A stretch of DNA of 64,000 nucleotides from a virus (lineage: Duplodnaviria > Caudoviricetes), in IMG/VR virus record IMGVR_UViG_3300029288_004137, positions 128,001-192,000 of that record. One strand, 5' to 3'. Shown piece by piece: positions 1-64,000 of the stretch; positions within the stretch are counted from its first letter, which is position 1, and each line of letters starts with the position of its first letter. Below the pieces are notes generated by a model. The model had not been told where the DNA came from and searched no databases. It saw only the letters and a list, made by a program, of their open reading frames with translations. A program made the position numbers and the translations under genes.

Positions 1-601
1 CTAAGATTTCCTTGCACTTGTCTTTTGACTCAAGAAGAGGAGTTCTTACAGGAATTGGCATAATTGTTGTTGTAGGAAATAACTTCTTTCCTTCCATTTT
101 GGATGTAACTTGCACATCTTCTCCAGTTTCAGGATGAGTTATATCACCATAGTGTGGATTCATAACAAGTTGTAAGAAGTTTTCATAAACAGTTTTGCCA
201 AACCCCCAAATAAATGCACCCTCATCTTCCCGTCCTCTGACAAGAATTGCTGTATAAAATCTATTTTTTGCGAATAGTTTCTTTGCTTCTTCAAAAATCA
301 CATCGTCTTTCTTATCTTGTGATTCTCTATAAAGTTTAGAAGCAAACTCGCAAATAGGGCATTTCTTATCAAAATTTCTCTTTGGACACAAAATTCCAGC
401 ATTATCACCAAGACCATAATGGAAATAGAATTCCTTAAAAGGATCTTCATCAGGTGATGGAAGCACTCTCACCACATCACCTCCTGCCTTTCCAGGTTCG
501 GGATTCCAATAACGCTTTCCTCCCTTTTTTGAAGAACCTCCTTTACCTTTTGAATTCAAAGAACGAATTTTCTCTTCCATTAATTTTAAATTAATTCCCA
601 T
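1..601 (-). CDS. gp32-like single-stranded DNA-binding protein (3' end runs off the window)
   Basis: Not in the ORF track. Hand translation from ATG at 601 (SD AGGAG upstream): MGINLKLMEEKIRSLN...VRVLPSPDEDPFKEFYFHY...CPKRNFDKKCPICE...IWGFGKTVY...YGDITHPETGED. The RxLP, H..C..CPIC zinc motif and DITxPxxGxD pattern are typical of gp32-family SSBs. Confidence 0.8.
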   Translation of the reverse strand, partial: MGINLKLMEEKIRSLNSKGKGGSSKKGGKRYWNPEPGKAGGDVVRVLPSPDEDPFKEFYFHYGLGDNAGILCPKRNFDKKCPICEFASKLYRESQDKKDDVIFEEAKKLFAKNRFYTAILVRGREDEGAFIWGFGKTVYENFLQLVMNPHYGDITHPETGEDVQVTSKMEGKKLFPTTTIMPIPVRTPLLESKDKCKEIL

Positions 602-648
602 GTTGCACTCTCCTATGTTGATTTAACCGATAAATTAATATTATGATA

Positions 649-900
649 TCATAATATTTCTGATTCATTAACCGAAAATTTTAACGCTTCGCCTATAATG
701 CTATTCCAGTTAAAAACTCTAAAACTTTTTTTATCAAGATCCCATACCAATTCACTTCCTTCCTGCAAAACCCTGATTTTGCTACCTGTTCCTTTTACCT
801 GTTCTTTAAGGAAATCTTCAGGTAGATTGCTAATTTTAATAAAACGCATCTCCCTTTCTTCACCATTCTTCTTTATAAATTTTGCTTTAATTCCTTCCAT
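649..900 (-). CDS. small SH3/Sm-like beta-barrel phage protein (DUF2693/WYL_2-like)
   Basis: F-x-K-K-N-G-E-x-R-x-M and VWDLDKKSFRVF motifs. Confidence 0.6.
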   Translation of the reverse strand: MEGIKAKFIKKNGEEREMRFIKISNLPEDFLKEQVKGTGSKIRVLQEGSELVWDLDKKSFRVFNWNSIIGEALKFSVNESEIL

Positions 901-907
901 ATCCCTC

Positions 908-1705
908 CTATTGTTGAATAAAAGATGAATAAATTGATATATAACAATATGATTTTATTGCATTTGTATCATATACCCCAAAACTACCATTTATTGCTAA
1001 CATTTTTTGTCTTATTTTATTAAAAATATTCATATCTTCCTGATCTTTCTGATTTAATGCAAAATAAAACTTTCTTTCAGAAATGTTGTTTAACTTATAT
1101 AAATAGTTCTCTTCTTCCGTCAAAATATCAAAAACACCTAACGTTCCTATCCTAGAAGTTTCTGATAACTCTTTAAGATTATTACCTATTATTGGTTCTC
1201 TATTATTAAAAATATTTAAAGAATGATAAGCACTTGCAATTGTTTGATTTATCATATCATAATAATTTTTAATTGTTAATCCAACAATTTTATTGGAAAT
1301 ATCGTTATTAGAAAAAAGATACATTTTATCATACATACCGGAACGAACAAATTCTTGAAGAATATTGAATGTTATTTTTTCATTTATTGCTTTGTTTTTT
1401 GATAAAAATGAATTATCAGGTTTTATATAAAGCACCTCCATTGAATTATTTTGATTTTTAAGATCTTCCATAAGTTTTAATGTTATTCCTGTTATATCCC
1501 CTGCACCACATAAAATAAATACAACTTTATCATTTTTTATATCTGATATAATTGAATATGGCCTTTGATAATTATCATTATATTCTTGATGACTTCCAAA
1601 TATAGGATAATTATCATTATCAATATAAAAAGTTTTATACTGAGAATATTGATTAAATAAACTTGAAATCTTTTTACCAGAATTACCTATCCCAATAATA
1701 TTCAT
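908..1705 (-). CDS. divergent tubulin/FtsZ-like GTPase-fold protein
   Basis: N-terminal IIGIGNSG (T1 loop), ILCGAGDITG (degenerate T4 loop), YIKPD (T5-like), LFSNND (T6-like), INQTIA, in FtsZ order. Confidence 0.6.
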   Translation of the reverse strand: MNIIGIGNSGKKISSLFNQYSQYKTFYIDNDNYPIFGSHQEYNDNYQRPYSIISDIKNDKVVFILCGAGDITGITLKLMEDLKNQNNSMEVLYIKPDNSFLSKNKAINEKITFNILQEFVRSGMYDKMYLFSNNDISNKIVGLTIKNYYDMINQTIASAYHSLNIFNNREPIIGNNLKELSETSRIGTLGVFDILTEEENYLYKLNNISERKFYFALNQKDQEDMNIFNKIRQKMLAINGSFGVYDTNAIKSYCYISIYSSFIQQ

Positions 1706-2892
1706 CGAATGCTCACCTTAAATTGTCCTAAAATAGTGCTTTCTAAAATTGAAACAACCTCTTTTTCATATTTTTTTCTTTCTTCATTATTCCAATCAAT
1801 ACATATAGAATCATGAATTGTATAACATATTTTAGATTTCTTGTCTTTTAAAAATTTAAAAATTTCTACAACTTTTCTTAAAAAAAGATCTGAAAATGTA
1901 CTCTGAATTATATAACTCATTCTTAAATTTTGTTCACAATTTATTTCTCTATCATAAATTGTTTTTATACCATCTTTATCGTTTAATGCATATTTTTTAA
2001 GAATCTTACTTTTATTATAAAATAATTTTAATTTACATATATCCTTTATCTCAGGTGGTATAAAATCACTATATAAATATTTGAATATTATCTTTTTGGA
2101 TTCTTCCCTCTTTATATCAGATTTTATAATATTATCTATGTTCCATTGATGAAGATCATATTCTGGTTGTCTATTTTTATTATCTGATAAACCCAAAAAA
2201 GTCCTTAATTCCGCAGCATTATAATCATATTCTATAATTATATCATTTTTGGGAGATATCGCTTTTCTTAGTTCTTTTCTCATAGATAATATTGGGAAAG
2301 AATCACAAGATTCAGATAATCTACCAGTTTTTGTCCCATATAAATTATATATGATTTTTGTTTGTTTATTACGATTTATCTTCGTTAAAAAGTTTTTGCC
2401 AAAATCAGTTCCATAATATTCTTTTAAAATATTTTTATTAATCTCTATATCAACCTTTTTTAAATCATTAGCAAATTCATACAAATCAACCATAAATTCA
2501 TGATTACTAGGTCTTTTATATGTTTCCAAAACATATTTAATTAAAGATTCTTTAAATCCATAATATTCATTAAGAAATTTTTCTGGTATAAAATAAAATA
2601 TTGAAACATCATTCAAAGGAACCGATGTCTTAATACATGCTTTTATAAAGATTTTCATTTTATTTTCAAGAGATTTAAAATAATCTTCTTTGTTCATTTC
2701 TTTTGCTATTTCAACAAAAGATTTCCCCTGACAATAAATTCTAGCACAAGACACATTCTTCAAATGTGAAGAAATAAACGTTGGTTCCCAACATTCTTCA
2801 GAATAAAGATGAATATCATCTAAGTTGAAGATATTACCCTCACTATAAACTCCATAAATCAAATTTGAGAAGGATAAAACTTGATGTACCAC
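1702..2892 (-). CDS. short family A DNA polymerase (polymerase domain only)
   Basis: TKTGRLS, motif A DYNAAELR, motif B REESKKIIFKYLY, motif C IHDS; no recognisable 3'-5' exonuclease motifs. Confidence 0.8.
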   Translation of the reverse strand: MVHQVLSFSNLIYGVYSEGNIFNLDDIHLYSEECWEPTFISSHLKNVSCARIYCQGKSFVEIAKEMNKEDYFKSLENKMKIFIKACIKTSVPLNDVSIFYFIPEKFLNEYYGFKESLIKYVLETYKRPSNHEFMVDLYEFANDLKKVDIEINKNILKEYYGTDFGKNFLTKINRNKQTKIIYNLYGTKTGRLSESCDSFPILSMRKELRKAISPKNDIIIEYDYNAAELRTFLGLSDNKNRQPEYDLHQWNIDNIIKSDIKREESKKIIFKYLYSDFIPPEIKDICKLKLFYNKSKILKKYALNDKDGIKTIYDREINCEQNLRMSYIIQSTFSDLFLRKVVEIFKFLKDKKSKICYTIHDSICIDWNNEERKKYEKEVVSILESTILGQFKVSIR

Positions 2893-4041
2893 TTACCACC
2901 TATGTTGAAATTTTTGAAACGATTCAGACGATAATTTCTTTGAAATTCTTAATTTTTCATTTATATATTTTATTGCTTCGATATAATTAAAATGTTCATA
3001 TAATTCTATTGCTTTTAAAAGATTTGAATCATAATTTTGCTGTCGCCATGCAACATTTTCTTCGCAAGATCGAATATAAAAATAAACTTTAATCCAATAT
3101 AACATATCATACTGATCTTTATTAACTTCTTTTTTTTGAATACGAGTCACGTCTGAACAAGATTTAATTTTGTCTGTCCATGGAAAAACTTTCTTAAATT
3201 CATTATAACCATAAATAAAAACTTTTTTTAAATCAAAAATTTCATCGTCCATTATACGATTATAATAAATTGAAAAAAAATTATTCATTGAAACACCAGG
3301 AACAAAATTCATCAACATTCCTGGAGATGTTAAATCTGCTACCAATAACCATGGAGAATGTTTATCAATCTTAAATCCAAATCTTCTTGCTGCTTCCATA
3401 TAAAAACTATAATTTGGATCATTTATATATGTTGTAGCATTCTTATCATCACCTTGTTCTAACCCTCCTATATCCAAAATAAGTCCAGTAGCATTATATG
3501 AAACATATGAAGATTTATAAAATGCAGACTTTGTTATAAGAAAACTTTTTGCAAGATGTGAAAAAATAAGAATAAATTGCTCTACATAATCATCAAAAGT
3601 AACAATCTTATTCTTTCTTCCTTTTATTAAATAAAATTTATTATAATTAGAAAATATGCTGATTACGTGCTTATTATATTCTATATTAGGATCTATCCAT
3701 CCATTCTTAACTTTAATATCTGATAAAACTGATCCTTCTTCCTTGGAACGAATCATTCTCGTAGTTCTAGCTCTTTTAAAATATTCCCTCATTAGGTCAT
3801 ATGCCCTTACAACAAAATCAAATGTAAAAACTAAACTTTTATTCTCTGATTCCACTTGCCTTAACATTTCTTTGTTGGGTATAATAACATTCCCATAATT
3901 ATCTACTTTCCCATAAAGATCATTCTCTCTTAAAGATATTGGATTTTCATTATAAGTTGGATATGCAAATTTATCATATAACCCTCTAAAATAAAAAGAA
4001 GAAATTGAATCAAGATTATTGTTTGCTTTAAATATTGTCAT
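2893..4041 (-). CDS. hypothetical protein
   Basis: 382-aa ORF coupled to both neighbours; no motif recognised. Confidence 0.6.
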   Translation of the reverse strand: MTIFKANNNLDSISSFYFRGLYDKFAYPTYNENPISLRENDLYGKVDNYGNVIIPNKEMLRQVESENKSLVFTFDFVVRAYDLMREYFKRARTTRMIRSKEEGSVLSDIKVKNGWIDPNIEYNKHVISIFSNYNKFYLIKGRKNKIVTFDDYVEQFILIFSHLAKSFLITKSAFYKSSYVSYNATGLILDIGGLEQGDDKNATTYINDPNYSFYMEAARRFGFKIDKHSPWLLVADLTSPGMLMNFVPGVSMNNFFSIYYNRIMDDEIFDLKKVFIYGYNEFKKVFPWTDKIKSCSDVTRIQKKEVNKDQYDMLYWIKVYFYIRSCEENVAWRQQNYDSNLLKAIELYEHFNYIEAIKYINEKLRISKKLSSESFQKFQHRW

Positions 4042-6602
4042 TTATTTCCTTCACTTATTAAAACTTCCTTCTTGTCAGAATTTACATTGGGTCCATATAT
4101 ATTTCCTTCAGAAATCCACACACATTTCAAATCAGTCTTAAATGTTCCTTCTATATAGGATTTTACATTCGTTATTTTATAATATCCACCTAAACCTAAA
4201 AATGAAGCTTCTTTTTTGCCCATTCCAATAACAGTAGGATCAATATATATAATTTGTCCTGGAACAAAATGAACATTCCCGATCATTGTTAAATCTGCAT
4301 TATATTTTCTCCTTAATTGACCTTCTCCTATTTGTCCTTCTTTTTCCATATACGCTTCAGATAAATATGGTTGATCAACTTTGTTAAAATTAACAGATTT
4401 CAATAGTCCACGATCTAATCCAATTTTTATATGATATATCCCTTTCTCTAAATCATCTTTTTCTTCTGTATTTAATTGATCAACATTAACAATTACAGAA
4501 GAAATAACTAATGCAGAATGAGCATTTTTATAAAAAACATTATTTATATCTTCTTTCTTTAAAGTATCTTTCGCATCTTCAATACTTATTAAATTTATAC
4601 CTATCGAACTATTTGTATTTTTTGCATCACCATAACAAACACTTGATAAACTCTTTTCAACTATTTTTGAAATAGAACTTTCAATAAAATCCTTTATCGT
4701 AAAAGACTTTAAATTTGTTTTAATAATCGTATCTATAAACCATGTAGAAAAACTATCTAAAGATATAGGTAAATCCGCAAGATTCACTTCCAATATTTCA
4801 CCTTCAACACAAGGATTTTCATATTTAAAAGTTCCAAGCATCGTCTGAACACCTTCAAATGTCTTATCAAAATCGTTTTCAATTGCTTTCACCATTAATA
4901 TAACCGTATCAATTAAATCCCCATAATAAACATAATAAATTCTTATATTCCCATCTGGTAATTGTTCGTTTGACTGATTTTGAATTTTCCACTCATCTAA
5001 TACTTCTTCTGTTATTTCTTCATCTTTTGATAAATTTTTCATTGCCTCATTTACATTATCTTTTTGTTTTTCAGATAAACCAATATTACCAGGAGATAAC
5101 TTAGCTTTATCGTAAAAACCTTTCAAAATAGATACAAATTTATTGTCTTCTATTCCTTCACATGATGTATTTTTTTCATATATGGATTTTTCCATATCTT
5201 TTAATTTAATCTGACCTTTTTCAAAAACTCCTATTGTTTCTGGTGCAACATCATGATAATAAACTACTTGCTTTTCAAATAACCTGGAGAATATAGTTTT
5301 GTGCAAAGCTAACTTAAATTTATTCTTTGCCATCTCTTTATCTTTTTTTATTAAATTTATTGCTGTTTCATATATCCGTTTAAGTTCTTTTGTTACCTTT
5401 GGATCATCAAGTAAAATTTCCAATACTGAAATATATGAATCATATGATCTTTTTGTTTTACTTAATTGCAACACCACAGAAGAATATTCTTTATCTGTAT
5501 CAAATAAATAATTTGCAGCAATTGCTGCTTTTATTCCAAAATCTGTTGCTCCGTTGTTTTTAGCTTTTGCTTCAGCAAAATAAGCAGGCAAAGTTCTGTT
5601 TGTCCCAAAAGATTCTGTTAGTGCAAACAAATCTGCACTTTCACTCCCTAATATAGCATCAACCATTGCACGATATTCAATTGTTAATTCAATCGTTCCA
5701 TTTTCTTTAAATGTTATATCATGATTAACCAAATAAAGATAAAGAGTTAACTTTGTTTTTTCAATTGCAGAAATAAGATTATTGCTTAAAAACGCAGACT
5801 TACTTTTAGGAACAGCCCATCCAACAACCGCTTTTAAACGAAAATAATCTGGTTTTAATTCAATATTTTTATCACTTCTAGAAAATCTCCAAATCAAATC
5901 TTTTGCACATAATCCATTTGATTGCTTCCTGTTTAAATCCGCTATTGTATTTAATTTTAAAACTAATTTTGCTTTAATATTATTATTAACTTCCGCTGGA
6001 TTTGTCCCTAACAATTCCCAATCAAAAGACTTAATCCCTACTCCCATTCCTCGTCCTTCTCTGGTCTTTGTTATACTCTCTATATCTTCGTTTCTAAAAA
6101 ATTCATCAAAATAATATTCAATCTCAAAATAATCCTCAGAAAACTTGGGAATAACTGCTTTATCTTTTTGAATTTCATCCATATTGGAAATTAAATTCGT
6201 CTTTATCATTTTATATAATCTTATCTTAGGAACAAGAAAAGCCAATTCACTAGGTTTTATTGAAAACCAATTTAATACACTCTCATCTTTATCTTTAAGT
6301 TTATGAATTAAATTTGATCCATTATACGGTATTCTAGTTATATAATCAAATTTCTTGTTTTTTCCTAAATCAGAAAAAAACTTAAGATAATTCATTAAAT
6401 AACATTGTTGCTGAAATCTGTTTTCTTCCGATTCTTCAAGAGTATCTTCTTCTATTGCTTCAGCAGAACCATCAAATTCTTTTAATGCATCTTGCTGAGC
6501 AAGTTTTTGCTGAATCTGTTCTGGAGAAAGTCCAAAAGAAAATTCAGCAAAATCTTTAATAGAAGAAAAAGAATCCGCTGATATATCTTCATATATTGCC
6601 AT
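4038..6602 (-). CDS. putative baseplate hub protein (gp27-like C-terminus)
   Basis: C-terminal ADLTMIGNVHFVPGQIIYID...GGYYKITNVK pattern of hub proteins; located after tape measure, tube initiator and wedge genes. Confidence 0.55.
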   Translation of the reverse strand: MAIYEDISADSFSSIKDFAEFSFGLSPEQIQQKLAQQDALKEFDGSAEAIEEDTLEESEENRFQQQCYLMNYLKFFSDLGKNKKFDYITRIPYNGSNLIHKLKDKDESVLNWFSIKPSELAFLVPKIRLYKMIKTNLISNMDEIQKDKAVIPKFSEDYFEIEYYFDEFFRNEDIESITKTREGRGMGVGIKSFDWELLGTNPAEVNNNIKAKLVLKLNTIADLNRKQSNGLCAKDLIWRFSRSDKNIELKPDYFRLKAVVGWAVPKSKSAFLSNNLISAIEKTKLTLYLYLVNHDITFKENGTIELTIEYRAMVDAILGSESADLFALTESFGTNRTLPAYFAEAKAKNNGATDFGIKAAIAANYLFDTDKEYSSVVLQLSKTKRSYDSYISVLEILLDDPKVTKELKRIYETAINLIKKDKEMAKNKFKLALHKTIFSRLFEKQVVYYHDVAPETIGVFEKGQIKLKDMEKSIYEKNTSCEGIEDNKFVSILKGFYDKAKLSPGNIGLSEKQKDNVNEAMKNLSKDEEITEEVLDEWKIQNQSNEQLPDGNIRIYYVYYGDLIDTVILMVKAIENDFDKTFEGVQTMLGTFKYENPCVEGEILEVNLADLPISLDSFSTWFIDTIIKTNLKSFTIKDFIESSISKIVEKSLSSVCYGDAKNTNSSIGINLISIEDAKDTLKKEDINNVFYKNAHSALVISSVIVNVDQLNTEEKDDLEKGIYHIKIGLDRGLLKSVNFNKVDQPYLSEAYMEKEGQIGEGQLRRKYNADLTMIGNVHFVPGQIIYIDPTVIGMGKKEASFLGLGGYYKITNVKSYIEGTFKTDLKCVWISEGNIYGPNVNSDKKEVLISEGNK

Positions 6603-6605
6603 ACT

Positions 6606-6944
6606 TTAAACCTTCAATAATTCTAAAATTTTTTCTAATGGCAAAGGAATTAAAACCGTATCTCCGATTGTCCATCCCACCTCTGTAGGTCTTTGATTAA
6701 ACCACGCAATAACCCACCAATATTTAGGATTACCATAATATTTATCTGCCAATTTAAAATATCTATCTGTAAAATCCCAAATATGATTAACAATATTCAA
6801 AGAATTAAATTTATTAGTAGGATATGTTAAAATAGGTGATGTATATTGTTTTATTTGCTTTATTCTCCTATCTTTAAAATATTGATCATAATTAGGAGAT
6901 CTGTTTATATCAACATTTCTATCATTATATCTTGAAATAGACAT
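6606..6944 (-). CDS. baseplate wedge protein, gp53/LysM-like
   Basis: DRYFKLADKYYGNPKYWWVIAWFN...GDTVLIP. Confidence 0.75.
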   Translation of the reverse strand: MSISRYNDRNVDINRSPNYDQYFKDRRIKQIKQYTSPILTYPTNKFNSLNIVNHIWDFTDRYFKLADKYYGNPKYWWVIAWFNQRPTEVGWTIGDTVLIPLPLEKILELLKV

Positions 6945-6948
6945 CTAA

Positions 6949-7728
6949 TTATTCTCCAGGAATAGATTGTTCCCACTCTCCTTTAAATATATCATTTTCA
7001 GCAGCATCACATACACAATCACTAACTACATTATCTTGATTATAATAAGTCGTATCTTCTGTAGAAAAATCTTCTAAAGGAACACCTAACCCATATGGAA
7101 AAAGTTCCATACCATATCTGTCTTTACCCTCTGAATCCCATCCTAATTCATGATTATGCAACACAGTAAAATTAATACTTAATTTAATAAGTTTAGGGTA
7201 AATTTGTCCATTATCCCAAATAAAAACTCCTACATCTAACTCAGGATTTATAGAAATTTCATCAATATATCCAATTAATCCAGAAGTTTTTGCTTGATTA
7301 TCCCCTGGAGATGAAGAATCTTGAATTAAATTGGAAAATTTTAATTTTAATAAAGGAGAAGCACTTATTCTTGACGAACCTCCATAATTTTTCTCTTTTG
7401 TATCATAAGCCGGATATAAAAACTTTGCTAACATAGAACATTTTTCTAAATTTTCAACCGCTTCTTCAAAAGAACCAGCAGGTATGTCCCATGCGATTGA
7501 CATAGTTCTTTTTGTTCCTTTAAAAGTCACTAATGGATCATTTCTTCCATACACCGTTTCTGATTCCCAATCAGAAGAATATTTGTCATTAAAAGTTGTT
7601 AAAAAAGCTTTAAAGCTTATATGTTTCCCAGAAACAACATGATAAATATCAACAAACAATTTTTGTTTGTTTGCTATATAATCACTTTCATCAGCACCAA
7701 GATTAAAATGTGAACCATCTTTTAACAT
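6949..7728 (-). CDS. tail tube initiator / baseplate-tube protein (gp48/gp54-like)
   Basis: W...VYGRNDP...F.GT.R.MSIAW, YP.Y and SPLLKLKF motifs; immediately downstream of the tape measure gene. Confidence 0.6.
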   Translation of the reverse strand: MLKDGSHFNLGADESDYIANKQKLFVDIYHVVSGKHISFKAFLTTFNDKYSSDWESETVYGRNDPLVTFKGTKRTMSIAWDIPAGSFEEAVENLEKCSMLAKFLYPAYDTKEKNYGGSSRISASPLLKLKFSNLIQDSSSPGDNQAKTSGLIGYIDEISINPELDVGVFIWDNGQIYPKLIKLSINFTVLHNHELGWDSEGKDRYGMELFPYGLGVPLEDFSTEDTTYYNQDNVVSDCVCDAAENDIFKGEWEQSIPGE

Positions 7729-7732
7729 TTTA

Positions 7733-10495
7733 TTAAGCCCTATTAATTGATTTTGCTTGATTTTCTACAATTTCACCAACTGCCTCACCAAAAACTCTAT
7801 CATTAATTTTTAATATAACATTTACAGCACTATTCCCTGTTCCAGTAGTATTTCCTTGTTTTAATCCGTTTATTGCTTCAATAAAATCAGAAAATCCATT
7901 ATTTTTTTCTTCTTTTGTTTCACTTTCAACTCTTGAAAATCTTTCAATTTGATCAACAATTTGTGTTGTAAATAAAACAGATTCCGGTTTTATTTCACCT
8001 ACATTCTTTAACATAGTAGTAAAAGTTATTAACTTATTTTCAGGCATCATATCTAATGCTTCTGCTATCATTTCCATACCCATCGCTAAAGATGAAGCAA
8101 AAATTAACATAGTTGTTATTGGAAGTAACATAAGTGTGAAAAATAATTCACCAAGTGATTTTGCCATTTTAGAAATACCATTTCCAGATGATCCCATTGC
8201 ACCTATCATATCTGTTAAAGCATTAACTAAAAGTGTTAAAGAAAGAATAATTACTGCTATTCCCACACCCATCAATGCTATTCCACCACCCAACATAAGG
8301 AATCCTACACCTAACGAAGATAAAGCAGCACCAGCAATATGTCCTATAACAGAAACGCCTATTGCAAAAGCTATTAATCCTCCTAACGCAACTAAAAATG
8401 TTGTTATTCCACCAAAATTCTTTATTGAATACATTAAAATTCCAATTGCTACTGATAACATAAGCATTCCTGCTGCCATTTTCAAAAATCCTAATCCACC
8501 ACCTTTAGGTTCTGATAATGCTCCCAAAGAACCTGAGATTTTATCTATTCCTTTACTTACAAGACCTGTAAGTTTTCCCATTAATCCCAAACCACTAGTA
8601 ACTTTATGAAAATAATATAATACTCCTATTAAAACCGGTATGAACCAATCTCCCAATGCATCAGATAAATATGCTATTTTATCAAATATCCATGTAAGAG
8701 CATTTAAAAGAGGCATGACAATAACACTAAATTTTTCTATCAATTTATTTAATTTATCTTGAAAAGATGCAGTTAAAAGAGCTTGTTCTTGTAATTCTTT
8801 TTCACTCATTGTTAATCTATCTAATTTAGATACAGCTTCATCATATCCTTTTGTTCCTTCACCAAACATTTTATTCGCTAAATTCATGTCTTCTATACCA
8901 GCAGCAGCAGCAATAGCTTTTCTTTCAAATTTTCCCATACTTTGCCAACTTCTTTCTCCACTTTCTACTGCATTAAGCAACATACGAATTCTTTCTGATT
9001 CAGAAGCATTTAATAAATCCATAGAATTCAATAAATCACCACCTAAAATCGCATTTAAATGACCAGCAGATTCAGCAGCTCCTTCAAATGTATCAAACTT
9101 CGATACAAGATTCAACATTGTATCCATATCAGATCCAAGAGCTTTCGAAGCAGCAGATAACTCTAAAAATATTTGTTTTCCCTTACTACCCCATGCTGCT
9201 AATTTTGTCATAGATTTACCAAAATCAGCAGAAAGAGTTTTTATAGATACACCTATACTTTTTGAAGCACTTACTAATGTTTTATGAAAATCTGTTACTT
9301 CTCTTGTTGATTCTTGAAATCCTTGACTTAACGTACTAAAAATTTCTGCACTATTTTGTGCTTCAATTCCAAATGTTTTAAACTTAGCAGTAGTAGTTAT
9401 AATATTTTGTTGTTCTTTTTTATCTAATGTTGTAAATTTCTGCCAATTTTCATATAATGCTGTAGCTGATTCTGTCGCTTCTTTAATTCCAACATTATAA
9501 CTCATCATATTTCTTGAAGAATCATATATTATTTGTCTATATTCTTCACCTGCGCCTGTATTTTTATGAAAATCTGCCAATAATTGACTTGTTTCTCCAA
9601 TATATTTAGCAGTTGATTCAAAAACATTTTCTATTGCTGAATGAAAGGCATTTTCAAAATTTACTATATCTGACATACCAGTGAGCATCGTCTTTGCAGC
9701 ATCACTGAAACTTCCACCAACTTTCATTGTATTAATAAAACCACCTACAATTCCTTGTTTCCAAGAATCAGAAATTCCAGTAAAAACAGTTGAAAGTTTC
9801 TTTGTTTGTGATACAATATTTGATAGTGACTGACTTCTTATATCTTCTCTTGATTGTGTTTGAGCAAATGCCATATTCTTTGCATCAATCTGAGATTGAA
9901 CCACTTCTGCTTCTTCTTTTTGCCCTGAAGACAAAAGAGAATCTCTTCGAATCTCTAAAAGTTTAAGTTCAATTCTTAATTGTGCTTCAGATACTAGTCT
10001 TAATTTTTTTTGCTTTTGTAAAAAAGTTTCTGCTCTTGTTCCATCTATATCAGATAACGATAATTTATATTCTAATAACTTTAAATCTCTTTCTTCATTT
10101 TTAAGAGATTCATCAGAAACTTCCAATCTACTTTTATGGATTTTAAATATTTCTTTCTGAGAATCTACATAATCTCTTAATTCCACAACTTGTTCTTTTT
10201 TATGAGATTTTATAGCATCAGAAAAAAGTTGAGAAACAACTTCATTAGATTTTGATAATTTATCTATAAAATCCTTTACATTATTTTTAGATTTATTGTC
10301 TTTAACTTTAACTGCTTTTTCTATTACTTTCTTAAATTCTGAAAATACTGATTCATCTATATCATCTTTATATTGTATTAGTTTAACAACTTCTTTAAAT
10401 TTTTCTTGAATATTAAGTTGATTTTTACTTATACTATTACGTAAAATGCGTAATTCATTTTTTATTTGATCATCAGTTGGTTGTATTGGTGGCAT
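7733..10495 (-). CDS. tail tape measure protein
   Basis: 920 aa, Ala/Gly-rich helical, KFDTFEGAAESAGHLNAILG segment, hydrophobic stretches; follows the chaperone genes. Confidence 0.8.
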   Translation of the reverse strand: MPPIQPTDDQIKNELRILRNSISKNQLNIQEKFKEVVKLIQYKDDIDESVFSEFKKVIEKAVKVKDNKSKNNVKDFIDKLSKSNEVVSQLFSDAIKSHKKEQVVELRDYVDSQKEIFKIHKSRLEVSDESLKNEERDLKLLEYKLSLSDIDGTRAETFLQKQKKLRLVSEAQLRIELKLLEIRRDSLLSSGQKEEAEVVQSQIDAKNMAFAQTQSREDIRSQSLSNIVSQTKKLSTVFTGISDSWKQGIVGGFINTMKVGGSFSDAAKTMLTGMSDIVNFENAFHSAIENVFESTAKYIGETSQLLADFHKNTGAGEEYRQIIYDSSRNMMSYNVGIKEATESATALYENWQKFTTLDKKEQQNIITTTAKFKTFGIEAQNSAEIFSTLSQGFQESTREVTDFHKTLVSASKSIGVSIKTLSADFGKSMTKLAAWGSKGKQIFLELSAASKALGSDMDTMLNLVSKFDTFEGAAESAGHLNAILGGDLLNSMDLLNASESERIRMLLNAVESGERSWQSMGKFERKAIAAAAGIEDMNLANKMFGEGTKGYDEAVSKLDRLTMSEKELQEQALLTASFQDKLNKLIEKFSVIVMPLLNALTWIFDKIAYLSDALGDWFIPVLIGVLYYFHKVTSGLGLMGKLTGLVSKGIDKISGSLGALSEPKGGGLGFLKMAAGMLMLSVAIGILMYSIKNFGGITTFLVALGGLIAFAIGVSVIGHIAGAALSSLGVGFLMLGGGIALMGVGIAVIILSLTLLVNALTDMIGAMGSSGNGISKMAKSLGELFFTLMLLPITTMLIFASSLAMGMEMIAEALDMMPENKLITFTTMLKNVGEIKPESVLFTTQIVDQIERFSRVESETKEEKNNGFSDFIEAINGLKQGNTTGTGNSAVNVILKINDRVFGEAVGEIVENQAKSINRA

Positions 10496-10504
10496 TTATA
10501 TCTC

Positions 10505-10831
10505 TTATTTAAAAGGCCATTTAATTCCCGTTATTCTTTCAAATTTTGAAACAGCAGAAAGTAATTCATATTTACTTTTATATGTTTGAGGAGCATCAAA
10601 TCCATACTTTGCAACATCTTTTATATAAAGATATTCCTTTCCTATCGTTTTTGCCATATTTTCAAGTTGAAGTTTTGTACCTTTAAATTGCATATTTTCT
10701 GTTTTTGCTCCAAACATTTTGTTTAAAACCATTTTAATTCCTGTACCAAACCAAGCAAGCCAACTTTCATTAACTTTTTGATTTTCTTTTGTCATTTGAG
10801 CACTTGCATCATTTAATTCGATAATAAGCAT
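10505..10831 (-). CDS. hypothetical protein
   Basis: 108-aa ORF with SD AGGGG and an upstream late-promoter-like motif; ends FERITGIKWPFK. Confidence 0.6.
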   Translation of the reverse strand: MLIIELNDASAQMTKENQKVNESWLAWFGTGIKMVLNKMFGAKTENMQFKGTKLQLENMAKTIGKEYLYIKDVAKYGFDAPQTYKSKYELLSAVSKFERITGIKWPFK

Positions 10832-10886
10832 ATTTATCCCCTATTATATTATAATCCAAACATAATTAGTCATAAAATCAAAATAT

Positions 10887-11091
10887 CTATTTTGATTTAC
10901 CTTTTTTGCTATTCTTTTTTATTGCTTTATTTTCTTCTTCTTTTTGAGTAATTAAAGCTTGATAATAAAACTCTCTTAATTTGGAAGGAATCTTAGTATA
11001 ACATGAATACCAATCAAAATTCGCAGCATACACCAAATGAAATATCATTTGATGAACATTTTTCATATATTTATCACTTAGGCCAAAAAAA
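10887..11091 (-). CDS. tail assembly chaperone C-terminal extension (likely reached by frameshift from the upstream gene)
   Basis: Overlapping +1 frame FFGLSDKYMKNVHQMIFHLVY...IPSKLREFYYQAL...KEEE, resembling GT-type chaperone tails; starts at a T7 run. Confidence 0.55.
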
Positions 11092-11943
11092 TTCAGTGCC
11101 ATATGGCACAACAATATCCTCCTCTGTAACACCACAACTTGGACATTCCCATTTTGTTTTTAATACTATGTCTGGAGAACAAGCAGTATATACTACTTTA
11201 AAAAACCTAGTATCTAACATTGGCACAGTTTTTGTAAATTTTAAAAGAGTAGCAGCATCTTTTTTCCCATTAACTTCAATAATAGACCTTCTTAACTGAA
11301 GTGTAAAGTTTTCTTCATTAATCAAAGCATTTTTATTATTCTTTGATACTTCTTGAATATATTTTTCATCTTCTCCAGTCAATAACCTAAATTTTATATT
11401 TGCTTTCGTCTTTGGTAAAATTAAAGAAAATACCCCAGGAGAATCAATACTTAATTCAACATCTTTAGATTCTATATACATTAAAACTTCTTTATAATCT
11501 TTAATTACTGCTTTATTTAAATCATAATCAAAATTAGACCGTGTGTCACATGCAGGACAAACAATTTTTGCAGAATATTCTGGACCTAACCCATTTATCC
11601 TTGCTGCTAATAAAATTGCATTTCTATCACCTATTGTTATCTTTTCTGGATTAACCTTGTCTAATAAAATGCTTTTCATTAACCTATCTAAAACTATACC
11701 TTTTTTAATTAAAGACTTGCTTGTTAAAATATCCTCTTCTTGTGCTGTCATTTCTTTTATTTCTATATTCTTTTTCTTATAAAAAGGATGATTAACTGGA
11801 TATACTTCTCCCCACGATGGAAGTTCAACTGCTACAATAGGAAAATCTATTTTTGTTTCTTCTACTTCTATCTTTTCTTCTTTTAAATCAACAGGAATAT
11901 CATCATTGTTTTGAATAGGATTAAATCTATTAGAATCATTCAT
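11074..11943 (-). CDS. baseplate hub/tail assembly chaperone (T4 gp26-like)
   Basis: VELPSWG..YP, MTAQEEDIL, GDRNAILLAARI, two CxxC pairs, C-terminal FFWP. ATG at 11943 has SD GAGGTG (the track starts at 11955). Confidence 0.75.
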   Translation of the reverse strand: MNDSNRFNPIQNNDDIPVDLKEEKIEVEETKIDFPIVAVELPSWGEVYPVNHPFYKKKNIEIKEMTAQEEDILTSKSLIKKGIVLDRLMKSILLDKVNPEKITIGDRNAILLAARINGLGPEYSAKIVCPACDTRSNFDYDLNKAVIKDYKEVLMYIESKDVELSIDSPGVFSLILPKTKANIKFRLLTGEDEKYIQEVSKNNKNALINEENFTLQLRRSIIEVNGKKDAATLLKFTKTVPMLDTRFFKVVYTACSPDIVLKTKWECPSCGVTEEDIVVPYGTEFFWPK

Positions 11944-11981
11944 AAAACACCTCATAAATTGTTATATTGATAAAGACTTAA

Positions 11982-12530
11982 TTAATTTGCGCTTCCTGGA
12001 TTCCAAGTATCACCACTGTTTATTGCATTACCTAAAACACTTATCCAAGCCCAATCAAATCTTAATGTTACTTCATAGGTAAGAAGATCATCACTTTCAT
12101 AATCAAGTTCACCAAATTTAACAGACTTTACCCAAGCATTTTTAAGCGTCCATTTCTCATTTACATTTCCCATATCATCAAGTTGTTCAATAACTACATT
12201 CCCTAATGCAAGTATTGATTTGTTTTTTGATAAAGTTTCTAAATCGTTTTCTGTAGAAGGCGGATTATAACCTGCTGCACTAATCATATCTACAAAATTC
12301 TTTGCTCCGTCTGGATCTATTGGATCTACTGTTGAAAAAGACATTTCTTCCCATTCTACTCTTCCTGGAAAGAAGAATGTATGATTCAAATATGCATGTT
12401 TACTTTCTGTTAAACTAAATGAAGGTTTTGTGACTTTTTTAAGAGTATAAACAGGCACTCCCAAAATCATTAATCTCCATCTATAAGCTCTTTTTGGCTC
12501 TGATTGTATCCCATCACTCCAGAATCCCAT
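11982..12530 (-). CDS. gp19: tail tube protein (gp19-like)
   Basis: EPKRAYRW, FPGRVEWE, WTLKNAW..VKFGELDY, LRFDWA; directly follows the sheath gene. Confidence 0.85.
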   Translation of the reverse strand: MGFWSDGIQSEPKRAYRWRLMILGVPVYTLKKVTKPSFSLTESKHAYLNHTFFFPGRVEWEEMSFSTVDPIDPDGAKNFVDMISAAGYNPPSTENDLETLSKNKSILALGNVVIEQLDDMGNVNEKWTLKNAWVKSVKFGELDYESDDLLTYEVTLRFDWAWISVLGNAINSGDTWNPGSAN

Positions 12531-12553
12531 TTTATTTCTCCACGTTCTTGTTA

Positions 12554-15397
12554 TTAATCATTAAACGAAGCGCCTGTATCCGTGATTACAAAATCAATAT
12601 AGAATCTTTCTATTGACTTCGCTGGTTTTACAAATATTTTTGCATAAACTGCATTTCTGTCAATTAATTCAGGAGTTGTCGTTGTTTCATCTAAAATTAA
12701 CTTATATTCATATAAACCTAATCTTGTTTTTACACTCGCTAAGAAAGGTTCTGCTTTTCCTAAGAATGAATTCCAAGTAATTCTTACATTTTGATCAAAC
12801 AAAATATTAAGTGCCATTCTTGAAATTTCTTTCTTAAGATAAATCATAAGTCTTCTAACATTAATTCTATCAAGCGCACTTGCGGTTACTTGAAGAGTTT
12901 TTTGACCCCAAACAACGATTCCTTCTCTTGGGAACGATGCAATAGGGTTAATATTAGCAGCATAAAGTTTTTCTCTATCACTCGAAGTTAATTTTTCACG
13001 AACATTAATAACTGGCAATCCTGCTGCACCCGTACTTAATCCACCTCTATTAAATCCTGCTGGAGCAAACCAAAGCTCGCTATTCTTCTCACTCGAAGCC
13101 ATAACACCTATTGCTGCAACAGAAGGAGGAACCCAAAGCGAAGCATCTGATACTGTGTCTTGAATTCTAACCCATGGATAGAAACAACATCCATAACTAT
13201 TGTTTATTGATCTTGCTCTAAGATTTGAAATTGTTGTATCAACACTTCCTAATCTTGAAGATTCTGCATCAGTACTTTCTTCTTGTGGTGTATAATCTCC
13301 TACGAGATCAAAAACTGCTAAAGTATCTCCTCTGTCAGAAGCAACATCAAGCATATGCTGAGTTAAAGTAGTATTTGTAATACCAGGCATTGCTATTAAA
13401 TTCATTTCTACAACTTCTGCATCTGATACTGAATCAACCGCTCTTTTAACAGAATTAAAAGCATAGTTTGTTGTTTCTGTACCACCAGAAAGACCTGAAT
13501 TTCTAAAAGGTTCTTTCTCCCTAATATCAAGACCATCATGCCCACCAAACAACGGCATTGTGAATCTATCAAATCCCGCTGTTAATACAGATTCATATGT
13601 TCCACTTGCCGTTATAGAATCTCCCGTTAAACGACACCCATCAGAATATTCTCCAACAATTGCTGAACTTGCCTTGTATTTTATATCGTCTAAACTGAAT
13701 ATAAAGGATGTTTCTGTACCTGAGGTATCCGATGCATCATAAGAATCAACACTATCAGCTAAACAACGAACAATATCAGCATATGATTCATCATATGCTG
13801 TTGAACCGTATTGCTTTGTCGTAACTCCCCAATAAGATAATTTATTAGAAGGTAAATTATCTTCATTGCTATATGTTCTAAGGATAGGGCATGGGAAATA
13901 AAGATCTGCTGTAAATCCTACCAAACCTGTATGTGTTCCACCAGATCCTTCAGGAGTGGTATATGGATAAGGAATTGAACCTGAACCTTTTGTAAAAACT
14001 AAAGTTGTGCTATCATCACTATCTTTTAAAGCACTTCCAGATAGACAAACAATATACTTATATCTAGGAGGTCCATAAAATCCAAAAGGCAAATATGTTT
14101 TATTTAGTGATCCAGCATCCACGTCTTCATTCATTTCAACATAGACATACTTTGATTTATTATCATAATTACCATATTCTGTATATCTTCTTGTCGTATC
14201 ACTCCAAGACACATATTTATCACCAATTTGTTTTGCGATATAATTTGGTGATTTTGGATCTAAGTTACAACCAGAAAATTTCTCCAAAAGAATAACTGAA
14301 GAATCTTTATCACTTGCTTTTCTGATAACAACTGCAAAAGTTCCATAAGGATTTGCAGAATTTGTAGATGCTTTAACATCTTGAATAGAAATCTTTATAT
14401 TCTTTTGATCCCATTCACCTTTGTTGATAGAATGGAATCTAAACAATTTCGACATAGCAGTTTTGCTATAAACACTATAATCACCAAGATCTTGAGAAAT
14501 TATCCAACCTGTCTTTGATTCTTGCATTCCAAATGTATGCACTTGCTTGCTCTTTGTCGAATTTCCTAATGCAAGAATACATCCATATTGATATCCAGCT
14601 CCAGTTGTTTCTGTTAATTTATTGTATAAATATTGATCATATGTTTCACCTAACCAATATGATTGAAGATTTGCTGAATCTGTAATTGTAGAATTGATAA
14701 GTGTTGGATTTGTATTGAAAATTTCTCTAATATAATTTCTTGACGATTTACTAAAATTAAATGTTGCTGTCAAAGCAGTCATTCCAGAATCATTACCATC
14801 AATTATAGCTTTAAATTGATAATCTGCACCTGTTGATTTTACCCAAGTTGCTGCATTCGTTGTAACAACACCATCAATAGTTGTACCAGATAATCTAATA
14901 CTTCCTTCATTAAGATACCATACAGCTGCAAGAACTCCATCACCCATATCTGTTACACCAGCAGATCCAGAATCTACAATAAATAACCCATATGCTCCAC
15001 CATTTGTAGTATTAGATGTTGAAAATGATCCGCTTGTAGTCCATCCAGCATATCCAGCTGCAACAGCATCAGTGTTTTGAGCACCAAGCAAACGAACATA
15101 TGTTAAAGGTGTAGAATTCTTTAACCACGCTTGAGCAGCATAAACACCATATGTAGGAGCAAGATAATTCCCATCTCTCCAAACATCATCCCCAGAATTT
15201 CCTGGAATTGGATTACCAAAAATTTCAAGATATTCTGCAAAAGAACTAACTTGAACTGGTCTTAATCCTGGACCTCTCTCTGATCTTCCTATAATAACTG
15301 GACCTATTTGTGCAGCAGTTTTTGGTAATTGACTGTTATCTACCTCTGCTGTATAAACACCTGGACTTATAAACTTAAAATCTTTTGCTGATGCCAT
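12554..15397 (-). CDS. gp18: tail sheath protein (gp18-like)
   Basis: FISPGVY..EVD, GP, WFAPAGFNRG, INPIASF, WGQKTLQ, ALDRINVRRL. ATG at 15397 has SD GGAG. Confidence 0.95.
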   Translation of the reverse strand: MASAKDFKFISPGVYTAEVDNSQLPKTAAQIGPVIIGRSERGPGLRPVQVSSFAEYLEIFGNPIPGNSGDDVWRDGNYLAPTYGVYAAQAWLKNSTPLTYVRLLGAQNTDAVAAGYAGWTTSGSFSTSNTTNGGAYGLFIVDSGSAGVTDMGDGVLAAVWYLNEGSIRLSGTTIDGVVTTNAATWVKSTGADYQFKAIIDGNDSGMTALTATFNFSKSSRNYIREIFNTNPTLINSTITDSANLQSYWLGETYDQYLYNKLTETTGAGYQYGCILALGNSTKSKQVHTFGMQESKTGWIISQDLGDYSVYSKTAMSKLFRFHSINKGEWDQKNIKISIQDVKASTNSANPYGTFAVVIRKASDKDSSVILLEKFSGCNLDPKSPNYIAKQIGDKYVSWSDTTRRYTEYGNYDNKSKYVYVEMNEDVDAGSLNKTYLPFGFYGPPRYKYIVCLSGSALKDSDDSTTLVFTKGSGSIPYPYTTPEGSGGTHTGLVGFTADLYFPCPILRTYSNEDNLPSNKLSYWGVTTKQYGSTAYDESYADIVRCLADSVDSYDASDTSGTETSFIFSLDDIKYKASSAIVGEYSDGCRLTGDSITASGTYESVLTAGFDRFTMPLFGGHDGLDIREKEPFRNSGLSGGTETTNYAFNSVKRAVDSVSDAEVVEMNLIAMPGITNTTLTQHMLDVASDRGDTLAVFDLVGDYTPQEESTDAESSRLGSVDTTISNLRARSINNSYGCCFYPWVRIQDTVSDASLWVPPSVAAIGVMASSEKNSELWFAPAGFNRGGLSTGAAGLPVINVREKLTSSDREKLYAANINPIASFPREGIVVWGQKTLQVTASALDRINVRRLMIYLKKEISRMALNILFDQNVRITWNSFLGKAEPFLASVKTRLGLYEYKLILDETTTTPELIDRNAVYAKIFVKPAKSIERFYIDFVITDTGASFND

Positions 15398-15441
15398 TAT
15401 AAATCTCCGAAAGAATAACAAATGCTATTTATCATCAAATA

Positions 15442-15449
15442 TAAATAGT
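15442..15449 (-). promoter_or_regulatory. putative late promoter motif ACTATTTA upstream of the sheath gene
   Basis: One of nine WCTAHWTA intergenic copies lying 25-45 nt upstream of starts. Confidence 0.55.
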
Positions 15450-15475
15450 AATTAATCTTTCTAAAATTTTCTAAC

Positions 15476-15610
15476 TCACTTTTGTTCTTCATTTTTTTTA
15501 TTTTTTCTTTTGCCTTTTATCATCGTTGCTATTTTAATATTATTACTAATTTCTGCTATAGTAGATCTAACCATTTCTTTCACAATAGACACAAAATCCT
15601 TCTTTTTCAT
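15476..15610 (-). CDS. small basic protein (44 aa), not in the ORF track
   Basis: MKKKDFVSIVKEMVRSTIAEISNNIKIATMIKGKRKNKKNEEQK; SD AAGGAG; ATGA overlap with the upstream stop. Confidence 0.55.
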   Translation of the reverse strand: MKKKDFVSIVKEMVRSTIAEISNNIKIATMIKGKRKNKKNEEQK

Positions 15611-16500
15611 TTTTTCTCCTTATTCTTTAATTGACATACATTCTCATCTGTTCCTCCGTGAGGAAATTCACTTTTTTGTTTTTCATTATAAATATATTGT
15701 TGATCAAACAAATTCGCAAGTAAATCTGCAAAATATGATCGTGTATTTATGTCTGGAAATACTTCGTGAAACATTGCTAAAAAATCATCCCCTTCTTTTT
15801 TTGCTTTTTTATAAGGTTCTATATACTCTTTAACATAAAATGCCTTATTTAATAAACCTCCTGCATCTTCATCACTAGGGTATACAACACAATCATCTTT
15901 TTCTGTAGTAGTACATGCATTCTCTTTATTATCAAAACGACCTACAAAAGGTTCTTTTTTAGGGGGTGTCTGTTTTAATCCAAGACTTTTTAAACCCTTT
16001 AAAGCTCGAATTGCAGCGTCACTGACGCTGTATCTATCAGCACAAACAGGAGCACCTCTACTTGCAATCCCACCAGCTGCTAACAAAAATAAAATTTTTC
16101 CTAACCCTTTTCCTCTATATTTGGGCGTTGTTGCTGCATTTTTAATTTCCCAAGCACCCATACATTTACCATCATCTGCTGCTTCAGTCTCCATTGCATA
16201 AACCATCCCAATAATAGCACCACTATCAATCATATCTTTTGTTGGTAAAAAAACTTTTTGTTCCTCTCCTTCTTCATATTTTAAATCATTCTTTTTTTGT
16301 TGCTTTACTTTCCCTTTGTTATTTTGAAATAATAAAATCATAGATTTTAAATCTATCCACAAAAGACCAAAAGCATCCCCATCATCAATTTCAATTAATA
16401 TTCTATCTGCTTCTTTTTTTTTATTCCACCATCTATATAATTTTTCTCTAAAACTTTCGTTTATTACAAACTTATTCCAGGATTCAAGAAGTCTTTTCAT
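15607..16500 (-). CDS. GNAT-like acetyltransferase-domain protein
   Basis: ATTPKYRGKGLGKILF matches GNAT motif A (R/Q-x-x-G-x-G); N-terminal MKRLLESWNKFVINE leader. Confidence 0.55.
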   Translation of the reverse strand: MKRLLESWNKFVINESFREKLYRWWNKKKEADRILIEIDDGDAFGLLWIDLKSMILLFQNNKGKVKQQKKNDLKYEEGEEQKVFLPTKDMIDSGAIIGMVYAMETEAADDGKCMGAWEIKNAATTPKYRGKGLGKILFLLAAGGIASRGAPVCADRYSVSDAAIRALKGLKSLGLKQTPPKKEPFVGRFDNKENACTTTEKDDCVVYPSDEDAGGLLNKAFYVKEYIEPYKKAKKEGDDFLAMFHEVFPDINTRSYFADLLANLFDQQYIYNEKQKSEFPHGGTDENVCQLKNKEKK

Positions 16501-17324
16501 TAATATTTTTTCCCCGTAAATGGATTTGTATCATCTAACATAACATGCTCTTTTGGAAACTTAACTTCTACTGCATTTTCTCTTGTAACAATCCTTGGCT
16601 TATCCTGATTATCCCCATGCCCTATTAAATGACCTAAAACTCTTAAATTAACTGTCTTTTTAAATTTTCTTTCTTCAGTACCCAAATTATTTACTGTATT
16701 TTCAGAAGAATGCTCACCATCAATAAATAATTCATAATGATGTTGATCATAAGAAATAATCAAAGAATCTATACCTTTAGTTCTTGTTATAAACGGTGTT
16801 TGCAACTCATTCATTTGCTGTTGATATTCAGTTGTTATTTTTATTGCATATGATACTTCTACATAAATAGGTAGAGGAATGCTTATTGTTTCATAAACAA
16901 TCTTTTCACTTTTTCTTGGAAAATTTATTTGTCCTCTTTTTCTTAAAGTTTCAGCATTCACAAAATTTGCTGTTTTATCTTGTTTTATTCTTCTTGCAAT
17001 TGTTATTGAACCACCTTTTTCATCATTATATTCTGGCAATGCTGACCATGCTGTTCCTTTTCTTGTTAAATCTTTTTTTTCGCCTGTCCTTTCAACAGTG
17101 ATTAAAGGATAAATTAAAGATCCTTCATCATCTCTTATTTCTTTATTGTTTTTTATTTGAAATGCTCTCTCTGGTGCTACCCAAAGAACAGAAACTTTCT
17201 TCCATCCTTCATTCGTAGTACAAAATAAATTTAAACTTTTATCTACCCAATCATAAACTGCTATATCTATAGTTTCAAATGTAGATGGACTTATCAATGT
17301 TTCCTTAATTATACTATTTGACAT
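16500..17324 (-). CDS. putative tail terminator / sheath stabiliser (gp15-like)
   Basis: PERAFQIK, RD..G.LIYPLITVER, P.YVEVSY.I...QQQMNEL; position between neck and sheath genes. Confidence 0.55.
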   Translation of the reverse strand: MSNSIIKETLISPSTFETIDIAVYDWVDKSLNLFCTTNEGWKKVSVLWVAPERAFQIKNNKEIRDDEGSLIYPLITVERTGEKKDLTRKGTAWSALPEYNDEKGGSITIARRIKQDKTANFVNAETLRKRGQINFPRKSEKIVYETISIPLPIYVEVSYAIKITTEYQQQMNELQTPFITRTKGIDSLIISYDQHHYELFIDGEHSSENTVNNLGTEERKFKKTVNLRVLGHLIGHGDNQDKPRIVTRENAVEVKFPKEHVMLDDTNPFTGKKY

Positions 17325-18078
17325 TCTTTATCCTTCTCCATACTTCATCAAGATCAAGCATCTTAAAACGATCTGATTCGTCTTGATCTGATACTTTTTC
17401 TGATCGTTGAATATCTTTTAAATCAAGATTACTTGCCCTTTCTGCTTCTCCTTGATCTGATTTTGCTGATACTGGAATATCTTCCAAATCCACTTGATTC
17501 CAATTTGCTTCTGCATCCTTCCTTTTTTTCCACTGTTTATATACTTCACTGTCTTTAATTTTTGTTCCATCAGCACCATTATCAAGCAAATATATAACAA
17601 TATCAAAATGACCATTTCGTACTGCTATTTGTAAAGACCAATCTTGTTGAGCATGAATATCAGCACCATGTTCAACAAGACATTTAACTATATCAAAATA
17701 ACCAAATTGTGCTGCCCATCTTAAAGGTTCATCATTAAGAGCATGAATATCAGCACCAAGTTCAACAAGATATACAACAATATCAAAATAACCACTGTAT
17801 ACTGCCCATCTTAAAGGATAATCATCCCAAGCATGAATGTTAGCACCATGCTCAATACAATATTTAACTTTATCTAAATCACCAATTTCTAGCGCACCAA
17901 CTAATTTACGATCTAATTCCGTTTCTTCTTTTAATAAAATTATTCTTTTTCGTATTTCATTTAATTCTATTTTTTTTCTTTCACTTTCATTTTCATTATA
18001 TGATTCCAAAGAATTTTCTAATTTTTTTATCATTGTCTGAACTTCATCATTTTCTTTTTCTAATGAATTTGTACTCAT
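17314..18078 (-). CDS. ankyrin-repeat protein bounded by conserved linker motifs
   Basis: About 4 repeats of GADIHA..D.PLRWA...GYFDIV.YLVE at 90-nt period; N-terminal IELNEIRKRIILLKE and C-terminal LDLDEVWRRIKNVK. Confidence 0.85.
   Translation of the reverse strand: MSTNSLEKENDEVQTMIKKLENSLESYNENESERKKIELNEIRKRIILLKEETELDRKLVGALEIGDLDKVKYCIEHGANIHAWDDYPLRWAVYSGYFDIVVYLVELGADIHALNDEPLRWAAQFGYFDIVKCLVEHGADIHAQQDWSLQIAVRNGHFDIVIYLLDNGADGTKIKDSEVYKQWKKRKDAEANWNQVDLEDIPVSAKSDQGEAERASNLDLKDIQRSEKVSDQDESDRFKMLDLDEVWRRIKNVK
17344..17379. repeat. 36-bp identical dispersed repeat, copy 1 of 4
   Basis: TTCATCAAGATCAAGCATCTTAAAACGATCTGATTC (+ strand); encodes ESDRFKMLDLDE on the minus strand. Confidence 0.95.
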
Positions 18079-18092
18079 TCTTTCTCACAAAA

Positions 18093-18578
18093 TTAAGTTA
18101 TATTAAAACCACCTTTTCTAATTCTAATACATGTCGCTTCAATAGAAATTTTATATTGAACCTGACCAAAAAACAATCTTGGTTCATTGAGTTCTACTAT
18201 TTCATAATAATTTTTACCATAAACTACTACATCACCAACTCTAACATATAAATCTTGATCCTCTGTTATTCTTCTTTCATGAAAATGTATTTTTATTGAA
18301 GATCTACGATCTACTCCTAAATCCGTTGTTTCTGTCTTATGACCTTCCCATTCAACCATAGCATATACATGCACAGGTGGTAAATATGTTTTATATATTG
18401 CTTCTCCATATAAAGAATGAAAATTTGTATGCTCAACACTTATCGGATAATAAAGAACATTTTGTCCAACAACTCTTTCAACAACTTCATCAGAAATCTG
18501 TTTTGAAAAATCTCTCTCTTTCTCATTCGTAAATAAAGGAGGCGGAGGAGCTTCTGCCCTTTCCCATTCATTTGACAT
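18093..18578 (-). CDS. neck / head-tail connector protein (gp14-like)
   Basis: GQNVLYYPI...LYGEA..K...PPV, VRVGDVV.Y...YYEI; neck-module position. Confidence 0.65.
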   Translation of the reverse strand: MSNEWERAEAPPPPLFTNEKERDFSKQISDEVVERVVGQNVLYYPISVEHTNFHSLYGEAIYKTYLPPVHVYAMVEWEGHKTETTDLGVDRRSSIKIHFHERRITEDQDLYVRVGDVVVYGKNYYEIVELNEPRLFFGQVQYKISIEATCIRIRKGGFNIT

Positions 18579-20556
18579 TCTTTATCCTTCTCCATATTTC
18601 ATCAAGATCAAGCATCTTAAAACGATCTGATTCACTTTGATCTGTTGATGTTTTTGTTCTTGGAATATCATTAAGATCAAGTGTTTGTGCCCTTTCTGAT
18701 TCAGATTGATCGCTTACTGATTTTATTGGAATTTCTGTTAAATCTGCTTGAGTCCACCTGCCTTCTGCTTCTTTTCTTTTATTTTCTGCATCCTTCTTTT
18801 TTTCCCACTGTTTATATACTTCATCATCTTCAATAAATGTTCCATCTACACCATTATCAAGCAAATATTCAATAATATCAAAATGACCATTTTCTAACGC
18901 TTCCCTTAAAGCATAAGGTTCAACAGTATGAATATCAGCTTTATCCTCTCTTTTATCAGAAAGCAGATATTTAACAATATCAAAATGGCCCTCTGCTACC
19001 GCAAACCTTAAAGGATAATCATTCCAAACATGAATATCAGCACCATACTTAATGCATTCTTTAACTTTATTTAAAGAACCACTTTCTACAGCGTCTACCA
19101 ATTCACGATCTAAATAGAAATCTTCTTTTAATAACTTTATTCTCTTCATAACCTCATTAAGATTAAATTTATTTACTTCATCATCTGATATGTTTTTAAA
19201 CTTTCCTTTTATTGCTTTAATTTTTACATCTTTTGATATATTTTTTTTATTTAAATTTTTAATAAAATCTTCCAAAGAAATTTCTTTATCTAATTTTCTT
19301 TTATTTTCTTGTTCCTCTTTCTTTTTTTCTATTTCTTTCCTTTTTTCTTCAACCTTTTTAAACAATTGAGAAATTTCTTCTATTTGTTCTGGATTATTCT
19401 TCTCTATGTCTGCCTTTGCCATATTTATTAAATACTTTATATTCTTATATAATTTATCATTTTTTGCAAGAAATTCATAATTTCCAGTATCAATCGCATT
19501 AAAAACATCCATATGATGCTCAATTAAAAACAATAATAATTCCTTATCTTTATAAACAATCTCATCAAGAATTTTATTGGCAATTTCTATTCCAGACTTC
19601 GCATGTCCATGAAAAGAAATTTTTCCATCTTTTTCTTCTCTTGTCGATAACTTACCCACATCATGCAAAATTGCTAATAATTTATATAACTCTTTTTCTT
19701 CTACTGATGTGAATTCAATTAATTTATTCATAGAATTTAACACATTTTCTGTATGCTGTGCTGTAGTTTCTCCTTTATGAAATTTTGTGTCTTCTATTGA
19801 AGATTCCATCCCTTTCCAAATATTTCCAAATATTTTTGATTTTTTTATAATTTCTTTTATCTCTTGATTTAAATCTTTATCTTCTTTTAATAGCTTTATT
19901 CTCTTCATAACTTCATCAAGATCAAGCATCTTAAAACGATCTGATTCACCTTGATCTGATACTTTTTCTGATCTTGGAATATCATTAAGTTCAAGTGTTT
20001 TCGCTCTCTCTATTTCAGATTGATCATCGATTACTGGATCTACTGGTTTGTCCTCTAAATCCACTCTTTTCCAGTCTTTTTCTAATATTTCTTGTCTATC
20101 AGACCTTAATTGCTTTATCATCACATCAAGTCTTTCATCATGATACGATGGATTTTCTTCTTTAATATCTTCAAGTCGTTTGATAAATATTGAATAATCT
20201 TGTGATGTTATATTATCAGTTTTTTTCAAAAATTTTATAATAAATGTTAAATTGTTAAGACCATAATTTCCATTATCAAATCCTTGTATTGCCATTGCAA
20301 TCATCGTTGAAGCATCATACTTACTCTTAAAAAGTTTATGAATAAATTCCAAATTTCCTTTAAAAATAGCAATATAAAAAGAATACTCTTTAAATTTTTC
20401 TATTTCTTTTTCTGTTATGACCCCAGTTTCTAATGAATATTTTAAAAAATGATAAAAATGAGACATGTTTACATTTATTCTTACATAATATCTAATGTCA
20501 TCTTTTGCCTTTTTATTCAAATCTACATTCATTAATTTTTCTATATAATTATTCAT
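18568..20556 (-). CDS. multi-module protein: unknown domain + HD phosphohydrolase + ankyrin repeats, separated by a repeated linker
   Basis: HD domain HKGETTAQHT...LHDVGK...FHGHA..G...HHM...AD; ankyrin GADIHVWNDYPLRFA; three copies of the (L/F)(D/N)L(D/N)E(V/I)xxRIK linker. Confidence 0.8.
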   Translation of the reverse strand: MNNYIEKLMNVDLNKKAKDDIRYYVRINVNMSHFYHFLKYSLETGVITEKEIEKFKEYSFYIAIFKGNLEFIHKLFKSKYDASTMIAMAIQGFDNGNYGLNNLTFIIKFLKKTDNITSQDYSIFIKRLEDIKEENPSYHDERLDVMIKQLRSDRQEILEKDWKRVDLEDKPVDPVIDDQSEIERAKTLELNDIPRSEKVSDQGESDRFKMLDLDEVMKRIKLLKEDKDLNQEIKEIIKKSKIFGNIWKGMESSIEDTKFHKGETTAQHTENVLNSMNKLIEFTSVEEKELYKLLAILHDVGKLSTREEKDGKISFHGHAKSGIEIANKILDEIVYKDKELLLFLIEHHMDVFNAIDTGNYEFLAKNDKLYKNIKYLINMAKADIEKNNPEQIEEISQLFKKVEEKRKEIEKKKEEQENKRKLDKEISLEDFIKNLNKKNISKDVKIKAIKGKFKNISDDEVNKFNLNEVMKRIKLLKEDFYLDRELVDAVESGSLNKVKECIKYGADIHVWNDYPLRFAVAEGHFDIVKYLLSDKREDKADIHTVEPYALREALENGHFDIIEYLLDNGVDGTFIEDDEVYKQWEKKKDAENKRKEAEGRWTQADLTEIPIKSVSDQSESERAQTLDLNDIPRTKTSTDQSESDRFKMLDLDEIWRRIKNVK
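18598..18633. repeat. 36-bp identical dispersed repeat, copy 2 of 4
   Basis: Same 36-mer; near identity to copy 1 extends about 27 bp further left. Confidence 0.95.
19912..19947. repeat. 36-bp identical dispersed repeat, copy 3 of 4
   Basis: Same 36-mer; near identity to copy 4 extends about 50 bp further right. Confidence 0.95.
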
Positions 20557-20560
20557 ACAA

Positions 20561-21841
20561 TTATCCTATATAAATTTTTCTTGGAACACCAGATTTTATC
20601 TTTTGAACATTCTCGATCATTCCTGCTTCTCTTTCAAGAAGTTTATCGTATGTCATTTCTTTTAAATCTTCTTTAAAATTATCTTTTAATTCTTTCATCT
20701 CTGCTTGTGCTTCAGTTATTAAAGCAGCACCATCAAGAGTAGCATTATCCCCTGGAATTGGAATTGGAGAATATTTCCTTCTTATATACCCTAGCATTTC
20801 TTTACATATTGCTAATGCATACTTTCTTATCCATCTTTTACCTATTGAATTTATCGCACTATAAGGTATATTTGTAAAAGGTAAAGTACCAAGATTATTT
20901 GCTCCACTTAATCCAGTATCATTATCTGAATCTTCTTCTGTCCAAGGATTTTTTAATATTTTAAATTCAAACCACATCTTTTGAACATAAGAATCTCTTG
21001 GAGGTGGAAATATTCTTAATTTATTATTTCTTATCGTATATGAAAAATTAGATAATCTTGTGCTTATCGCATCTTTATACATAATTGATTGTAATTTATT
21101 CTGCCAAACAGGTACTACCTCATAAACTGTAGAATCTGCATATTGACCATAATTTGATAGATTACCTACAACATTAACTCCACCATGATATCCATAAAAA
21201 TTCCAAAAAGCAGCTTTCGTTTTATAATAAACTTTCGTAATAACAATTTTCTTTATTGATCCACTAGCACCTACTAAACCAGCATAATCTACTCCACCTT
21301 CAGCAGAAGATTCTTCAACTATTGATTGAAGATCATAATCTTGTTTTTCATCTTCTATATTAAAAGAAGCAGAATAAAAAGTTACATCTCCACCTATTCT
21401 TGCTTCTGACGCAAGAGTATTTCCTATCTTTCTAGCTGCCATAAATTGAATCTTAGGATACTTTAATTCAATGTTTGATCCAGATAAAGCATCCCCAACA
21501 AGCACTTGTCCATTGCCATCAAAAGATGCAGTTTGAAATCCTAATAAACTTCCAATTGTATTATATCCTTGATGAATATTCATTAAATATGAATATTCTA
21601 AACATGCTTCCTCATATGATGCATATACTTGATATTCTGTTATTTCAACATTTAATACATCACCCCCAAGTCTATGATATACATAATTGACTTGTTCTAC
21701 AGCAGCATTTTTAAAATCTGAAGAATCATACACACCAAATGGTAATGGATTTGTTGTTATATCTACATTTGAAACTGTTCCTGTTATTGGAAGTGCTATT
21801 GCAACTGTTGTACTGACTGGACTTAACACAGGATAAGCCAT
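20561..21841 (-). CDS. neck protein (gp13-like)
   Basis: LGGDVLNVEIT, WIRKYALAICKEMLG.IRRKY..IPIPG...LDG..L. ATG at 21841 has SD GGAG (the track starts at 21853). Confidence 0.75.
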   Translation of the reverse strand: MAYPVLSPVSTTVAIALPITGTVSNVDITTNPLPFGVYDSSDFKNAAVEQVNYVYHRLGGDVLNVEITEYQVYASYEEACLEYSYLMNIHQGYNTIGSLLGFQTASFDGNGQVLVGDALSGSNIELKYPKIQFMAARKIGNTLASEARIGGDVTFYSASFNIEDEKQDYDLQSIVEESSAEGGVDYAGLVGASGSIKKIVITKVYYKTKAAFWNFYGYHGGVNVVGNLSNYGQYADSTVYEVVPVWQNKLQSIMYKDAISTRLSNFSYTIRNNKLRIFPPPRDSYVQKMWFEFKILKNPWTEEDSDNDTGLSGANNLGTLPFTNIPYSAINSIGKRWIRKYALAICKEMLGYIRRKYSPIPIPGDNATLDGAALITEAQAEMKELKDNFKEDLKEMTYDKLLEREAGMIENVQKIKSGVPRKIYIG

Positions 21842-21871
21842 TATTTTCTCCAACGATAGACTAACCTGTAA

Positions 21872-21879
21872 TAAGTAGT
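21872..21879 (-). promoter_or_regulatory. putative late promoter motif ACTACTTA upstream of the neck operon
   Basis: 31 nt upstream of the 21841 start. Confidence 0.5.
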
Positions 21880-21899
21880 TTGTTTAAATTATAAACTTA

Positions 21900-23363
21900 T
21901 TAATGAAGAAAATCCATTATATATATATTTGATCCACATCCATATATTTTTTGAACATTTGCTTCTTCTGCTATTTGTTTTTCAGTTTTTCCTAAAATTG
22001 ACCTAAAAATAAATCGATTAAAACGATCCTTTCCATCTGTATAACCATATGATGGATTCGTATATCCAAACAATGTAAATCCACTTTTTAAATAAACCTT
22101 TCCATCTCCATAATTCAAATCTGCATAACTTAAAATTCCACTATACCCATTGTTCTTAGACCACAAAATTACTGCTTTTAAAAGTCTAGAAAAACCTCCT
22201 CTCACAACTACATTTAATTTATTAGCAAAACGACATATCTCTATCTTCCCTTTATATTTTGTATGAAAAGGTCCCCTCAATGATAAACAAGAAACTAGTT
22301 CGTCTTTATATACCAAACCAAATGCCATTTTAGAAACAGAATAACCAGAAATATGATTATTTTCAAAAAAGTTTTTATATTGATTATTTCTAAATAATTC
22401 AACAACTTTACATTTTCTTGCATCAATCTTTGTTTCTACTTTTCCAAGTTTATATTTAATCATTGATTTAATAATTTTTTGCTTATTTCTCCATTCATCT
22501 GAATAAATTTGGAATAAAGATATACCTTTTTCCAAACATCCTAAATATTTATCTTGATGATATCTTTTAGATTTAGTTACTTCGTTATGCCAAAATAAAC
22601 CATTATATTCTATAGCAATCTTTTTTTCTGGAATGTATATGTCTAATTCTTTTGGTCTTAAAATAGTTCTGTCTCCTCTTATTATATTATATTCTTCTGC
22701 TACTGAAGAAATAAATTCATATAATTCATATTCTTCTTTTGATTTCCCAGAAAAACAATATTTGCATGAAGAACCTTTATGTAAAGTCATTAAATTATTT
22801 TCTTGTTCTTTTCCACATAACAAACATTTAACTTTAACTGTTTGAAGTCTTGAAAAATATTCATCAAATGGAGTTAAAAGTTCTAGTTTGTTTTCTTCAA
22901 TAAATTTTTGTTTATATTCATTGAATTTTTCTTCAGTTAAAGCACTTGCATTTTTTTTGCCAGATATTGATATTGAATATTTTAAAATTGATTCATTCGT
23001 TTCTTTCGTTAATCCCTTTTTCCATCCTGCATCAATTGTTTTACTTTCTATACCATCAAAACCATATTGTTTTGACCAACTTTTTCTTCCTTCTCCAGCA
23101 TGATCAAAACAAAACCTTTTAAATCCATATTTTCCTTTCACATAACTTGTCTTCTGTCCACAAATAGGACAAACAGGACGATTTGCTTTAAAAAAATACA
23201 TTTCTACATATTTTTCCATTGAAAAATTATGAAACGCTCCAACATGTCCTGCTAATCCTGCTTTACTTTTAAATAATTTTTTGCAAATTTGACATTCAAC
23301 TTTTTCTTTTTCTGTAACTTCTGCACATATATCAAAATGACCTTTGTTCCTATCCCCACTCAT
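21900..23363 (-). mobile_element. free-standing homing endonuclease (Hef-like, PD-(D/E)xK/Vsr-type) with zinc-finger N-terminus
   Basis: C2H2 finger and CxxC motifs, SKEE..L, ELDIYIPEKKIAIEYNGLFWH, IYSDEW, ARKC, GGFSRLL, SYAD. ATG at 23363 has SD AGGAG (the track starts at 23393). Confidence 0.75.
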
Positions 23364-23488
23364 ATCTTTTCTCCTTCTTCTATTTAAATCCATAATATCA
23401 TATTTAAATAGTTTTGTTAAGGGGATTATGACTTGCTATTTATTTTTGAAAAACAACAAAGGGGTAATGACTATATTTTATTGAAATT

Positions 23489-23524
23489 AAAAAAATGCCC
23501 TTCAAAAGATATTGAAGGGCATTT
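23489..23524 (-). terminator. rho-independent terminator after the major capsid gene
   Basis: 13-bp perfect stem AAATGCCCTTCAA/TTGAAGGGCATTT with a 6-nt loop, followed by a T-run on the minus strand, 26 nt after the capsid stop. Confidence 0.85.
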
Positions 23525-23549
23525 GTGTTAGAAATTACTTAATGATTAC

Positions 23550-25334
23550 TTAACCTTGGAGATCTCTGATAATGACAAGACCATACATATCAGGACGTAC
23601 CATCTTTTTCCCGTATCTCGTCATGACTCCTTTTCTTGGTGTGAAATTCTCAGGATCGAAGATCACAGGAGTTGTTTGGAGAGGCACGTATGGTGAATAA
23701 ACGTATCCACTTTCAAGGAACGAAGATCCTTTTCTACCAACAAGGATTACGTTTCTATAGAAATATGGTGATACATAAATATCCCATTTATTGCTAATAC
23801 TACCCACCTTGATGCTTCCTGCTGATCCTTTCTCATCATCAGGTGCCGTAACGTTTGTAGAGAATCCACGAACCATCTCAAGAATTGCAGATGTTTCAGG
23901 ACCACAGACGAGGAAGTTTGCACCACCCCGAAGTGTCTTTCTATGAATTTCTGCCGATACGTCATTGATAGTTTCAAGCAATGTTTGATACCATTCAGAC
24001 ACGTTACCAGTGAAATCAGGAGGAGCTGTAGCACTTGTGATATCTGCACCAGTCTCTCTATTAACAAAGAGTCCAGGGCGTCTTGACCAATAATATGTCC
24101 GTGCTGTAGCACCCTTTACTAAGTCTTGAAGAATTTCACCATCGATTTCCATACCAATGTGCTCAGAAAGAACCGAAGTTAATTCTGTTTCAGCATCAGT
24201 TGAGTGATATGCTTGAAGATCTTGACCTGCTTCAGGTGTCCATACCGCCTTAAGTTTTCTTGTTTGTGCGACAATAGGAATACTATCAACCTTAATGTTG
24301 ATTTCAGGAATTGAATCCTCGTTTTCTAATTGCCAAACAGAACCTCCCACAACTGCTCCAATACCACTGCTTACTTCAGAAATATTATCATTGATAGAGA
24401 ATGACATTTCCATATCAGATGTAGCAGAAGCAGAAGACCACTTGTTTGTATCTGCATCAAAACTTGCATCCACATTTGCAGTAGCAACTAAAAATACAAA
24501 TCTAACATAAAGAGGATATGCTGAATAATCAGGTGCTCCTGCTGAGTCACAAAGACATGTTAATCTTCGTACAAGTTGTCCCATTGAAGAACTTAATGCT
24601 GTTCCACCCGTAGGAAGCAAGTTAATAGAAGAATAATCCTTTACATTGAATTGATCCCAATCTGCTGTTCCATCTGTATGAGTTTCAAATGTAGAGGTTA
24701 ATGCTACAGCAACAAGAGCAGAATAACTTGCTTTTCCAATAAGATCTTCATCCCATTGAATCAACTTTCCCTGAGCGTCTGTGACTGTTCCATCAAGATC
24801 AATCGCATCAGCAACAAGAACAATAGACTCAGAAGGAACATTATTATAACCGATTGCATGAGAATAACTGTTATTAAGATTATAGAGCCCTTTTTCTGCA
24901 TAAGGATCTGTAATCGAAACACCATTGGCAATTTCAGAAGCAACTGAATCAGTACCATAAATTGAACCACCAGTGCTAAGCGGTCCTCTTGTTGAATTAT
25001 ATCTGAAATCCAAGAAGAATATCAGTCCTGATGGTAAACTCATTGGTTGAACAGAAACTACATCATTTGCTAAAAGTCCAGCAAATACTCTTCGAACAAG
25101 AGGAAATGCAACAGACGCAAATCCTTGAACATCCCCACCTTCCATTGTTGTTGCTTCTCTAAGTAAAGAAGCTGCTTGATTCTCTAAAAGTCTAACCACT
25201 GTATGCTTTCTATACTCATCATGATCAAGACCTTCAAGAAGTCCTGTTTTTGACCACTTTTTAACCAAACGATTCGTTTCAAGAATCATGTCCGGTCTAA
25301 CGATGTCTTCCGTTAATTTCTTTAAGATACCCAT
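23550..25334 (-). CDS. gp23: major capsid protein (gp23-like)
   Basis: LLENQ, FPLVRRVF, VSVQPMSLPSGLIFFLDF, TRKLKAVWTPE..QDL.AYH..DAE.EL, YSPYVPL, FTPRKGVMTRY. Confidence 0.95.
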   Translation of the reverse strand: MGILKKLTEDIVRPDMILETNRLVKKWSKTGLLEGLDHDEYRKHTVVRLLENQAASLLREATTMEGGDVQGFASVAFPLVRRVFAGLLANDVVSVQPMSLPSGLIFFLDFRYNSTRGPLSTGGSIYGTDSVASEIANGVSITDPYAEKGLYNLNNSYSHAIGYNNVPSESIVLVADAIDLDGTVTDAQGKLIQWDEDLIGKASYSALVAVALTSTFETHTDGTADWDQFNVKDYSSINLLPTGGTALSSSMGQLVRRLTCLCDSAGAPDYSAYPLYVRFVFLVATANVDASFDADTNKWSSASATSDMEMSFSINDNISEVSSGIGAVVGGSVWQLENEDSIPEINIKVDSIPIVAQTRKLKAVWTPEAGQDLQAYHSTDAETELTSVLSEHIGMEIDGEILQDLVKGATARTYYWSRRPGLFVNRETGADITSATAPPDFTGNVSEWYQTLLETINDVSAEIHRKTLRGGANFLVCGPETSAILEMVRGFSTNVTAPDDEKGSAGSIKVGSISNKWDIYVSPYFYRNVILVGRKGSSFLESGYVYSPYVPLQTTPVIFDPENFTPRKGVMTRYGKKMVRPDMYGLVIIRDLQG

Positions 25335-25349
25335 TTAAAAAATCCTCCA

Positions 25350-26663
25350 TTAATTTTTCTTACTTTTTATTCCTGCCATTTTTTGCATCTTTTCTTTTAA
25401 AAGTTGTTCTTCTTTCGTTTCACCCGAAGAAGGTTTTCTATTTTTAAGAGCAAATGCAACCTCATTTAAGCGTATTTTGTTTTCTTGTGGTTCTTCAACT
25501 GAATGATTTTCAACAATAATCTTTTTCGTTGAATTCATAAACTTTTCAAAAACACCCTTCGCTTCATTAAGGGTTTTGGTTTTATTAACAGCATCAACAA
25601 GTTCTCTCTTTTGTCGCTCATTCAAAGAGTCACTGCTTAAAACCCTATTTTCTATCATTGTCTGCGTAGTTGTCAAATTCGTTTTCTTTAATTCCTTTCC
25701 GAAAACGATAAGAGCTTCTCTTAACACGTTATTTTGCTCTTCTAAATTAGATAGTCTGTCTCTAATCAAAAAGATATTTCTTTTTAATACTTTATTAACT
25801 TTTTTATATGATTCTTCAAGATCTTCTTCTTTTTTAGGTTTTTCTTTTCTTGAATCTTCTGCTTTTGGAGCTTGATTTAAAATATTTGAATTCTCTTCAT
25901 CTTCTAAATCATTTGTTGCTATTTTGGAAGATTCTTGTGTATTTGAATTAGCACTATAATCACCAATTATTCCTTCTGGTACTGCTTCAAAATCAATTAT
26001 ATCTTCTTCTTTTTCTTCATCTGCATCTAATTCTTCCTCTTCTTCAAGAAATTCTAATGTTCCTTCTTGGAGATAAGATACATTTCCATCTTGTTCTTCT
26101 GGTTTAGATCTTTCTGCTCCTAATTGAGCATCGGTTTCTTCTTTTTCATAATCTAAACTAATATCAGGACTTTCCCCATCACCATCCTCTATATTTAATT
26201 CATCTGTTATTTCTTCTGTTTTTCCTCCATCTTCTTCTTTTGCTATTTGAGATAATTGATCCAAATCAATTGTCATCATTTCATCTTCACCTGGAGAATC
26301 CTTACCACCTATATTTTCTCCATCTGCAAAAGATTTACCTATTTCTTTATCAGAAAAAGGTTCATTTTGAACTGGTGCTTTTGAACCTTCTGCTCCACCT
26401 TCACCAGACATTGTTTCAAGATCTGGAGATCCTTCTCCTCCTAATTCATCTACATCTCCTGTAGATCCTTCGTTTCCACCTAAAAGAAGATCCTTATCTT
26501 CTTCTTTTCCCTCTTCAGCTTCAAAAAGTTTTTTATTAATTATTCTTTTGAATTCTTTTGAATATTTTTCAATTAATTCTGATTGAGCACTTTTTTTCGC
26601 AACATCTTTAAGTGCTTCAGCATCAATGATTGCTCGCTCTAACATTTTTGATTTATCACTCAT
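25350..26663 (-). CDS. prohead scaffold/core protein (gp22-like)
   Basis: Acidic, coiled-coil protein directly upstream of the capsid gene; AIIDAEALK N-terminus and KMQKMAGI C-terminus. ATG at 26663 has SD GGAG. Confidence 0.7.
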   Translation of the reverse strand: MSDKSKMLERAIIDAEALKDVAKKSAQSELIEKYSKEFKRIINKKLFEAEEGKEEDKDLLLGGNEGSTGDVDELGGEGSPDLETMSGEGGAEGSKAPVQNEPFSDKEIGKSFADGENIGGKDSPGEDEMMTIDLDQLSQIAKEEDGGKTEEITDELNIEDGDGESPDISLDYEKEETDAQLGAERSKPEEQDGNVSYLQEGTLEFLEEEEELDADEEKEEDIIDFEAVPEGIIGDYSANSNTQESSKIATNDLEDEENSNILNQAPKAEDSRKEKPKKEEDLEESYKKVNKVLKRNIFLIRDRLSNLEEQNNVLREALIVFGKELKKTNLTTTQTMIENRVLSSDSLNERQKRELVDAVNKTKTLNEAKGVFEKFMNSTKKIIVENHSVEEPQENKIRLNEVAFALKNRKPSSGETKEEQLLKEKMQKMAGIKSKKN

Positions 26664-26687
26664 TTTTAACTCCACTAAATCTAATAA

Positions 26688-26695
26688 TATATAGT
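26688..26695 (-). promoter_or_regulatory. putative late promoter motif ACTATATA upstream of the scaffold-capsid operon
   Basis: 25 nt upstream of the 26663 start. Confidence 0.5.
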
Positions 26696-26710
26696 TATTT
26701 CTGTTTTCAA

Positions 26711-27142
26711 TTAATTATTTATACCATCAAGAGTAGTTCCTAATGAAGCAGATGATAATTCATATAATTGTGGTTCTATCGATGTCATTTCTGCCGCTAA
26801 ACAATAAGATCCACTTGCTCCATTGCACAACGTAGAAAGATAAATTCTATTACACTTAATATCAAATTTTATATAAGGAACATTATTATCAAGAACATAA
26901 TAATGATGATTATTCATAATAGGATTGCCAACAAGAGATCTTGAATCAAAATATAAAATAATTGGGACAGATCCATCAAGAGTTCTAACTGTTATTGATT
27001 TAGTTAATGACGGAAAACTTATTTCTACACCATCACTTGTATCTACTGTGTCTGGTACTTCACTTCCTGTTAAATATGGTCTGCCAGAAGATTGATATGC
27101 CGCTGCTGATCCTGGTCCTACCTTATATGTTCGTGATGGCAT
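26711..27142 (-). CDS. hypothetical protein, possibly a virion component
   Basis: 143-aa beta-rich ORF in the head module (AYQSSGRPYLTGS...FPSLTK). Confidence 0.55.
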   Translation of the reverse strand: MPSRTYKVGPGSAAAYQSSGRPYLTGSEVPDTVDTSDGVEISFPSLTKSITVRTLDGSVPIILYFDSRSLVGNPIMNNHHYYVLDNNVPYIKFDIKCNRIYLSTLCNGASGSYCLAAEMTSIEPQLYELSSASLGTTLDGINN

Positions 27143-27145
27143 CTA

Positions 27146-27370
27146 TTATTCTCCATTCATTTGTTGTTTACTATCTAAATACTTTCTCACTTTTGCTCGT
27201 TCTTTTTTTTCTTTCTTGGCAACAGAAGGTTTTTTATATCTTTTTGAAAAAGCACAAGTTTCCTTTAGTTCTTCAACAAGTTTTTCCTTTTTGGTTAACC
27301 GAATAAACCTCTCAACAAAAGATAATGATGATTCCCCTTTCTCTGCTACCAATTGAAAATTAATTGCCAT
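27146..27370 (-). CDS. rpsU: phage-encoded ribosomal protein bS21 homologue
   Basis: 74-aa basic protein: GES.....RF....KK..LVEELK...RYKKPSVAKKEKKERA matches the bS21 pattern; strong SD GAGGTGAT. Confidence 0.7.
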   Translation of the reverse strand: MAINFQLVAEKGESSLSFVERFIRLTKKEKLVEELKETCAFSKRYKKPSVAKKEKKERAKVRKYLDSKQQMNGE

Positions 27371-27389
27371 ACATCACCTCATAATAAAT

Positions 27390-27782
27390 TTATAAACCAA
27401 AAGCTTTAAGATCTACACCAGGGTCATTTGGATTTACATCTGATAGTGGTGTTCTTCCAAAAATTTCATTTTGTTTCAATTCAACAGGAGATTTAACAGG
27501 AGATAGAGGAACCGTACCTTCAAACATTTGCCCCATTCCTTTTTCTTTGAATGATTTTAATTTTTCTTCTACCACTAAATTATTCATATTCATTCCCATT
27601 AAATTAAGTCTTTTAGGAGTCTTAACAGGACTTGCTTGTTTCTTTTCAACTAAAAATTCTTTATCACTAAAACCTTTAAAAACTTCAGTAATTACTTTTG
27701 ATAACAATCCATCAAAAAGCATTTCATTTACACATTCTTCAATAATCGGTTTTAGTATCTTTTTTAATTCTGATTTCTTCAT
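27390..27782 (-). CDS. hypothetical head-module protein
   Basis: MKKSELKKILKPIIEECVNEML leader; DPGVD C-terminus. Confidence 0.6.
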   Translation of the reverse strand: MKKSELKKILKPIIEECVNEMLFDGLLSKVITEVFKGFSDKEFLVEKKQASPVKTPKRLNLMGMNMNNLVVEEKLKSFKEKGMGQMFEGTVPLSPVKSPVELKQNEIFGRTPLSDVNPNDPGVDLKAFGL

Positions 27783-28402
27783 TTTTCACCTTTATATAAA
27801 ATACTATTTAAAATACGATTTATTTTGTCACTTCTTGTAAAATATAAACTCGTTTTTTGCTTGGATTCTTTCATCAAAAACGCATCAACAGTTGATGGTT
27901 CAGTTACTATATCAAAACAAATTAATTGAAAATCATCTTCAACAATTATATCTTCCCCTTTCTCATGAACAGAACCAAGTCCTCTAGAACTTATACCTAT
28001 CTTTATGCCATCATTGATTAATGACTTTAAAATTTGTCCAGATGGGCCACTTAATACTTTTAATTTTCCATATAAATTTTTGCCTTCCCACCACAATTTC
28101 TTAATAACATGAGAAAGATTTTTTGCATCAATTTCTGAAGAATCTGGATGGTTTAATTCTCCTACAGAACGATTCTCTCTTATAAGTTTTTCATAGTTCT
28201 TAACCTCTGATTCTAATACCTCATAAGGATATATTCTTCCATTTTGGTTTTTTTCATCAGCTTTCTGAAATATTCCTGAAAGATATAAAGCACCATTATC
28301 TCTGATATCTTTTTTTTCTTCTTCTGTCAAGAGGTCCTGACAAACCCCATCTGGACATAAAGAAAAATACTCTCTAAGAATATATTTTTTATTATTTTCC
28401 AT
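27779..28402 (-). CDS. gp21: prohead core protein protease (gp21-like)
   Basis: NQNGRIYP, GELNHP, SH, GISSRGLGS, FDIVTEPST. Confidence 0.92.
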   Translation of the reverse strand: MENNKKYILREYFSLCPDGVCQDLLTEEEKKDIRDNGALYLSGIFQKADEKNQNGRIYPYEVLESEVKNYEKLIRENRSVGELNHPDSSEIDAKNLSHVIKKLWWEGKNLYGKLKVLSGPSGQILKSLINDGIKIGISSRGLGSVHEKGEDIIVEDDFQLICFDIVTEPSTVDAFLMKESKQKTSLYFTRSDKINRILNSILYKGEK

Positions 28403-28814
28403 TTTTTTTGCTTTCTACTAATCCCTTGTATATTTCTTTATAAATTTTGTTTTCATAAAGTCCATTAGGTAAATCAAATGGATCATACATAGGATCTACA
28501 TTAGGATCTTCTGTCCCATCCATTTCAAAATCTCTTTTTCTTGAATTTGCATAATCCATTTTTGTTTTTCCAGAATATTTAGGATCTGGATTTAATCCTT
28601 CTACATCCCCAAATTCTTCATAGTTTGGATCTTCATTATAAAGTTCCTCTTCCTCAGGCATTTCTTCTTCATAATAAGATTCTTCTCCAGCATCAAAACC
28701 TTGTGGATCATTATCCCAATAATCACTAAAATCTTCATTTAATTTTGATCCTTTCAATGCTCTTTTTACTTCTTCTTTTACAATCTTTTTTAAAGTATTC
28801 ACTTTAATTTTCAT
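28392..28814 (-). CDS. acidic hypothetical protein with LKKIVKEEV leader
   Basis: 140-aa ORF coupled to the protease gene; SD GGAG. Confidence 0.6.
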   Translation of the reverse strand: MKIKVNTLKKIVKEEVKRALKGSKLNEDFSDYWDNDPQGFDAGEESYYEEEMPEEEELYNEDPNYEEFGDVEGLNPDPKYSGKTKMDYANSRKRDFEMDGTEDPNVDPMYDPFDLPNGLYENKIYKEIYKGLVESKKNGK

Positions 28815-28828
28815 CTCTATTTCTCCAA

Positions 28829-29110
28829 TTAATAATCTAATAAAAATAATAAAACTTGTTCAATTTCTTCTCTGTTTTTCGAATAAACAGTCTGTAATAA
28901 ATAAGTTTTTAACTGTTCATCACTTAATTTATCAAATTTTTCTTTCAATTCACACGAAGAACACTGCTCTTGTGGTTTATTCTTTGGATTTGTTTCGTAA
29001 GGATCAAGTTTCCCCTTCCCACCAGAAGCTAAAATATATGATTCTTTTTTAAGAATAGAATCTACTTCTTCTTTAATAATCTTTTTTAATAACCCTTTTT
29101 TTATTTCCAC
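28829..29110 (-). CDS. hypothetical protein with LKKIIKEEV leader
   Basis: 93-aa ORF, GTG start immediately after the upstream TAG. Confidence 0.55.
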   Translation of the reverse strand: MEIKKGLLKKIIKEEVDSILKKESYILASGGKGKLDPYETNPKNKPQEQCSSCELKEKFDKLSDEQLKTYLLQTVYSKNREEIEQVLLFLLDY

Positions 29111-29185
29111 CTATGACCCCTTACAACAATGTGCCACTCTACGAATTGTAAACCTTTTAAATATTAAATTTTTTTCAATTCTCAT
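29111..29185 (-). CDS. 24-aa basic micro-ORF ending CCKGS, not in the ORF track
   Basis: MRIEKNLIFKRFTIRRVAHCCKGS*; SD AGGTGAT; promoter-like motif 37 nt upstream; stop abuts the next start. Confidence 0.5.
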   Translation of the reverse strand: MRIEKNLIFKRFTIRRVAHCCKGS

Positions 29186-29241
29186 ACATCACCTATTATT
29201 AAATCAATAATAACTCCATAATAAATAGATTAATAATTTTA

Positions 29242-30399
29242 CTATTGTACTTTTTCTTTTTCTACCTTTGAATAATGTTTAACAAAAGTATCTTCTAGTA
29301 ATTCTGCCATTTTATATAGTTCTCTTCCATATGATTTACTATCACAAAATACAGTCTTTTCTCTATAATCTTCTTTTGATACTAGCATACCTCTGTGCTT
29401 GCCATCTTTATAATGTCCAGAACCTACAATTGTTCCAGTCTTTATTATAAATCCAGTTAATCGTATTTTTTTAAGATCTTGAATTGATATAAAAATCTCT
29501 GTGTAATAAGCATTAATTTCACGATCATTATAACAGTATATAAAATGAGGAGAATCTGTTTCAACAAATTCATAACTAAATTGAGCAAGAACTCTCTCCG
29601 TAATACTAATAAATTGCTTCTTTTTATCGTATTTTTGTTTTTCTGTTTGATTAGAAAGTTTAAAGGTAACATCATCTGATTCTTTAGCACTTTCTTTAAG
29701 TTTTATTCTTCTCCATACTTCATCAAGATCTATCTTTTTTGGATCTAATAATCCTTCAGGAGTAGATCGTTTGAATTTTTCTCTTTCATAATCTATTTTA
29801 TTCGGATCTCTTATTCCTCCAGGAGTAGACCAATTTGTCTTTTCTCTTTCACCCTTTTCATATGGTTCTATTTTAGAAAATCTATCAGATGCATGATCAG
29901 ATTTTATATTTCTTAACTTATTTAACACATTATTAATTTCTTCTTGCTCTTTTTCTTTTCTTTTGTTTATTTGATAAAGATTTGTTTCTGGAGTATCTAA
30001 ATCACCATAGTCTCTTTCTGATGCTGAAACAAACTGAATGCTTTCTTCCCCATAAATTTTATTAAGAAATTCATCATTATACCCAAATTCATTAAGTTCA
30101 TCTCTAGAAAAAATTTCTCTTACCTTTCTGTTATAATCCCAATTCCAATTATCACACAAATTTTTTAATGTTTTCATAGCATTAATAAATTGTTTCATGG
30201 AAGAACCATATTCATTATAAATTAATATACTGTTTTTACTTGTATTATCTCTAGCCTCTATATAATCTTCATACATAAGTCTCATTAATCCTTTAATATG
30301 CTGTGTTAAATGACCCCCCATACCTGCTGGCATTTTTGCAGATTGACCACTTACCAGATATTTAACATAGAGCATTTCTTGTTCACTTAGTTTTTTCAT
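29242..30399 (-). CDS. two-module hypothetical protein split by the conserved linker
   Basis: Internal IDLDEVWRRIKLKE, preceded by a 21-aa duplicated segment. Confidence 0.65.
   Translation of the reverse strand: MKKLSEQEMLYVKYLVSGQSAKMPAGMGGHLTQHIKGLMRLMYEDYIEARDNTSKNSILIYNEYGSSMKQFINAMKTLKNLCDNWNWDYNRKVREIFSRDELNEFGYNDEFLNKIYGEESIQFVSASERDYGDLDTPETNLYQINKRKEKEQEEINNVLNKLRNIKSDHASDRFSKIEPYEKGEREKTNWSTPGGIRDPNKIDYEREKFKRSTPEGLLDPKKIDLDEVWRRIKLKESAKESDDVTFKLSNQTEKQKYDKKKQFISITERVLAQFSYEFVETDSPHFIYCYNDREINAYYTEIFISIQDLKKIRLTGFIIKTGTIVGSGHYKDGKHRGMLVSKEDYREKTVFCDSKSYGRELYKMAELLEDTFVKHYSKVEKEKVQ
29702..29734. repeat. 33-bp variant linker repeat, identical to 30707..30739
   Basis: TTTATTCTTCTCCATACTTCATCAAGATCTATC; encodes IDLDEVWRRIK. 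Confidence 0.9.
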
Positions 30400-30704
30400 T
30401 AGTTTTCTCTCTTATTCAAATTTATTTTTATTCCATTATCATCAATTAATTGACACAAAAAATATGATGTTCCACTACTTAAACATCCCATAACAAATAT
30501 ATCTAAATAAGTATTCGTTATATTAAATATACTTAATATATTTAAAAAATCACAAAACGAAAATATTATTCCAACCCAAAAACCAATGCACATTGGACAA
30601 TGAAAAAAATTATACTTTGGCCTTATTTTATTAAAAATATCACCATAAACAAGAATTTGTGTGCATCCATAACATATAAATATAAAAAATAATAAATTAA
30701 GCAT
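30399..30704 (-). CDS. small membrane protein with CPMC motif (DUF1360-like)
   Basis: Three hydrophobic segments, FHCPMCIGFWVG. Confidence 0.6.
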   Translation of the reverse strand: MLNLLFFIFICYGCTQILVYGDIFNKIRPKYNFFHCPMCIGFWVGIIFSFCDFLNILSIFNITNTYLDIFVMGCLSSGTSYFLCQLIDDNGIKINLNKREN

Positions 30705-33014
30705 TCTTTATTCTTCTCCATACTTCATCAAGATCTATCATATCAAGTTGACTTCTTTTTGATACATCTTCTGGTGATTTAACTTGTGGATACTTTTTCT
30801 TTGCGAATTCTACCCACTCATCCCAAGCACTTAAAATCTGCTGTTCTGTCACCATATAATATGGATTTTTTTTGTTCTCTTTTCTTTCAATTTCAATCCG
30901 ATCTTTTTCAGCATAAAAAAGATCTTTCATCACATCATATAAATTTCTTTTTAACATTTTTGCTTTTTTATAGCAATCAGCAACAAATGCTTCAACTTCT
31001 TTAGGTTCCTTTAAATATTCTGTTACATCTTTAAAATCTTTAAAATTTTTAGGATCATCTATGTTTTCTTCATTTCTTTTATGCTGTCTCGTATGCGTTA
31101 ATTCGTGTGTTAATGTAGATTTAAGTTCAACAACAAATTCAACCGCTAAAGCTAAAGTTCTATATTTACCATTTTTAGATTTACCATATAATTCAGGTGG
31201 TATTATAATTTCTACTTCAACCGTCTTTAAAAACCTTTTTGGATTATCAAGAATCTCATCAATTAAATTTTTTGGTACATAAGGAGCATAGTTAATAACT
31301 ATATTTTTCATCAAACTCTTTTTTTCTGTTTCATAATAAGATACCAAAAACAATTCTACCTTTTTTAAAAGACTTTCATCTCTGGTATTTAAATAAATTC
31401 CAAGAATATCCAAAATATCAGATGTTGCACTTTCTGAAAGGTACTTATCACAAAATTCTGCTAATCCAGCTAAATTTCCAATATTTTCTGGTACTTCTCT
31501 AAGAAAATTTATTACTTTTTCTAATGTTTTCTTTAAAGAATTTTCCACTTGAACTGAATTTAAATAAGATGTCGCACCACTACTATATATTTTTGAAATT
31601 TCTTCAGATTCCTTAACTTTAACACACAAAAAATCTACATCAAATCTATCATTTCCAGGAATTTCGTCTTTTGTAAAAAGAATATATTCCTGTACTGGCT
31701 CATGATTTTTTATTAAATCAATTACTTTTTGAACCACAATTCTTGATATCGCTGTTGTTGTATAATCGGTTACACTTTCATTCAATAACATTTTAAATTT
31801 GTTTTCTTTGCTTTCATCAAGATCAAGCATCTTAAAACGATCTGATTCACTCTGATCTGATACTTTTTCTGATCTTGGAATATCATTAAGTTCAAGCGTT
31901 TTTGTTCTTTCTGATTCAGATTGATCATTTGCTGATTTTATTGGTATTTCGTCTAAATCTACTTGAACCCACCTATCTTCTACTTGTTTTTTCTTCCACT
32001 GTTTATATACTTCGTCGTCTTTAATTGCTGTTTCATCTACACCATTATCAAGTAAATATTCAATAATATCAAAATAACCATAAAGTGCTGCACTTGTTAA
32101 AGCATAATAATCAAGAACATGAATATCAGCACCATTTCAACAAGATATTTTACAATATCAAGATAACCGTATTTTACTGCCCAAAATAAAGGACCCTCCT
32201 TAAAAACATGAATATCAGCACCATGCTCAACAAGATATTTAACCATATCTAAATCACCATTTTCTACTGCCAACCGTAAAGTGCAATCATTAACAGCATG
32301 AATATCAGCACCATGCTCAACAAGATATTTAACAATATCAAAATAACCACGTTTTGCTGCAATTCGTAAAGCATGATCACGTTCAGCATGAATATCAGCA
32401 CCTTGCTCAATTAAATTTTTAACTTTGTCTAAATCACCTTTTTTTGCTGCATCCATTAATTCTAGATCTAAATTTCTATCTTCTTTTAATAATTTTATTC
32501 TTCTCCGTACTTCATCTAGTTCAATCATATCAATTTGATTTCTTTTTGGTTCTTGTGTTTTCTTTTGTTTTATTTCACCTTTGCCATTAAAAATATATCT
32601 TAATAAATTTCTATATTCTTCAAATAAAAATTCATAATTTCTTTGTATATCTTCTTGTGTAGCATTAACAGGAACAACTTTTCCATCTTCAAAAAAAGAA
32701 TATGAAGTTAATTTACCAGTTTGCATATTAAACGACAATGTTGCTGGCTCTGCATTTTTTCTATGTAAATTTCCATCTTTTTCCCAAAACAAAACTAATT
32801 CCTTGTTAAAATCCATATAAAATATCTTTGATGGTATTTTTTTAGGAGGTTCTATACCAATCCATCTAATTGAATAAATACCATTTTCTGTTCCTTTTAT
32901 AAACTCAATTCTTGCATTCCCAATATAAACAAATATTTCATCTTTTTTATATTCTTTTATGCCATCAGCATTTATACCAATACTCTTTAAATAATTTATA
33001 ATACGTCCTTTCAT
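30697..33014 (-). CDS. frameshifted multi-module protein: unknown domain + ankyrin repeats + HExxH zincin-like domain (track ORFs 32097..33014 and 30697..31830 joined)
   Basis: One base is missing at about 32135-32137 (GTT GAA AT GGT GCT GAT). The downstream frame is open from 32136 into the 31830 ORF and continues the ankyrin repeat. HELTH at 31093-31107 with downstream EVEA. Confidence 0.75.
30707..30739. repeat. 33-bp variant linker repeat, identical to 29702..29734
   Basis: Same 33-mer. Confidence 0.9.
31813..31848. repeat. 36-bp identical dispersed repeat, copy 4 of 4
   Basis: Same 36-mer. Confidence 0.95.
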
Positions 33015-33026
33015 TATATCTCCAAA

Positions 33027-33584
33027 TTACCAAGTATATCTATTTGGTATATATTTTGGAATTGTCCCTTTATATTCCTCTTGAGATATTTTTCCTAATT
33101 CTGTTGTCTCTTCATCTTCTGGATCTGTTAACCATTCTTCAAATTCATCTTTCATTCTTTTTAAGAATTCAAATTTTGGTCTCTCATTTTCAATAAATTT
33201 TGCAATAACAAACACTATCACTTGAACTGGATCTTCATCTCCTGATATTTCTTCTTTTTTAGGAAACTTGGCTTCCATCGCTCCATATATATTACCACCT
33301 TTAACACTTTCTGGGTATATTACACCTTTCTTTTGAAGATATTGAAATAATAAATCTTGAATTTGATATACTTGATCGTTTAAATCTTCCTTTGGAATCG
33401 CTATAACCTTGTACTCTCTCAAATCCAAAATTATATCTATATTTGGATGATCCCTAACAACAAGATTTCCATCTAACGTTTTCCTTATATTTAATTTTAC
33501 CTTAACACCTAAAGATTCTTCAGGCAACTTCTCTTCTTCTTGTTGTTCTTTTTGTTCTTCACCTACTCTTACTTCAATTGCCAT
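33027..33584 (-). CDS. hypothetical protein
   Basis: 185-aa ORF (IRKTLDGN...DHP.IDI, GGNIYGAMEA) in the portal operon. Confidence 0.6.
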   Translation of the reverse strand: MAIEVRVGEEQKEQQEEEKLPEESLGVKVKLNIRKTLDGNLVVRDHPNIDIILDLREYKVIAIPKEDLNDQVYQIQDLLFQYLQKKGVIYPESVKGGNIYGAMEAKFPKKEEISGDEDPVQVIVFVIAKFIENERPKFEFLKRMKDEFEEWLTDPEDEETTELGKISQEEYKGTIPKYIPNRYTW

Positions 33585-34416
33585 CTCTGATCTCCCGAAC
33601 TAACTCCTGTATTTTTAATACTTCTTGAATAAAATTTTTATCAATTTTCTTTTTATTACTATCGGTAAGATTGTTAATCACTTGCTTTGTTTTTTCTACA
33701 AGAATATTATCTTTACTTATTTCTTCTAATAATATTAATTTTGATAATTCTTCTTTTAATCTTTTGATTTCTTCATTTAAAAAGATCTTAAGATCTATAT
33801 CAGAATTTTCTCCTTCAAATGCCAAAACATATCTTTTCAATAAATCTTTTTGTTCTTCATGCAATAAAGAATATTCTTCATTAAATTTTTTCAAAAATGT
33901 TTTAAATACAATATTATCAATAGGTACTATCTCCTTTTCTTTTTCTGCTTCTACTAACATATTTTTAATAATCTTCTCTTCTAACATAACTTTGTCAGAT
34001 ATCTCCAATGATTCATTTAATATTAAACAAATTGTTGCCATTTCTTTATAATTTGAAACAAAATTTTCAAATAATTCAGGACCAAACAATGTATTAATTT
34101 TTTTAATTAATTTTGATTGTTGCTTGTATAAATCTTTTCTATTTACAAATTCTTTCTCTTTTTTAATCTCTAATAAAACACGATTTGCTACATTATTTGT
34201 CAATCCTTTTGATTCAATTAAAACACGATATAAAGACAAATCTTTATTTAAAACTGTTCCTTTTTTAAAAAACTCTTTAATAATTGAAAGAATAGTATCT
34301 TTTTTTTCTTTTTTTTCATCCATAGATGATTTCACACTTTCTATTATAAGAATTTCATAGAGAAACGCAGTATTCCTTTTTTTATTATGTTTGATCATCA
34401 ATTTGTTCTTCCTCAT
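33574..34416 (-). CDS. hypothetical protein downstream of the portal gene
   Basis: KHNKKRNTAFLYE N-terminus, helical; true start probably about 34398. Confidence 0.6.
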   Translation of the reverse strand: MRKNKLMIKHNKKRNTAFLYEILIIESVKSSMDEKKEKKDTILSIIKEFFKKGTVLNKDLSLYRVLIESKGLTNNVANRVLLEIKKEKEFVNRKDLYKQQSKLIKKINTLFGPELFENFVSNYKEMATICLILNESLEISDKVMLEEKIIKNMLVEAEKEKEIVPIDNIVFKTFLKKFNEEYSLLHEEQKDLLKRYVLAFEGENSDIDLKIFLNEEIKRLKEELSKLILLEEISKDNILVEKTKQVINNLTDSNKKKIDKNFIQEVLKIQELVREIRDGN

Positions 34417-37400
34417 CTTTTTTTATCAATTTTTCAATAAGTTTTATCTTTGAATCAATATTCTCTTGCTGTTCAAAAATTGCTCTAACTCTTCTTGGAT
34501 AATTAGTTTTATCAATATTAAATATTGAATTGTCACCAGAAAACATATTCTTTAAATTAGGAATCGCTGTTTGTTTCTTTGTTAAACCCATCTGTTTTCT
34601 TGAAGATGGACGTTGAGACATATTACCCTGAGATCTCATACTATGAGATATTTCTTTGTGCTTGGGATTTATAACACGTAATTCGTGATTATGCTCTTTA
34701 TCTGTTGAATGCTCTTTGTACTTGCCTAAAGAAGTTTTTCCAACACTCCTTCTACCCGGTGCTGCTAAAAGCGTTTCATCCTCATCCCCTCCTTCCTTAC
34801 TTTCTCCACCTCCACCACCCAACAAATCCTCTCCACCTCCTTCTTCACCTTCACCCTCTCCTCCCAATGAATCTTCATCACCCTCTCCACCTAACAAATC
34901 TTCATCAGATCCAGATATAGGAGCGCCCATATCACCACTACCACCTTCTAGCATTCCTTCAAGAACTGATTGTAATTTACTATCTGCAAACAATTCCGCT
35001 CTGATACGTTTTTGTTCATCACTTGAAAGTTGTTTGATATTTTCATCAACCCATCTAGTAGACATACCAGAAGATTTCGCTGCCTCTACAGCATCAAATC
35101 TTGTTTTCCACAATTCAATTTCTTGAAGTTCAGAAATCTTAGAAGGATTATTAAGAATAATTTCATAAGAAACTAAATCAGCATTCTTATATCCCATTGC
35201 AGCTAAATGTATCCTTGCTACTTTTTCTAATTCGGTCACAACTGCATTTTGTAACCTTTGTATTGTTCTAGCAAAACGAATATCTTTTTGTGAAAGAGAA
35301 GATTTATCATCATCACCCGCTTCAGCAGTTAAATAAGAAGCAGGTATCTTGATTGCTGAAAACATTTTATCTCTAAAATATTTAATATCATCTACATCAC
35401 CAGTATAAGATCCACCTGCTAATGTTTCAATTTTTGTATTATCTTCTTTTCCTCTTACTGGAATTATATAATCATCTTCAATAGATGTAGCACTATATCT
35501 TTGATCTACTCGTCCTGTTAAATGATCGACAACTTGATTTTTCTTTAAAGTCATTCTAAATTCTTCAACATAATTTTCTTCTTCTTCTGCTGGTATGCCA
35601 CCCATATCCAAATAAAAAACTCTTCTTTCTGGTGATCTGACTATACGATAACTCATTACTGCATCTTCTAACATCGTATTATGAGAAACAATTCCATTCG
35701 CAACAAAGTTATGAATTTCATTATCTACTTGTAAATCATATGTATCTACTAATTTTTCTTCATCTATTATATGAGATACGTTTTCAAAAGAAATATCTGT
35801 ATCGTCTATATCATCTAAATTTATATATAATCTATATGAATCTTTTCTTGTTATAGTCCCAAACGTTTTATCCTCATAAACACCTGCTTTCTTACTTAAT
35901 TTTATTTCATTGCCTACTGCAACACCACATTGCTGACATAAAATCTGGACATCATTCATTAATTCATAATTTGACAAACTTAATCTTTTATCTTTTTTAC
36001 TTCCATCTGCATCCATTAATCCACGTAATAATTCAATTTTATTTACTTTACTTAAAGAATAAACCCACGATGGTATTCTTTTATTTTCAAATCCACTTAT
36101 AAATCCAAGTTTTTTAAATAAAGAAATACATTCTTTTGACGAAATATTTACCTGTGCTCCTTTATTCTTTTGTGCTTCAGTTAAACACATCTTTTTTTCT
36201 GGAGAAAACAAACTCTCCATTAAATTAATATAATACTGATTTTGTTCTTCATATATACCTAAAGCAAAACCAATACTTTTACGATCTTCATTAATCCATC
36301 CATCTCCTAACATAAATCCAAATAATCTCATAAACTCTGGGTTTGTTTTAAATATGTGATCTGTACTTAAGAAAGATTTTTTATGTATTTTTCCATTTCC
36401 AAAATAAAGATCTTCGTCTAATTTTATTTCATAATAATCTTTTGTAGTTTCCCAATTATTAGGAAGAACTAATTTGTCTGCATTTTTTGCCTTTGATCCA
36501 CCATCTCCGTCACTCACTATTAAATCTTTTGCTTGTTTATATACAAACTTTCCATTTTTATCATAAACTAACAATCCGTGATTTGGAGTAACTTCTATTT
36601 GTCTATGTGAAGTAACCACCTTAATAACTCGTTGCTTTCCCATATTCCTGCATTCTTTTACTTTAGATTCAATAAGTTTATTATTATCGAAATCATAAGA
36701 TAATATTATGTCATCAGAGTGTATATCCTTTATTTGTTTATACCCTTTGTCTTTTGTCCAAAGGGGAGTATGACTCGCACAACACAATTGCCTCCAAATC
36801 CTCCGTGCTGGATCTAGTACAGCTGTACCATATGGAGAATATTTATCATTTCCAAGCAATCTAAAATGTGCTATTTGAAAGTTTTCAAAGGTTAAACCCC
36901 CTGAATTCCACTGAAACTGAATATATAGTGGATTATCGGAATCTTGTCCTTCTAATCTTTCTATTTCTTCTTGTGGTAATGGAATCACATTTCTAATTCC
37001 TTTTCCGTCCTTTACATCTAAAAATAGAAAAAAATCACCAAATTTACATAGAGATCTAACCCAATAAAACAAATTAAACTCAACATTTAAAATATTATAA
37101 AAAAGATTATCTAAAACCTCTTTGATTTCATAGTTTTTACATTTTATTCTTATAATTGGACTCATCATAGAAAACGTAGTTATTTCATCTGCATATATAT
37201 CTAACGCAGATGCTAACTCTGGCATGTATTCCATTTGTTCAAAATCTTGATATCTTTCAAATCTCCACTGACTTGCCATTTGATTTGTATTAAGATTGGC
37301 AAATGGATCGTATGTATATCTTTTAAATTTTTTCCCAGAAGTTGAAGTAAATTTAAATTTATTTAAATTCTTTCTTCTATATTTAGAAACTGCTTGTGTC

Positions 37401-37498
37401 CTATAATTTACTATTGGACCAGAAAATAATTTAGTTAGTCTTTTAAATAAAGAAGTTCCAACTGTTTCATATTTTCTACCTATTGATGGTTTTTTCAT
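34385..37498 (-). CDS. gp20: portal protein (gp20-like) containing an intein
   Basis: ALDIYADE, PYGTAVLDPARRIWRQL|TMLEDA..YRIVRSPERRVFY.D.G, EDDY.IPVRG, DDIKY, FARTIQRLQ. Confidence 0.92.
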   Translation of the reverse strand: MKKPSIGRKYETVGTSLFKRLTKLFSGPIVNYRTQAVSKYRRKNLNKFKFTSTSGKKFKRYTYDPFANLNTNQMASQWRFERYQDFEQMEYMPELASALDIYADEITTFSMMSPIIRIKCKNYEIKEVLDNLFYNILNVEFNLFYWVRSLCKFGDFFLFLDVKDGKGIRNVIPLPQEEIERLEGQDSDNPLYIQFQWNSGGLTFENFQIAHFRLLGNDKYSPYGTAVLDPARRIWRQLCCASHTPLWTKDKGYKQIKDIHSDDIILSYDFDNNKLIESKVKECRNMGKQRVIKVVTSHRQIEVTPNHGLLVYDKNGKFVYKQAKDLIVSDGDGGSKAKNADKLVLPNNWETTKDYYEIKLDEDLYFGNGKIHKKSFLSTDHIFKTNPEFMRLFGFMLGDGWINEDRKSIGFALGIYEEQNQYYINLMESLFSPEKKMCLTEAQKNKGAQVNISSKECISLFKKLGFISGFENKRIPSWVYSLSKVNKIELLRGLMDADGSKKDKRLSLSNYELMNDVQILCQQCGVAVGNEIKLSKKAGVYEDKTFGTITRKDSYRLYINLDDIDDTDISFENVSHIIDEEKLVDTYDLQVDNEIHNFVANGIVSHNTMLEDAVMSYRIVRSPERRVFYLDMGGIPAEEEENYVEEFRMTLKKNQVVDHLTGRVDQRYSATSIEDDYIIPVRGKEDNTKIETLAGGSYTGDVDDIKYFRDKMFSAIKIPASYLTAEAGDDDKSSLSQKDIRFARTIQRLQNAVVTELEKVARIHLAAMGYKNADLVSYEIILNNPSKISELQEIELWKTRFDAVEAAKSSGMSTRWVDENIKQLSSDEQKRIRAELFADSKLQSVLEGMLEGGSGDMGAPISGSDEDLLGGEGDEDSLGGEGEGEEGGGEDLLGGGGGESKEGGDEDETLLAAPGRRSVGKTSLGKYKEHSTDKEHNHELRVINPKHKEISHSMRSQGNMSQRPSSRKQMGLTKKQTAIPNLKNMFSGDNSIFNIDKTNYPRRVRAIFEQQENIDSKIKLIEKLIKKDEEEQIDDQT
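35678..36784 (-). mobile_element. intein (369 aa) with LAGLIDADG homing endonuclease, inside the portal gene
   Basis: Begins CCASHTPL; block B VTPNH; LAGLIDADG motifs FGFMLGDG and LRGLMDADG; ends TYDLQVD..HNFVANGIVSHN followed by Thr; exteins rejoin as RQL-TMLEDA. Confidence 0.9.
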
Positions 37499-37502
37499 TG
37501 CT

Positions 37503-39101
37503 TTACCCCATATAAACTTTTAAACTTCCTATTTGCTTTTTCTTAGGATTATTTCTTTCCTTTATATCAAAAATATCATTATCTCTATTATATCCGTTCA
37601 TACCATTTATAGTGGTATTCATTGTTTTTGATATTTTTCTAAAAGAAGAAAGAAAAGCCATTCGATGCGCATAATTCTTTTTATTATTAACCATAACTGT
37701 TTCTCTAATCCAACAAGAAATAGACATCGCAAGTATTAAATCATCATTTGAACCCTTTTCAGGTTGTAATTTACCATTTTTCCATATAAATGTTAGCATC
37801 TCATTTAACAATCTAAAAGATCTTATCACTATTAAATCATTACGTATATATTCCTCAAATTTTGCTAAAATTAAAGGTCTTGTAGATACAGATGTACTAA
37901 ATCCAGGAATAGCATTGCTTGTTTTTCCGTGAAAAGAAGGTTTCAATATGTTTGATTCTTTTACCGAATAATAAATATTTGAATATTCAAGTTCTTCTAA
38001 TTTTTTAGCAACAGAAAAACCTAAGTTGTTATTTTCAACAACAATTAAACACCCTCCATATATTCTTCCAAAATCACATAATAATTTTGCAAATTTATCA
38101 GGATCAATTTTTCCTTGGTATTCTGCAACCTGCTCAGAATTATTATTATCTATAATATGAAATACTGAATAATCTTCACCATCTCCTCTCGCTACATCAG
38201 CAGATATAATATAATTTATGTTTGGATCATAATCTTTCCAAATATAAACATTACCATCAAAACCTGTTCTATATAAAGGTTCTCTTATTGTTTTTCTTGT
38301 TTTTTCTATGTCAGCACTATCTATAAAAGTTCCACCTGATTCATTGAAACTACACAAATATTCTTGAGCAATTTGTTTTTTAGGCAAATTTGAAGTTTCT
38401 TTTACGAACCAATCTTCATCTCTATCTGGTCTTGAATCCCATGGCAAAGATATAGCATTAAAGTCATTTCTTTTCGATAATGCATCAACATACATTCTGT
38501 GAAAAAAATTGCCTACCCCTTTTGGAGTAGAAATAACTATGCAAGATCCTCCTGTACTTAATGTAGGATAAACTGCTGCCCACATTCCATCATCTCCATC
38601 AAGTCCTTCAACTGTAGCAGCTTCATCAACAATTAACAAAGACAACGATTCAGAACGACCTGAATCTGGACTTGTGGATTCCGCTTTTATAAATGATCCA
38701 TTAGAAAACTCTAATTCTGTTTTTGTATCTGTTGTTACCTTAACAGCTTCCATAAACCAATCTGGAAGCATTTTATATTGCTGTTTAACCTTCTTTGTAA
38801 AGTTTGCTGCTGTAGCTCTTTTAGTTGCTACAACTAAAGACATGAAAGATTTATTAAACAACATCTTCCAAAGAACATATGAGGCAGTTAATGTTGAAAT
38901 ACCTAATTGTCTCGCCTTTAAGATTATATTAAAACGATGTAACTCATATTGTTTAATTGTATCTGCTTGATATCCCCATAAGATAAATGGAACATAAGCA
39001 CTTTTTGTTGTAGATATTTTTATGTATGTATTTATGAAATATTCAGGACTAACCTTACATCTCACTAACTCTCTTTTCTTCTGTTCCTTTGTGAGTATCA
39101 A
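37503..39101 (-). CDS. gp17: terminase large subunit (gp17-like)
   Basis: YQ, ILKARQLGIST (Walker A), LIVDEAA (Walker B), ISTPKG, QEYLC, nuclease DVARGDGEDYS and NDDL. Confidence 0.93.
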   Translation of the reverse strand: MILTKEQKKRELVRCKVSPEYFINTYIKISTTKSAYVPFILWGYQADTIKQYELHRFNIILKARQLGISTLTASYVLWKMLFNKSFMSLVVATKRATAANFTKKVKQQYKMLPDWFMEAVKVTTDTKTELEFSNGSFIKAESTSPDSGRSESLSLLIVDEAATVEGLDGDDGMWAAVYPTLSTGGSCIVISTPKGVGNFFHRMYVDALSKRNDFNAISLPWDSRPDRDEDWFVKETSNLPKKQIAQEYLCSFNESGGTFIDSADIEKTRKTIREPLYRTGFDGNVYIWKDYDPNINYIISADVARGDGEDYSVFHIIDNNNSEQVAEYQGKIDPDKFAKLLCDFGRIYGGCLIVVENNNLGFSVAKKLEELEYSNIYYSVKESNILKPSFHGKTSNAIPGFSTSVSTRPLILAKFEEYIRNDLIVIRSFRLLNEMLTFIWKNGKLQPEKGSNDDLILAMSISCWIRETVMVNNKKNYAHRMAFLSSFRKISKTMNTTINGMNGYNRDNDIFDIKERNNPKKKQIGSLKVYMG

Positions 39102-39116
39102 AAAGTGTCCCCATTT

Positions 39117-39650
39117 TTATGATAATTTATCAATTTCTCCTTGAGATAAGAAATCTTTAAATTTCTTTTGTCTTTCTTTAAAATCCTTTGGAGTATCTGT
39201 GAGGTTATCTGTATATTCTTTAATATTGCTAATTATATATGTTCTTTTTGCTTGATACCACGCTCTAACCATTGACACTAATTGCACTTTAATATCCATA
39301 TCACCTTCTTCTTTTAAATTAAGTTCTTTCTTTGTGATATCTTTAAATTGTCTTTTGAGATGTTTTATGACTTGACTAAATTTTCTCTTTATATTATTTT
39401 CAAATCCAGTTTCATGTGCTTCTTTCATTGCAACTTCTTCATGAATTAAAATACAAAGTTTATTTCCACTCATTTTAACAGACCACGGAATATAAACATC
39501 TTCATCTATTACTGGAACTTCTTCTCCGTTTTTTAAAGTGCCACTTCCTTTGAATCCATTTTCATAAGCTACTTGATTTATCGCTTGAATAACCTCAAGT
39601 ACTTCAATTCCACCAGATTTTTCTTTTTTATCAGACATTTCTTTCTCCAT
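39117..39650 (-). CDS. hypothetical protein
   Basis: 177-aa ORF upstream of the terminase gene. Confidence 0.55.
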   Translation of the reverse strand: MEKEMSDKKEKSGGIEVLEVIQAINQVAYENGFKGSGTLKNGEEVPVIDEDVYIPWSVKMSGNKLCILIHEEVAMKEAHETGFENNIKRKFSQVIKHLKRQFKDITKKELNLKEEGDMDIKVQLVSMVRAWYQAKRTYIISNIKEYTDNLTDTPKDFKERQKKFKDFLSQGEIDKLS

Positions 39651-39999
39651 TTATATAACATTTTTTGCAACATTTATATTTATTCATATAAAAATCATCT
39701 TCTGAACTAAAAGACAATTTTTTACAAATAATACAAGTTCTTTCAATACTTTCTCTATTAAGTAGTCTTTCAGAGTATAAGCATCCATTTATTACAATAT
39801 GGGTATTTTTTTCCTTTTTTTTATATTTTTTTTTAAATTCTTTTAATTGTTTTTGATATTCTTTTTCTTTCTCTTCATCCCATTGCGATAACGGAACTTT
39901 TATTGTTTCTTCCCCATACTTAGAAGCAATTTCTCTTTCTATTCTAGCAACTTTTGTTAGATTTTCTTCCATATTAAATCTGTGTATAAAGATAAACAC
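39631..39999 (-). CDS. hypothetical protein with C-terminal CxxC...CxxC
   Basis: IEREIASKYGEETI..P...WDEEKEKEY; CIIC...CKKC; true start probably 39972. Confidence 0.6.
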   Translation of the reverse strand: MFIFIHRFNMEENLTKVARIEREIASKYGEETIKVPLSQWDEEKEKEYQKQLKEFKKKYKKKEKNTHIVINGCLYSERLLNRESIERTCIICKKLSFSSEDDFYMNKYKCCKKCYINGERNV

Positions 40000-40420
40000 T
40001 TAATAGCACAACAACAACCCCAGACCCAAATCCAATGATTCCTGATGTTAATGGAGAAATAAGTGGTTTATTTTGTTCATAATTTTTCATCAAAAAATCT
40101 AATTCTTTTTGATATGAATTTTCAAGAGCAACAATTTTCTTTTCAAGAAACTCCTTTTCAACTACAACATTTTTGATATCTAAATGTAATTCAGCTATCT
40201 CTTTTTGAGACTTTAGTTTATTCGATAAATAATCTTCAACTTTTATTAAATCTGCACTGGCTAAAATAATTCCTAACGCTTCTGCATTTAAAAGAATTCC
40301 TTCAAATGGCGCTACTTCATTTATCTTAATATTATAAAATACAGGTTCTATCTTTTCTTGTGCTATTAAAAAACTACTATTAAAAAGAAGAATAAATACA
40401 ACATACCAAATACTTTTCAT
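39974..40420 (-). CDS. exported coiled-coil protein with C-terminal TM (spanin-like?)
   Basis: N-terminal signal-like segment, APFEGILL, coiled coil, C-terminal hydrophobic helix. Confidence 0.45.
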   Translation of the reverse strand: MKSIWYVVFILLFNSSFLIAQEKIEPVFYNIKINEVAPFEGILLNAEALGIILASADLIKVEDYLSNKLKSQKEIAELHLDIKNVVVEKEFLEKKIVALENSYQKELDFLMKNYEQNKPLISPLTSGIIGFGSGVVVVLLSVYLYTQI

Positions 40421-40830
40421 TTTTTATATTCCTTAATACCAAATTTATTCATTAAAAATTTAGCAACATTGTCTGGTTCTTTTTTATACATTTCTACATA
40501 TTTTTCAGCAGCAACTTTCTTTTCTTCTTCAATCTTTTGCTTCTCTTTTAACAGATCATTTTCTATCTTTTCCAGTTCCTTTTTATATTCTTCTAATGCT
40601 TTCTTTTCTTGTTCTTCTTTTTCTTTACGTATTTTTACTAAATCATCAAAAGTTGCTTTCTTCATTATACGCATTTCTGAAAAAGTTTTTAACATCGTTT
40701 CAGTTACTTCTCCACTTTTTTTTCTTAAAACAAAATAAAGAATTAAAGACAAAATTGAAATAATTCCCGTAGAAACTAAATACCAATACTTCTTTATATA
40801 AAAATAAAATTTTTGAAAAAAAACTTTCAT
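40417..40830 (-). CDS. N-terminally anchored coiled-coil protein (i-spanin-like?)
   Basis: Single N-terminal TM followed by a charged coiled coil. Confidence 0.45.
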   Translation of the reverse strand: MKVFFQKFYFYIKKYWYLVSTGIISILSLILYFVLRKKSGEVTETMLKTFSEMRIMKKATFDDLVKIRKEKEEQEKKALEEYKKELEKIENDLLKEKQKIEEEKKVAAEKYVEMYKKEPDNVAKFLMNKFGIKEYKK

Positions 40831-41075
40831 TGCTTTAACTCTTTAAATTTATAAAATAAATCTAATAAAGCAACACTTCCTATATAAACCATAGAAATAT
40901 TTGACCAAGTATCTGGATCTAATGTCCCCATAAACAACGCTGCTGTAGCTGTAAGCCAAACAATAAGTTTACGAGACATTATTCTTTGTAAAAAAGAATC
41001 AACTTTTCCTGGATTGTCTGTTTCGAAATCTGAACTTTCTGGAGAATTCTCTGGAGTTTTGTTTTCTTCTTCCAT
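40827..41075 (-). CDS. putative holin
   Basis: 82 aa, SRKL followed by two short TM segments (...YIG...D). Confidence 0.55.
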   Translation of the reverse strand: MEEENKTPENSPESSDFETDNPGKVDSFLQRIMSRKLIVWLTATAALFMGTLDPDTWSNISMVYIGSVALLDLFYKFKELKQ

Positions 41076-41134
41076 TTTATGTGCCTCATATAAATCTATT
41101 CATCCTAATTAGATTTTAAAAGCACAAAAGGAAA

Positions 41135-44100
41135 CTAACAATTTACAAATGCATTACCACCAACATTTTCAATATTAATCGTAATGTCTGCACAATCTTT
41201 TAACTCATCAAGATGTGATATTAAGAAAATTATATCAAATTTTTCTTTCATTACTTCCAAAACATCAACAAAAGAACTAAGATTTTTCTTATCTAAAAAG
41301 ACTGCTGGTTCATCTAATATAAAAATGTTGCTTTTTGGAAGTGACGATATTTCTATAAAAGACAACCGTATTGCCATTGCAGCAATAGTTTTTTCTGCTC
41401 CAGAACAATTCTCAATAGGACATAACTTATTATCTCTTTTTAAATAAACATTTAAATCCTTATCACAAATATCTAAAAATATTTCAAAATCAACAATTTT
41501 AGATAAAAAGTTATTTATCTCATTATTAATAATATCAATATTCTTTTTAATAATCATAGAAGGAATACCGTTTGGATGAACTGCATTTATAAATGTTTCA
41601 TAAGCAAAGAAATTATAATAAGTTTCTTCATATTTTTTCTTTTTTTCTCGTAGGTCTTTGATTCTTTGATCAATTATTGCTTCCTTCTCTATTTGTTGTT
41701 TCTCTAAAATAGAAATATACCCTAATCTTGTTTCACACTTATTAATCTGCTCTTCAATTTCAGCTTTCTTTCTTACAGAATCAATACTCAAATTATAATC
41801 ATCAATTTTTGTGTATAAATCTGCTATCTCACTATTTAATTCTTTTTTCTTTTCATTCTTTTCATCTATTTTAGATAAACTAATAGCATTATCTAATTTA
41901 TATCTATTATATTTATCTTTACTTTCTTCATACACATTAATTTTCTTAACCAAATCTTCATAATCTATATTTTCAATGCTTTTTTCTAAATTTTGCTTTT
42001 GTTTTTTTATTTCTAATAAAGATTCATCAATAACTTTCATTTTATCTTTTGAATCAAAAGCATTTTTTATAAATTTGCAATGCTTATAATTTTCTCCACA
42101 AGGCACTTCATTTAAAAGACTTATATTGTGCTCTAAAATAGTCATTTCTTTATTTTTAAAAGAAATACTACTATCAATTTTTTCTATTTCATCAATAATT
42201 CCTCTATAATTTTTTTCTTTTTCTCTAAATTTATCAATTTCAAATAATAATACAAATTTTTCAAATTTTTTAATGAAAATCTCTTGATTTGCTATATTTT
42301 TTTGAATTGTTTCTATTTCTTGATTAAAAATAACTATTTTTTCATCTTTCTTTTTAATATTTTTCTTTATCTCATCAATTTCATCAAGACTTGGAATCGT
42401 TAAACCTTCAAAACTCTTAAGTTCAATCTTAGAATTTAATAGTTTTTTCTCTATTTCTTTCTTTTCAGAAATTTGTAAAATATCAACAGTATTCCCATTT
42501 TTCTTTTCTATTTCTTTCTCAATCAAAAGATCATAGTTTTCTTCAAATTCTTTTAAAAGAGTCTTATATTTTAAATATTCCGGTTTTGCTGCTTTCAATT
42601 TAATATTGAAAATATCTAAATCAAGAAATTTAGCTAAAATCTCTTTTCTTTTAGTTGATCCTTCTCTTATAAATGATAAAGCATCTAACTGCGATGATAA
42701 AGATGTTAATAAAAAATCTTCCATCGTACCAAATTCATACATAATATTCTTATCAGTTTCTACCCTTGTATCACCATTCAAACTTGTTCCATTTTTCATG
42801 AAATCTAAAACCGCTGATGAATTATCACCTTTGCCTTTAACTAACTTTCTATCTATAGAATATTCATCATCTTCAGATTTTAAAAAGACCTTTCCAAACC
42901 CATATTTAGCATTGTGATTTATTATATCATAATTTTTAAGATTCCCACGAGAAGTATTATTAAAAATTGTTTTTATAAAAGAATCTATAAAACTAGACTT
43001 CCCTGTATAGTTGTCACCAAATATTCCTATTATCCCTCTCTTCTTCCCCAAATCTATTGTATTCCCTACCCCATAATTAAATAAATTATCCCAATTAAAT
43101 CTTTCTATACTCCATTTGATATTATGCCTTTTATCACCCTGTAATAAGATGTCACCACTAGTATCACCATTTATAGAATATAACCTCTCTAAGACGATTT
43201 GTGGAAGTTTAAATGGTGCTGAATACTCTCTTAGTAGATCTCTCTGAACTGCTTCAGATCTAATATCTAAAATAGAAGAATTACAACTTAATTCCATAAA
43301 TGTTTTTTCATATTTTTCTTCTACAGTCAATAAAATTGGAAAGCAAGTTCTTTTGATATTTAATTTGATTTCTTCTAATTCTTCTTTTAAAATCTTTTCT
43401 TTCAAAATTAAACGAATTCTTGATCCCTTCTTTATTTTTGAAATATCATCATTAATTTCAATAGTTATAAAAGGAAATTCACGTTCTATTTCAACAAATT
43501 CAACAGAGAAATCACTTTTATCTTTAATATCCCAAACAAGAAAACCCTTTTTTTCATCTTCTCCAAAATTTTGTTGAATAAACGATCCAGCATATCTAAT
43601 TTTGCCTTGTTTATCCATAATTTGATTAGATTTATGAACATCACCTAACAAAACATAATCACAATCTTTAAAATCTTGTATAGAAACCTTTCCAGATAAT
43701 TCATATTCTTTATCATTTTTTGCACCATCAACAATACCATGATACAACCCAATAACAATATCATTCGATTTATCGTTTTTTATATTCCACCCTTCCTCAT
43801 CATAAATAGAAAATACTTTTAATACAAATCTTTTATCTAATTTTCCTTGAATTCTTTCTAAACAAGAATTCTTTAAATAAAATATTGAAGACATTTTAAG
43901 CGTATGAACAATTGGTTCAATAGCATCCATACGATTAGATCTTATATTACCGTCATGATTACCTGGAATTATATATGTATCACACTCGTTACCTAGTTTC
44001 TTTAAAAGATCTGATGCTAATTTATAAGCTTCTGGTGATATATTTGTTTTTGAATGAAATATGTCTCCTGTTAAAATTATAACAACATTATCATTTCCAT

Positions 44101-44206
44101 TTTTAATTTCTTTGACCCTATCATAAAGATTTACAAAACATTTTTGATACTCATCTTGATATTGAAAATTTCTTATATGCAAATCAGAAATATGAATTAT
44201 CTTCAT
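41135..44206 (-). CDS. fused SbcD/Mre11 nuclease - SbcC/Rad50 ATPase (gp47-gp46-like)
   Basis: Phosphoesterase motifs SDLH, GDIFH, GNHD, HG, GDVH; Walker A GDNYTGKSS; coiled coil; signature CSGAE; Walker B ILDEP; ISH. Confidence 0.9.
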   Translation of the reverse strand: MKIIHISDLHIRNFQYQDEYQKCFVNLYDRVKEIKNGNDNVVIILTGDIFHSKTNISPEAYKLASDLLKKLGNECDTYIIPGNHDGNIRSNRMDAIEPIVHTLKMSSIFYLKNSCLERIQGKLDKRFVLKVFSIYDEEGWNIKNDKSNDIVIGLYHGIVDGAKNDKEYELSGKVSIQDFKDCDYVLLGDVHKSNQIMDKQGKIRYAGSFIQQNFGEDEKKGFLVWDIKDKSDFSVEFVEIEREFPFITIEINDDISKIKKGSRIRLILKEKILKEELEEIKLNIKRTCFPILLTVEEKYEKTFMELSCNSSILDIRSEAVQRDLLREYSAPFKLPQIVLERLYSINGDTSGDILLQGDKRHNIKWSIERFNWDNLFNYGVGNTIDLGKKRGIIGIFGDNYTGKSSFIDSFIKTIFNNTSRGNLKNYDIINHNAKYGFGKVFLKSEDDEYSIDRKLVKGKGDNSSAVLDFMKNGTSLNGDTRVETDKNIMYEFGTMEDFLLTSLSSQLDALSFIREGSTKRKEILAKFLDLDIFNIKLKAAKPEYLKYKTLLKEFEENYDLLIEKEIEKKNGNTVDILQISEKKEIEKKLLNSKIELKSFEGLTIPSLDEIDEIKKNIKKKDEKIVIFNQEIETIQKNIANQEIFIKKFEKFVLLFEIDKFREKEKNYRGIIDEIEKIDSSISFKNKEMTILEHNISLLNEVPCGENYKHCKFIKNAFDSKDKMKVIDESLLEIKKQKQNLEKSIENIDYEDLVKKINVYEESKDKYNRYKLDNAISLSKIDEKNEKKKELNSEIADLYTKIDDYNLSIDSVRKKAEIEEQINKCETRLGYISILEKQQIEKEAIIDQRIKDLREKKKKYEETYYNFFAYETFINAVHPNGIPSMIIKKNIDIINNEINNFLSKIVDFEIFLDICDKDLNVYLKRDNKLCPIENCSGAEKTIAAMAIRLSFIEISSLPKSNIFILDEPAVFLDKKNLSSFVDVLEVMKEKFDIIFLISHLDELKDCADITINIENVGGNAFVNC

Positions 44207-45156
44207 TAGATTCCCTCCAACATTTGTAACAATACATGATCTCTTTCTACTTTTTTTGCTTTTTCCTTTTTTATTAAAAATTGTTTATGACTCATCTCTC
44301 CTACGTCCTTGAAAGGAGATACATCTATAATATAAGGACAAATACCATATTTCATAAGCAAAGAAACAATTTTAGTTTCCTTTTTCTTTGCATCTGAATC
44401 TAATGCAAGATATATATTACCTTTGCAATCAAGAATCTTATTGAATAACAACCCCTTAGAACTAAGAGTTGAACCAAGAAGCGGAATTGAATTTCTACCA
44501 GATTTTATTGCATCAAATATTCCTTCAACAATAACAATATCTTTATCCCAATCCAAATACAAATCATTAAAAACAATATTCTTATTGTTTTGAGGATTCA
44601 AATATTTAATATTGCTATCAACATATGTTCTTGCTATATAAAAATTAATATTACCATTGATATCAACAGATGGAACAATTATTCTACCGGAATATTGACC
44701 CTCAACTGCATATCCAATTTTCCAATCAATTATATCTTGTTTCGTTAAACCACGATCTTTTAAGTATTTTCTAGATACTAAAGAATTAAATAAAATTTTA
44801 TTTCCAATAAGAGTCCTAAACTCTTTTGGAAGTTCAAAGATTTTGTTTTCATCTTCTACTTCTACCTTTTTAAAATAATCCTCAAAATCAACAATTTCAG
44901 AAACTTTTATATCATATTTTTTCCATTCAGTAATATCATATCTTTTTCCAAACTTATAAATAAGATATGCTATAGATTTACCATGAAATTCACAAATCCA
45001 ACATTTAAAAACGTTCTTTTCTATGTTTATTGAAAATTTTCTTTTATGATGATCACAGTTTGGGCAATAAAATAAAAACTCTTTCGAAGAACTTTTATGT
45101 TCATATCCTCCTAATACCCTTTCGAGAATATCTACTTTTTTTTCTAAATTTTCCAT
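44206..45156 (-). CDS. DNA primase (zinc ribbon + TOPRIM)
   Basis: CPNCDH...CWIC, RIIVP, KYLNP, VEGIFDA, LALDSD, KDVGE. Confidence 0.88.
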   Translation of the reverse strand: MENLEKKVDILERVLGGYEHKSSSKEFLFYCPNCDHHKRKFSINIEKNVFKCWICEFHGKSIAYLIYKFGKRYDITEWKKYDIKVSEIVDFEDYFKKVEVEDENKIFELPKEFRTLIGNKILFNSLVSRKYLKDRGLTKQDIIDWKIGYAVEGQYSGRIIVPSVDINGNINFYIARTYVDSNIKYLNPQNNKNIVFNDLYLDWDKDIVIVEGIFDAIKSGRNSIPLLGSTLSSKGLLFNKILDCKGNIYLALDSDAKKKETKIVSLLMKYGICPYIIDVSPFKDVGEMSHKQFLIKKEKAKKVERDHVLLQMLEGI

Positions 45157-45209
45157 AAATTTCCTTACTTAAAATATTAATCCTATTTTAGCAAATAAGA
45201 TCTTAAAAT

Positions 45210-45788
45210 TTAATTTAAAGATTTCAAGTAAGACATAGCAAGAACGAATGCATCAGCCATATCAGCATATCCTTTGCAGATATTACCAGAAACAGTTCTT
45301 TTGATAACAAACCCACAATTTTCAAAATATTTTATAACTTCATGTTTCGGACCTTTCTCTTCATTTCTGACTATCCCTAATATTTTTCTAGCAGTTCTAG
45401 CTTCCGTAAATTTTAATTCACAATCAAAAACCTCTAAAGCAATATAACTAACCAAAGCATTAAATCTTGTCAGTTTAATAATAGTATTCATTGAAGTTCT
45501 TCCATATAAAAAACTATTCAAAGAAGCTTCAACAACAATTTTATCTATTTTTTCATCACCAAGTCTTTCTTTTAAATTCCTAAAATACTCTTTAACCTTA
45601 TTCGCTCTTAAAAACAACTCCATATAATTTTTCTTAGGAATCTTTTTTTTCTTCTTTTTAAAATCTGTAGTTTTTTCTTTTTTAGCACTAAAAAGATTAA
45701 TAAATTCTGAATATTTTGATATTCCATTATAATCTAAAACACACACACCCAAAATAGTTGTAGAAATATCTAAACCTAAAATCATCAT
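45210..45788 (-). CDS. RuvC-like Holliday junction resolvase
   Basis: ILGLDISTT..G, IVVE, DMADAF. Confidence 0.8.
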   Translation of the reverse strand: MMILGLDISTTILGVCVLDYNGISKYSEFINLFSAKKEKTTDFKKKKKKIPKKNYMELFLRANKVKEYFRNLKERLGDEKIDKIVVEASLNSFLYGRTSMNTIIKLTRFNALVSYIALEVFDCELKFTEARTARKILGIVRNEEKGPKHEVIKYFENCGFVIKRTVSGNICKGYADMADAFVLAMSYLKSLN

Positions 45789-45793
45789 ATCAC

Positions 45794-46960
45794 CTATATA
45801 TCTAATTTTAATTTTATTATTATATCACGATTTTCCACTTTTTTAACCGGTGTTGCTAATTTAGCAACTGCAATAGGAGATTTATTTTCATCATATATCA
45901 CAACTTTACTTATCCATGTCTGTTTTTTAAAAGATTCAGAAAAATTAGGATATATAGATTTAGCAGTATTGAAAATTTCTCTTGTATCATTTTCTGCATA
46001 TATGTATGTGCCTGAATTAAAATAATCTGTTTGATCATATCCTACATAAGTAGGATTGTTTGAATGATTTAATTCTCCTCTTTCCGCTTTTGCTAACATT
46101 GTTAAATGCGGAATATATGTCGTTCCTTCAAAATTTATAAGAAAACTTGACCCTGTTACTTCATTTATATTTGTTCCCCAATAAATCCATCTTGGTTGAT
46201 CAGCAGCTCCATCCCTATACTGTTCCGTAAAAGCGGAATTTAATGACCAAGTACCATAAAGTAAAATTATTCCTTCTCTATATAAAACAACTCCAGCACA
46301 ATTATCTATAAAAGTTAATTCAGACCTTTCTGGATATGTTTGAATCAAACATCCATTTTGCTTATAATCTTGTATTTCTGCTGCTAATGTTCCAGTTATA
46401 TAAAACTTTAAAGATATACTCCCTTTACGAATTTCAGAACCATAAAAAATAGAAGGAATATCGACAAGAGTTATAGCATCTGTTTCTTTATTATTCGTAT
46501 CTGCATCCCAATAATAATTGGAACTATAAGTATAATAACTTTTTAAAGCATTCTTAAGTGACCAAATTTGAGGTCTTGTTACATGTTCTCCAGTATATAA
46601 AGATGGATCTGTACTACCATAATATTGCTTAACACTCATTGTTGCTGTTAATGGATATGATCCTGTTATAACTGTGCCATATAGATCTGTATTAAAATCT
46701 GTAGAAGAAACTGTACTAAAAGAGTTTAAAGAAGAATCTTTGACAACAAAAGGATAAATCAAATTATCTGGTGCTCTATCAATATTCATTTCATCCAAAC
46801 TAACCTCACCAGGATGAATTATCTTAATATTGCTTTGGGAACCTGTAAAAATTGGATCATTATTGAAAAACTTTTCCTTCTTATAAAGAAAAAATTTGCA
46901 CTTAGGATAAGCTTTTATTGTATTAATAAATACATCATTTCTTTCAAATTTTTTAAGCAT
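45794..46960 (-). CDS. putative virion structural (baseplate-type) protein
   Basis: C-terminal NHSNNPTY...ISKV.IYD...IAVAKLATPVKK...KLDI shared with 47365..48450. Confidence 0.5.
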   Translation of the reverse strand: MLKKFERNDVFINTIKAYPKCKFFLYKKEKFFNNDPIFTGSQSNIKIIHPGEVSLDEMNIDRAPDNLIYPFVVKDSSLNSFSTVSSTDFNTDLYGTVITGSYPLTATMSVKQYYGSTDPSLYTGEHVTRPQIWSLKNALKSYYTYSSNYYWDADTNNKETDAITLVDIPSIFYGSEIRKGSISLKFYITGTLAAEIQDYKQNGCLIQTYPERSELTFIDNCAGVVLYREGIILLYGTWSLNSAFTEQYRDGAADQPRWIYWGTNINEVTGSSFLINFEGTTYIPHLTMLAKAERGELNHSNNPTYVGYDQTDYFNSGTYIYAENDTREIFNTAKSIYPNFSESFKKQTWISKVVIYDENKSPIAVAKLATPVKKVENRDIIIKLKLDI

Positions 46961-46961
46961 A

Positions 46962-47309
46962 CTACCATGCCAAAAGATATATAATACCAGAAGTTATTAC
47001 ACCAACCATTATACCAACACAAATCTTTTTAAAAATATTATACATGTTTTCTTTTTTTATTTTTAGAGTTTCTTGTAATTTTGAATTAATATATAAACTT
47101 CTTACAACTGGTATTGTTTCTTCCTGTTTATCATTTAACTCAATTATTTTTATTTTCGATCTCTCAATATCAATTGACATACAATCCATTTTATTGTTTA
47201 TATCCTTGATATTTTCTTTTATTTCTTTAAAATCATCTCTTATTATTTTTCTATCTTCTTTAATAAAATCAACAAGTTCTTTATAAGAATCCATAGTGTC
47301 ATTCTCCAT
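46962..47309 (-). CDS. coiled-coil protein with C-terminal TM
   Basis: Heptad-like N-terminus, terminal hydrophobic helix ICVGIMVGVITSGIIYLLAW. Confidence 0.55.
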   Translation of the reverse strand: MENDTMDSYKELVDFIKEDRKIIRDDFKEIKENIKDINNKMDCMSIDIERSKIKIIELNDKQEETIPVVRSLYINSKLQETLKIKKENMYNIFKKICVGIMVGVITSGIIYLLAW

Positions 47310-47337
47310 ACTACATTATTAATGACATATCCTAAAA

Positions 47338-47345
47338 TAAATAGT
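47338..47345 (-). promoter_or_regulatory. putative late promoter motif ACTATTTA
   Basis: 29 nt upstream of the 47309 start. Confidence 0.5.
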
Positions 47346-47364
47346 TAAAGTTAATATGTTTATT

Positions 47365-48450
47365 TTAATAATCTAAACGAACTCTTAAATTTAATTCTGT
47401 TGTCGGATCTTTCTTTAAAGGTTCTGACAATTTTGCTACTGCTAAAAGTTCATTTTGAGCAGAATATAATCCTACTGTTGTAATATATGATACAGGAGCA
47501 TCTCTTGAAATATTTTTAACCACCATTTTACTACCAGAAATATATGTAGGATTAGATGAATAGTTAAACTCATTTGATCTCAATCTACAAAAATAAATCG
47601 TAGAATTTAATTCAGTTGTATTATTAAAAGAAATATTATAAACTCTATGTAAAAATGCATCGCAATTAGATTCTATTGATCTAGTAGTAAAATAACCAAG
47701 AACAGAATCAGTTGTATCCGCACTCATTGAACAAGGACAATATCCAGTATCAATAAATCCATCACCAGCAACATTCATAAAAATAGAAGATGTCAAAAGA
47801 ACAACTCCTGCTTGATAAAATACAAAACCACACTCTCTATCTGTATCAGTAGAATATTTTGATCCAGTTACATAAAGCAGTCCAAACTCTCCAGCAGGAG
47901 AATTTGTTCTATAGTTTGTATATCCATTTTTATCTGTAATATATGCTAAATCTGATGTTCCACTAAAAAATGGATCGTCATGATCATCTCTAACACCTAA
48001 TATTACTGAAACTGTCCCCTTCTTAATTTCATCTTTATAAAGCAATCTTGAAAAATTTAATGCATAGAAATCACGCATTAATAACGCAGATGAAGGATCT
48101 GTGAAATTACCACTTGCTTCAAATTCACAAATATCCCCATCAGAATCATATCCAGCAAGCAACTGAGCATATTCATTATAAATGTTTGTTTTCTTTGTAT
48201 TAAATGTATCAGCAGTGTTAACATAAATAGAATTTACTGAATGCCCTACGGTCAAATCAAATAAATTATTTGCTGATGAACTCAAATATGGATAATCAAA
48301 TACAGTTTTGAACATACCATGAGAATATGTTTTTACACTATCTGTATATGTTCCTGACACTAATGTTCCAGTTACAGGAATTGATTCATGCAATAAAGTT
48401 GTACTTTTTGCAATATCATCATTAACAAAAGATTTAAAAGTTGTTGCCAT
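47365..48450 (-). CDS. putative virion structural (baseplate-type) protein
   Basis: EFNYSSNPTY...YITTVGLY...LLAVAKLSEPLKK...RVRLDY; paralogue of 45794..46960. Confidence 0.55.
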   Translation of the reverse strand: MATTFKSFVNDDIAKSTTLLHESIPVTGTLVSGTYTDSVKTYSHGMFKTVFDYPYLSSSANNLFDLTVGHSVNSIYVNTADTFNTKKTNIYNEYAQLLAGYDSDGDICEFEASGNFTDPSSALLMRDFYALNFSRLLYKDEIKKGTVSVILGVRDDHDDPFFSGTSDLAYITDKNGYTNYRTNSPAGEFGLLYVTGSKYSTDTDRECGFVFYQAGVVLLTSSIFMNVAGDGFIDTGYCPCSMSADTTDSVLGYFTTRSIESNCDAFLHRVYNISFNNTTELNSTIYFCRLRSNEFNYSSNPTYISGSKMVVKNISRDAPVSYITTVGLYSAQNELLAVAKLSEPLKKDPTTELNLRVRLDY

Positions 48451-48469
48451 CTCTGCTCCTTACTTAATA

Positions 48470-49375
48470 TTAAACTATTTTCATAAAATAAACTGGTACA
48501 TCAGTTGAATATCCTGTTGTTCCGCCTGTTATCCGAACCGTAGTAGGAATTACATATACTGTAGATCCTTCAAACGTGATTTGATATCCTAAAGTCGTAA
48601 ACAAATAATCTGAATTTGTTAAATCTAAAGAAGATTTGATTGTAAATTCTAAAATAGTTCCTCTTGGCCCTGAAATAATCTCTGTGTTTGCTAATAATGC
48701 TGTTTTTGTATTTTTGCTTACAAGTTTTGTATGAACACCTAATGAAAAGAAATATGAAGCTACTTCATCATCATCAATATAAGAATAATCAGCAACTACA
48801 CCATCTTTACTTGCTATAGATCCCAAACGACTATCCATCTCAAGAATATATTGAGTTTCTAACAAATCTGCATCTAATGTATAATCAGGTGGTATTTCTG
48901 TTGTATTTAATCCTTGATCAAGTCTTATATAATTTCCACCAGACTTTAAATCATATCCTACAATACCACCTTTCTTTTCTGTAGCAGTAGAAACACTATC
49001 ATATGTATCTTTATCTACCATAACATAAAAACCGTTTAATCCTGCATTTTTTTCACAACTTCCAGCAAAAATAGTATTAAGTTGAATAACTGGTAAATAC
49101 AAAAGATTTGTTCTTGGTATAGACATTAACTTACTCTTTAAAGAAGACATGTTATTTGTAAAAGCTTCAAATACAGGTGTTTGCAGAATAGATAAATCAT
49201 AATATGCAGATCCACTTGAATTTGTTTTATCATACAAACCATAATTTATTTCATCATCACCTAAAGCAAATTTAGCGATTTTAAAAGAACCATCTCCTTT
49301 CGCAAGTCTCATCCTTCCTGTATCTGTTAATACAGCATCAAGAATAATATCACCACTATTATCTAAAAATCCCAT
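48470..49375 (-). CDS. putative virion structural protein
   Basis: MGFLDNSGDIILDAVLTDTGR...FKIAKFALGDDEINY N-terminus; SD GGAGG. Confidence 0.55.
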   Translation of the reverse strand: MGFLDNSGDIILDAVLTDTGRMRLAKGDGSFKIAKFALGDDEINYGLYDKTNSSGSAYYDLSILQTPVFEAFTNNMSSLKSKLMSIPRTNLLYLPVIQLNTIFAGSCEKNAGLNGFYVMVDKDTYDSVSTATEKKGGIVGYDLKSGGNYIRLDQGLNTTEIPPDYTLDADLLETQYILEMDSRLGSIASKDGVVADYSYIDDDEVASYFFSLGVHTKLVSKNTKTALLANTEIISGPRGTILEFTIKSSLDLTNSDYLFTTLGYQITFEGSTVYVIPTTVRITGGTTGYSTDVPVYFMKIV

Positions 49376-49404
49376 TAGAAGCCTCCGTTTACAAATTTCT
49401 AATA

Positions 49405-49412
49405 TAAATAGT
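49405..49412 (-). promoter_or_regulatory. putative late promoter motif ACTATTTA
   Basis: 30 nt upstream of the 49375 start. Confidence 0.55.
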
Positions 49413-49430
49413 CTTTTAAAAATTAATTTG

Positions 49431-52292
49431 TTATTTCTTCAAAGTTTCATTATTAAATGATTTATCAACACCAAAATCAAATTCTAATACTTTCCCTGTT
49501 TTTTTAGATGTAATTCTGATTTTAAAATCTTGCCCAAAAACCGATTTATCTTGCCTACCAAGTTTAACTTCTACTTCATCTTTAACAGTTTCCTTATCAA
49601 CTTCATTAATAAAAGTTTGTTCAAAAGAAGGAACTATTTGTAAATATCTCCTAAAAGATTTAGATAAAACCTTGTTTTTTTCAGAATCAAAATCTACTAC
49701 TTTAATTCTAGGCAAAACTATTCCTTCTTGTTTAAAAATTTCAACTTCATATACTGGAGATGGATTAGAATAATTTTCGTGCTCATCTTTTACTCTAAAA
49801 ATATAATAATATTTTTTATTTGGTTCTATTGTATCTTCTGTTGATACAGAAGAACATTTTGTACCATTTATTATAGAACTTAATGTTATATATTTCTTGT
49901 CAATAAAATCAAAATAACTCTTAGGTTTCTCATCTAATCTAAAGATTTCATATAAAATAGGTATATCGTCACTTGCATAAATTAATTTATCTTCTGTTTT
50001 TCTTTTTTGAGATTTTGCTATCTTTGAAATAAATTCTAAATCTTTAGGATCTGATGTCAAAATAATTGGGTATTGCTCTATTTGCCCAACATTATTAGAT
50101 AAATTGATTAATACTTTATTATCTACTTTTCCATAAGGAACAATTTCAATATTTGGAGAAATAGGAGGAAAATCAAACATATAATTTTCTTCCTCAAAAT
50201 AAGGAACTTCAATTATCCTAAATGCAGGTTTATGCTTTACTAAAACTTTTATATTACTTGTTTCTTCATCGAAAATACTTTTTTCATATGAATATGAAGT
50301 GCCCATTACCATTTGATATGCAAACACTTTATAAGAATATTTTTTTCCATATTTAACTTGTGTATCAATATATTCAAAAACATCCAATTCACTACAATTT
50401 GGAACATAAATATTTTGGTGTTTAACACCATTAACACTCTTTTCAATACGATATAATATTGTTTCCGAATACGCTGTTTTTCCTTCTAACATTTCTCTGA
50501 AAGTTCTATAATATTTTCTGGTGTAATCTTTTAACTTCCCAAAAAAAATCATAGTCATAAAACTTTTATATAAATTAAACTCTTCTCCTCTACCTACCGA
50601 TTCTTTATTTTCTTCTACAGTATTTAAAAATATTCCTTCATCAAACTCAATATTAACATCTAATGAAACATCTCCTGTCGAAATTAAATTATTCATCCAA
50701 GTTTCTAATGAAAAAACTCTATATTTTCCTTTAGAAACAGAAGAAGAAAACTTTTCATTAGTTTCACTGCAAACAATTCCAGTAGAAATATCATACATAT
50801 CTATATCGGGATTAGTCTTATCAATTTGATTGATTAAATAAAAAGACAAAGAATCAGACAGACCAGATTCTTTGAATAAATCAGAAAAAATAGTAGATTT
50901 GTCTGTTGTAAACTTAACTTTCATATTCATTGGAAATAAAGAAGAAAATTCATTTTTTCCAATTAATTTAATTATATTTTTTGAAGAAAATACAATTGTC
51001 TTATACCCATCAGTTATATCAGAATCTTTTACCTTGTTTGAAAAAAGATCACAATATTTCTCTGGTATTTCTTTTTTTTCTTCGTTTGAAAGCAAATAAG
51101 TATAAAAATTTGGTAAAGAATATTCTTCTACTTCTTGACTAGCAATTGCTTTTTCATAACTTTCATGATAATAATTATAACACGTTTCTGCATCTGCTAT
51201 TCTATGAGAATAAGATTCATAACAACTTAAATCATCTGTTGTGTATGGTATTGGGATATTCATAGAATAATTAAAATATTCTTTTTCTCTGGTTAACCAA
51301 AGCATTGTAGCATCTAAAACCCATAACTCTTGACTAAAAATAGATGAATTAACACCTCCTTGTAAAGAATATTTCTCCTTAATAGGTTTTAATAATATTG
51401 CTTCTTCAGTTAAATCTTTATCAATAAGAGAAGTTTGATTAGAATTATTAACTAAACTTTCAGAAACAATCTCATATGGAATATCAAAATATATTTCAAT
51501 CTTTCTTAAAGCATCTAAATCATTGTTTGATGATAAAAGACAATAATCTTTTTCAACTTTTGTCCAATAATATCCAGACAATCTCCTTATATAATCTTTT
51601 ATTTCTTCTTTACCCGTTTGAGAATATACTTCATCTAATTTATCAAAATAATCATATCTCGTTATAAACTTTGACTTATCACAAAAAATAGAATAAGAAG
51701 TCGGTCTTTCCCAACTTTCTTTTTTTTCTATTTTTCCTACAGACATCATTGGTGGAAAAACAGATTTTTTTGCTTCTTTGGCAACTTCCATAAATTGAGT
51801 ATCATCAAACTTTTTAGATTGATCTTCTATAAGTTTATCCATAGAAACAATATTATCATTAACTATTTCTTCTGTATATTGTTGTCCAGTATTAAAAGCA
51901 ACACCTTGCTGAACATTCTGATTTGGCAAACCAGGCACACCATCAAATTTTTGTATCTCTTTACCTGGATTCCAATATTTGTCTGTTTTTACTTCAGAAT
52001 TTGTTAATTTTTCATCTGTTTTCTCAAGAATCTTTAATTCTGCTTTTGCAGTTGCTTTTGCTTTTTCTTGATCATTCTTAATTTTTGATTGTTCCGCTTT
52101 TAATTTTTCTTGATCGTTCTGATTCTTTTTTGTATTTGTATTTGATAAAGGTACATAAGCATCATATTTAACTTTACTAAGTTTATGCGCAATCTTTGCA
52201 TGATCATACATTGCATCTATACTTTTTAATTCTTTTGAACATACTTTACATTTATAAACAGGAAGAGATCCTGGTTTTTTACCTTTATCCAT
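49431..52292 (-). CDS. large hypothetical protein with N-terminal C2H2 finger and Fn3-like C-terminal segments
   Basis: CKVC...HAKIAH; DTQVKYGKKYSYKV and IEPNKKYYYIFR...NYSNPS. Confidence 0.55.
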   Translation of the reverse strand: MDKGKKPGSLPVYKCKVCSKELKSIDAMYDHAKIAHKLSKVKYDAYVPLSNTNTKKNQNDQEKLKAEQSKIKNDQEKAKATAKAELKILEKTDEKLTNSEVKTDKYWNPGKEIQKFDGVPGLPNQNVQQGVAFNTGQQYTEEIVNDNIVSMDKLIEDQSKKFDDTQFMEVAKEAKKSVFPPMMSVGKIEKKESWERPTSYSIFCDKSKFITRYDYFDKLDEVYSQTGKEEIKDYIRRLSGYYWTKVEKDYCLLSSNNDLDALRKIEIYFDIPYEIVSESLVNNSNQTSLIDKDLTEEAILLKPIKEKYSLQGGVNSSIFSQELWVLDATMLWLTREKEYFNYSMNIPIPYTTDDLSCYESYSHRIADAETCYNYYHESYEKAIASQEVEEYSLPNFYTYLLSNEEKKEIPEKYCDLFSNKVKDSDITDGYKTIVFSSKNIIKLIGKNEFSSLFPMNMKVKFTTDKSTIFSDLFKESGLSDSLSFYLINQIDKTNPDIDMYDISTGIVCSETNEKFSSSVSKGKYRVFSLETWMNNLISTGDVSLDVNIEFDEGIFLNTVEENKESVGRGEEFNLYKSFMTMIFFGKLKDYTRKYYRTFREMLEGKTAYSETILYRIEKSVNGVKHQNIYVPNCSELDVFEYIDTQVKYGKKYSYKVFAYQMVMGTSYSYEKSIFDEETSNIKVLVKHKPAFRIIEVPYFEEENYMFDFPPISPNIEIVPYGKVDNKVLINLSNNVGQIEQYPIILTSDPKDLEFISKIAKSQKRKTEDKLIYASDDIPILYEIFRLDEKPKSYFDFIDKKYITLSSIINGTKCSSVSTEDTIEPNKKYYYIFRVKDEHENYSNPSPVYEVEIFKQEGIVLPRIKVVDFDSEKNKVLSKSFRRYLQIVPSFEQTFINEVDKETVKDEVEVKLGRQDKSVFGQDFKIRITSKKTGKVLEFDFGVDKSFNNETLKK

Positions 52293-53251
52293 TATTTATC
52301 CTCTATCTTTTTTTCAATAGAATCATCTAAACTTATTGTAAACACAGAACCTAAATTCGTTGAAGGTCTTAAAGAATCACTTGAATCTTGAAACAATTCA
52401 GGATCTTTAACTTGATCTAATTTTGCAATTATTTCTCCTCCAAGAGATTTATAAGATTCTAAACGCTCAATCGTCAAAGATTCCCAAATAGGTCTTTTCA
52501 TATTTACATTTCCCAACCCATCTTTTTCAAATCCAGATAACATTTTAACATTCATCATGTTTTCTTTCTTTATTGTTGACCCATCTGAAATCAATTCATT
52601 AACTTTTTCTGAACTTTTTTTCTTGTCATCTACTGTTTTATATGTTCCTTTTTTACTCAAAGAAATCCTAGATTTACCGTTTATTCTAAATCTTTTATCT
52701 GGTATTATTTTTTCTGAGAATCTCTTTATATTCTCATCAGAGATAGTACATCCTGTTTCTTTTCTATTATTTCTGTTCATAATTTCTTTAGCAGAATCTA
52801 CGACATCACTTGTTTTAACTGTAGTTTCAGAATCTTCAGCAGACAAAGAGTCTTGTGTATAAATAACATTATCAGATCTAACTGCTTTTGATAATTTTCT
52901 AGTTTTCATTTTTATTGAAAATCCTAAAGATTTGTTAATACAGTCTAATTGCGCTATCACTTCTGTTGAATTTTCTCTCAAAAATTCTTCATTAATACCT
53001 GCTTTTTTCATAATGACTCTTGTGCTAAGTTCATCATTAACCTTTTTATTTTCTATATAAGATTCCTCTTTCTTTATAACACTTTCAGAATTACTACCTG
53101 TTTTAATCCTATCTGGTGTTAAAATTATTTCTGCATTATTATCTGTAATTCCCATTGCCTTAAATAACTTATTTATAGTAGTTTTATCAAAAACTTCTAC
53201 CGAAAGATCTTCGTCTTCGTTTATAGATGAATCTATCTGAGAATAAAACAT
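52292..53251 (-). CDS. hypothetical protein
   Basis: 319-aa ORF with SD GGAG. Confidence 0.55.
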   Translation of the reverse strand: MFYSQIDSSINEDEDLSVEVFDKTTINKLFKAMGITDNNAEIILTPDRIKTGSNSESVIKKEESYIENKKVNDELSTRVIMKKAGINEEFLRENSTEVIAQLDCINKSLGFSIKMKTRKLSKAVRSDNVIYTQDSLSAEDSETTVKTSDVVDSAKEIMNRNNRKETGCTISDENIKRFSEKIIPDKRFRINGKSRISLSKKGTYKTVDDKKKSSEKVNELISDGSTIKKENMMNVKMLSGFEKDGLGNVNMKRPIWESLTIERLESYKSLGGEIIAKLDQVKDPELFQDSSDSLRPSTNLGSVFTISLDDSIEKKIEDK

Positions 53252-53260
53252 TAATTCTCC

Positions 53261-55048
53261 TTAAAATATATCATAAATGTTTTCTACATTTTCTTCTAAA
53301 TGATCCAAAACATATACGTCTTTATTAAACCACGCTTCACATCTTATTATACCCTTAAGAATATTTGAAGATTTGTTGTTGCTCATAGGTAAATATTCAC
53401 CTGATCTTTCAGAACTCCCAGAATCATTATTAAATATAGTATTTGTTACATTCATATAAAAATTTCTCATAATATTCAACGTTTTTTCAACACCTTCTAT
53501 ATTTCCAGTTTCAGGATCACTTATCTTTGATAATAAATCAAGTAGATAAGTTTGGTTATGATTAAATGAATTTTCTCCAAATAAACTAAAAATAGTTTGA
53601 AAAAAAGAATTAACATTTACAATCCACGGAGAATCGTGACCATATTTTTCTCTCGCATGTTCTGCAAATATTTTAGTAAAAGAATTAGTGTTTGAATCTA
53701 TATATCCTGATGTTTTTTTTATTTTTATGTCTTTTTCAAATCCCATATCTATATGAGGATTCTGATAACCTTCTTGAATTGATGTAATTGGCATAGAATT
53801 AGCAAACTTATAATATTCTTCAAATTTAGTTAAATCTTTTTGCATAATTTCTATAAATCCATTTATAAATTTAAAAATTGGATCTTCTATAACTAACTTA
53901 ACCCCATATTGATATATACCATTTTTATGATTTTTCATTTCTTTATCTTGTACTTTAAAAATACGAAACCTAGTATCAGATAAAAAACCAACATTAGGAT
54001 TATCTGCTTGATAAATACAACCAAATACTGAATGAACAATCTTTACTTTATTTGTTGTATTATCAGAAGCAGTTATTATTAACGATAAAGGTGATTCGCT
54101 CGTATTTTTACTATTCCAATTTTCTAAATAAGGAGTATCACACTTGTTTAAAGAGTTTTTAACTTCAATTCTTCTTCTAAGAATCTCTATATAATAAATT
54201 TTTGTATTCTCTATTAAAGGTTTTAAAGTACTACCAGAAATTTCAAATAATTTGGGATATGCAGAGTTTTTTTGTAAAATCTGCTGCATATCTAATATAA
54301 AATCAAAAAGTATAAGTTCATTTACGTTTTTCGTTAAAGATATATCAGATGGAACAAAATCAGATTTCCATTTGTTTTTATATTTTTCTATAACTTCTGT
54401 ATTGAAAGAACTAAAAAAATTTGTTTCCAAATTAATAAAATCTTTTGTTAAATTCATTGTATCTAAACTTTTTTCAACTTTTCTATAATCTTCAACACGA
54501 CTATCAACTGGAGTTCCTTTGACGAGAACATCAAAAAAATAAATACTAGAATGAGATATAGGATTGTTAGAATCAAAAGCAAACCCAAATTCTTCTGTCA
54601 TTGCCTTTAAATCAAATCTAACTACATAAAACAATGTAACATTCTGCTTTATACTAGGAACATCAAATTCTTTCAAGAAAGAAGTTCTATATATATTTTT
54701 GCCATCTTTTCTGTCTAAAACAAAATTTAATATATTTGAATTAATATCCAAACTTATAATTTTAATATTTGAATTTTCTTTTTCTAATTTAAGAATCGCA
54801 CTAGGATCTTTTTTAAAAATATCCATCCCATCTGTATATTGATTGAACAATACCAATTTCAAATATTTAAATATCTTTTCATTACCAATAAAATTTGCAA
54901 TTGTATTAGTTGTAAACTGTTCTTCTATTGAAATAAGATATTGAATCTTTGATGTCACACCATCACTATATATCGATACTCTATCAATAGAGACTGATGG
55001 GAAAAATGAATCTATAATTTGTTGCTGTGTCATTTTTTCCATTAACAA
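53261..55048 (-). CDS. hypothetical protein
   Basis: 595-aa ORF coupled to the upstream gene. Confidence 0.55.
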   Translation of the reverse strand: MLMEKMTQQQIIDSFFPSVSIDRVSIYSDGVTSKIQYLISIEEQFTTNTIANFIGNEKIFKYLKLVLFNQYTDGMDIFKKDPSAILKLEKENSNIKIISLDINSNILNFVLDRKDGKNIYRTSFLKEFDVPSIKQNVTLFYVVRFDLKAMTEEFGFAFDSNNPISHSSIYFFDVLVKGTPVDSRVEDYRKVEKSLDTMNLTKDFINLETNFFSSFNTEVIEKYKNKWKSDFVPSDISLTKNVNELILFDFILDMQQILQKNSAYPKLFEISGSTLKPLIENTKIYYIEILRRRIEVKNSLNKCDTPYLENWNSKNTSESPLSLIITASDNTTNKVKIVHSVFGCIYQADNPNVGFLSDTRFRIFKVQDKEMKNHKNGIYQYGVKLVIEDPIFKFINGFIEIMQKDLTKFEEYYKFANSMPITSIQEGYQNPHIDMGFEKDIKIKKTSGYIDSNTNSFTKIFAEHAREKYGHDSPWIVNVNSFFQTIFSLFGENSFNHNQTYLLDLLSKISDPETGNIEGVEKTLNIMRNFYMNVTNTIFNNDSGSSERSGEYLPMSNNKSSNILKGIIRCEAWFNKDVYVLDHLEENVENIYDIF

Positions 55049-55992
55049 ACATCTCCAAATGTTTTATCACTTTGAACAACTTTATATTTGTTATTTTGTT
55101 GTTCTTTGATAGTTGATAATAAAATATCCGAATCAACTTCTCTATCTACATACAAATCAAAATAATAATCTATGTTTTCTTCATCTAAATTTTCTTTAAT
55201 AATAAAACTATTTTCTGTATCCTTCTTAAAATATAAAGGAATTAATTCTTCTTTCTCTACATTATTAACTACTGTTAATTCTTTCCTAAAAACTTCTATA
55301 TCAAAATTATCACTATCAAATGAAACATTTTTTTCTTGTATATCTAAAAGAATAAAATCACTTTCTATTTCTAAAAATGTTCCATCCTTATATGTCTTTG
55401 ATCTTGCTGATGAATCATTTGATTCTACATCTAAATCATCAGTCCATATTTCTTTTTCAGATCTTTCTTTTATAGATCCATATCCTTCTTTAACATACGT
55501 TCTATAAATTATATCTTCCATTGTTATCTGAGGTTTCTTTAAACAGAAATTTGTATATTGAGAAGATGTTTGAACTGAACTTATTTTTCCCTTCCTTGCC
55601 AAAACTCTCCATGCAGGATAATACACATTTCCTAAATCTGAACTTCCTAGTGGTTTAGAAAGGAAATCCGTCATTTCTACAGGTATTCTCTTAACTACAT
55701 CATTCAATGTGCTATTACTACTAAGCATTTGTTGTGTAGCTTTTCTTATTCTATCTTCAGAACTTTCAAAATCATATAAAGATTTTATTCTTATAGTTTC
55801 ATCAAAAATTCTATCTTCGATATCATTCTGAAGTTCTACAGAAGAACCAGACAAATATCTAATGTCATAAATTATATCATCATCAAAAAAACTATAATAT
55901 GACGGTTTAAACAACCCTTGAGAAATAAGATGCTTACCATAAGGTGTTAATTGAAAATCAATAACTTCTTCTTTATTATCAAACAAAGGCAT
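55042..55992 (-). CDS. putative virion structural protein
   Basis: FDNKEEVIDFQLTPYGK...FKPSYYSFFDDDIIY resembles the N-terminus of 48470..49375. Confidence 0.5.
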   Translation of the reverse strand: MPLFDNKEEVIDFQLTPYGKHLISQGLFKPSYYSFFDDDIIYDIRYLSGSSVELQNDIEDRIFDETIRIKSLYDFESSEDRIRKATQQMLSSNSTLNDVVKRIPVEMTDFLSKPLGSSDLGNVYYPAWRVLARKGKISSVQTSSQYTNFCLKKPQITMEDIIYRTYVKEGYGSIKERSEKEIWTDDLDVESNDSSARSKTYKDGTFLEIESDFILLDIQEKNVSFDSDNFDIEVFRKELTVVNNVEKEELIPLYFKKDTENSFIIKENLDEENIDYYFDLYVDREVDSDILLSTIKEQQNNKYKVVQSDKTFGDVC

Positions 55993-55995
55993 ACA

Positions 55996-58900
55996 TTATT
56001 CCTCTTCTATATCAAAATCATATTCTTTATTCATATATACCTTCTGATTTTCATCTGGTTTTTTATCAATTATCAATTGCCCATCAATTTTTACTGATTC
56101 AACTAAAGAACAAAAATCATAAGGCCAATTATAATTATATTCCAATGTTGAAAAATCTTGCATATTTTTAAATTTAAATTTAAAACGATTATCATCAAAA
56201 GAATCTGCTGTAACTTCATAATAACTCTTCAAAGCTTTTTGCTTTACTTTAAAGATTAACCATCTTAAATCTTTAGGTAATTTCTTACCATGAAAAAACT
56301 CTTTTTTAGACAAAGGATGAGTTATAACATACTCATCTTTTTGTGCAACTTTTGCAATATTAGGCATTTGTCCTTGCCAAATATTTTTCAAATCATTTTT
56401 ACTAAAAACATGATGAAAATCAAAAACATACATAACAAAAGGAACAATATCATGATATCTAATAAAATCTAATTCAGGAGGGAAATTGAATAAACTCATT
56501 TTAGAAATTAAAGCAGATATAGATGTTGAAATATTTGTTTCACTTTTTGCTTTATTAAATTCTTCTTTATCTATTTTAATAAAATGTTTCCCTACAATCT
56601 CTGTTGTTTCTACATATCCAGGTTCATTAAATGAATAATCTAAAAATGGTACTAAAACAACCGCTTCCGACATTATCGTGTTCTCTGCTAATTTACCTAC
56701 TTGCTCTTGTTTCTTTTCAAACCCAACTAAATCAATTAAACTCTTATAAAGAATTTCATTCTCAGTTTTAATATTTAAATCTTTTATAGATAAAAAGATA
56801 CCTTCTTTATTATTAGGAATTTGTCCATATCCACCCCACATACCAACACCATTAACAACTTTAATAGTTTCCCCATTAATATAAGCAGATTCAAACCCCT
56901 CATTGTCTTCATTGTTAAAATTTAAAACAGGACATTCTGCTTTCAAATAAATTGCCCATCTATCATTCTCGTTTGATGTTGTATCTTTTATAGCAACAGG
57001 ACCACCATTATCATTGTATTCTACTTCTTTTTGTCTTACCAACCCCTTAAAATTAACAGAAGCCGATAAAGACATTTTTTCTAAATATGCTAATGTGGTT
57101 AAATAATTGTTTGGATTCGGTGTAGCATCTGGATATGCTGAATAATAAGTTTTAAAATTAGTTTCTTGTTCTCTATTCATTTCAACAAATTGTAATTCAG
57201 AAAATATTTCACTTAATGTATATTTTTTATTTTCTTTTGCTTGAAAAAAGAAAGCAATTTCAGAAGTACCATAAAAATATGGAGGACAATAAGGCGCATA
57301 CATCGGGTCCGTATTGATTTGAACTGGTGAAGGACTACTAGAAGAATATGCAAATTTACAAGGAGGACCAAAATAAGAACCAGATGTACCAGAAATATAA
57401 TTTTGAATAAACATATCAAAACCGTTTGTTTTTTTCAAATCAACCAAAGAAATATAATAAGTCCCCGATTCACATACCTGAAACTCATTTTGCTTCTTAG
57501 ATAAAAATGTTGTATATCCTCTTTTTTCTAAAAAGAAATTAGCAGTCTCAGCTAAAAAGTTATTAATAGCCATCGTATAAAGTGGTAAATTATGCCCTGT
57601 CCAAGTAAAATATGGATATTTATTAACATATTGAGATGTATTATGATGAAGATTAGTAGGATTTAAATAAAGTATTTGACTTTTTTCATCATCATTCTCA
57701 TGCAAGGATGAATCATAACTATTCCCTTTCTTTATCATATAATTTTCTGGATTTATTAAAGCTTCAAAAGGAAATCTATGATTTGATCCACTTTCAAGTA
57801 TATAAATATAATTTTGATTCTGCACGTCTGCATCTACTAAATAACTTTCTGTCAAATAACTTTGCATAGAATTACTATCGGATGGAACTTCTGATCCTGT
57901 ATAAAACATCCAATCAACCGCAACCCCAGATTTAATAAAATTATAAAAAATTCCAGGAGCAAAAAATGGTTGCAATAATGATTGTTTTGTTAATGCTCTG
58001 TCCGAAGTAGATGATTGCCATGATCCACTCCCTTCAACATATGGAAAATAAGAATCATAAAACAACTTAACTAATTGAATACTTCTATCCATTGGATAAA
58101 ATCCATTATATGGTAAAAGTTTTTTAATAGCACTAACCTTTAAAGAAAAAATCTTTTCGCCATACCCTTTATAATCTTCTTCCACTTTACTTAAATTTTT
58201 AAATAAATCAGAATGAGCATATAAATCAAAAAAATCTTCATCATAATTTATATAATCATCTGAACTACAAGAAACTCTCGAAATAAATCCTCCACCTTTC
58301 ACTTCTAAAAATTTTTTGTTATTTGTTCTAAAATTTCCACCATTGTTAATAATATAATATTCCATATGATTTGAAATATTAAACTCTGGTATTATACCAT
58401 AATTTTGACCTATTGGTTTTGTATCAGATGAATAATCTGAATAACTGTCATACCATTTTTTTTCACCAGAAATTAAATCTGTAAAATATGTTATTCCAAG
58501 ATCCACCCATGAATATCCAGACATCTTATTTAAATTATGTGAATAACAATACAAAGGTCCAGCCATACAATCTACTGAAGCAGCACCAATCACATCATAC
58601 ATATACCACGTATCGAATAAAAATCCTAAATCTCCACGAACAAATCCTAAATTATCATAGTCATATGTTGTATCCATAGAATTAAATGAATTATTAAAAC
58701 CTCCCCACCCTGGCATCTGCCAAACATAACTTGCAGTAGCACATTCATCAATACAAGTTAATGAATCTTCTGGTCTCTTCCTTTCAACAAGTTCATCTCT
58801 CCAAATCGTTCTTAATAATGCAGAATTAATACTTTTTTCACCTGTTTCTGTTGTTTCCCCATAATATATTCTATCTCTATTATACCAAGAACCTACATGT

Positions 58901-59712
58901 ATATGTTTTGGATATATTGTTTCAATATAAGAAATATAATCAAATTCAAATTCATCTGTTTCGTCTTTTACTTTATAATAAAAACTATCATACACTAAAT
59001 CTTTATTTAGTTCTAATTGTAATGCCTCATTTATTTCTTCATTAGCAAATTTTTGTTCTTCGTTAAAATAAGAATATAAAACACTGGCATTAAAATATTG
59101 TTCTGGATGCAAATCTTTTATCGGTATTTGTTTTACACCAGGAATAGAAGGATCTACTCTAACAATAAATCCTTGTTCTACAGGGTGATTCCACGATACT
59201 ACTGGTTCTATATATGTTGAAGTAGAATCAAAAACACCTTTAATCCCAGAACTCTCATCTATTTTAATTCCATCACGAATTGACATATAATTATATCGTC
59301 TATTCCATTTATTTTCATACATATCACCAACTCTAACCTGTTTCCACGATGGATATGTATAATGATTATGTGGTAATATAACACAAGTTGGATTGTTGTT
59401 TTGCATAACTAATTTTGGAATACCAACAGAATTTGTATTCCCTATTACAGAAACATAATCTAAATTTGGATAATCCGTTTCATAAAAACTTATCCTTTCC
59501 CCCTCAAAGTCATCAAAAGAAGAATCATCAATTGAAGCAGTCATCCAAGCATATTGAATATCAGATCTAGGTATTTGATGTTGAACAAAATAATTATCAT
59601 AACAACTTTTTGTAGAAACAGATAAAGAACCAGAAGCAAACTTAATATATCTATTTCTATTTATTTTACTTGTTGGAACACTTTGAGTTATTACTGTTAT
59701 AGTTATAGGCAT
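55996..59712 (-). CDS. large putative baseplate/virion protein
   Basis: 1238-aa aromatic/Ser-rich ORF in the structural block; ends YNWPYDFCSLVE. Confidence 0.55.
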   Translation of the reverse strand: MPITITVITQSVPTSKINRNRYIKFASGSLSVSTKSCYDNYFVQHQIPRSDIQYAWMTASIDDSSFDDFEGERISFYETDYPNLDYVSVIGNTNSVGIPKLVMQNNNPTCVILPHNHYTYPSWKQVRVGDMYENKWNRRYNYMSIRDGIKIDESSGIKGVFDSTSTYIEPVVSWNHPVEQGFIVRVDPSIPGVKQIPIKDLHPEQYFNASVLYSYFNEEQKFANEEINEALQLELNKDLVYDSFYYKVKDETDEFEFDYISYIETIYPKHIHVGSWYNRDRIYYGETTETGEKSINSALLRTIWRDELVERKRPEDSLTCIDECATASYVWQMPGWGGFNNSFNSMDTTYDYDNLGFVRGDLGFLFDTWYMYDVIGAASVDCMAGPLYCYSHNLNKMSGYSWVDLGITYFTDLISGEKKWYDSYSDYSSDTKPIGQNYGIIPEFNISNHMEYYIINNGGNFRTNNKKFLEVKGGGFISRVSCSSDDYINYDEDFFDLYAHSDLFKNLSKVEEDYKGYGEKIFSLKVSAIKKLLPYNGFYPMDRSIQLVKLFYDSYFPYVEGSGSWQSSTSDRALTKQSLLQPFFAPGIFYNFIKSGVAVDWMFYTGSEVPSDSNSMQSYLTESYLVDADVQNQNYIYILESGSNHRFPFEALINPENYMIKKGNSYDSSLHENDDEKSQILYLNPTNLHHNTSQYVNKYPYFTWTGHNLPLYTMAINNFLAETANFFLEKRGYTTFLSKKQNEFQVCESGTYYISLVDLKKTNGFDMFIQNYISGTSGSYFGPPCKFAYSSSSPSPVQINTDPMYAPYCPPYFYGTSEIAFFFQAKENKKYTLSEIFSELQFVEMNREQETNFKTYYSAYPDATPNPNNYLTTLAYLEKMSLSASVNFKGLVRQKEVEYNDNGGPVAIKDTTSNENDRWAIYLKAECPVLNFNNEDNEGFESAYINGETIKVVNGVGMWGGYGQIPNNKEGIFLSIKDLNIKTENEILYKSLIDLVGFEKKQEQVGKLAENTIMSEAVVLVPFLDYSFNEPGYVETTEIVGKHFIKIDKEEFNKAKSETNISTSISALISKMSLFNFPPELDFIRYHDIVPFVMYVFDFHHVFSKNDLKNIWQGQMPNIAKVAQKDEYVITHPLSKKEFFHGKKLPKDLRWLIFKVKQKALKSYYEVTADSFDDNRFKFKFKNMQDFSTLEYNYNWPYDFCSLVESVKIDGQLIIDKKPDENQKVYMNKEYDFDIEEE

Positions 59713-59749
59713 TATTTCCTCATACTTTTACATTATATAATATATATCA

Positions 59750-62700
59750 TCAACTTAAAAAATATCCATCAGATCCACAAGGTTTAGATAAATCTTTATC
59801 TAAAGCATCAATAACTTTCATATTTCTCCAAGGCATAGCGTTATACGGAGAATATTCTAAATAATTTAAATCCAAACTTCTTTCGGGAATTGTATATATA
59901 TCGCCTGGAGCTGAAAATCTATTGAAAATTATGGATCTTTTATTTGGCATATACTCAGGATTAACAGATTGTAAATATGATTTTAAAGACACACAAGTCC
60001 CCGTTAATGAAGATAAATTTGTATGTATTATATCAAAATATATTGAAGAAAACGCATTCAATACATTTTCTGTTGATATCCCATATATATCACATACTGC
60101 ATTTGTTATATCTTTAAACCAAAGATTATGTTCTTTTACACCACAAGTTTGCAAAATTTCATAATTATTTTCATAATTTCCAACAAAAGAAGAAGTTGTT
60201 GTTAAAATATTTTCAATATTCACAAATCTTTTTATCATGTCTCCTCGATAATATCGATCTGCTGGTCTGTGAATATTGTCATCACTAACATCTTGTATGA
60301 TATAATCATTTCCAGATTTATAATAATGAAACATTTCTTCTCTTGATAATGCATCATCTGTACCAACATTTACATGAAGATGTTTGTGTCTGAATCCACC
60401 AACATGTTGATTTGTAAAAGTTCCTTGAAGAGGAATTTCATTATCAACATAACTATCATTTGTTTCAAGAATAATATAATCTGGATCTTGAGTTTTGTCA
60501 GTAGATCCATTATTGTAAAGAAAAGTCAATGGGAACATAAAATCATGTTTCAAAGTATCCTCATAAGAATCACCAGATAATACAGTATTATTATCTTCTC
60601 CGGTTAATTTTATTGTTCCTTTAAGACTTTCTCTTTCATTTAAATCATCACAATAAGCTTCTTTAGAAAAATCAAGATTTGTTTGATATTTGTTATTTCT
60701 AACACCACCAACACATAAATTTCTGATAAAATTAGATTTTTTATTTAAATAAGTTGGATTCTTACCACCATGAAGAATTTTTGAAACTTCAGTTTTTAAA
60801 TCATAAATTTTTGACAATCTTCTTGTAGCATATGTTGAACCTGCTACATTCCTTGTTATGATTGTACGATAATCATCTCTAACTGTTCCATCTTCACTTC
60901 TTTCTTTCCACCAAAAACAATTATCTGTTTCCAATCCACTCACAGGAGCATGACCAGTTTTCCAATTATATAATAATTCTGCTATACCTCTTATATTGTT
61001 TTGAATAATACCACTTTTAAACTCTATTGTTGGAAATTTATTCCAATACTTATTTCTCTCTAAAACATGACTTTCAACAATATTTTTTATTCCATCTGCA
61101 AAATCAGAAGAAGCAGGAATTAACTGTTGAAGCATTATATCTAATGAAGTATCTATCCATTTATAAAATTCAACAAATTTTTCAAAACTTGGAATATTCT
61201 TAATTCTCTTTTTGAAAAAAACTCTTCTTAAAAATTCTAAATCTTTATAATTCATTCTATATCTATTCACAGGACTACCAACAATATTATCAAATTCGGA
61301 TAATGTCGCAAACATATTCAACATTTCTTCAGAAATATTCTGATACATATTCTTTTCAAACATATAGAAATAACTTATTGGTTGAGCATCTCTCTTAAAA
61401 TAATAATCATCCTTTTCAAGTATTTTAACAGAATTTGATTTAAAAACAGTATCAGGAACTTCTTGTTTTGCAGTATGTATATACTCTATATTTACAACCT
61501 GATCATCATCTTCAGGAAAGAATTCACCATATCCAGGAACACTCCATTGATAATTAAATGCAGATTGATTTATTGGTGTCGTCTGATCTAAATTAATTGT
61601 TCCAGACGACACATCTAATACATCAAATACCCCCAAACTATCAGAAGTTGTAATAGTCTGAAAATCCCAAAATAATGCTAAACTTTCTTCTTCTGGGAGA
61701 AACTGCTTTCCTGTTGTTATTCTATTAAAATATGGAAAACGAGTTGGATATTTTACACCATAATTATAAGGATCTCTTGAATGAGCTTTCATTGTATCTA
61801 AAGATAAATCACTTTTATAAATTCTTAAAGAACCTACTTTTACATCACTATAAACTAATGCTGTTCCAGTAACATTAGTTCTACATGCTCCAATGTATGG
61901 TATAAAAGGAATAGAATCAAATGAACCTGTTATTGACTTATCCAAAGAAGATGATACCTCAAAACTATTTATCGTCTCATCTCCCAACGTATTAACACCA
62001 CAAAAAACAATCTTATAGTTTGGTTCTGAAGATGCTCTATCATATAATTCTGGGGTTTCTCTTAACAACTTCGCTGATAAGATCCACCTTTCATTATCAT
62101 ATAAGTTATGATAATAAGAACTTGTTAAATTAAATCCATAACCACCAAAATCAGAAGATGTCAAAATAAATTGAGCACTGCTTCCTTCTTCTTCTTCACG
62201 AACTGTATAAATATTCCATTTATTTTCTTCTACAGCAAAAGTTCCACTCTTAAAAAAAATACCACCAATCGACGATGTTATAGAAGTGTAATTCCTAAAT
62301 AAAGTTGAAGTTATATTAAATTTCTTAGGAAATATAACATCTACTTCATAAACTAAATCATCATATTTACTTGCTAAACAATATCCAAATGTTCCAGAAC
62401 TATAAACCACTCCTTCTTTTCTATCTATATCATTAAAATCAATATATTTTTTTCTTCTTGACGTATATGAATATTTATCTTCAAATGTGAATACATTATC
62501 ATTTGAATAAACATTCAATTTTATTAATTCATCATCTATACCAAAACAACGAATTAAGTTCCTAAATGAATCTTCTGTACCTTTCTTCTTATAAATATTT
62601 GAAAGATTATTATATATGTTTTGATATATATAATTTTTAACATTACTTATGTTTTCTTGAAGAGAATTATTATCTCTGATAACAGAAAGTTCTTCAGTTA

Positions 62701-64000
62701 ATTTTCCATCAATGAACATTTCTGGAGCTACCATCCCTAAATCTTCTACAAGTTTCTTAGAATACGGAAATGGTTTTTCATAGTCTTGAATATAATTCAA
62801 ATCTTTTATTTTTTGAACATGTCCTATTTGCAGATGCAGTGAATCAAAATAATTTGAAATTACTTGCATCAATTCTAATATAGTTTTTCTGTCTTTGTCT
62901 TGATCCTCTTCTAAAATCCATGCTGGCAATAAATGATACATACTCGATATATTGTTTATGTCATATTCTTTTCCTTCTGCTTCTTTTTCTGCAAGAAGAT
63001 CAACAACATCAGAATGATTTGAATACATGATCGGATCTTCTTCCTCATCAACATCAAAATAACCAGAATCGTTTATAGAAGACCCTGTAGATCTTCCTGC
63101 TGATAAATAACCATACCAAAATCCATCAGATATCCTTCCAGAATAATCTAAAACTTTACAATCATAAGAACTACTACCTAAAACTCCTTCATTAAATTTA
63201 TAATAAACACCTAGTTCAGTATTAGCGTCATCCGTGTTTGATCCACCATTAACGTTTCTAAACCAATTTTTTCCTATTTGATCTCCAGTCCTTAAAGATT
63301 TCCAGTATCTAAACTCATCAATTGAAGCTGATAATTTACACCATCCTCTAGCAGATGATCTGGGCATCTCTTCTTCTACAATTTGACCTACTGTAGATCC
63401 TATTGTAGCAATCATAGCACCACTAACTGTTCCCGATGGAATGCCAGTTGTTATTGTTTCTCTTCCTTTATATTCTCCATCATAATATACATCTATATAA
63501 AAATTTGCTTCATTTACTATTGAAGAAAAAGCATAATGGTGCCATTCATTATCATAAATTTCACTCTTTTTAATTAAAATATTAGATCCAGATCCTAAAG
63601 ATGTAAAAAACATATCAGAACCAGAAACAGCATTAACCATAAATGTAGGCACTTCATCTTCATCAGGAACACCCCATGGCACTATATTAAATTCTGAAAC
63701 CAAAGCAATTGAATACCTTCCATAAGCAGAAGAATCAATTGTCTCGTTGTTATATAAATCAAATATATATTCAATCATTGAAGATCCAGAACCAAGAGAA
63801 ACTATTGGTTTTTTCATCCAAAACTCTACTGTATTACCATCTTCAAACGATAAATAAAGATTTGAAAGTCTATTGTATTCTGCATCATATATATTTGATT
63901 TGTCAAAAGAATAAGAATTATTTAAACTTCCTGTATTTGGTCCACCTTTTATAAGAATATACTCTTTAGTTGAGGGTTCTCCAAAAAATCCACCAACTAT
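59750..64000 (-). CDS. large LamG/ConA-domain baseplate wedge-like protein (5' end beyond the window)
   Basis: Frame is open from 63817 to the window end (…GNTVEFWMKK); LamG motifs WHHYAF, IDEFRYW, YYKFNEG; IYKKKGTE.S...LIRCFGI wedge-like motif. Confidence 0.65.
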   Translation of the reverse strand: MVGGFFGEPSTKEYILIKGGPNTGSLNNSYSFDKSNIYDAEYNRLSNLYLSFEDGNTVEFWMKKPIVSLGSGSSMIEYIFDLYNNETIDSSAYGRYSIALVSEFNIVPWGVPDEDEVPTFMVNAVSGSDMFFTSLGSGSNILIKKSEIYDNEWHHYAFSSIVNEANFYIDVYYDGEYKGRETITTGIPSGTVSGAMIATIGSTVGQIVEEEMPRSSARGWCKLSASIDEFRYWKSLRTGDQIGKNWFRNVNGGSNTDDANTELGVYYKFNEGVLGSSSYDCKVLDYSGRISDGFWYGYLSAGRSTGSSINDSGYFDVDEEEDPIMYSNHSDVVDLLAEKEAEGKEYDINNISSMYHLLPAWILEEDQDKDRKTILELMQVISNYFDSLHLQIGHVQKIKDLNYIQDYEKPFPYSKKLVEDLGMVAPEMFIDGKLTEELSVIRDNNSLQENISNVKNYIYQNIYNNLSNIYKKKGTEDSFRNLIRCFGIDDELIKLNVYSNDNVFTFEDKYSYTSRRKKYIDFNDIDRKEGVVYSSGTFGYCLASKYDDLVYEVDVIFPKKFNITSTLFRNYTSITSSIGGIFFKSGTFAVEENKWNIYTVREEEEGSSAQFILTSSDFGGYGFNLTSSYYHNLYDNERWILSAKLLRETPELYDRASSEPNYKIVFCGVNTLGDETINSFEVSSSLDKSITGSFDSIPFIPYIGACRTNVTGTALVYSDVKVGSLRIYKSDLSLDTMKAHSRDPYNYGVKYPTRFPYFNRITTGKQFLPEEESLALFWDFQTITTSDSLGVFDVLDVSSGTINLDQTTPINQSAFNYQWSVPGYGEFFPEDDDQVVNIEYIHTAKQEVPDTVFKSNSVKILEKDDYYFKRDAQPISYFYMFEKNMYQNISEEMLNMFATLSEFDNIVGSPVNRYRMNYKDLEFLRRVFFKKRIKNIPSFEKFVEFYKWIDTSLDIMLQQLIPASSDFADGIKNIVESHVLERNKYWNKFPTIEFKSGIIQNNIRGIAELLYNWKTGHAPVSGLETDNCFWWKERSEDGTVRDDYRTIITRNVAGSTYATRRLSKIYDLKTEVSKILHGGKNPTYLNKKSNFIRNLCVGGVRNNKYQTNLDFSKEAYCDDLNERESLKGTIKLTGEDNNTVLSGDSYEDTLKHDFMFPLTFLYNNGSTDKTQDPDYIILETNDSYVDNEIPLQGTFTNQHVGGFRHKHLHVNVGTDDALSREEMFHYYKSGNDYIIQDVSDDNIHRPADRYYRGDMIKRFVNIENILTTTSSFVGNYENNYEILQTCGVKEHNLWFKDITNAVCDIYGISTENVLNAFSSIYFDIIHTNLSSLTGTCVSLKSYLQSVNPEYMPNKRSIIFNRFSAPGDIYTIPERSLDLNYLEYSPYNAMPWRNMKVIDALDKDLSKPCGSDGYFLS

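What the first reader, a model, noticed from the sequence alone, without database searches (positions are those of the whole stretch)
17314..33014. Linker-punctuated cargo polyproteins: candidate protease-processed, capsid-loaded effector system
Seen: four accessory genes (17314..18078, 18568..20556, 29242..30399, 30697..33014) carry eight copies of [LIF][DEN]L[DN]E[VI][WMR][RK]RI[KI], near 17340, 17950, 18595, 19145, 19905, 29715, 30720 and 32505, plus a variant LDLDESKENKFKMLLNE near 31810. Internal copies continue L(L)KE and fall at boundaries between unrelated domains: unknown|HD|ankyrin, unknown|ankyrin|zincin, unknown|unknown. All four genes sit among neck and head genes. Known: T4 gp21 protease cuts after Glu in (L/I)-x-E and processes internal head proteins that are injected with the DNA. 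A gp21 homologue is at 27779..28402, and each internal linker offers two such sites (LDE/LNE and LKE) around a basic amphipathic helix. Inference: the linker is a prohead-targeting and cleavage tag that loads polyproteins into the head and releases separate effector domains for injection.
Basis: partly seen in the sequence, partly recalled or inferred. Interest (0 to 1): 0.9.

Follow-up and report, generated by a model that had tools for sequence, protein, structure and literature searches.

The report
Repeated cut-site tag in phage head-module proteins
Four accessory genes among the head genes of an uncultured 210-kb T4-like phage end each protein module with the same short peptide, which fits the cutting rule of the phage's head protease; they are plausibly cargo loaded into the capsid and cut apart there, but nothing shows packaging or cutting, and no other phage searched has the peptide.

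Summary
A 17-residue motif (hydrophobic-x-L-[D/N]-E-[V/I]-x-[R/K]-R-I-K) occurs eight times in four minus-strand genes. Its profile scores 24.8-32.4 bits there. The next best hit among all 597 ORFs of the 209,974-bp genome scores 4.7 bits.

- **Layout:** five copies are internal and followed 9-10 residues later by a second L-x-E. Three are the extreme C-termini. A ninth, degenerate copy keeps both L-x-E sites.
- **Position:** the copies lie outside the Pfam ankyrin and HD domains. At least eleven ankyrin paralogs in the early region lack the motif and start 4-5 residues after it.
- **Protease:** an S77 (gp21-type) protease is present. The capsid protein has L-R-E|A where T4 gp23 is cut.
- **Corrections:** gene 30697..33014 is split here by a one-base indel, but a second assembly has it intact (772 aa). 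The "zincin" rests on an HExxH motif alone.
- **Confound:** the three terminal copies also supply the ribosome-binding site and ATG of the next gene.
- **Distribution:** the linker is unique among 1.84 billion protein representatives, so there is no comparative support.

The load-and-cut reading is the best explanation (about 0.4) but rests on inference. Earlier notes of this scan describe similar linker-joined polyproteins in at least eight other uncultured T4-like phages.

The parts
17314..18078 (-). Gene A (254 aa): 35-aa leader, tag, ankyrin domain, acidic linker, C-terminal tag
   Evidence: Translation. Pfam Ank families, E=4e-24. Tags at aa 36-52 and 240-254.
18568..20556 (-). Gene B (662 aa): unknown N-domain, acidic linker, tag, HD domain, tag, ankyrin domain, acidic linker, C-terminal tag
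   Evidence: HD domain PF01966, 28.9 bits, at aa 266-353. Low-confidence single-sequence AF2 model shows the linkers as coil and the tags as short helices.
29242..30399 (-). Gene C (385 aa): unknown N-part, tag (aa 222-237), unknown C-part; no C-terminal tag
   Evidence: No homologue except itself among 5.8 billion clusters.
30697..33014 (-). Gene D: unknown N-domain, tag, ankyrin domain, acidic linker, degenerate tag, HExxH-bearing region, C-terminal tag. Split in this assembly by a 1-nt indel at 32135-32137; intact (772 aa) in a second assembly.
17317..17361 (-). Terminal tag of A (ends RRIKNVK-stop). Overlaps the SD-like GGAGAAGG and the ATG of the next gene (16500-17324).
17923..17973 (-). 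Internal tag of A (LNE ... LLKE), 4-5 residues before the first ankyrin helix
18571..18615 (-). Terminal tag of B. Overlaps the SD and ATG of gene 18093-18578.
19120..19170 (-). Internal tag of B between the HD and ankyrin domains
19879..19929 (-). Internal tag of B between the acidic linker and the HD domain
29689..29736 (-). Internal tag of C (LDE ... LKE). A 33-nt exact match to the terminal tag of D, with unrelated flanks.
30700..30741 (-). Terminal tag of D (ends RRIKNA-stop). Overlaps the ATG of membrane-protein gene 30399-30704.
31777..31830 (-). Degenerate tag of D. The basic helix is replaced, but LDE and LNE are both kept.
32478..32528 (-). Internal tag of D before the ankyrin domain
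27779..28402 (-). Prohead protease, T4 gp21 family (Peptidase_S77); the proposed processing enzyme
   Evidence: Pfam PF03420, E=4e-35; phrog_207, E=3e-57.
23550..25334 (-). Major capsid protein (gp23 family). LRE|A at residues 58-61 aligns with the T4 gp23 LTE|A maturation site.
   Evidence: Pfam Gp23, E=2.6e-70. BLASTP against T4 gp23.
25350..26675 (-). Probable scaffolding protein (441 aa, acidic middle, helical ends, 12 L/I-x-E sites, one reading IRLNEV)
   Evidence: Position between protease and capsid gene; composition. No family match.
28392..29110 (-). Two small proteins (140 and 93 aa) with a shared N-terminal LKKI[IV]KEEV; candidate core proteins with a T4-style N-terminal propeptide
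   Evidence: Small ORFs near the protease gene in relatives share an N-terminal QLKALIREA.

Best explanation
The motif is a lineage-specific, reusable 'address and cut' tag placed at the end of protein modules. It consists of a cleavage half (hydrophobic-x-L-[D/N]-E) and a 6-10-residue basic amphipathic helix ([V/I]-x-[R/K]-R-I-K). The helix ends either at the protein's C-terminus or at a second L-x-E.

Proposed mechanism:
1. The four late proteins (A-D) are made together with the head proteins.
2. The basic helices hold them on the acidic scaffolding core of the prohead.
3. The gp21-type protease then cuts after the Glu of each L-x-E. This excises the small basic peptide and separates the modules inside the head: three ankyrin domains, one HD phosphohydrolase, one HExxH region and four modules of unknown fold.
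4. The modules would leave the head with the DNA.

Shown here: the motif, its placement at module ends, its restriction to head-module genes, the protease gene, and an L-x-E at the conserved capsid-protein site.

Inferred: binding to the core, cleavage, packaging, ejection and any effector role.
For: **Motif statistics.** There are eight clean copies and none elsewhere in 210 kb.

**What is most conserved.** The only segment shared by all nine copies, including the degenerate one, is the pentapeptide ending L-x-E. That is the published T4 gp21 rule L/I-X-E (PMC9026906).

**Paired sites.** Every internal copy has a second L-x-E 9-12 residues on.

**Peptide conserved beyond its surroundings.**
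- The surrounding paralogous cassettes have drifted to 62-79% nucleotide identity, while the tag stays at 85-97%.
- The copies differ at synonymous positions, so the peptide is what is kept.

**Outside the fold.** Early-region ankyrin paralogs begin with Met 4-5 residues after LLKE and lack the tag and the acidic linker.

**Gene position.** C and D lie between the portal and protease genes, where T4 has core genes 67 and 68. A and B lie between head and neck genes, all co-oriented and tightly packed.

**Protease.** An S77 protease is present, and the capsid protein aligns LRE|A with the T4 LTE|A site.

**T4 precedents.**
- A conserved targeting sequence on diverse internal proteins (PMC3012670).
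- The ejection protein Alt is cut at both ends, ITE-6 and LTE-619 (PMC5694885).
Against: - **No comparative support.** The tag was not found in 21 related loci (protease 41-52% identical) or in IMG/VR by pattern. The linker profile found nothing in 1.84 billion protein representatives. In the metagenome and genome contigs the only pattern hits were a coincidental RNase D match.
- **Position differs from T4.** The T4 targeting sequence is N-terminal. Here the N-termini of B, C and D are untagged.
- **Terminal copies have a second role.** The three terminal copies encode the SD-like GGAGAAGG and the ATG of the next gene, and only they all keep W-R-R.
- **Non-independence.** Six of the nine copies belong to one duplicated cassette.
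- **No depletion of sites.** L/I-x-E sites are not clearly depleted inside the modules (observed/expected 1.02, against 1.21 genome-wide).
- **No mimicry.** The tag shows no significant similarity to the scaffold or other head proteins.
- **Weak models.** The structure models were of low confidence.
Confidence: 0.4

Rival explanations
1. The motif is a cassette junction. In this reading it is mainly the DNA joint at which modules have been duplicated and recombined. At gene ends it is also a ready-made translational-coupling unit (SD plus ATG) for the next gene. The proteins need not be packaged or cut.
For: - The motif is a 30-33-nt island of 85-97% identity between otherwise unrelated flanks, for example a 33-nt exact match between C and the end of D.
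- All eight copies use ATA for Ile and six use the minor Leu codon CTT.
- All three terminal copies provide GGAGAAGG plus AAGAATG for the downstream genes.
- Earlier scan notes on other T4-like phages report linker DNA acting as the module breakpoint (not checked here).
Against: - Codon bias alone predicts 77-85% identity for the same peptide, so the excess is small.
- The copies differ at synonymous sites (TTA/CTT/CTA, GTA/GTT, AGA/AGG/CGA, AAA/AAG), while the peptide and both L-x-E sites are kept.
- The five internal copies have no downstream start codon to serve.
- A junction role does not exclude a peptide function, as with the T4 targeting sequence.
Confidence: 0.2
2. The motif is an uncut docking or oligomerisation helix. 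It would attach A-D to a virion part (capsid surface, neck or portal) or to each other, displaying ankyrin and enzyme modules on the particle or building an assembly factor, with no proteolysis.
For: - The hydrophobic spacing is heptad-like (L3, V6/W7, I10, L13), and the low-confidence model predicts short helices.
- A and B are interleaved with probable neck genes.
- From my own knowledge, not checked here: a C-terminal capsid-binding segment is known for the T4 decoration protein Hoc.
Against: - It does not explain why a second L-x-E follows every internal copy.
- It does not explain why the degenerate copy keeps both L-x-E sites while losing the helix.
- Disordered linkers that carry L-x-E would be expected to be cut if they were exposed to an L/I-x-E protease inside the prohead.
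Confidence: 0.2
3. The proteins are self-processing polyvalent proteins. A-D are multi-effector proteins of the kind described by Iyer et al. 2017. They would be cut at the tags by the HExxH module of D, in the head or in the host, rather than by the prohead protease.
For: - The proteins are multi-module, in a phage with a portal and terminase.
- D carries HExxH with a Glu-bearing segment about 35 residues on.
- The paper predicts processing of such proteins by zincin-like peptidases (PMC5512222).
Against: - The HExxH region matches no peptidase profile and no solved structure. Its only family hit is a weak one to a PHROG of unknown function, and its model is unusable.
- None of the typical polyvalent-protein domains was detected.
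- The conserved L-x-E fits the S77 protease rule.
Confidence: 0.08

Closest known systems
Phage T4 internal proteins IPI, IPII, IPIII and Alt: capsid targeting sequence plus gp21 processing (Mullaney and Black 1996, as reviewed in PMC9026906, PMC3012670 and PMC5694885)
   Same: - A gp21-family protease is present.
- A short conserved peptide ending in L/I-x-E sits on otherwise unrelated, non-essential-looking proteins.
- The genes are co-oriented and tightly packed with the head genes (late timing not tested).
- Alt shows that a C-terminal propeptide can also be removed.
   Different: - The T4 tag is a 10-19-residue N-terminal leader used once per protein.
- Packaging and cutting are not shown here.
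Polyvalent proteins of phages and conjugative elements (Iyer, Burroughs, Anand, de Souza, Aravind 2017, PMC5512222)
   Same: - Several unrelated modules sit in one phage polypeptide that is predicted to travel with the DNA and be processed into parts.
- An HExxH module may be present.
   Different: - These proteins are small (254-772 aa, 1-3 modules).
- They lack the typical anti-restriction, methylase and primase domains.
- They are joined by one repeated linker that fits the head protease rather than a built-in peptidase.
Processed inner-head and ejection proteins of giant phages phiKZ, 201phi2-1 and SPN3US (PMC9026906, PMC10052503)
   Same: Many head-internal proteins are cut after Glu at a short motif by a gp21-related protease, and propeptides contain several redundant sites.
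   Different: - Those phages use S/A-x-E, with long N-terminal propeptides.
- No repeated linker joining separate folded modules has been described in them.
Linker-joined module polyproteins noted by this scan in at least eight other uncultured T4-like giant phages (e.g. QGVAEG and ES-x-V-[N/T]-E linkers; AI notes, unchecked)
   Same: Unrelated modules are joined by a recurring short linker ending in [V/L/I]-x-E, in T4-like phages.
   Different: - The linker sequence differs.
- Here it includes a basic helix with a cut site on each side and also occurs as a C-terminal tail.
- The modules include recognisable ankyrin and HD domains.

Membership tests
T4-type capsid targeting sequence / internal protein system | Genome encodes a gp21-family (Peptidase_S77) prohead protease | tested here: met
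   PF03420, E=4e-35, 121.5 bits against a cutoff of 27.
T4-type capsid targeting sequence / internal protein system | Tag ends in the protease consensus L/I-x-E | tested here: met
   All nine copies have L-[D/N]-E. All six internal copies have a second L-x-E.
T4-type capsid targeting sequence / internal protein system | Tag is a 10-19-residue N-terminal leader | tested here: not met
   The copies are internal (5, plus 1 variant) or at the extreme C-terminus (3). The N-termini of B, C and D carry no copy.
T4-type capsid targeting sequence / internal protein system | Same tag on unrelated cargo, conserved across related phages | tested here: inconclusive
   Met within this genome (flanks unrelated). 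No related phage carries the tag.
T4-type capsid targeting sequence / internal protein system | Tag-dependent incorporation into the prohead core and removal by the protease | not testable with these tools
   Needs virion or prohead biochemistry.
Polyvalent proteins (Iyer et al. 2017) | Two or more unrelated effector-type domains in one polypeptide of a phage with portal and terminase | tested here: met
   B carries unknown, HD and ankyrin modules. D carries unknown, ankyrin and HExxH modules. Portal and terminase are present.
Polyvalent proteins (Iyer et al. 2017) | Zincin-like metallopeptidase domain | tested here: inconclusive
   Only the HELTH motif at 31093-31107. No Pfam or PDB match; one weak PHROG hit of unknown function; AF2 model pLDDT 40.
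Ankyrin repeat (Pfam clan Ank) | Profile match above the curated cutoff | tested here: met
   A: Ank_4, 84.5 bits. B: Ank_4, 56.4 bits. D: Ank_2, 94.8 bits.
HD domain (PF01966) | Profile match above the cutoff, with H...HD...H...D residues present | tested here: met
   26.3-28.9 bits against a cutoff of 22. AQH, LHD, HGH and HHMD are visible in the translation. The nearest phage-record match is the HD part of a tRNA nucleotidyltransferase.

The most novel reading that the evidence does not exclude
This would be a portable, position-independent capsid-loading tag: a basic helix bracketed by two head-protease sites. It would let a T4-like phage load multi-module polypeptides into the prohead through internal and C-terminal tags, then cut them into separate ankyrin, HD and other effectors. 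The terminal form of the tag would also carry the ribosome-binding site and start codon for the next gene, so cargo genes could be inserted between structural genes without breaking their translation.
Probability: 0.3. Interest if true: 0.75.

Novelty: new variant of a known kind. Interest (0 to 1): 0.55.

Why it matters
**If the tag works as proposed:**
- Capsid addressing in T4-like phages would not be limited to N-terminal leaders.
- It would explain how large uncultured phages could deliver sets of small proteins with their DNA.
- It would give a compact, transplantable peptide for loading and releasing several proteins in engineered phage heads.

The cargo (ankyrin repeats, an HD phosphohydrolase) would be new candidates for first-minute host takeover or counter-defence.

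**If it is only a recombination joint:** it is still a clear case of module shuffling at a fixed in-frame junction inside a structural gene cluster.

Tried and rejected
**Comparative searches (nothing found beyond this phage)**
- Megablast of the region against phage records gave no match.
- Regex scan of 21 related IMG/VR loci found no copy. A search for each relative's own repeated peptide found only a shared N-terminal leader on small proteins.
- DNA pattern scans:
  - Viral contigs gave one out-of-context hit.
  - Metagenome and genome contigs gave four hits. All lie in alphaproteobacterial RNase D, carry the same ten residues and have about 61% GC. I judge them coincidental.
- The linker profile against 1.84 billion representatives returned only this phage's own proteins.
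- Homologue searches for gene C and for the HExxH part of D returned only themselves. tblastn against phages found nothing for the HExxH part.

**Structure and complex prediction**
- AF2 single-sequence models: B had mean pLDDT 51.6, so I used only its secondary structure. The D C-terminal part had pLDDT 40 and was unusable, so I ran no fold search.
- Complex prediction of scaffold + protease + terminal tag gave no verdict: score 0.00, controls not run.

**Ideas tested and dropped**
- Tag mimics a scaffold segment: no significant similarity after shuffling (best p=0.027 among 33 tests).
- L/I-x-E is depleted inside cargo modules: ratio 1.02 against 1.21 genome-wide, not informative.
- Programmed frameshift in D: rejected. 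There is no slippery heptamer and a second assembly has the gene intact.
- T4 late promoter TATAAATA upstream of the genes: only one copy in the module, uninformative.
- Clathrin-box-like reading of MLDLD: does not fit the consensus, so dropped.


Full report
**Context**

The window is bases 128001-192000 of a 209,974-bp IMG/VR phage record with about 28% G+C. The minus strand carries a T4-like structural module. In order, it holds:

- large terminase (37503-39101)
- portal with an inserted intein-like segment (34385-37498)
- two small genes
- gene D
- a small membrane protein
- gene C
- two small acidic proteins
- a Peptidase_S77 prohead protease (27779-28402; E=4e-35)
- three small genes
- a 441-aa acidic/helical probable scaffold (25350-26675)
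- a gp23-family capsid protein (23550-25334; E=2.6e-70)
- a homing endonuclease
- a probable adaptor
- gene B
- a small gene
- gene A
- two more genes
- tail sheath and tail tube

The nearest cultured relatives by capsid protein are Microcystis, Rhodothermus and Flavobacterium phages at 33-49% identity.

A regex over the six-frame translation of the whole genome finds exactly eight copies, all in the four named genes.

- An HMM of the eight 17-residue copies scores them 24.8-32.4 bits. The next best of 597 ORFs scores 4.7 bits.
- Five copies are internal and read on to a second L-x-E: LLKE[D/E] in four and LKE in gene C.
- Three copies are the last 14-15 residues of A, B and D.
- A ninth, degenerate copy in D has lost the basic part but keeps LDE and LNE twelve residues apart.

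Gene D needs a correction. In this assembly an A-run at 32135-32137 is one base short, which splits the gene into two overlapping frames. A second assembly of the same phage (209,843 bp) encodes the intact 772-aa protein with exactly the predicted join.

**Anatomy**

- A roughly 60-residue acidic linker precedes four of the tags. It is itself an internal duplication of a DL-x-DIP...DQ-x-E-x-ER unit.
- The unit tag-ankyrin-YKQW-acidic linker-tag is one paralogous cassette found in A, B and D. Its copies are 62-79% identical at the nucleotide level. Six of the nine tags therefore share one history.
- The other three are the informative ones: before the HD domain of B, in the middle of C, and at the end of D. 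There a 30-nt island of 85-97% identity sits between flanks at background identity of about 0.3.
- Strong codon bias alone predicts 77-85% identity for the same peptide. The copies differ at several synonymous positions. The peptide is therefore conserved, with only a mild signal of shared DNA descent.

**Placement relative to folds**

- Pfam places the ankyrin and HD domains between the tags.
- The genome has at least eleven more ankyrin genes in its early region on the other strand. They start with Met exactly 4-5 residues after the position of LLKE[D/E], and they carry a different tail with neither tag nor acidic linker. This is the best evidence that the tag is an add-on specific to the head-module copies and lies outside the fold.
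- A single-sequence AF2 model of B is of low confidence (mean pLDDT 51.6). It shows the acidic linkers as coil and each tag as a short helix.

**Fit to the protease rule**

- The published T4 gp21 rule is cleavage after Glu in L/I-X-E with few other determinants (PMC9026906).
- BLASTP aligns SLLREA (residues 56-61) of this capsid protein with SFLTEA (61-66) of T4 gp23, the T4 maturation site. The specificity is therefore probably kept.
- The only segment common to all nine tag copies is the pentapeptide ending in L-[D/N]-E.
- Counting modules, eight of nine are followed by a tag, whereas the N-terminal modules of B, C and D are not preceded by one. The tag therefore behaves as a module-end signal. 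Cutting at both sites would excise a basic peptide of 9-12 residues; at the termini, one of 8-9 residues.
- T4 offers precedents. A conserved targeting sequence sits on diverse internal proteins (PMC3012670). The ejection protein Alt is trimmed at both ends, ITE-6 and LTE-619 (PMC5694885).

**What weakens the reading**

- The tag and linker are orphans:
  - The tag is absent from the 21 related loci and from the IMG/VR pattern scan.
  - The linker profile found only this phage in 1.84 billion protein representatives.
  - The metagenome and genome pattern scans returned only the same ten residues inside alphaproteobacterial RNase D, which I read as coincidence.
- The three terminal copies overlap the next gene. 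The codons for W-R-R read GGAGAAGG or GGAGAAGA, and K-N-V/A reads AAGAATG, which supplies the SD and ATG of three unrelated downstream genes. Only the terminal copies all keep W-R-R, while the internal ones vary at that position. Part of the conservation is therefore translational. Eleven-base overlaps of this kind also occur at tag-free gene pairs in the module.
- There is no significant similarity between the tag and the scaffold or other head proteins.
- L/I-x-E sites are not clearly depleted in the modules.
- The 'zincin' is only an HExxH motif.

**Side observation bearing on mechanism**

- The two small proteins upstream of the protease share an N-terminal LKKI[IV]KEEV. Small ORFs on the protease strand in two related loci share an N-terminal QLKALIREA. 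These look like classical N-terminal propeptides of core proteins.
- The pattern K[IL][ILV]KE[ED] occurs six times among all ORFs of the genome: three linkers, these two N-termini and one unrelated protein. The second half of the internal tag may be related to that leader, but the evidence is weak.

**Verdict**

- The load-and-cut interpretation is coherent and is my best explanation (about 0.4). Every functional step is inferred.
- The main rivals are a recombination and translational-coupling junction (0.2), an uncut docking helix (0.2) and self-processing polyvalent proteins (0.08).
- Earlier notes of this scan (unchecked) describe comparable linker-joined polyproteins in at least eight other uncultured T4-like phages. 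This is probably one more variant of a recurring theme, with its own linker.
- I found no paper describing the theme for T4-like phages.

Noticed in passing
window 32135-32137: One-base length difference in an A-run splits gene D in this assembly. A second assembly of the same phage has the intact 772-aa protein (P0009).
   Followed up: yes
window 17314-17330, 18568-18584, 30697-30710: The last codons of A, B and D (AAG AAT GTC AAA TAG, or AAG AAT GCT TAA) contain the ATG of the next gene. The W-R-R codons upstream form an SD-like GGAGAAGG. Two unrelated downstream genes therefore both start M-S-N.
   Followed up: partly
window 28392-28814 and 28829-29110: Two small proteins share an N-terminal LKKI[IV]KEEV. 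The 140-aa one (28392-28814) also has a very acidic middle. They are probable gp67/gp68-like core proteins with a T4-style N-terminal propeptide. Small ORFs on the protease strand in related loci L006 and L013 share QLKALIREA[ST]EE.
   Followed up: partly
window 34385-37498: The portal gene is 1037 aa and carries an inserted segment with a LAGLIDADG-like motif (LRGLMDADG) ending SHN|T, which looks like an intein.
   Followed up: no
window 21900-23393: A 497-aa homing-endonuclease-like gene (phrog_3339, E=1e-80) sits between the capsid gene and the next structural gene, as segD does in T4.
   Followed up: no
window 30399-30704: A 101-aa membrane protein with a CPMC motif lies between genes D and C inside the head module. 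It could be a membrane-bound head-assembly factor.
   Followed up: no
window 41135-44206: A single 1023-aa ORF matches SbcD over its first third and SbcC over the rest. It is an apparent SbcD-SbcC fusion.
   Followed up: no
loci L027-L030: The ten residues DLDEVWRRIK occur exactly in RNase D of uncultured Alphaproteobacteria (about 61% GC). I judge this a chance match.
   Followed up: partly
genome 19155-19643 (minus strand; outside the window): A 162-aa early-region ORF ends in IDLDEIFQLGVG. It is the next-best, very weak match (4.7 bits) to the tag profile.
   Followed up: no
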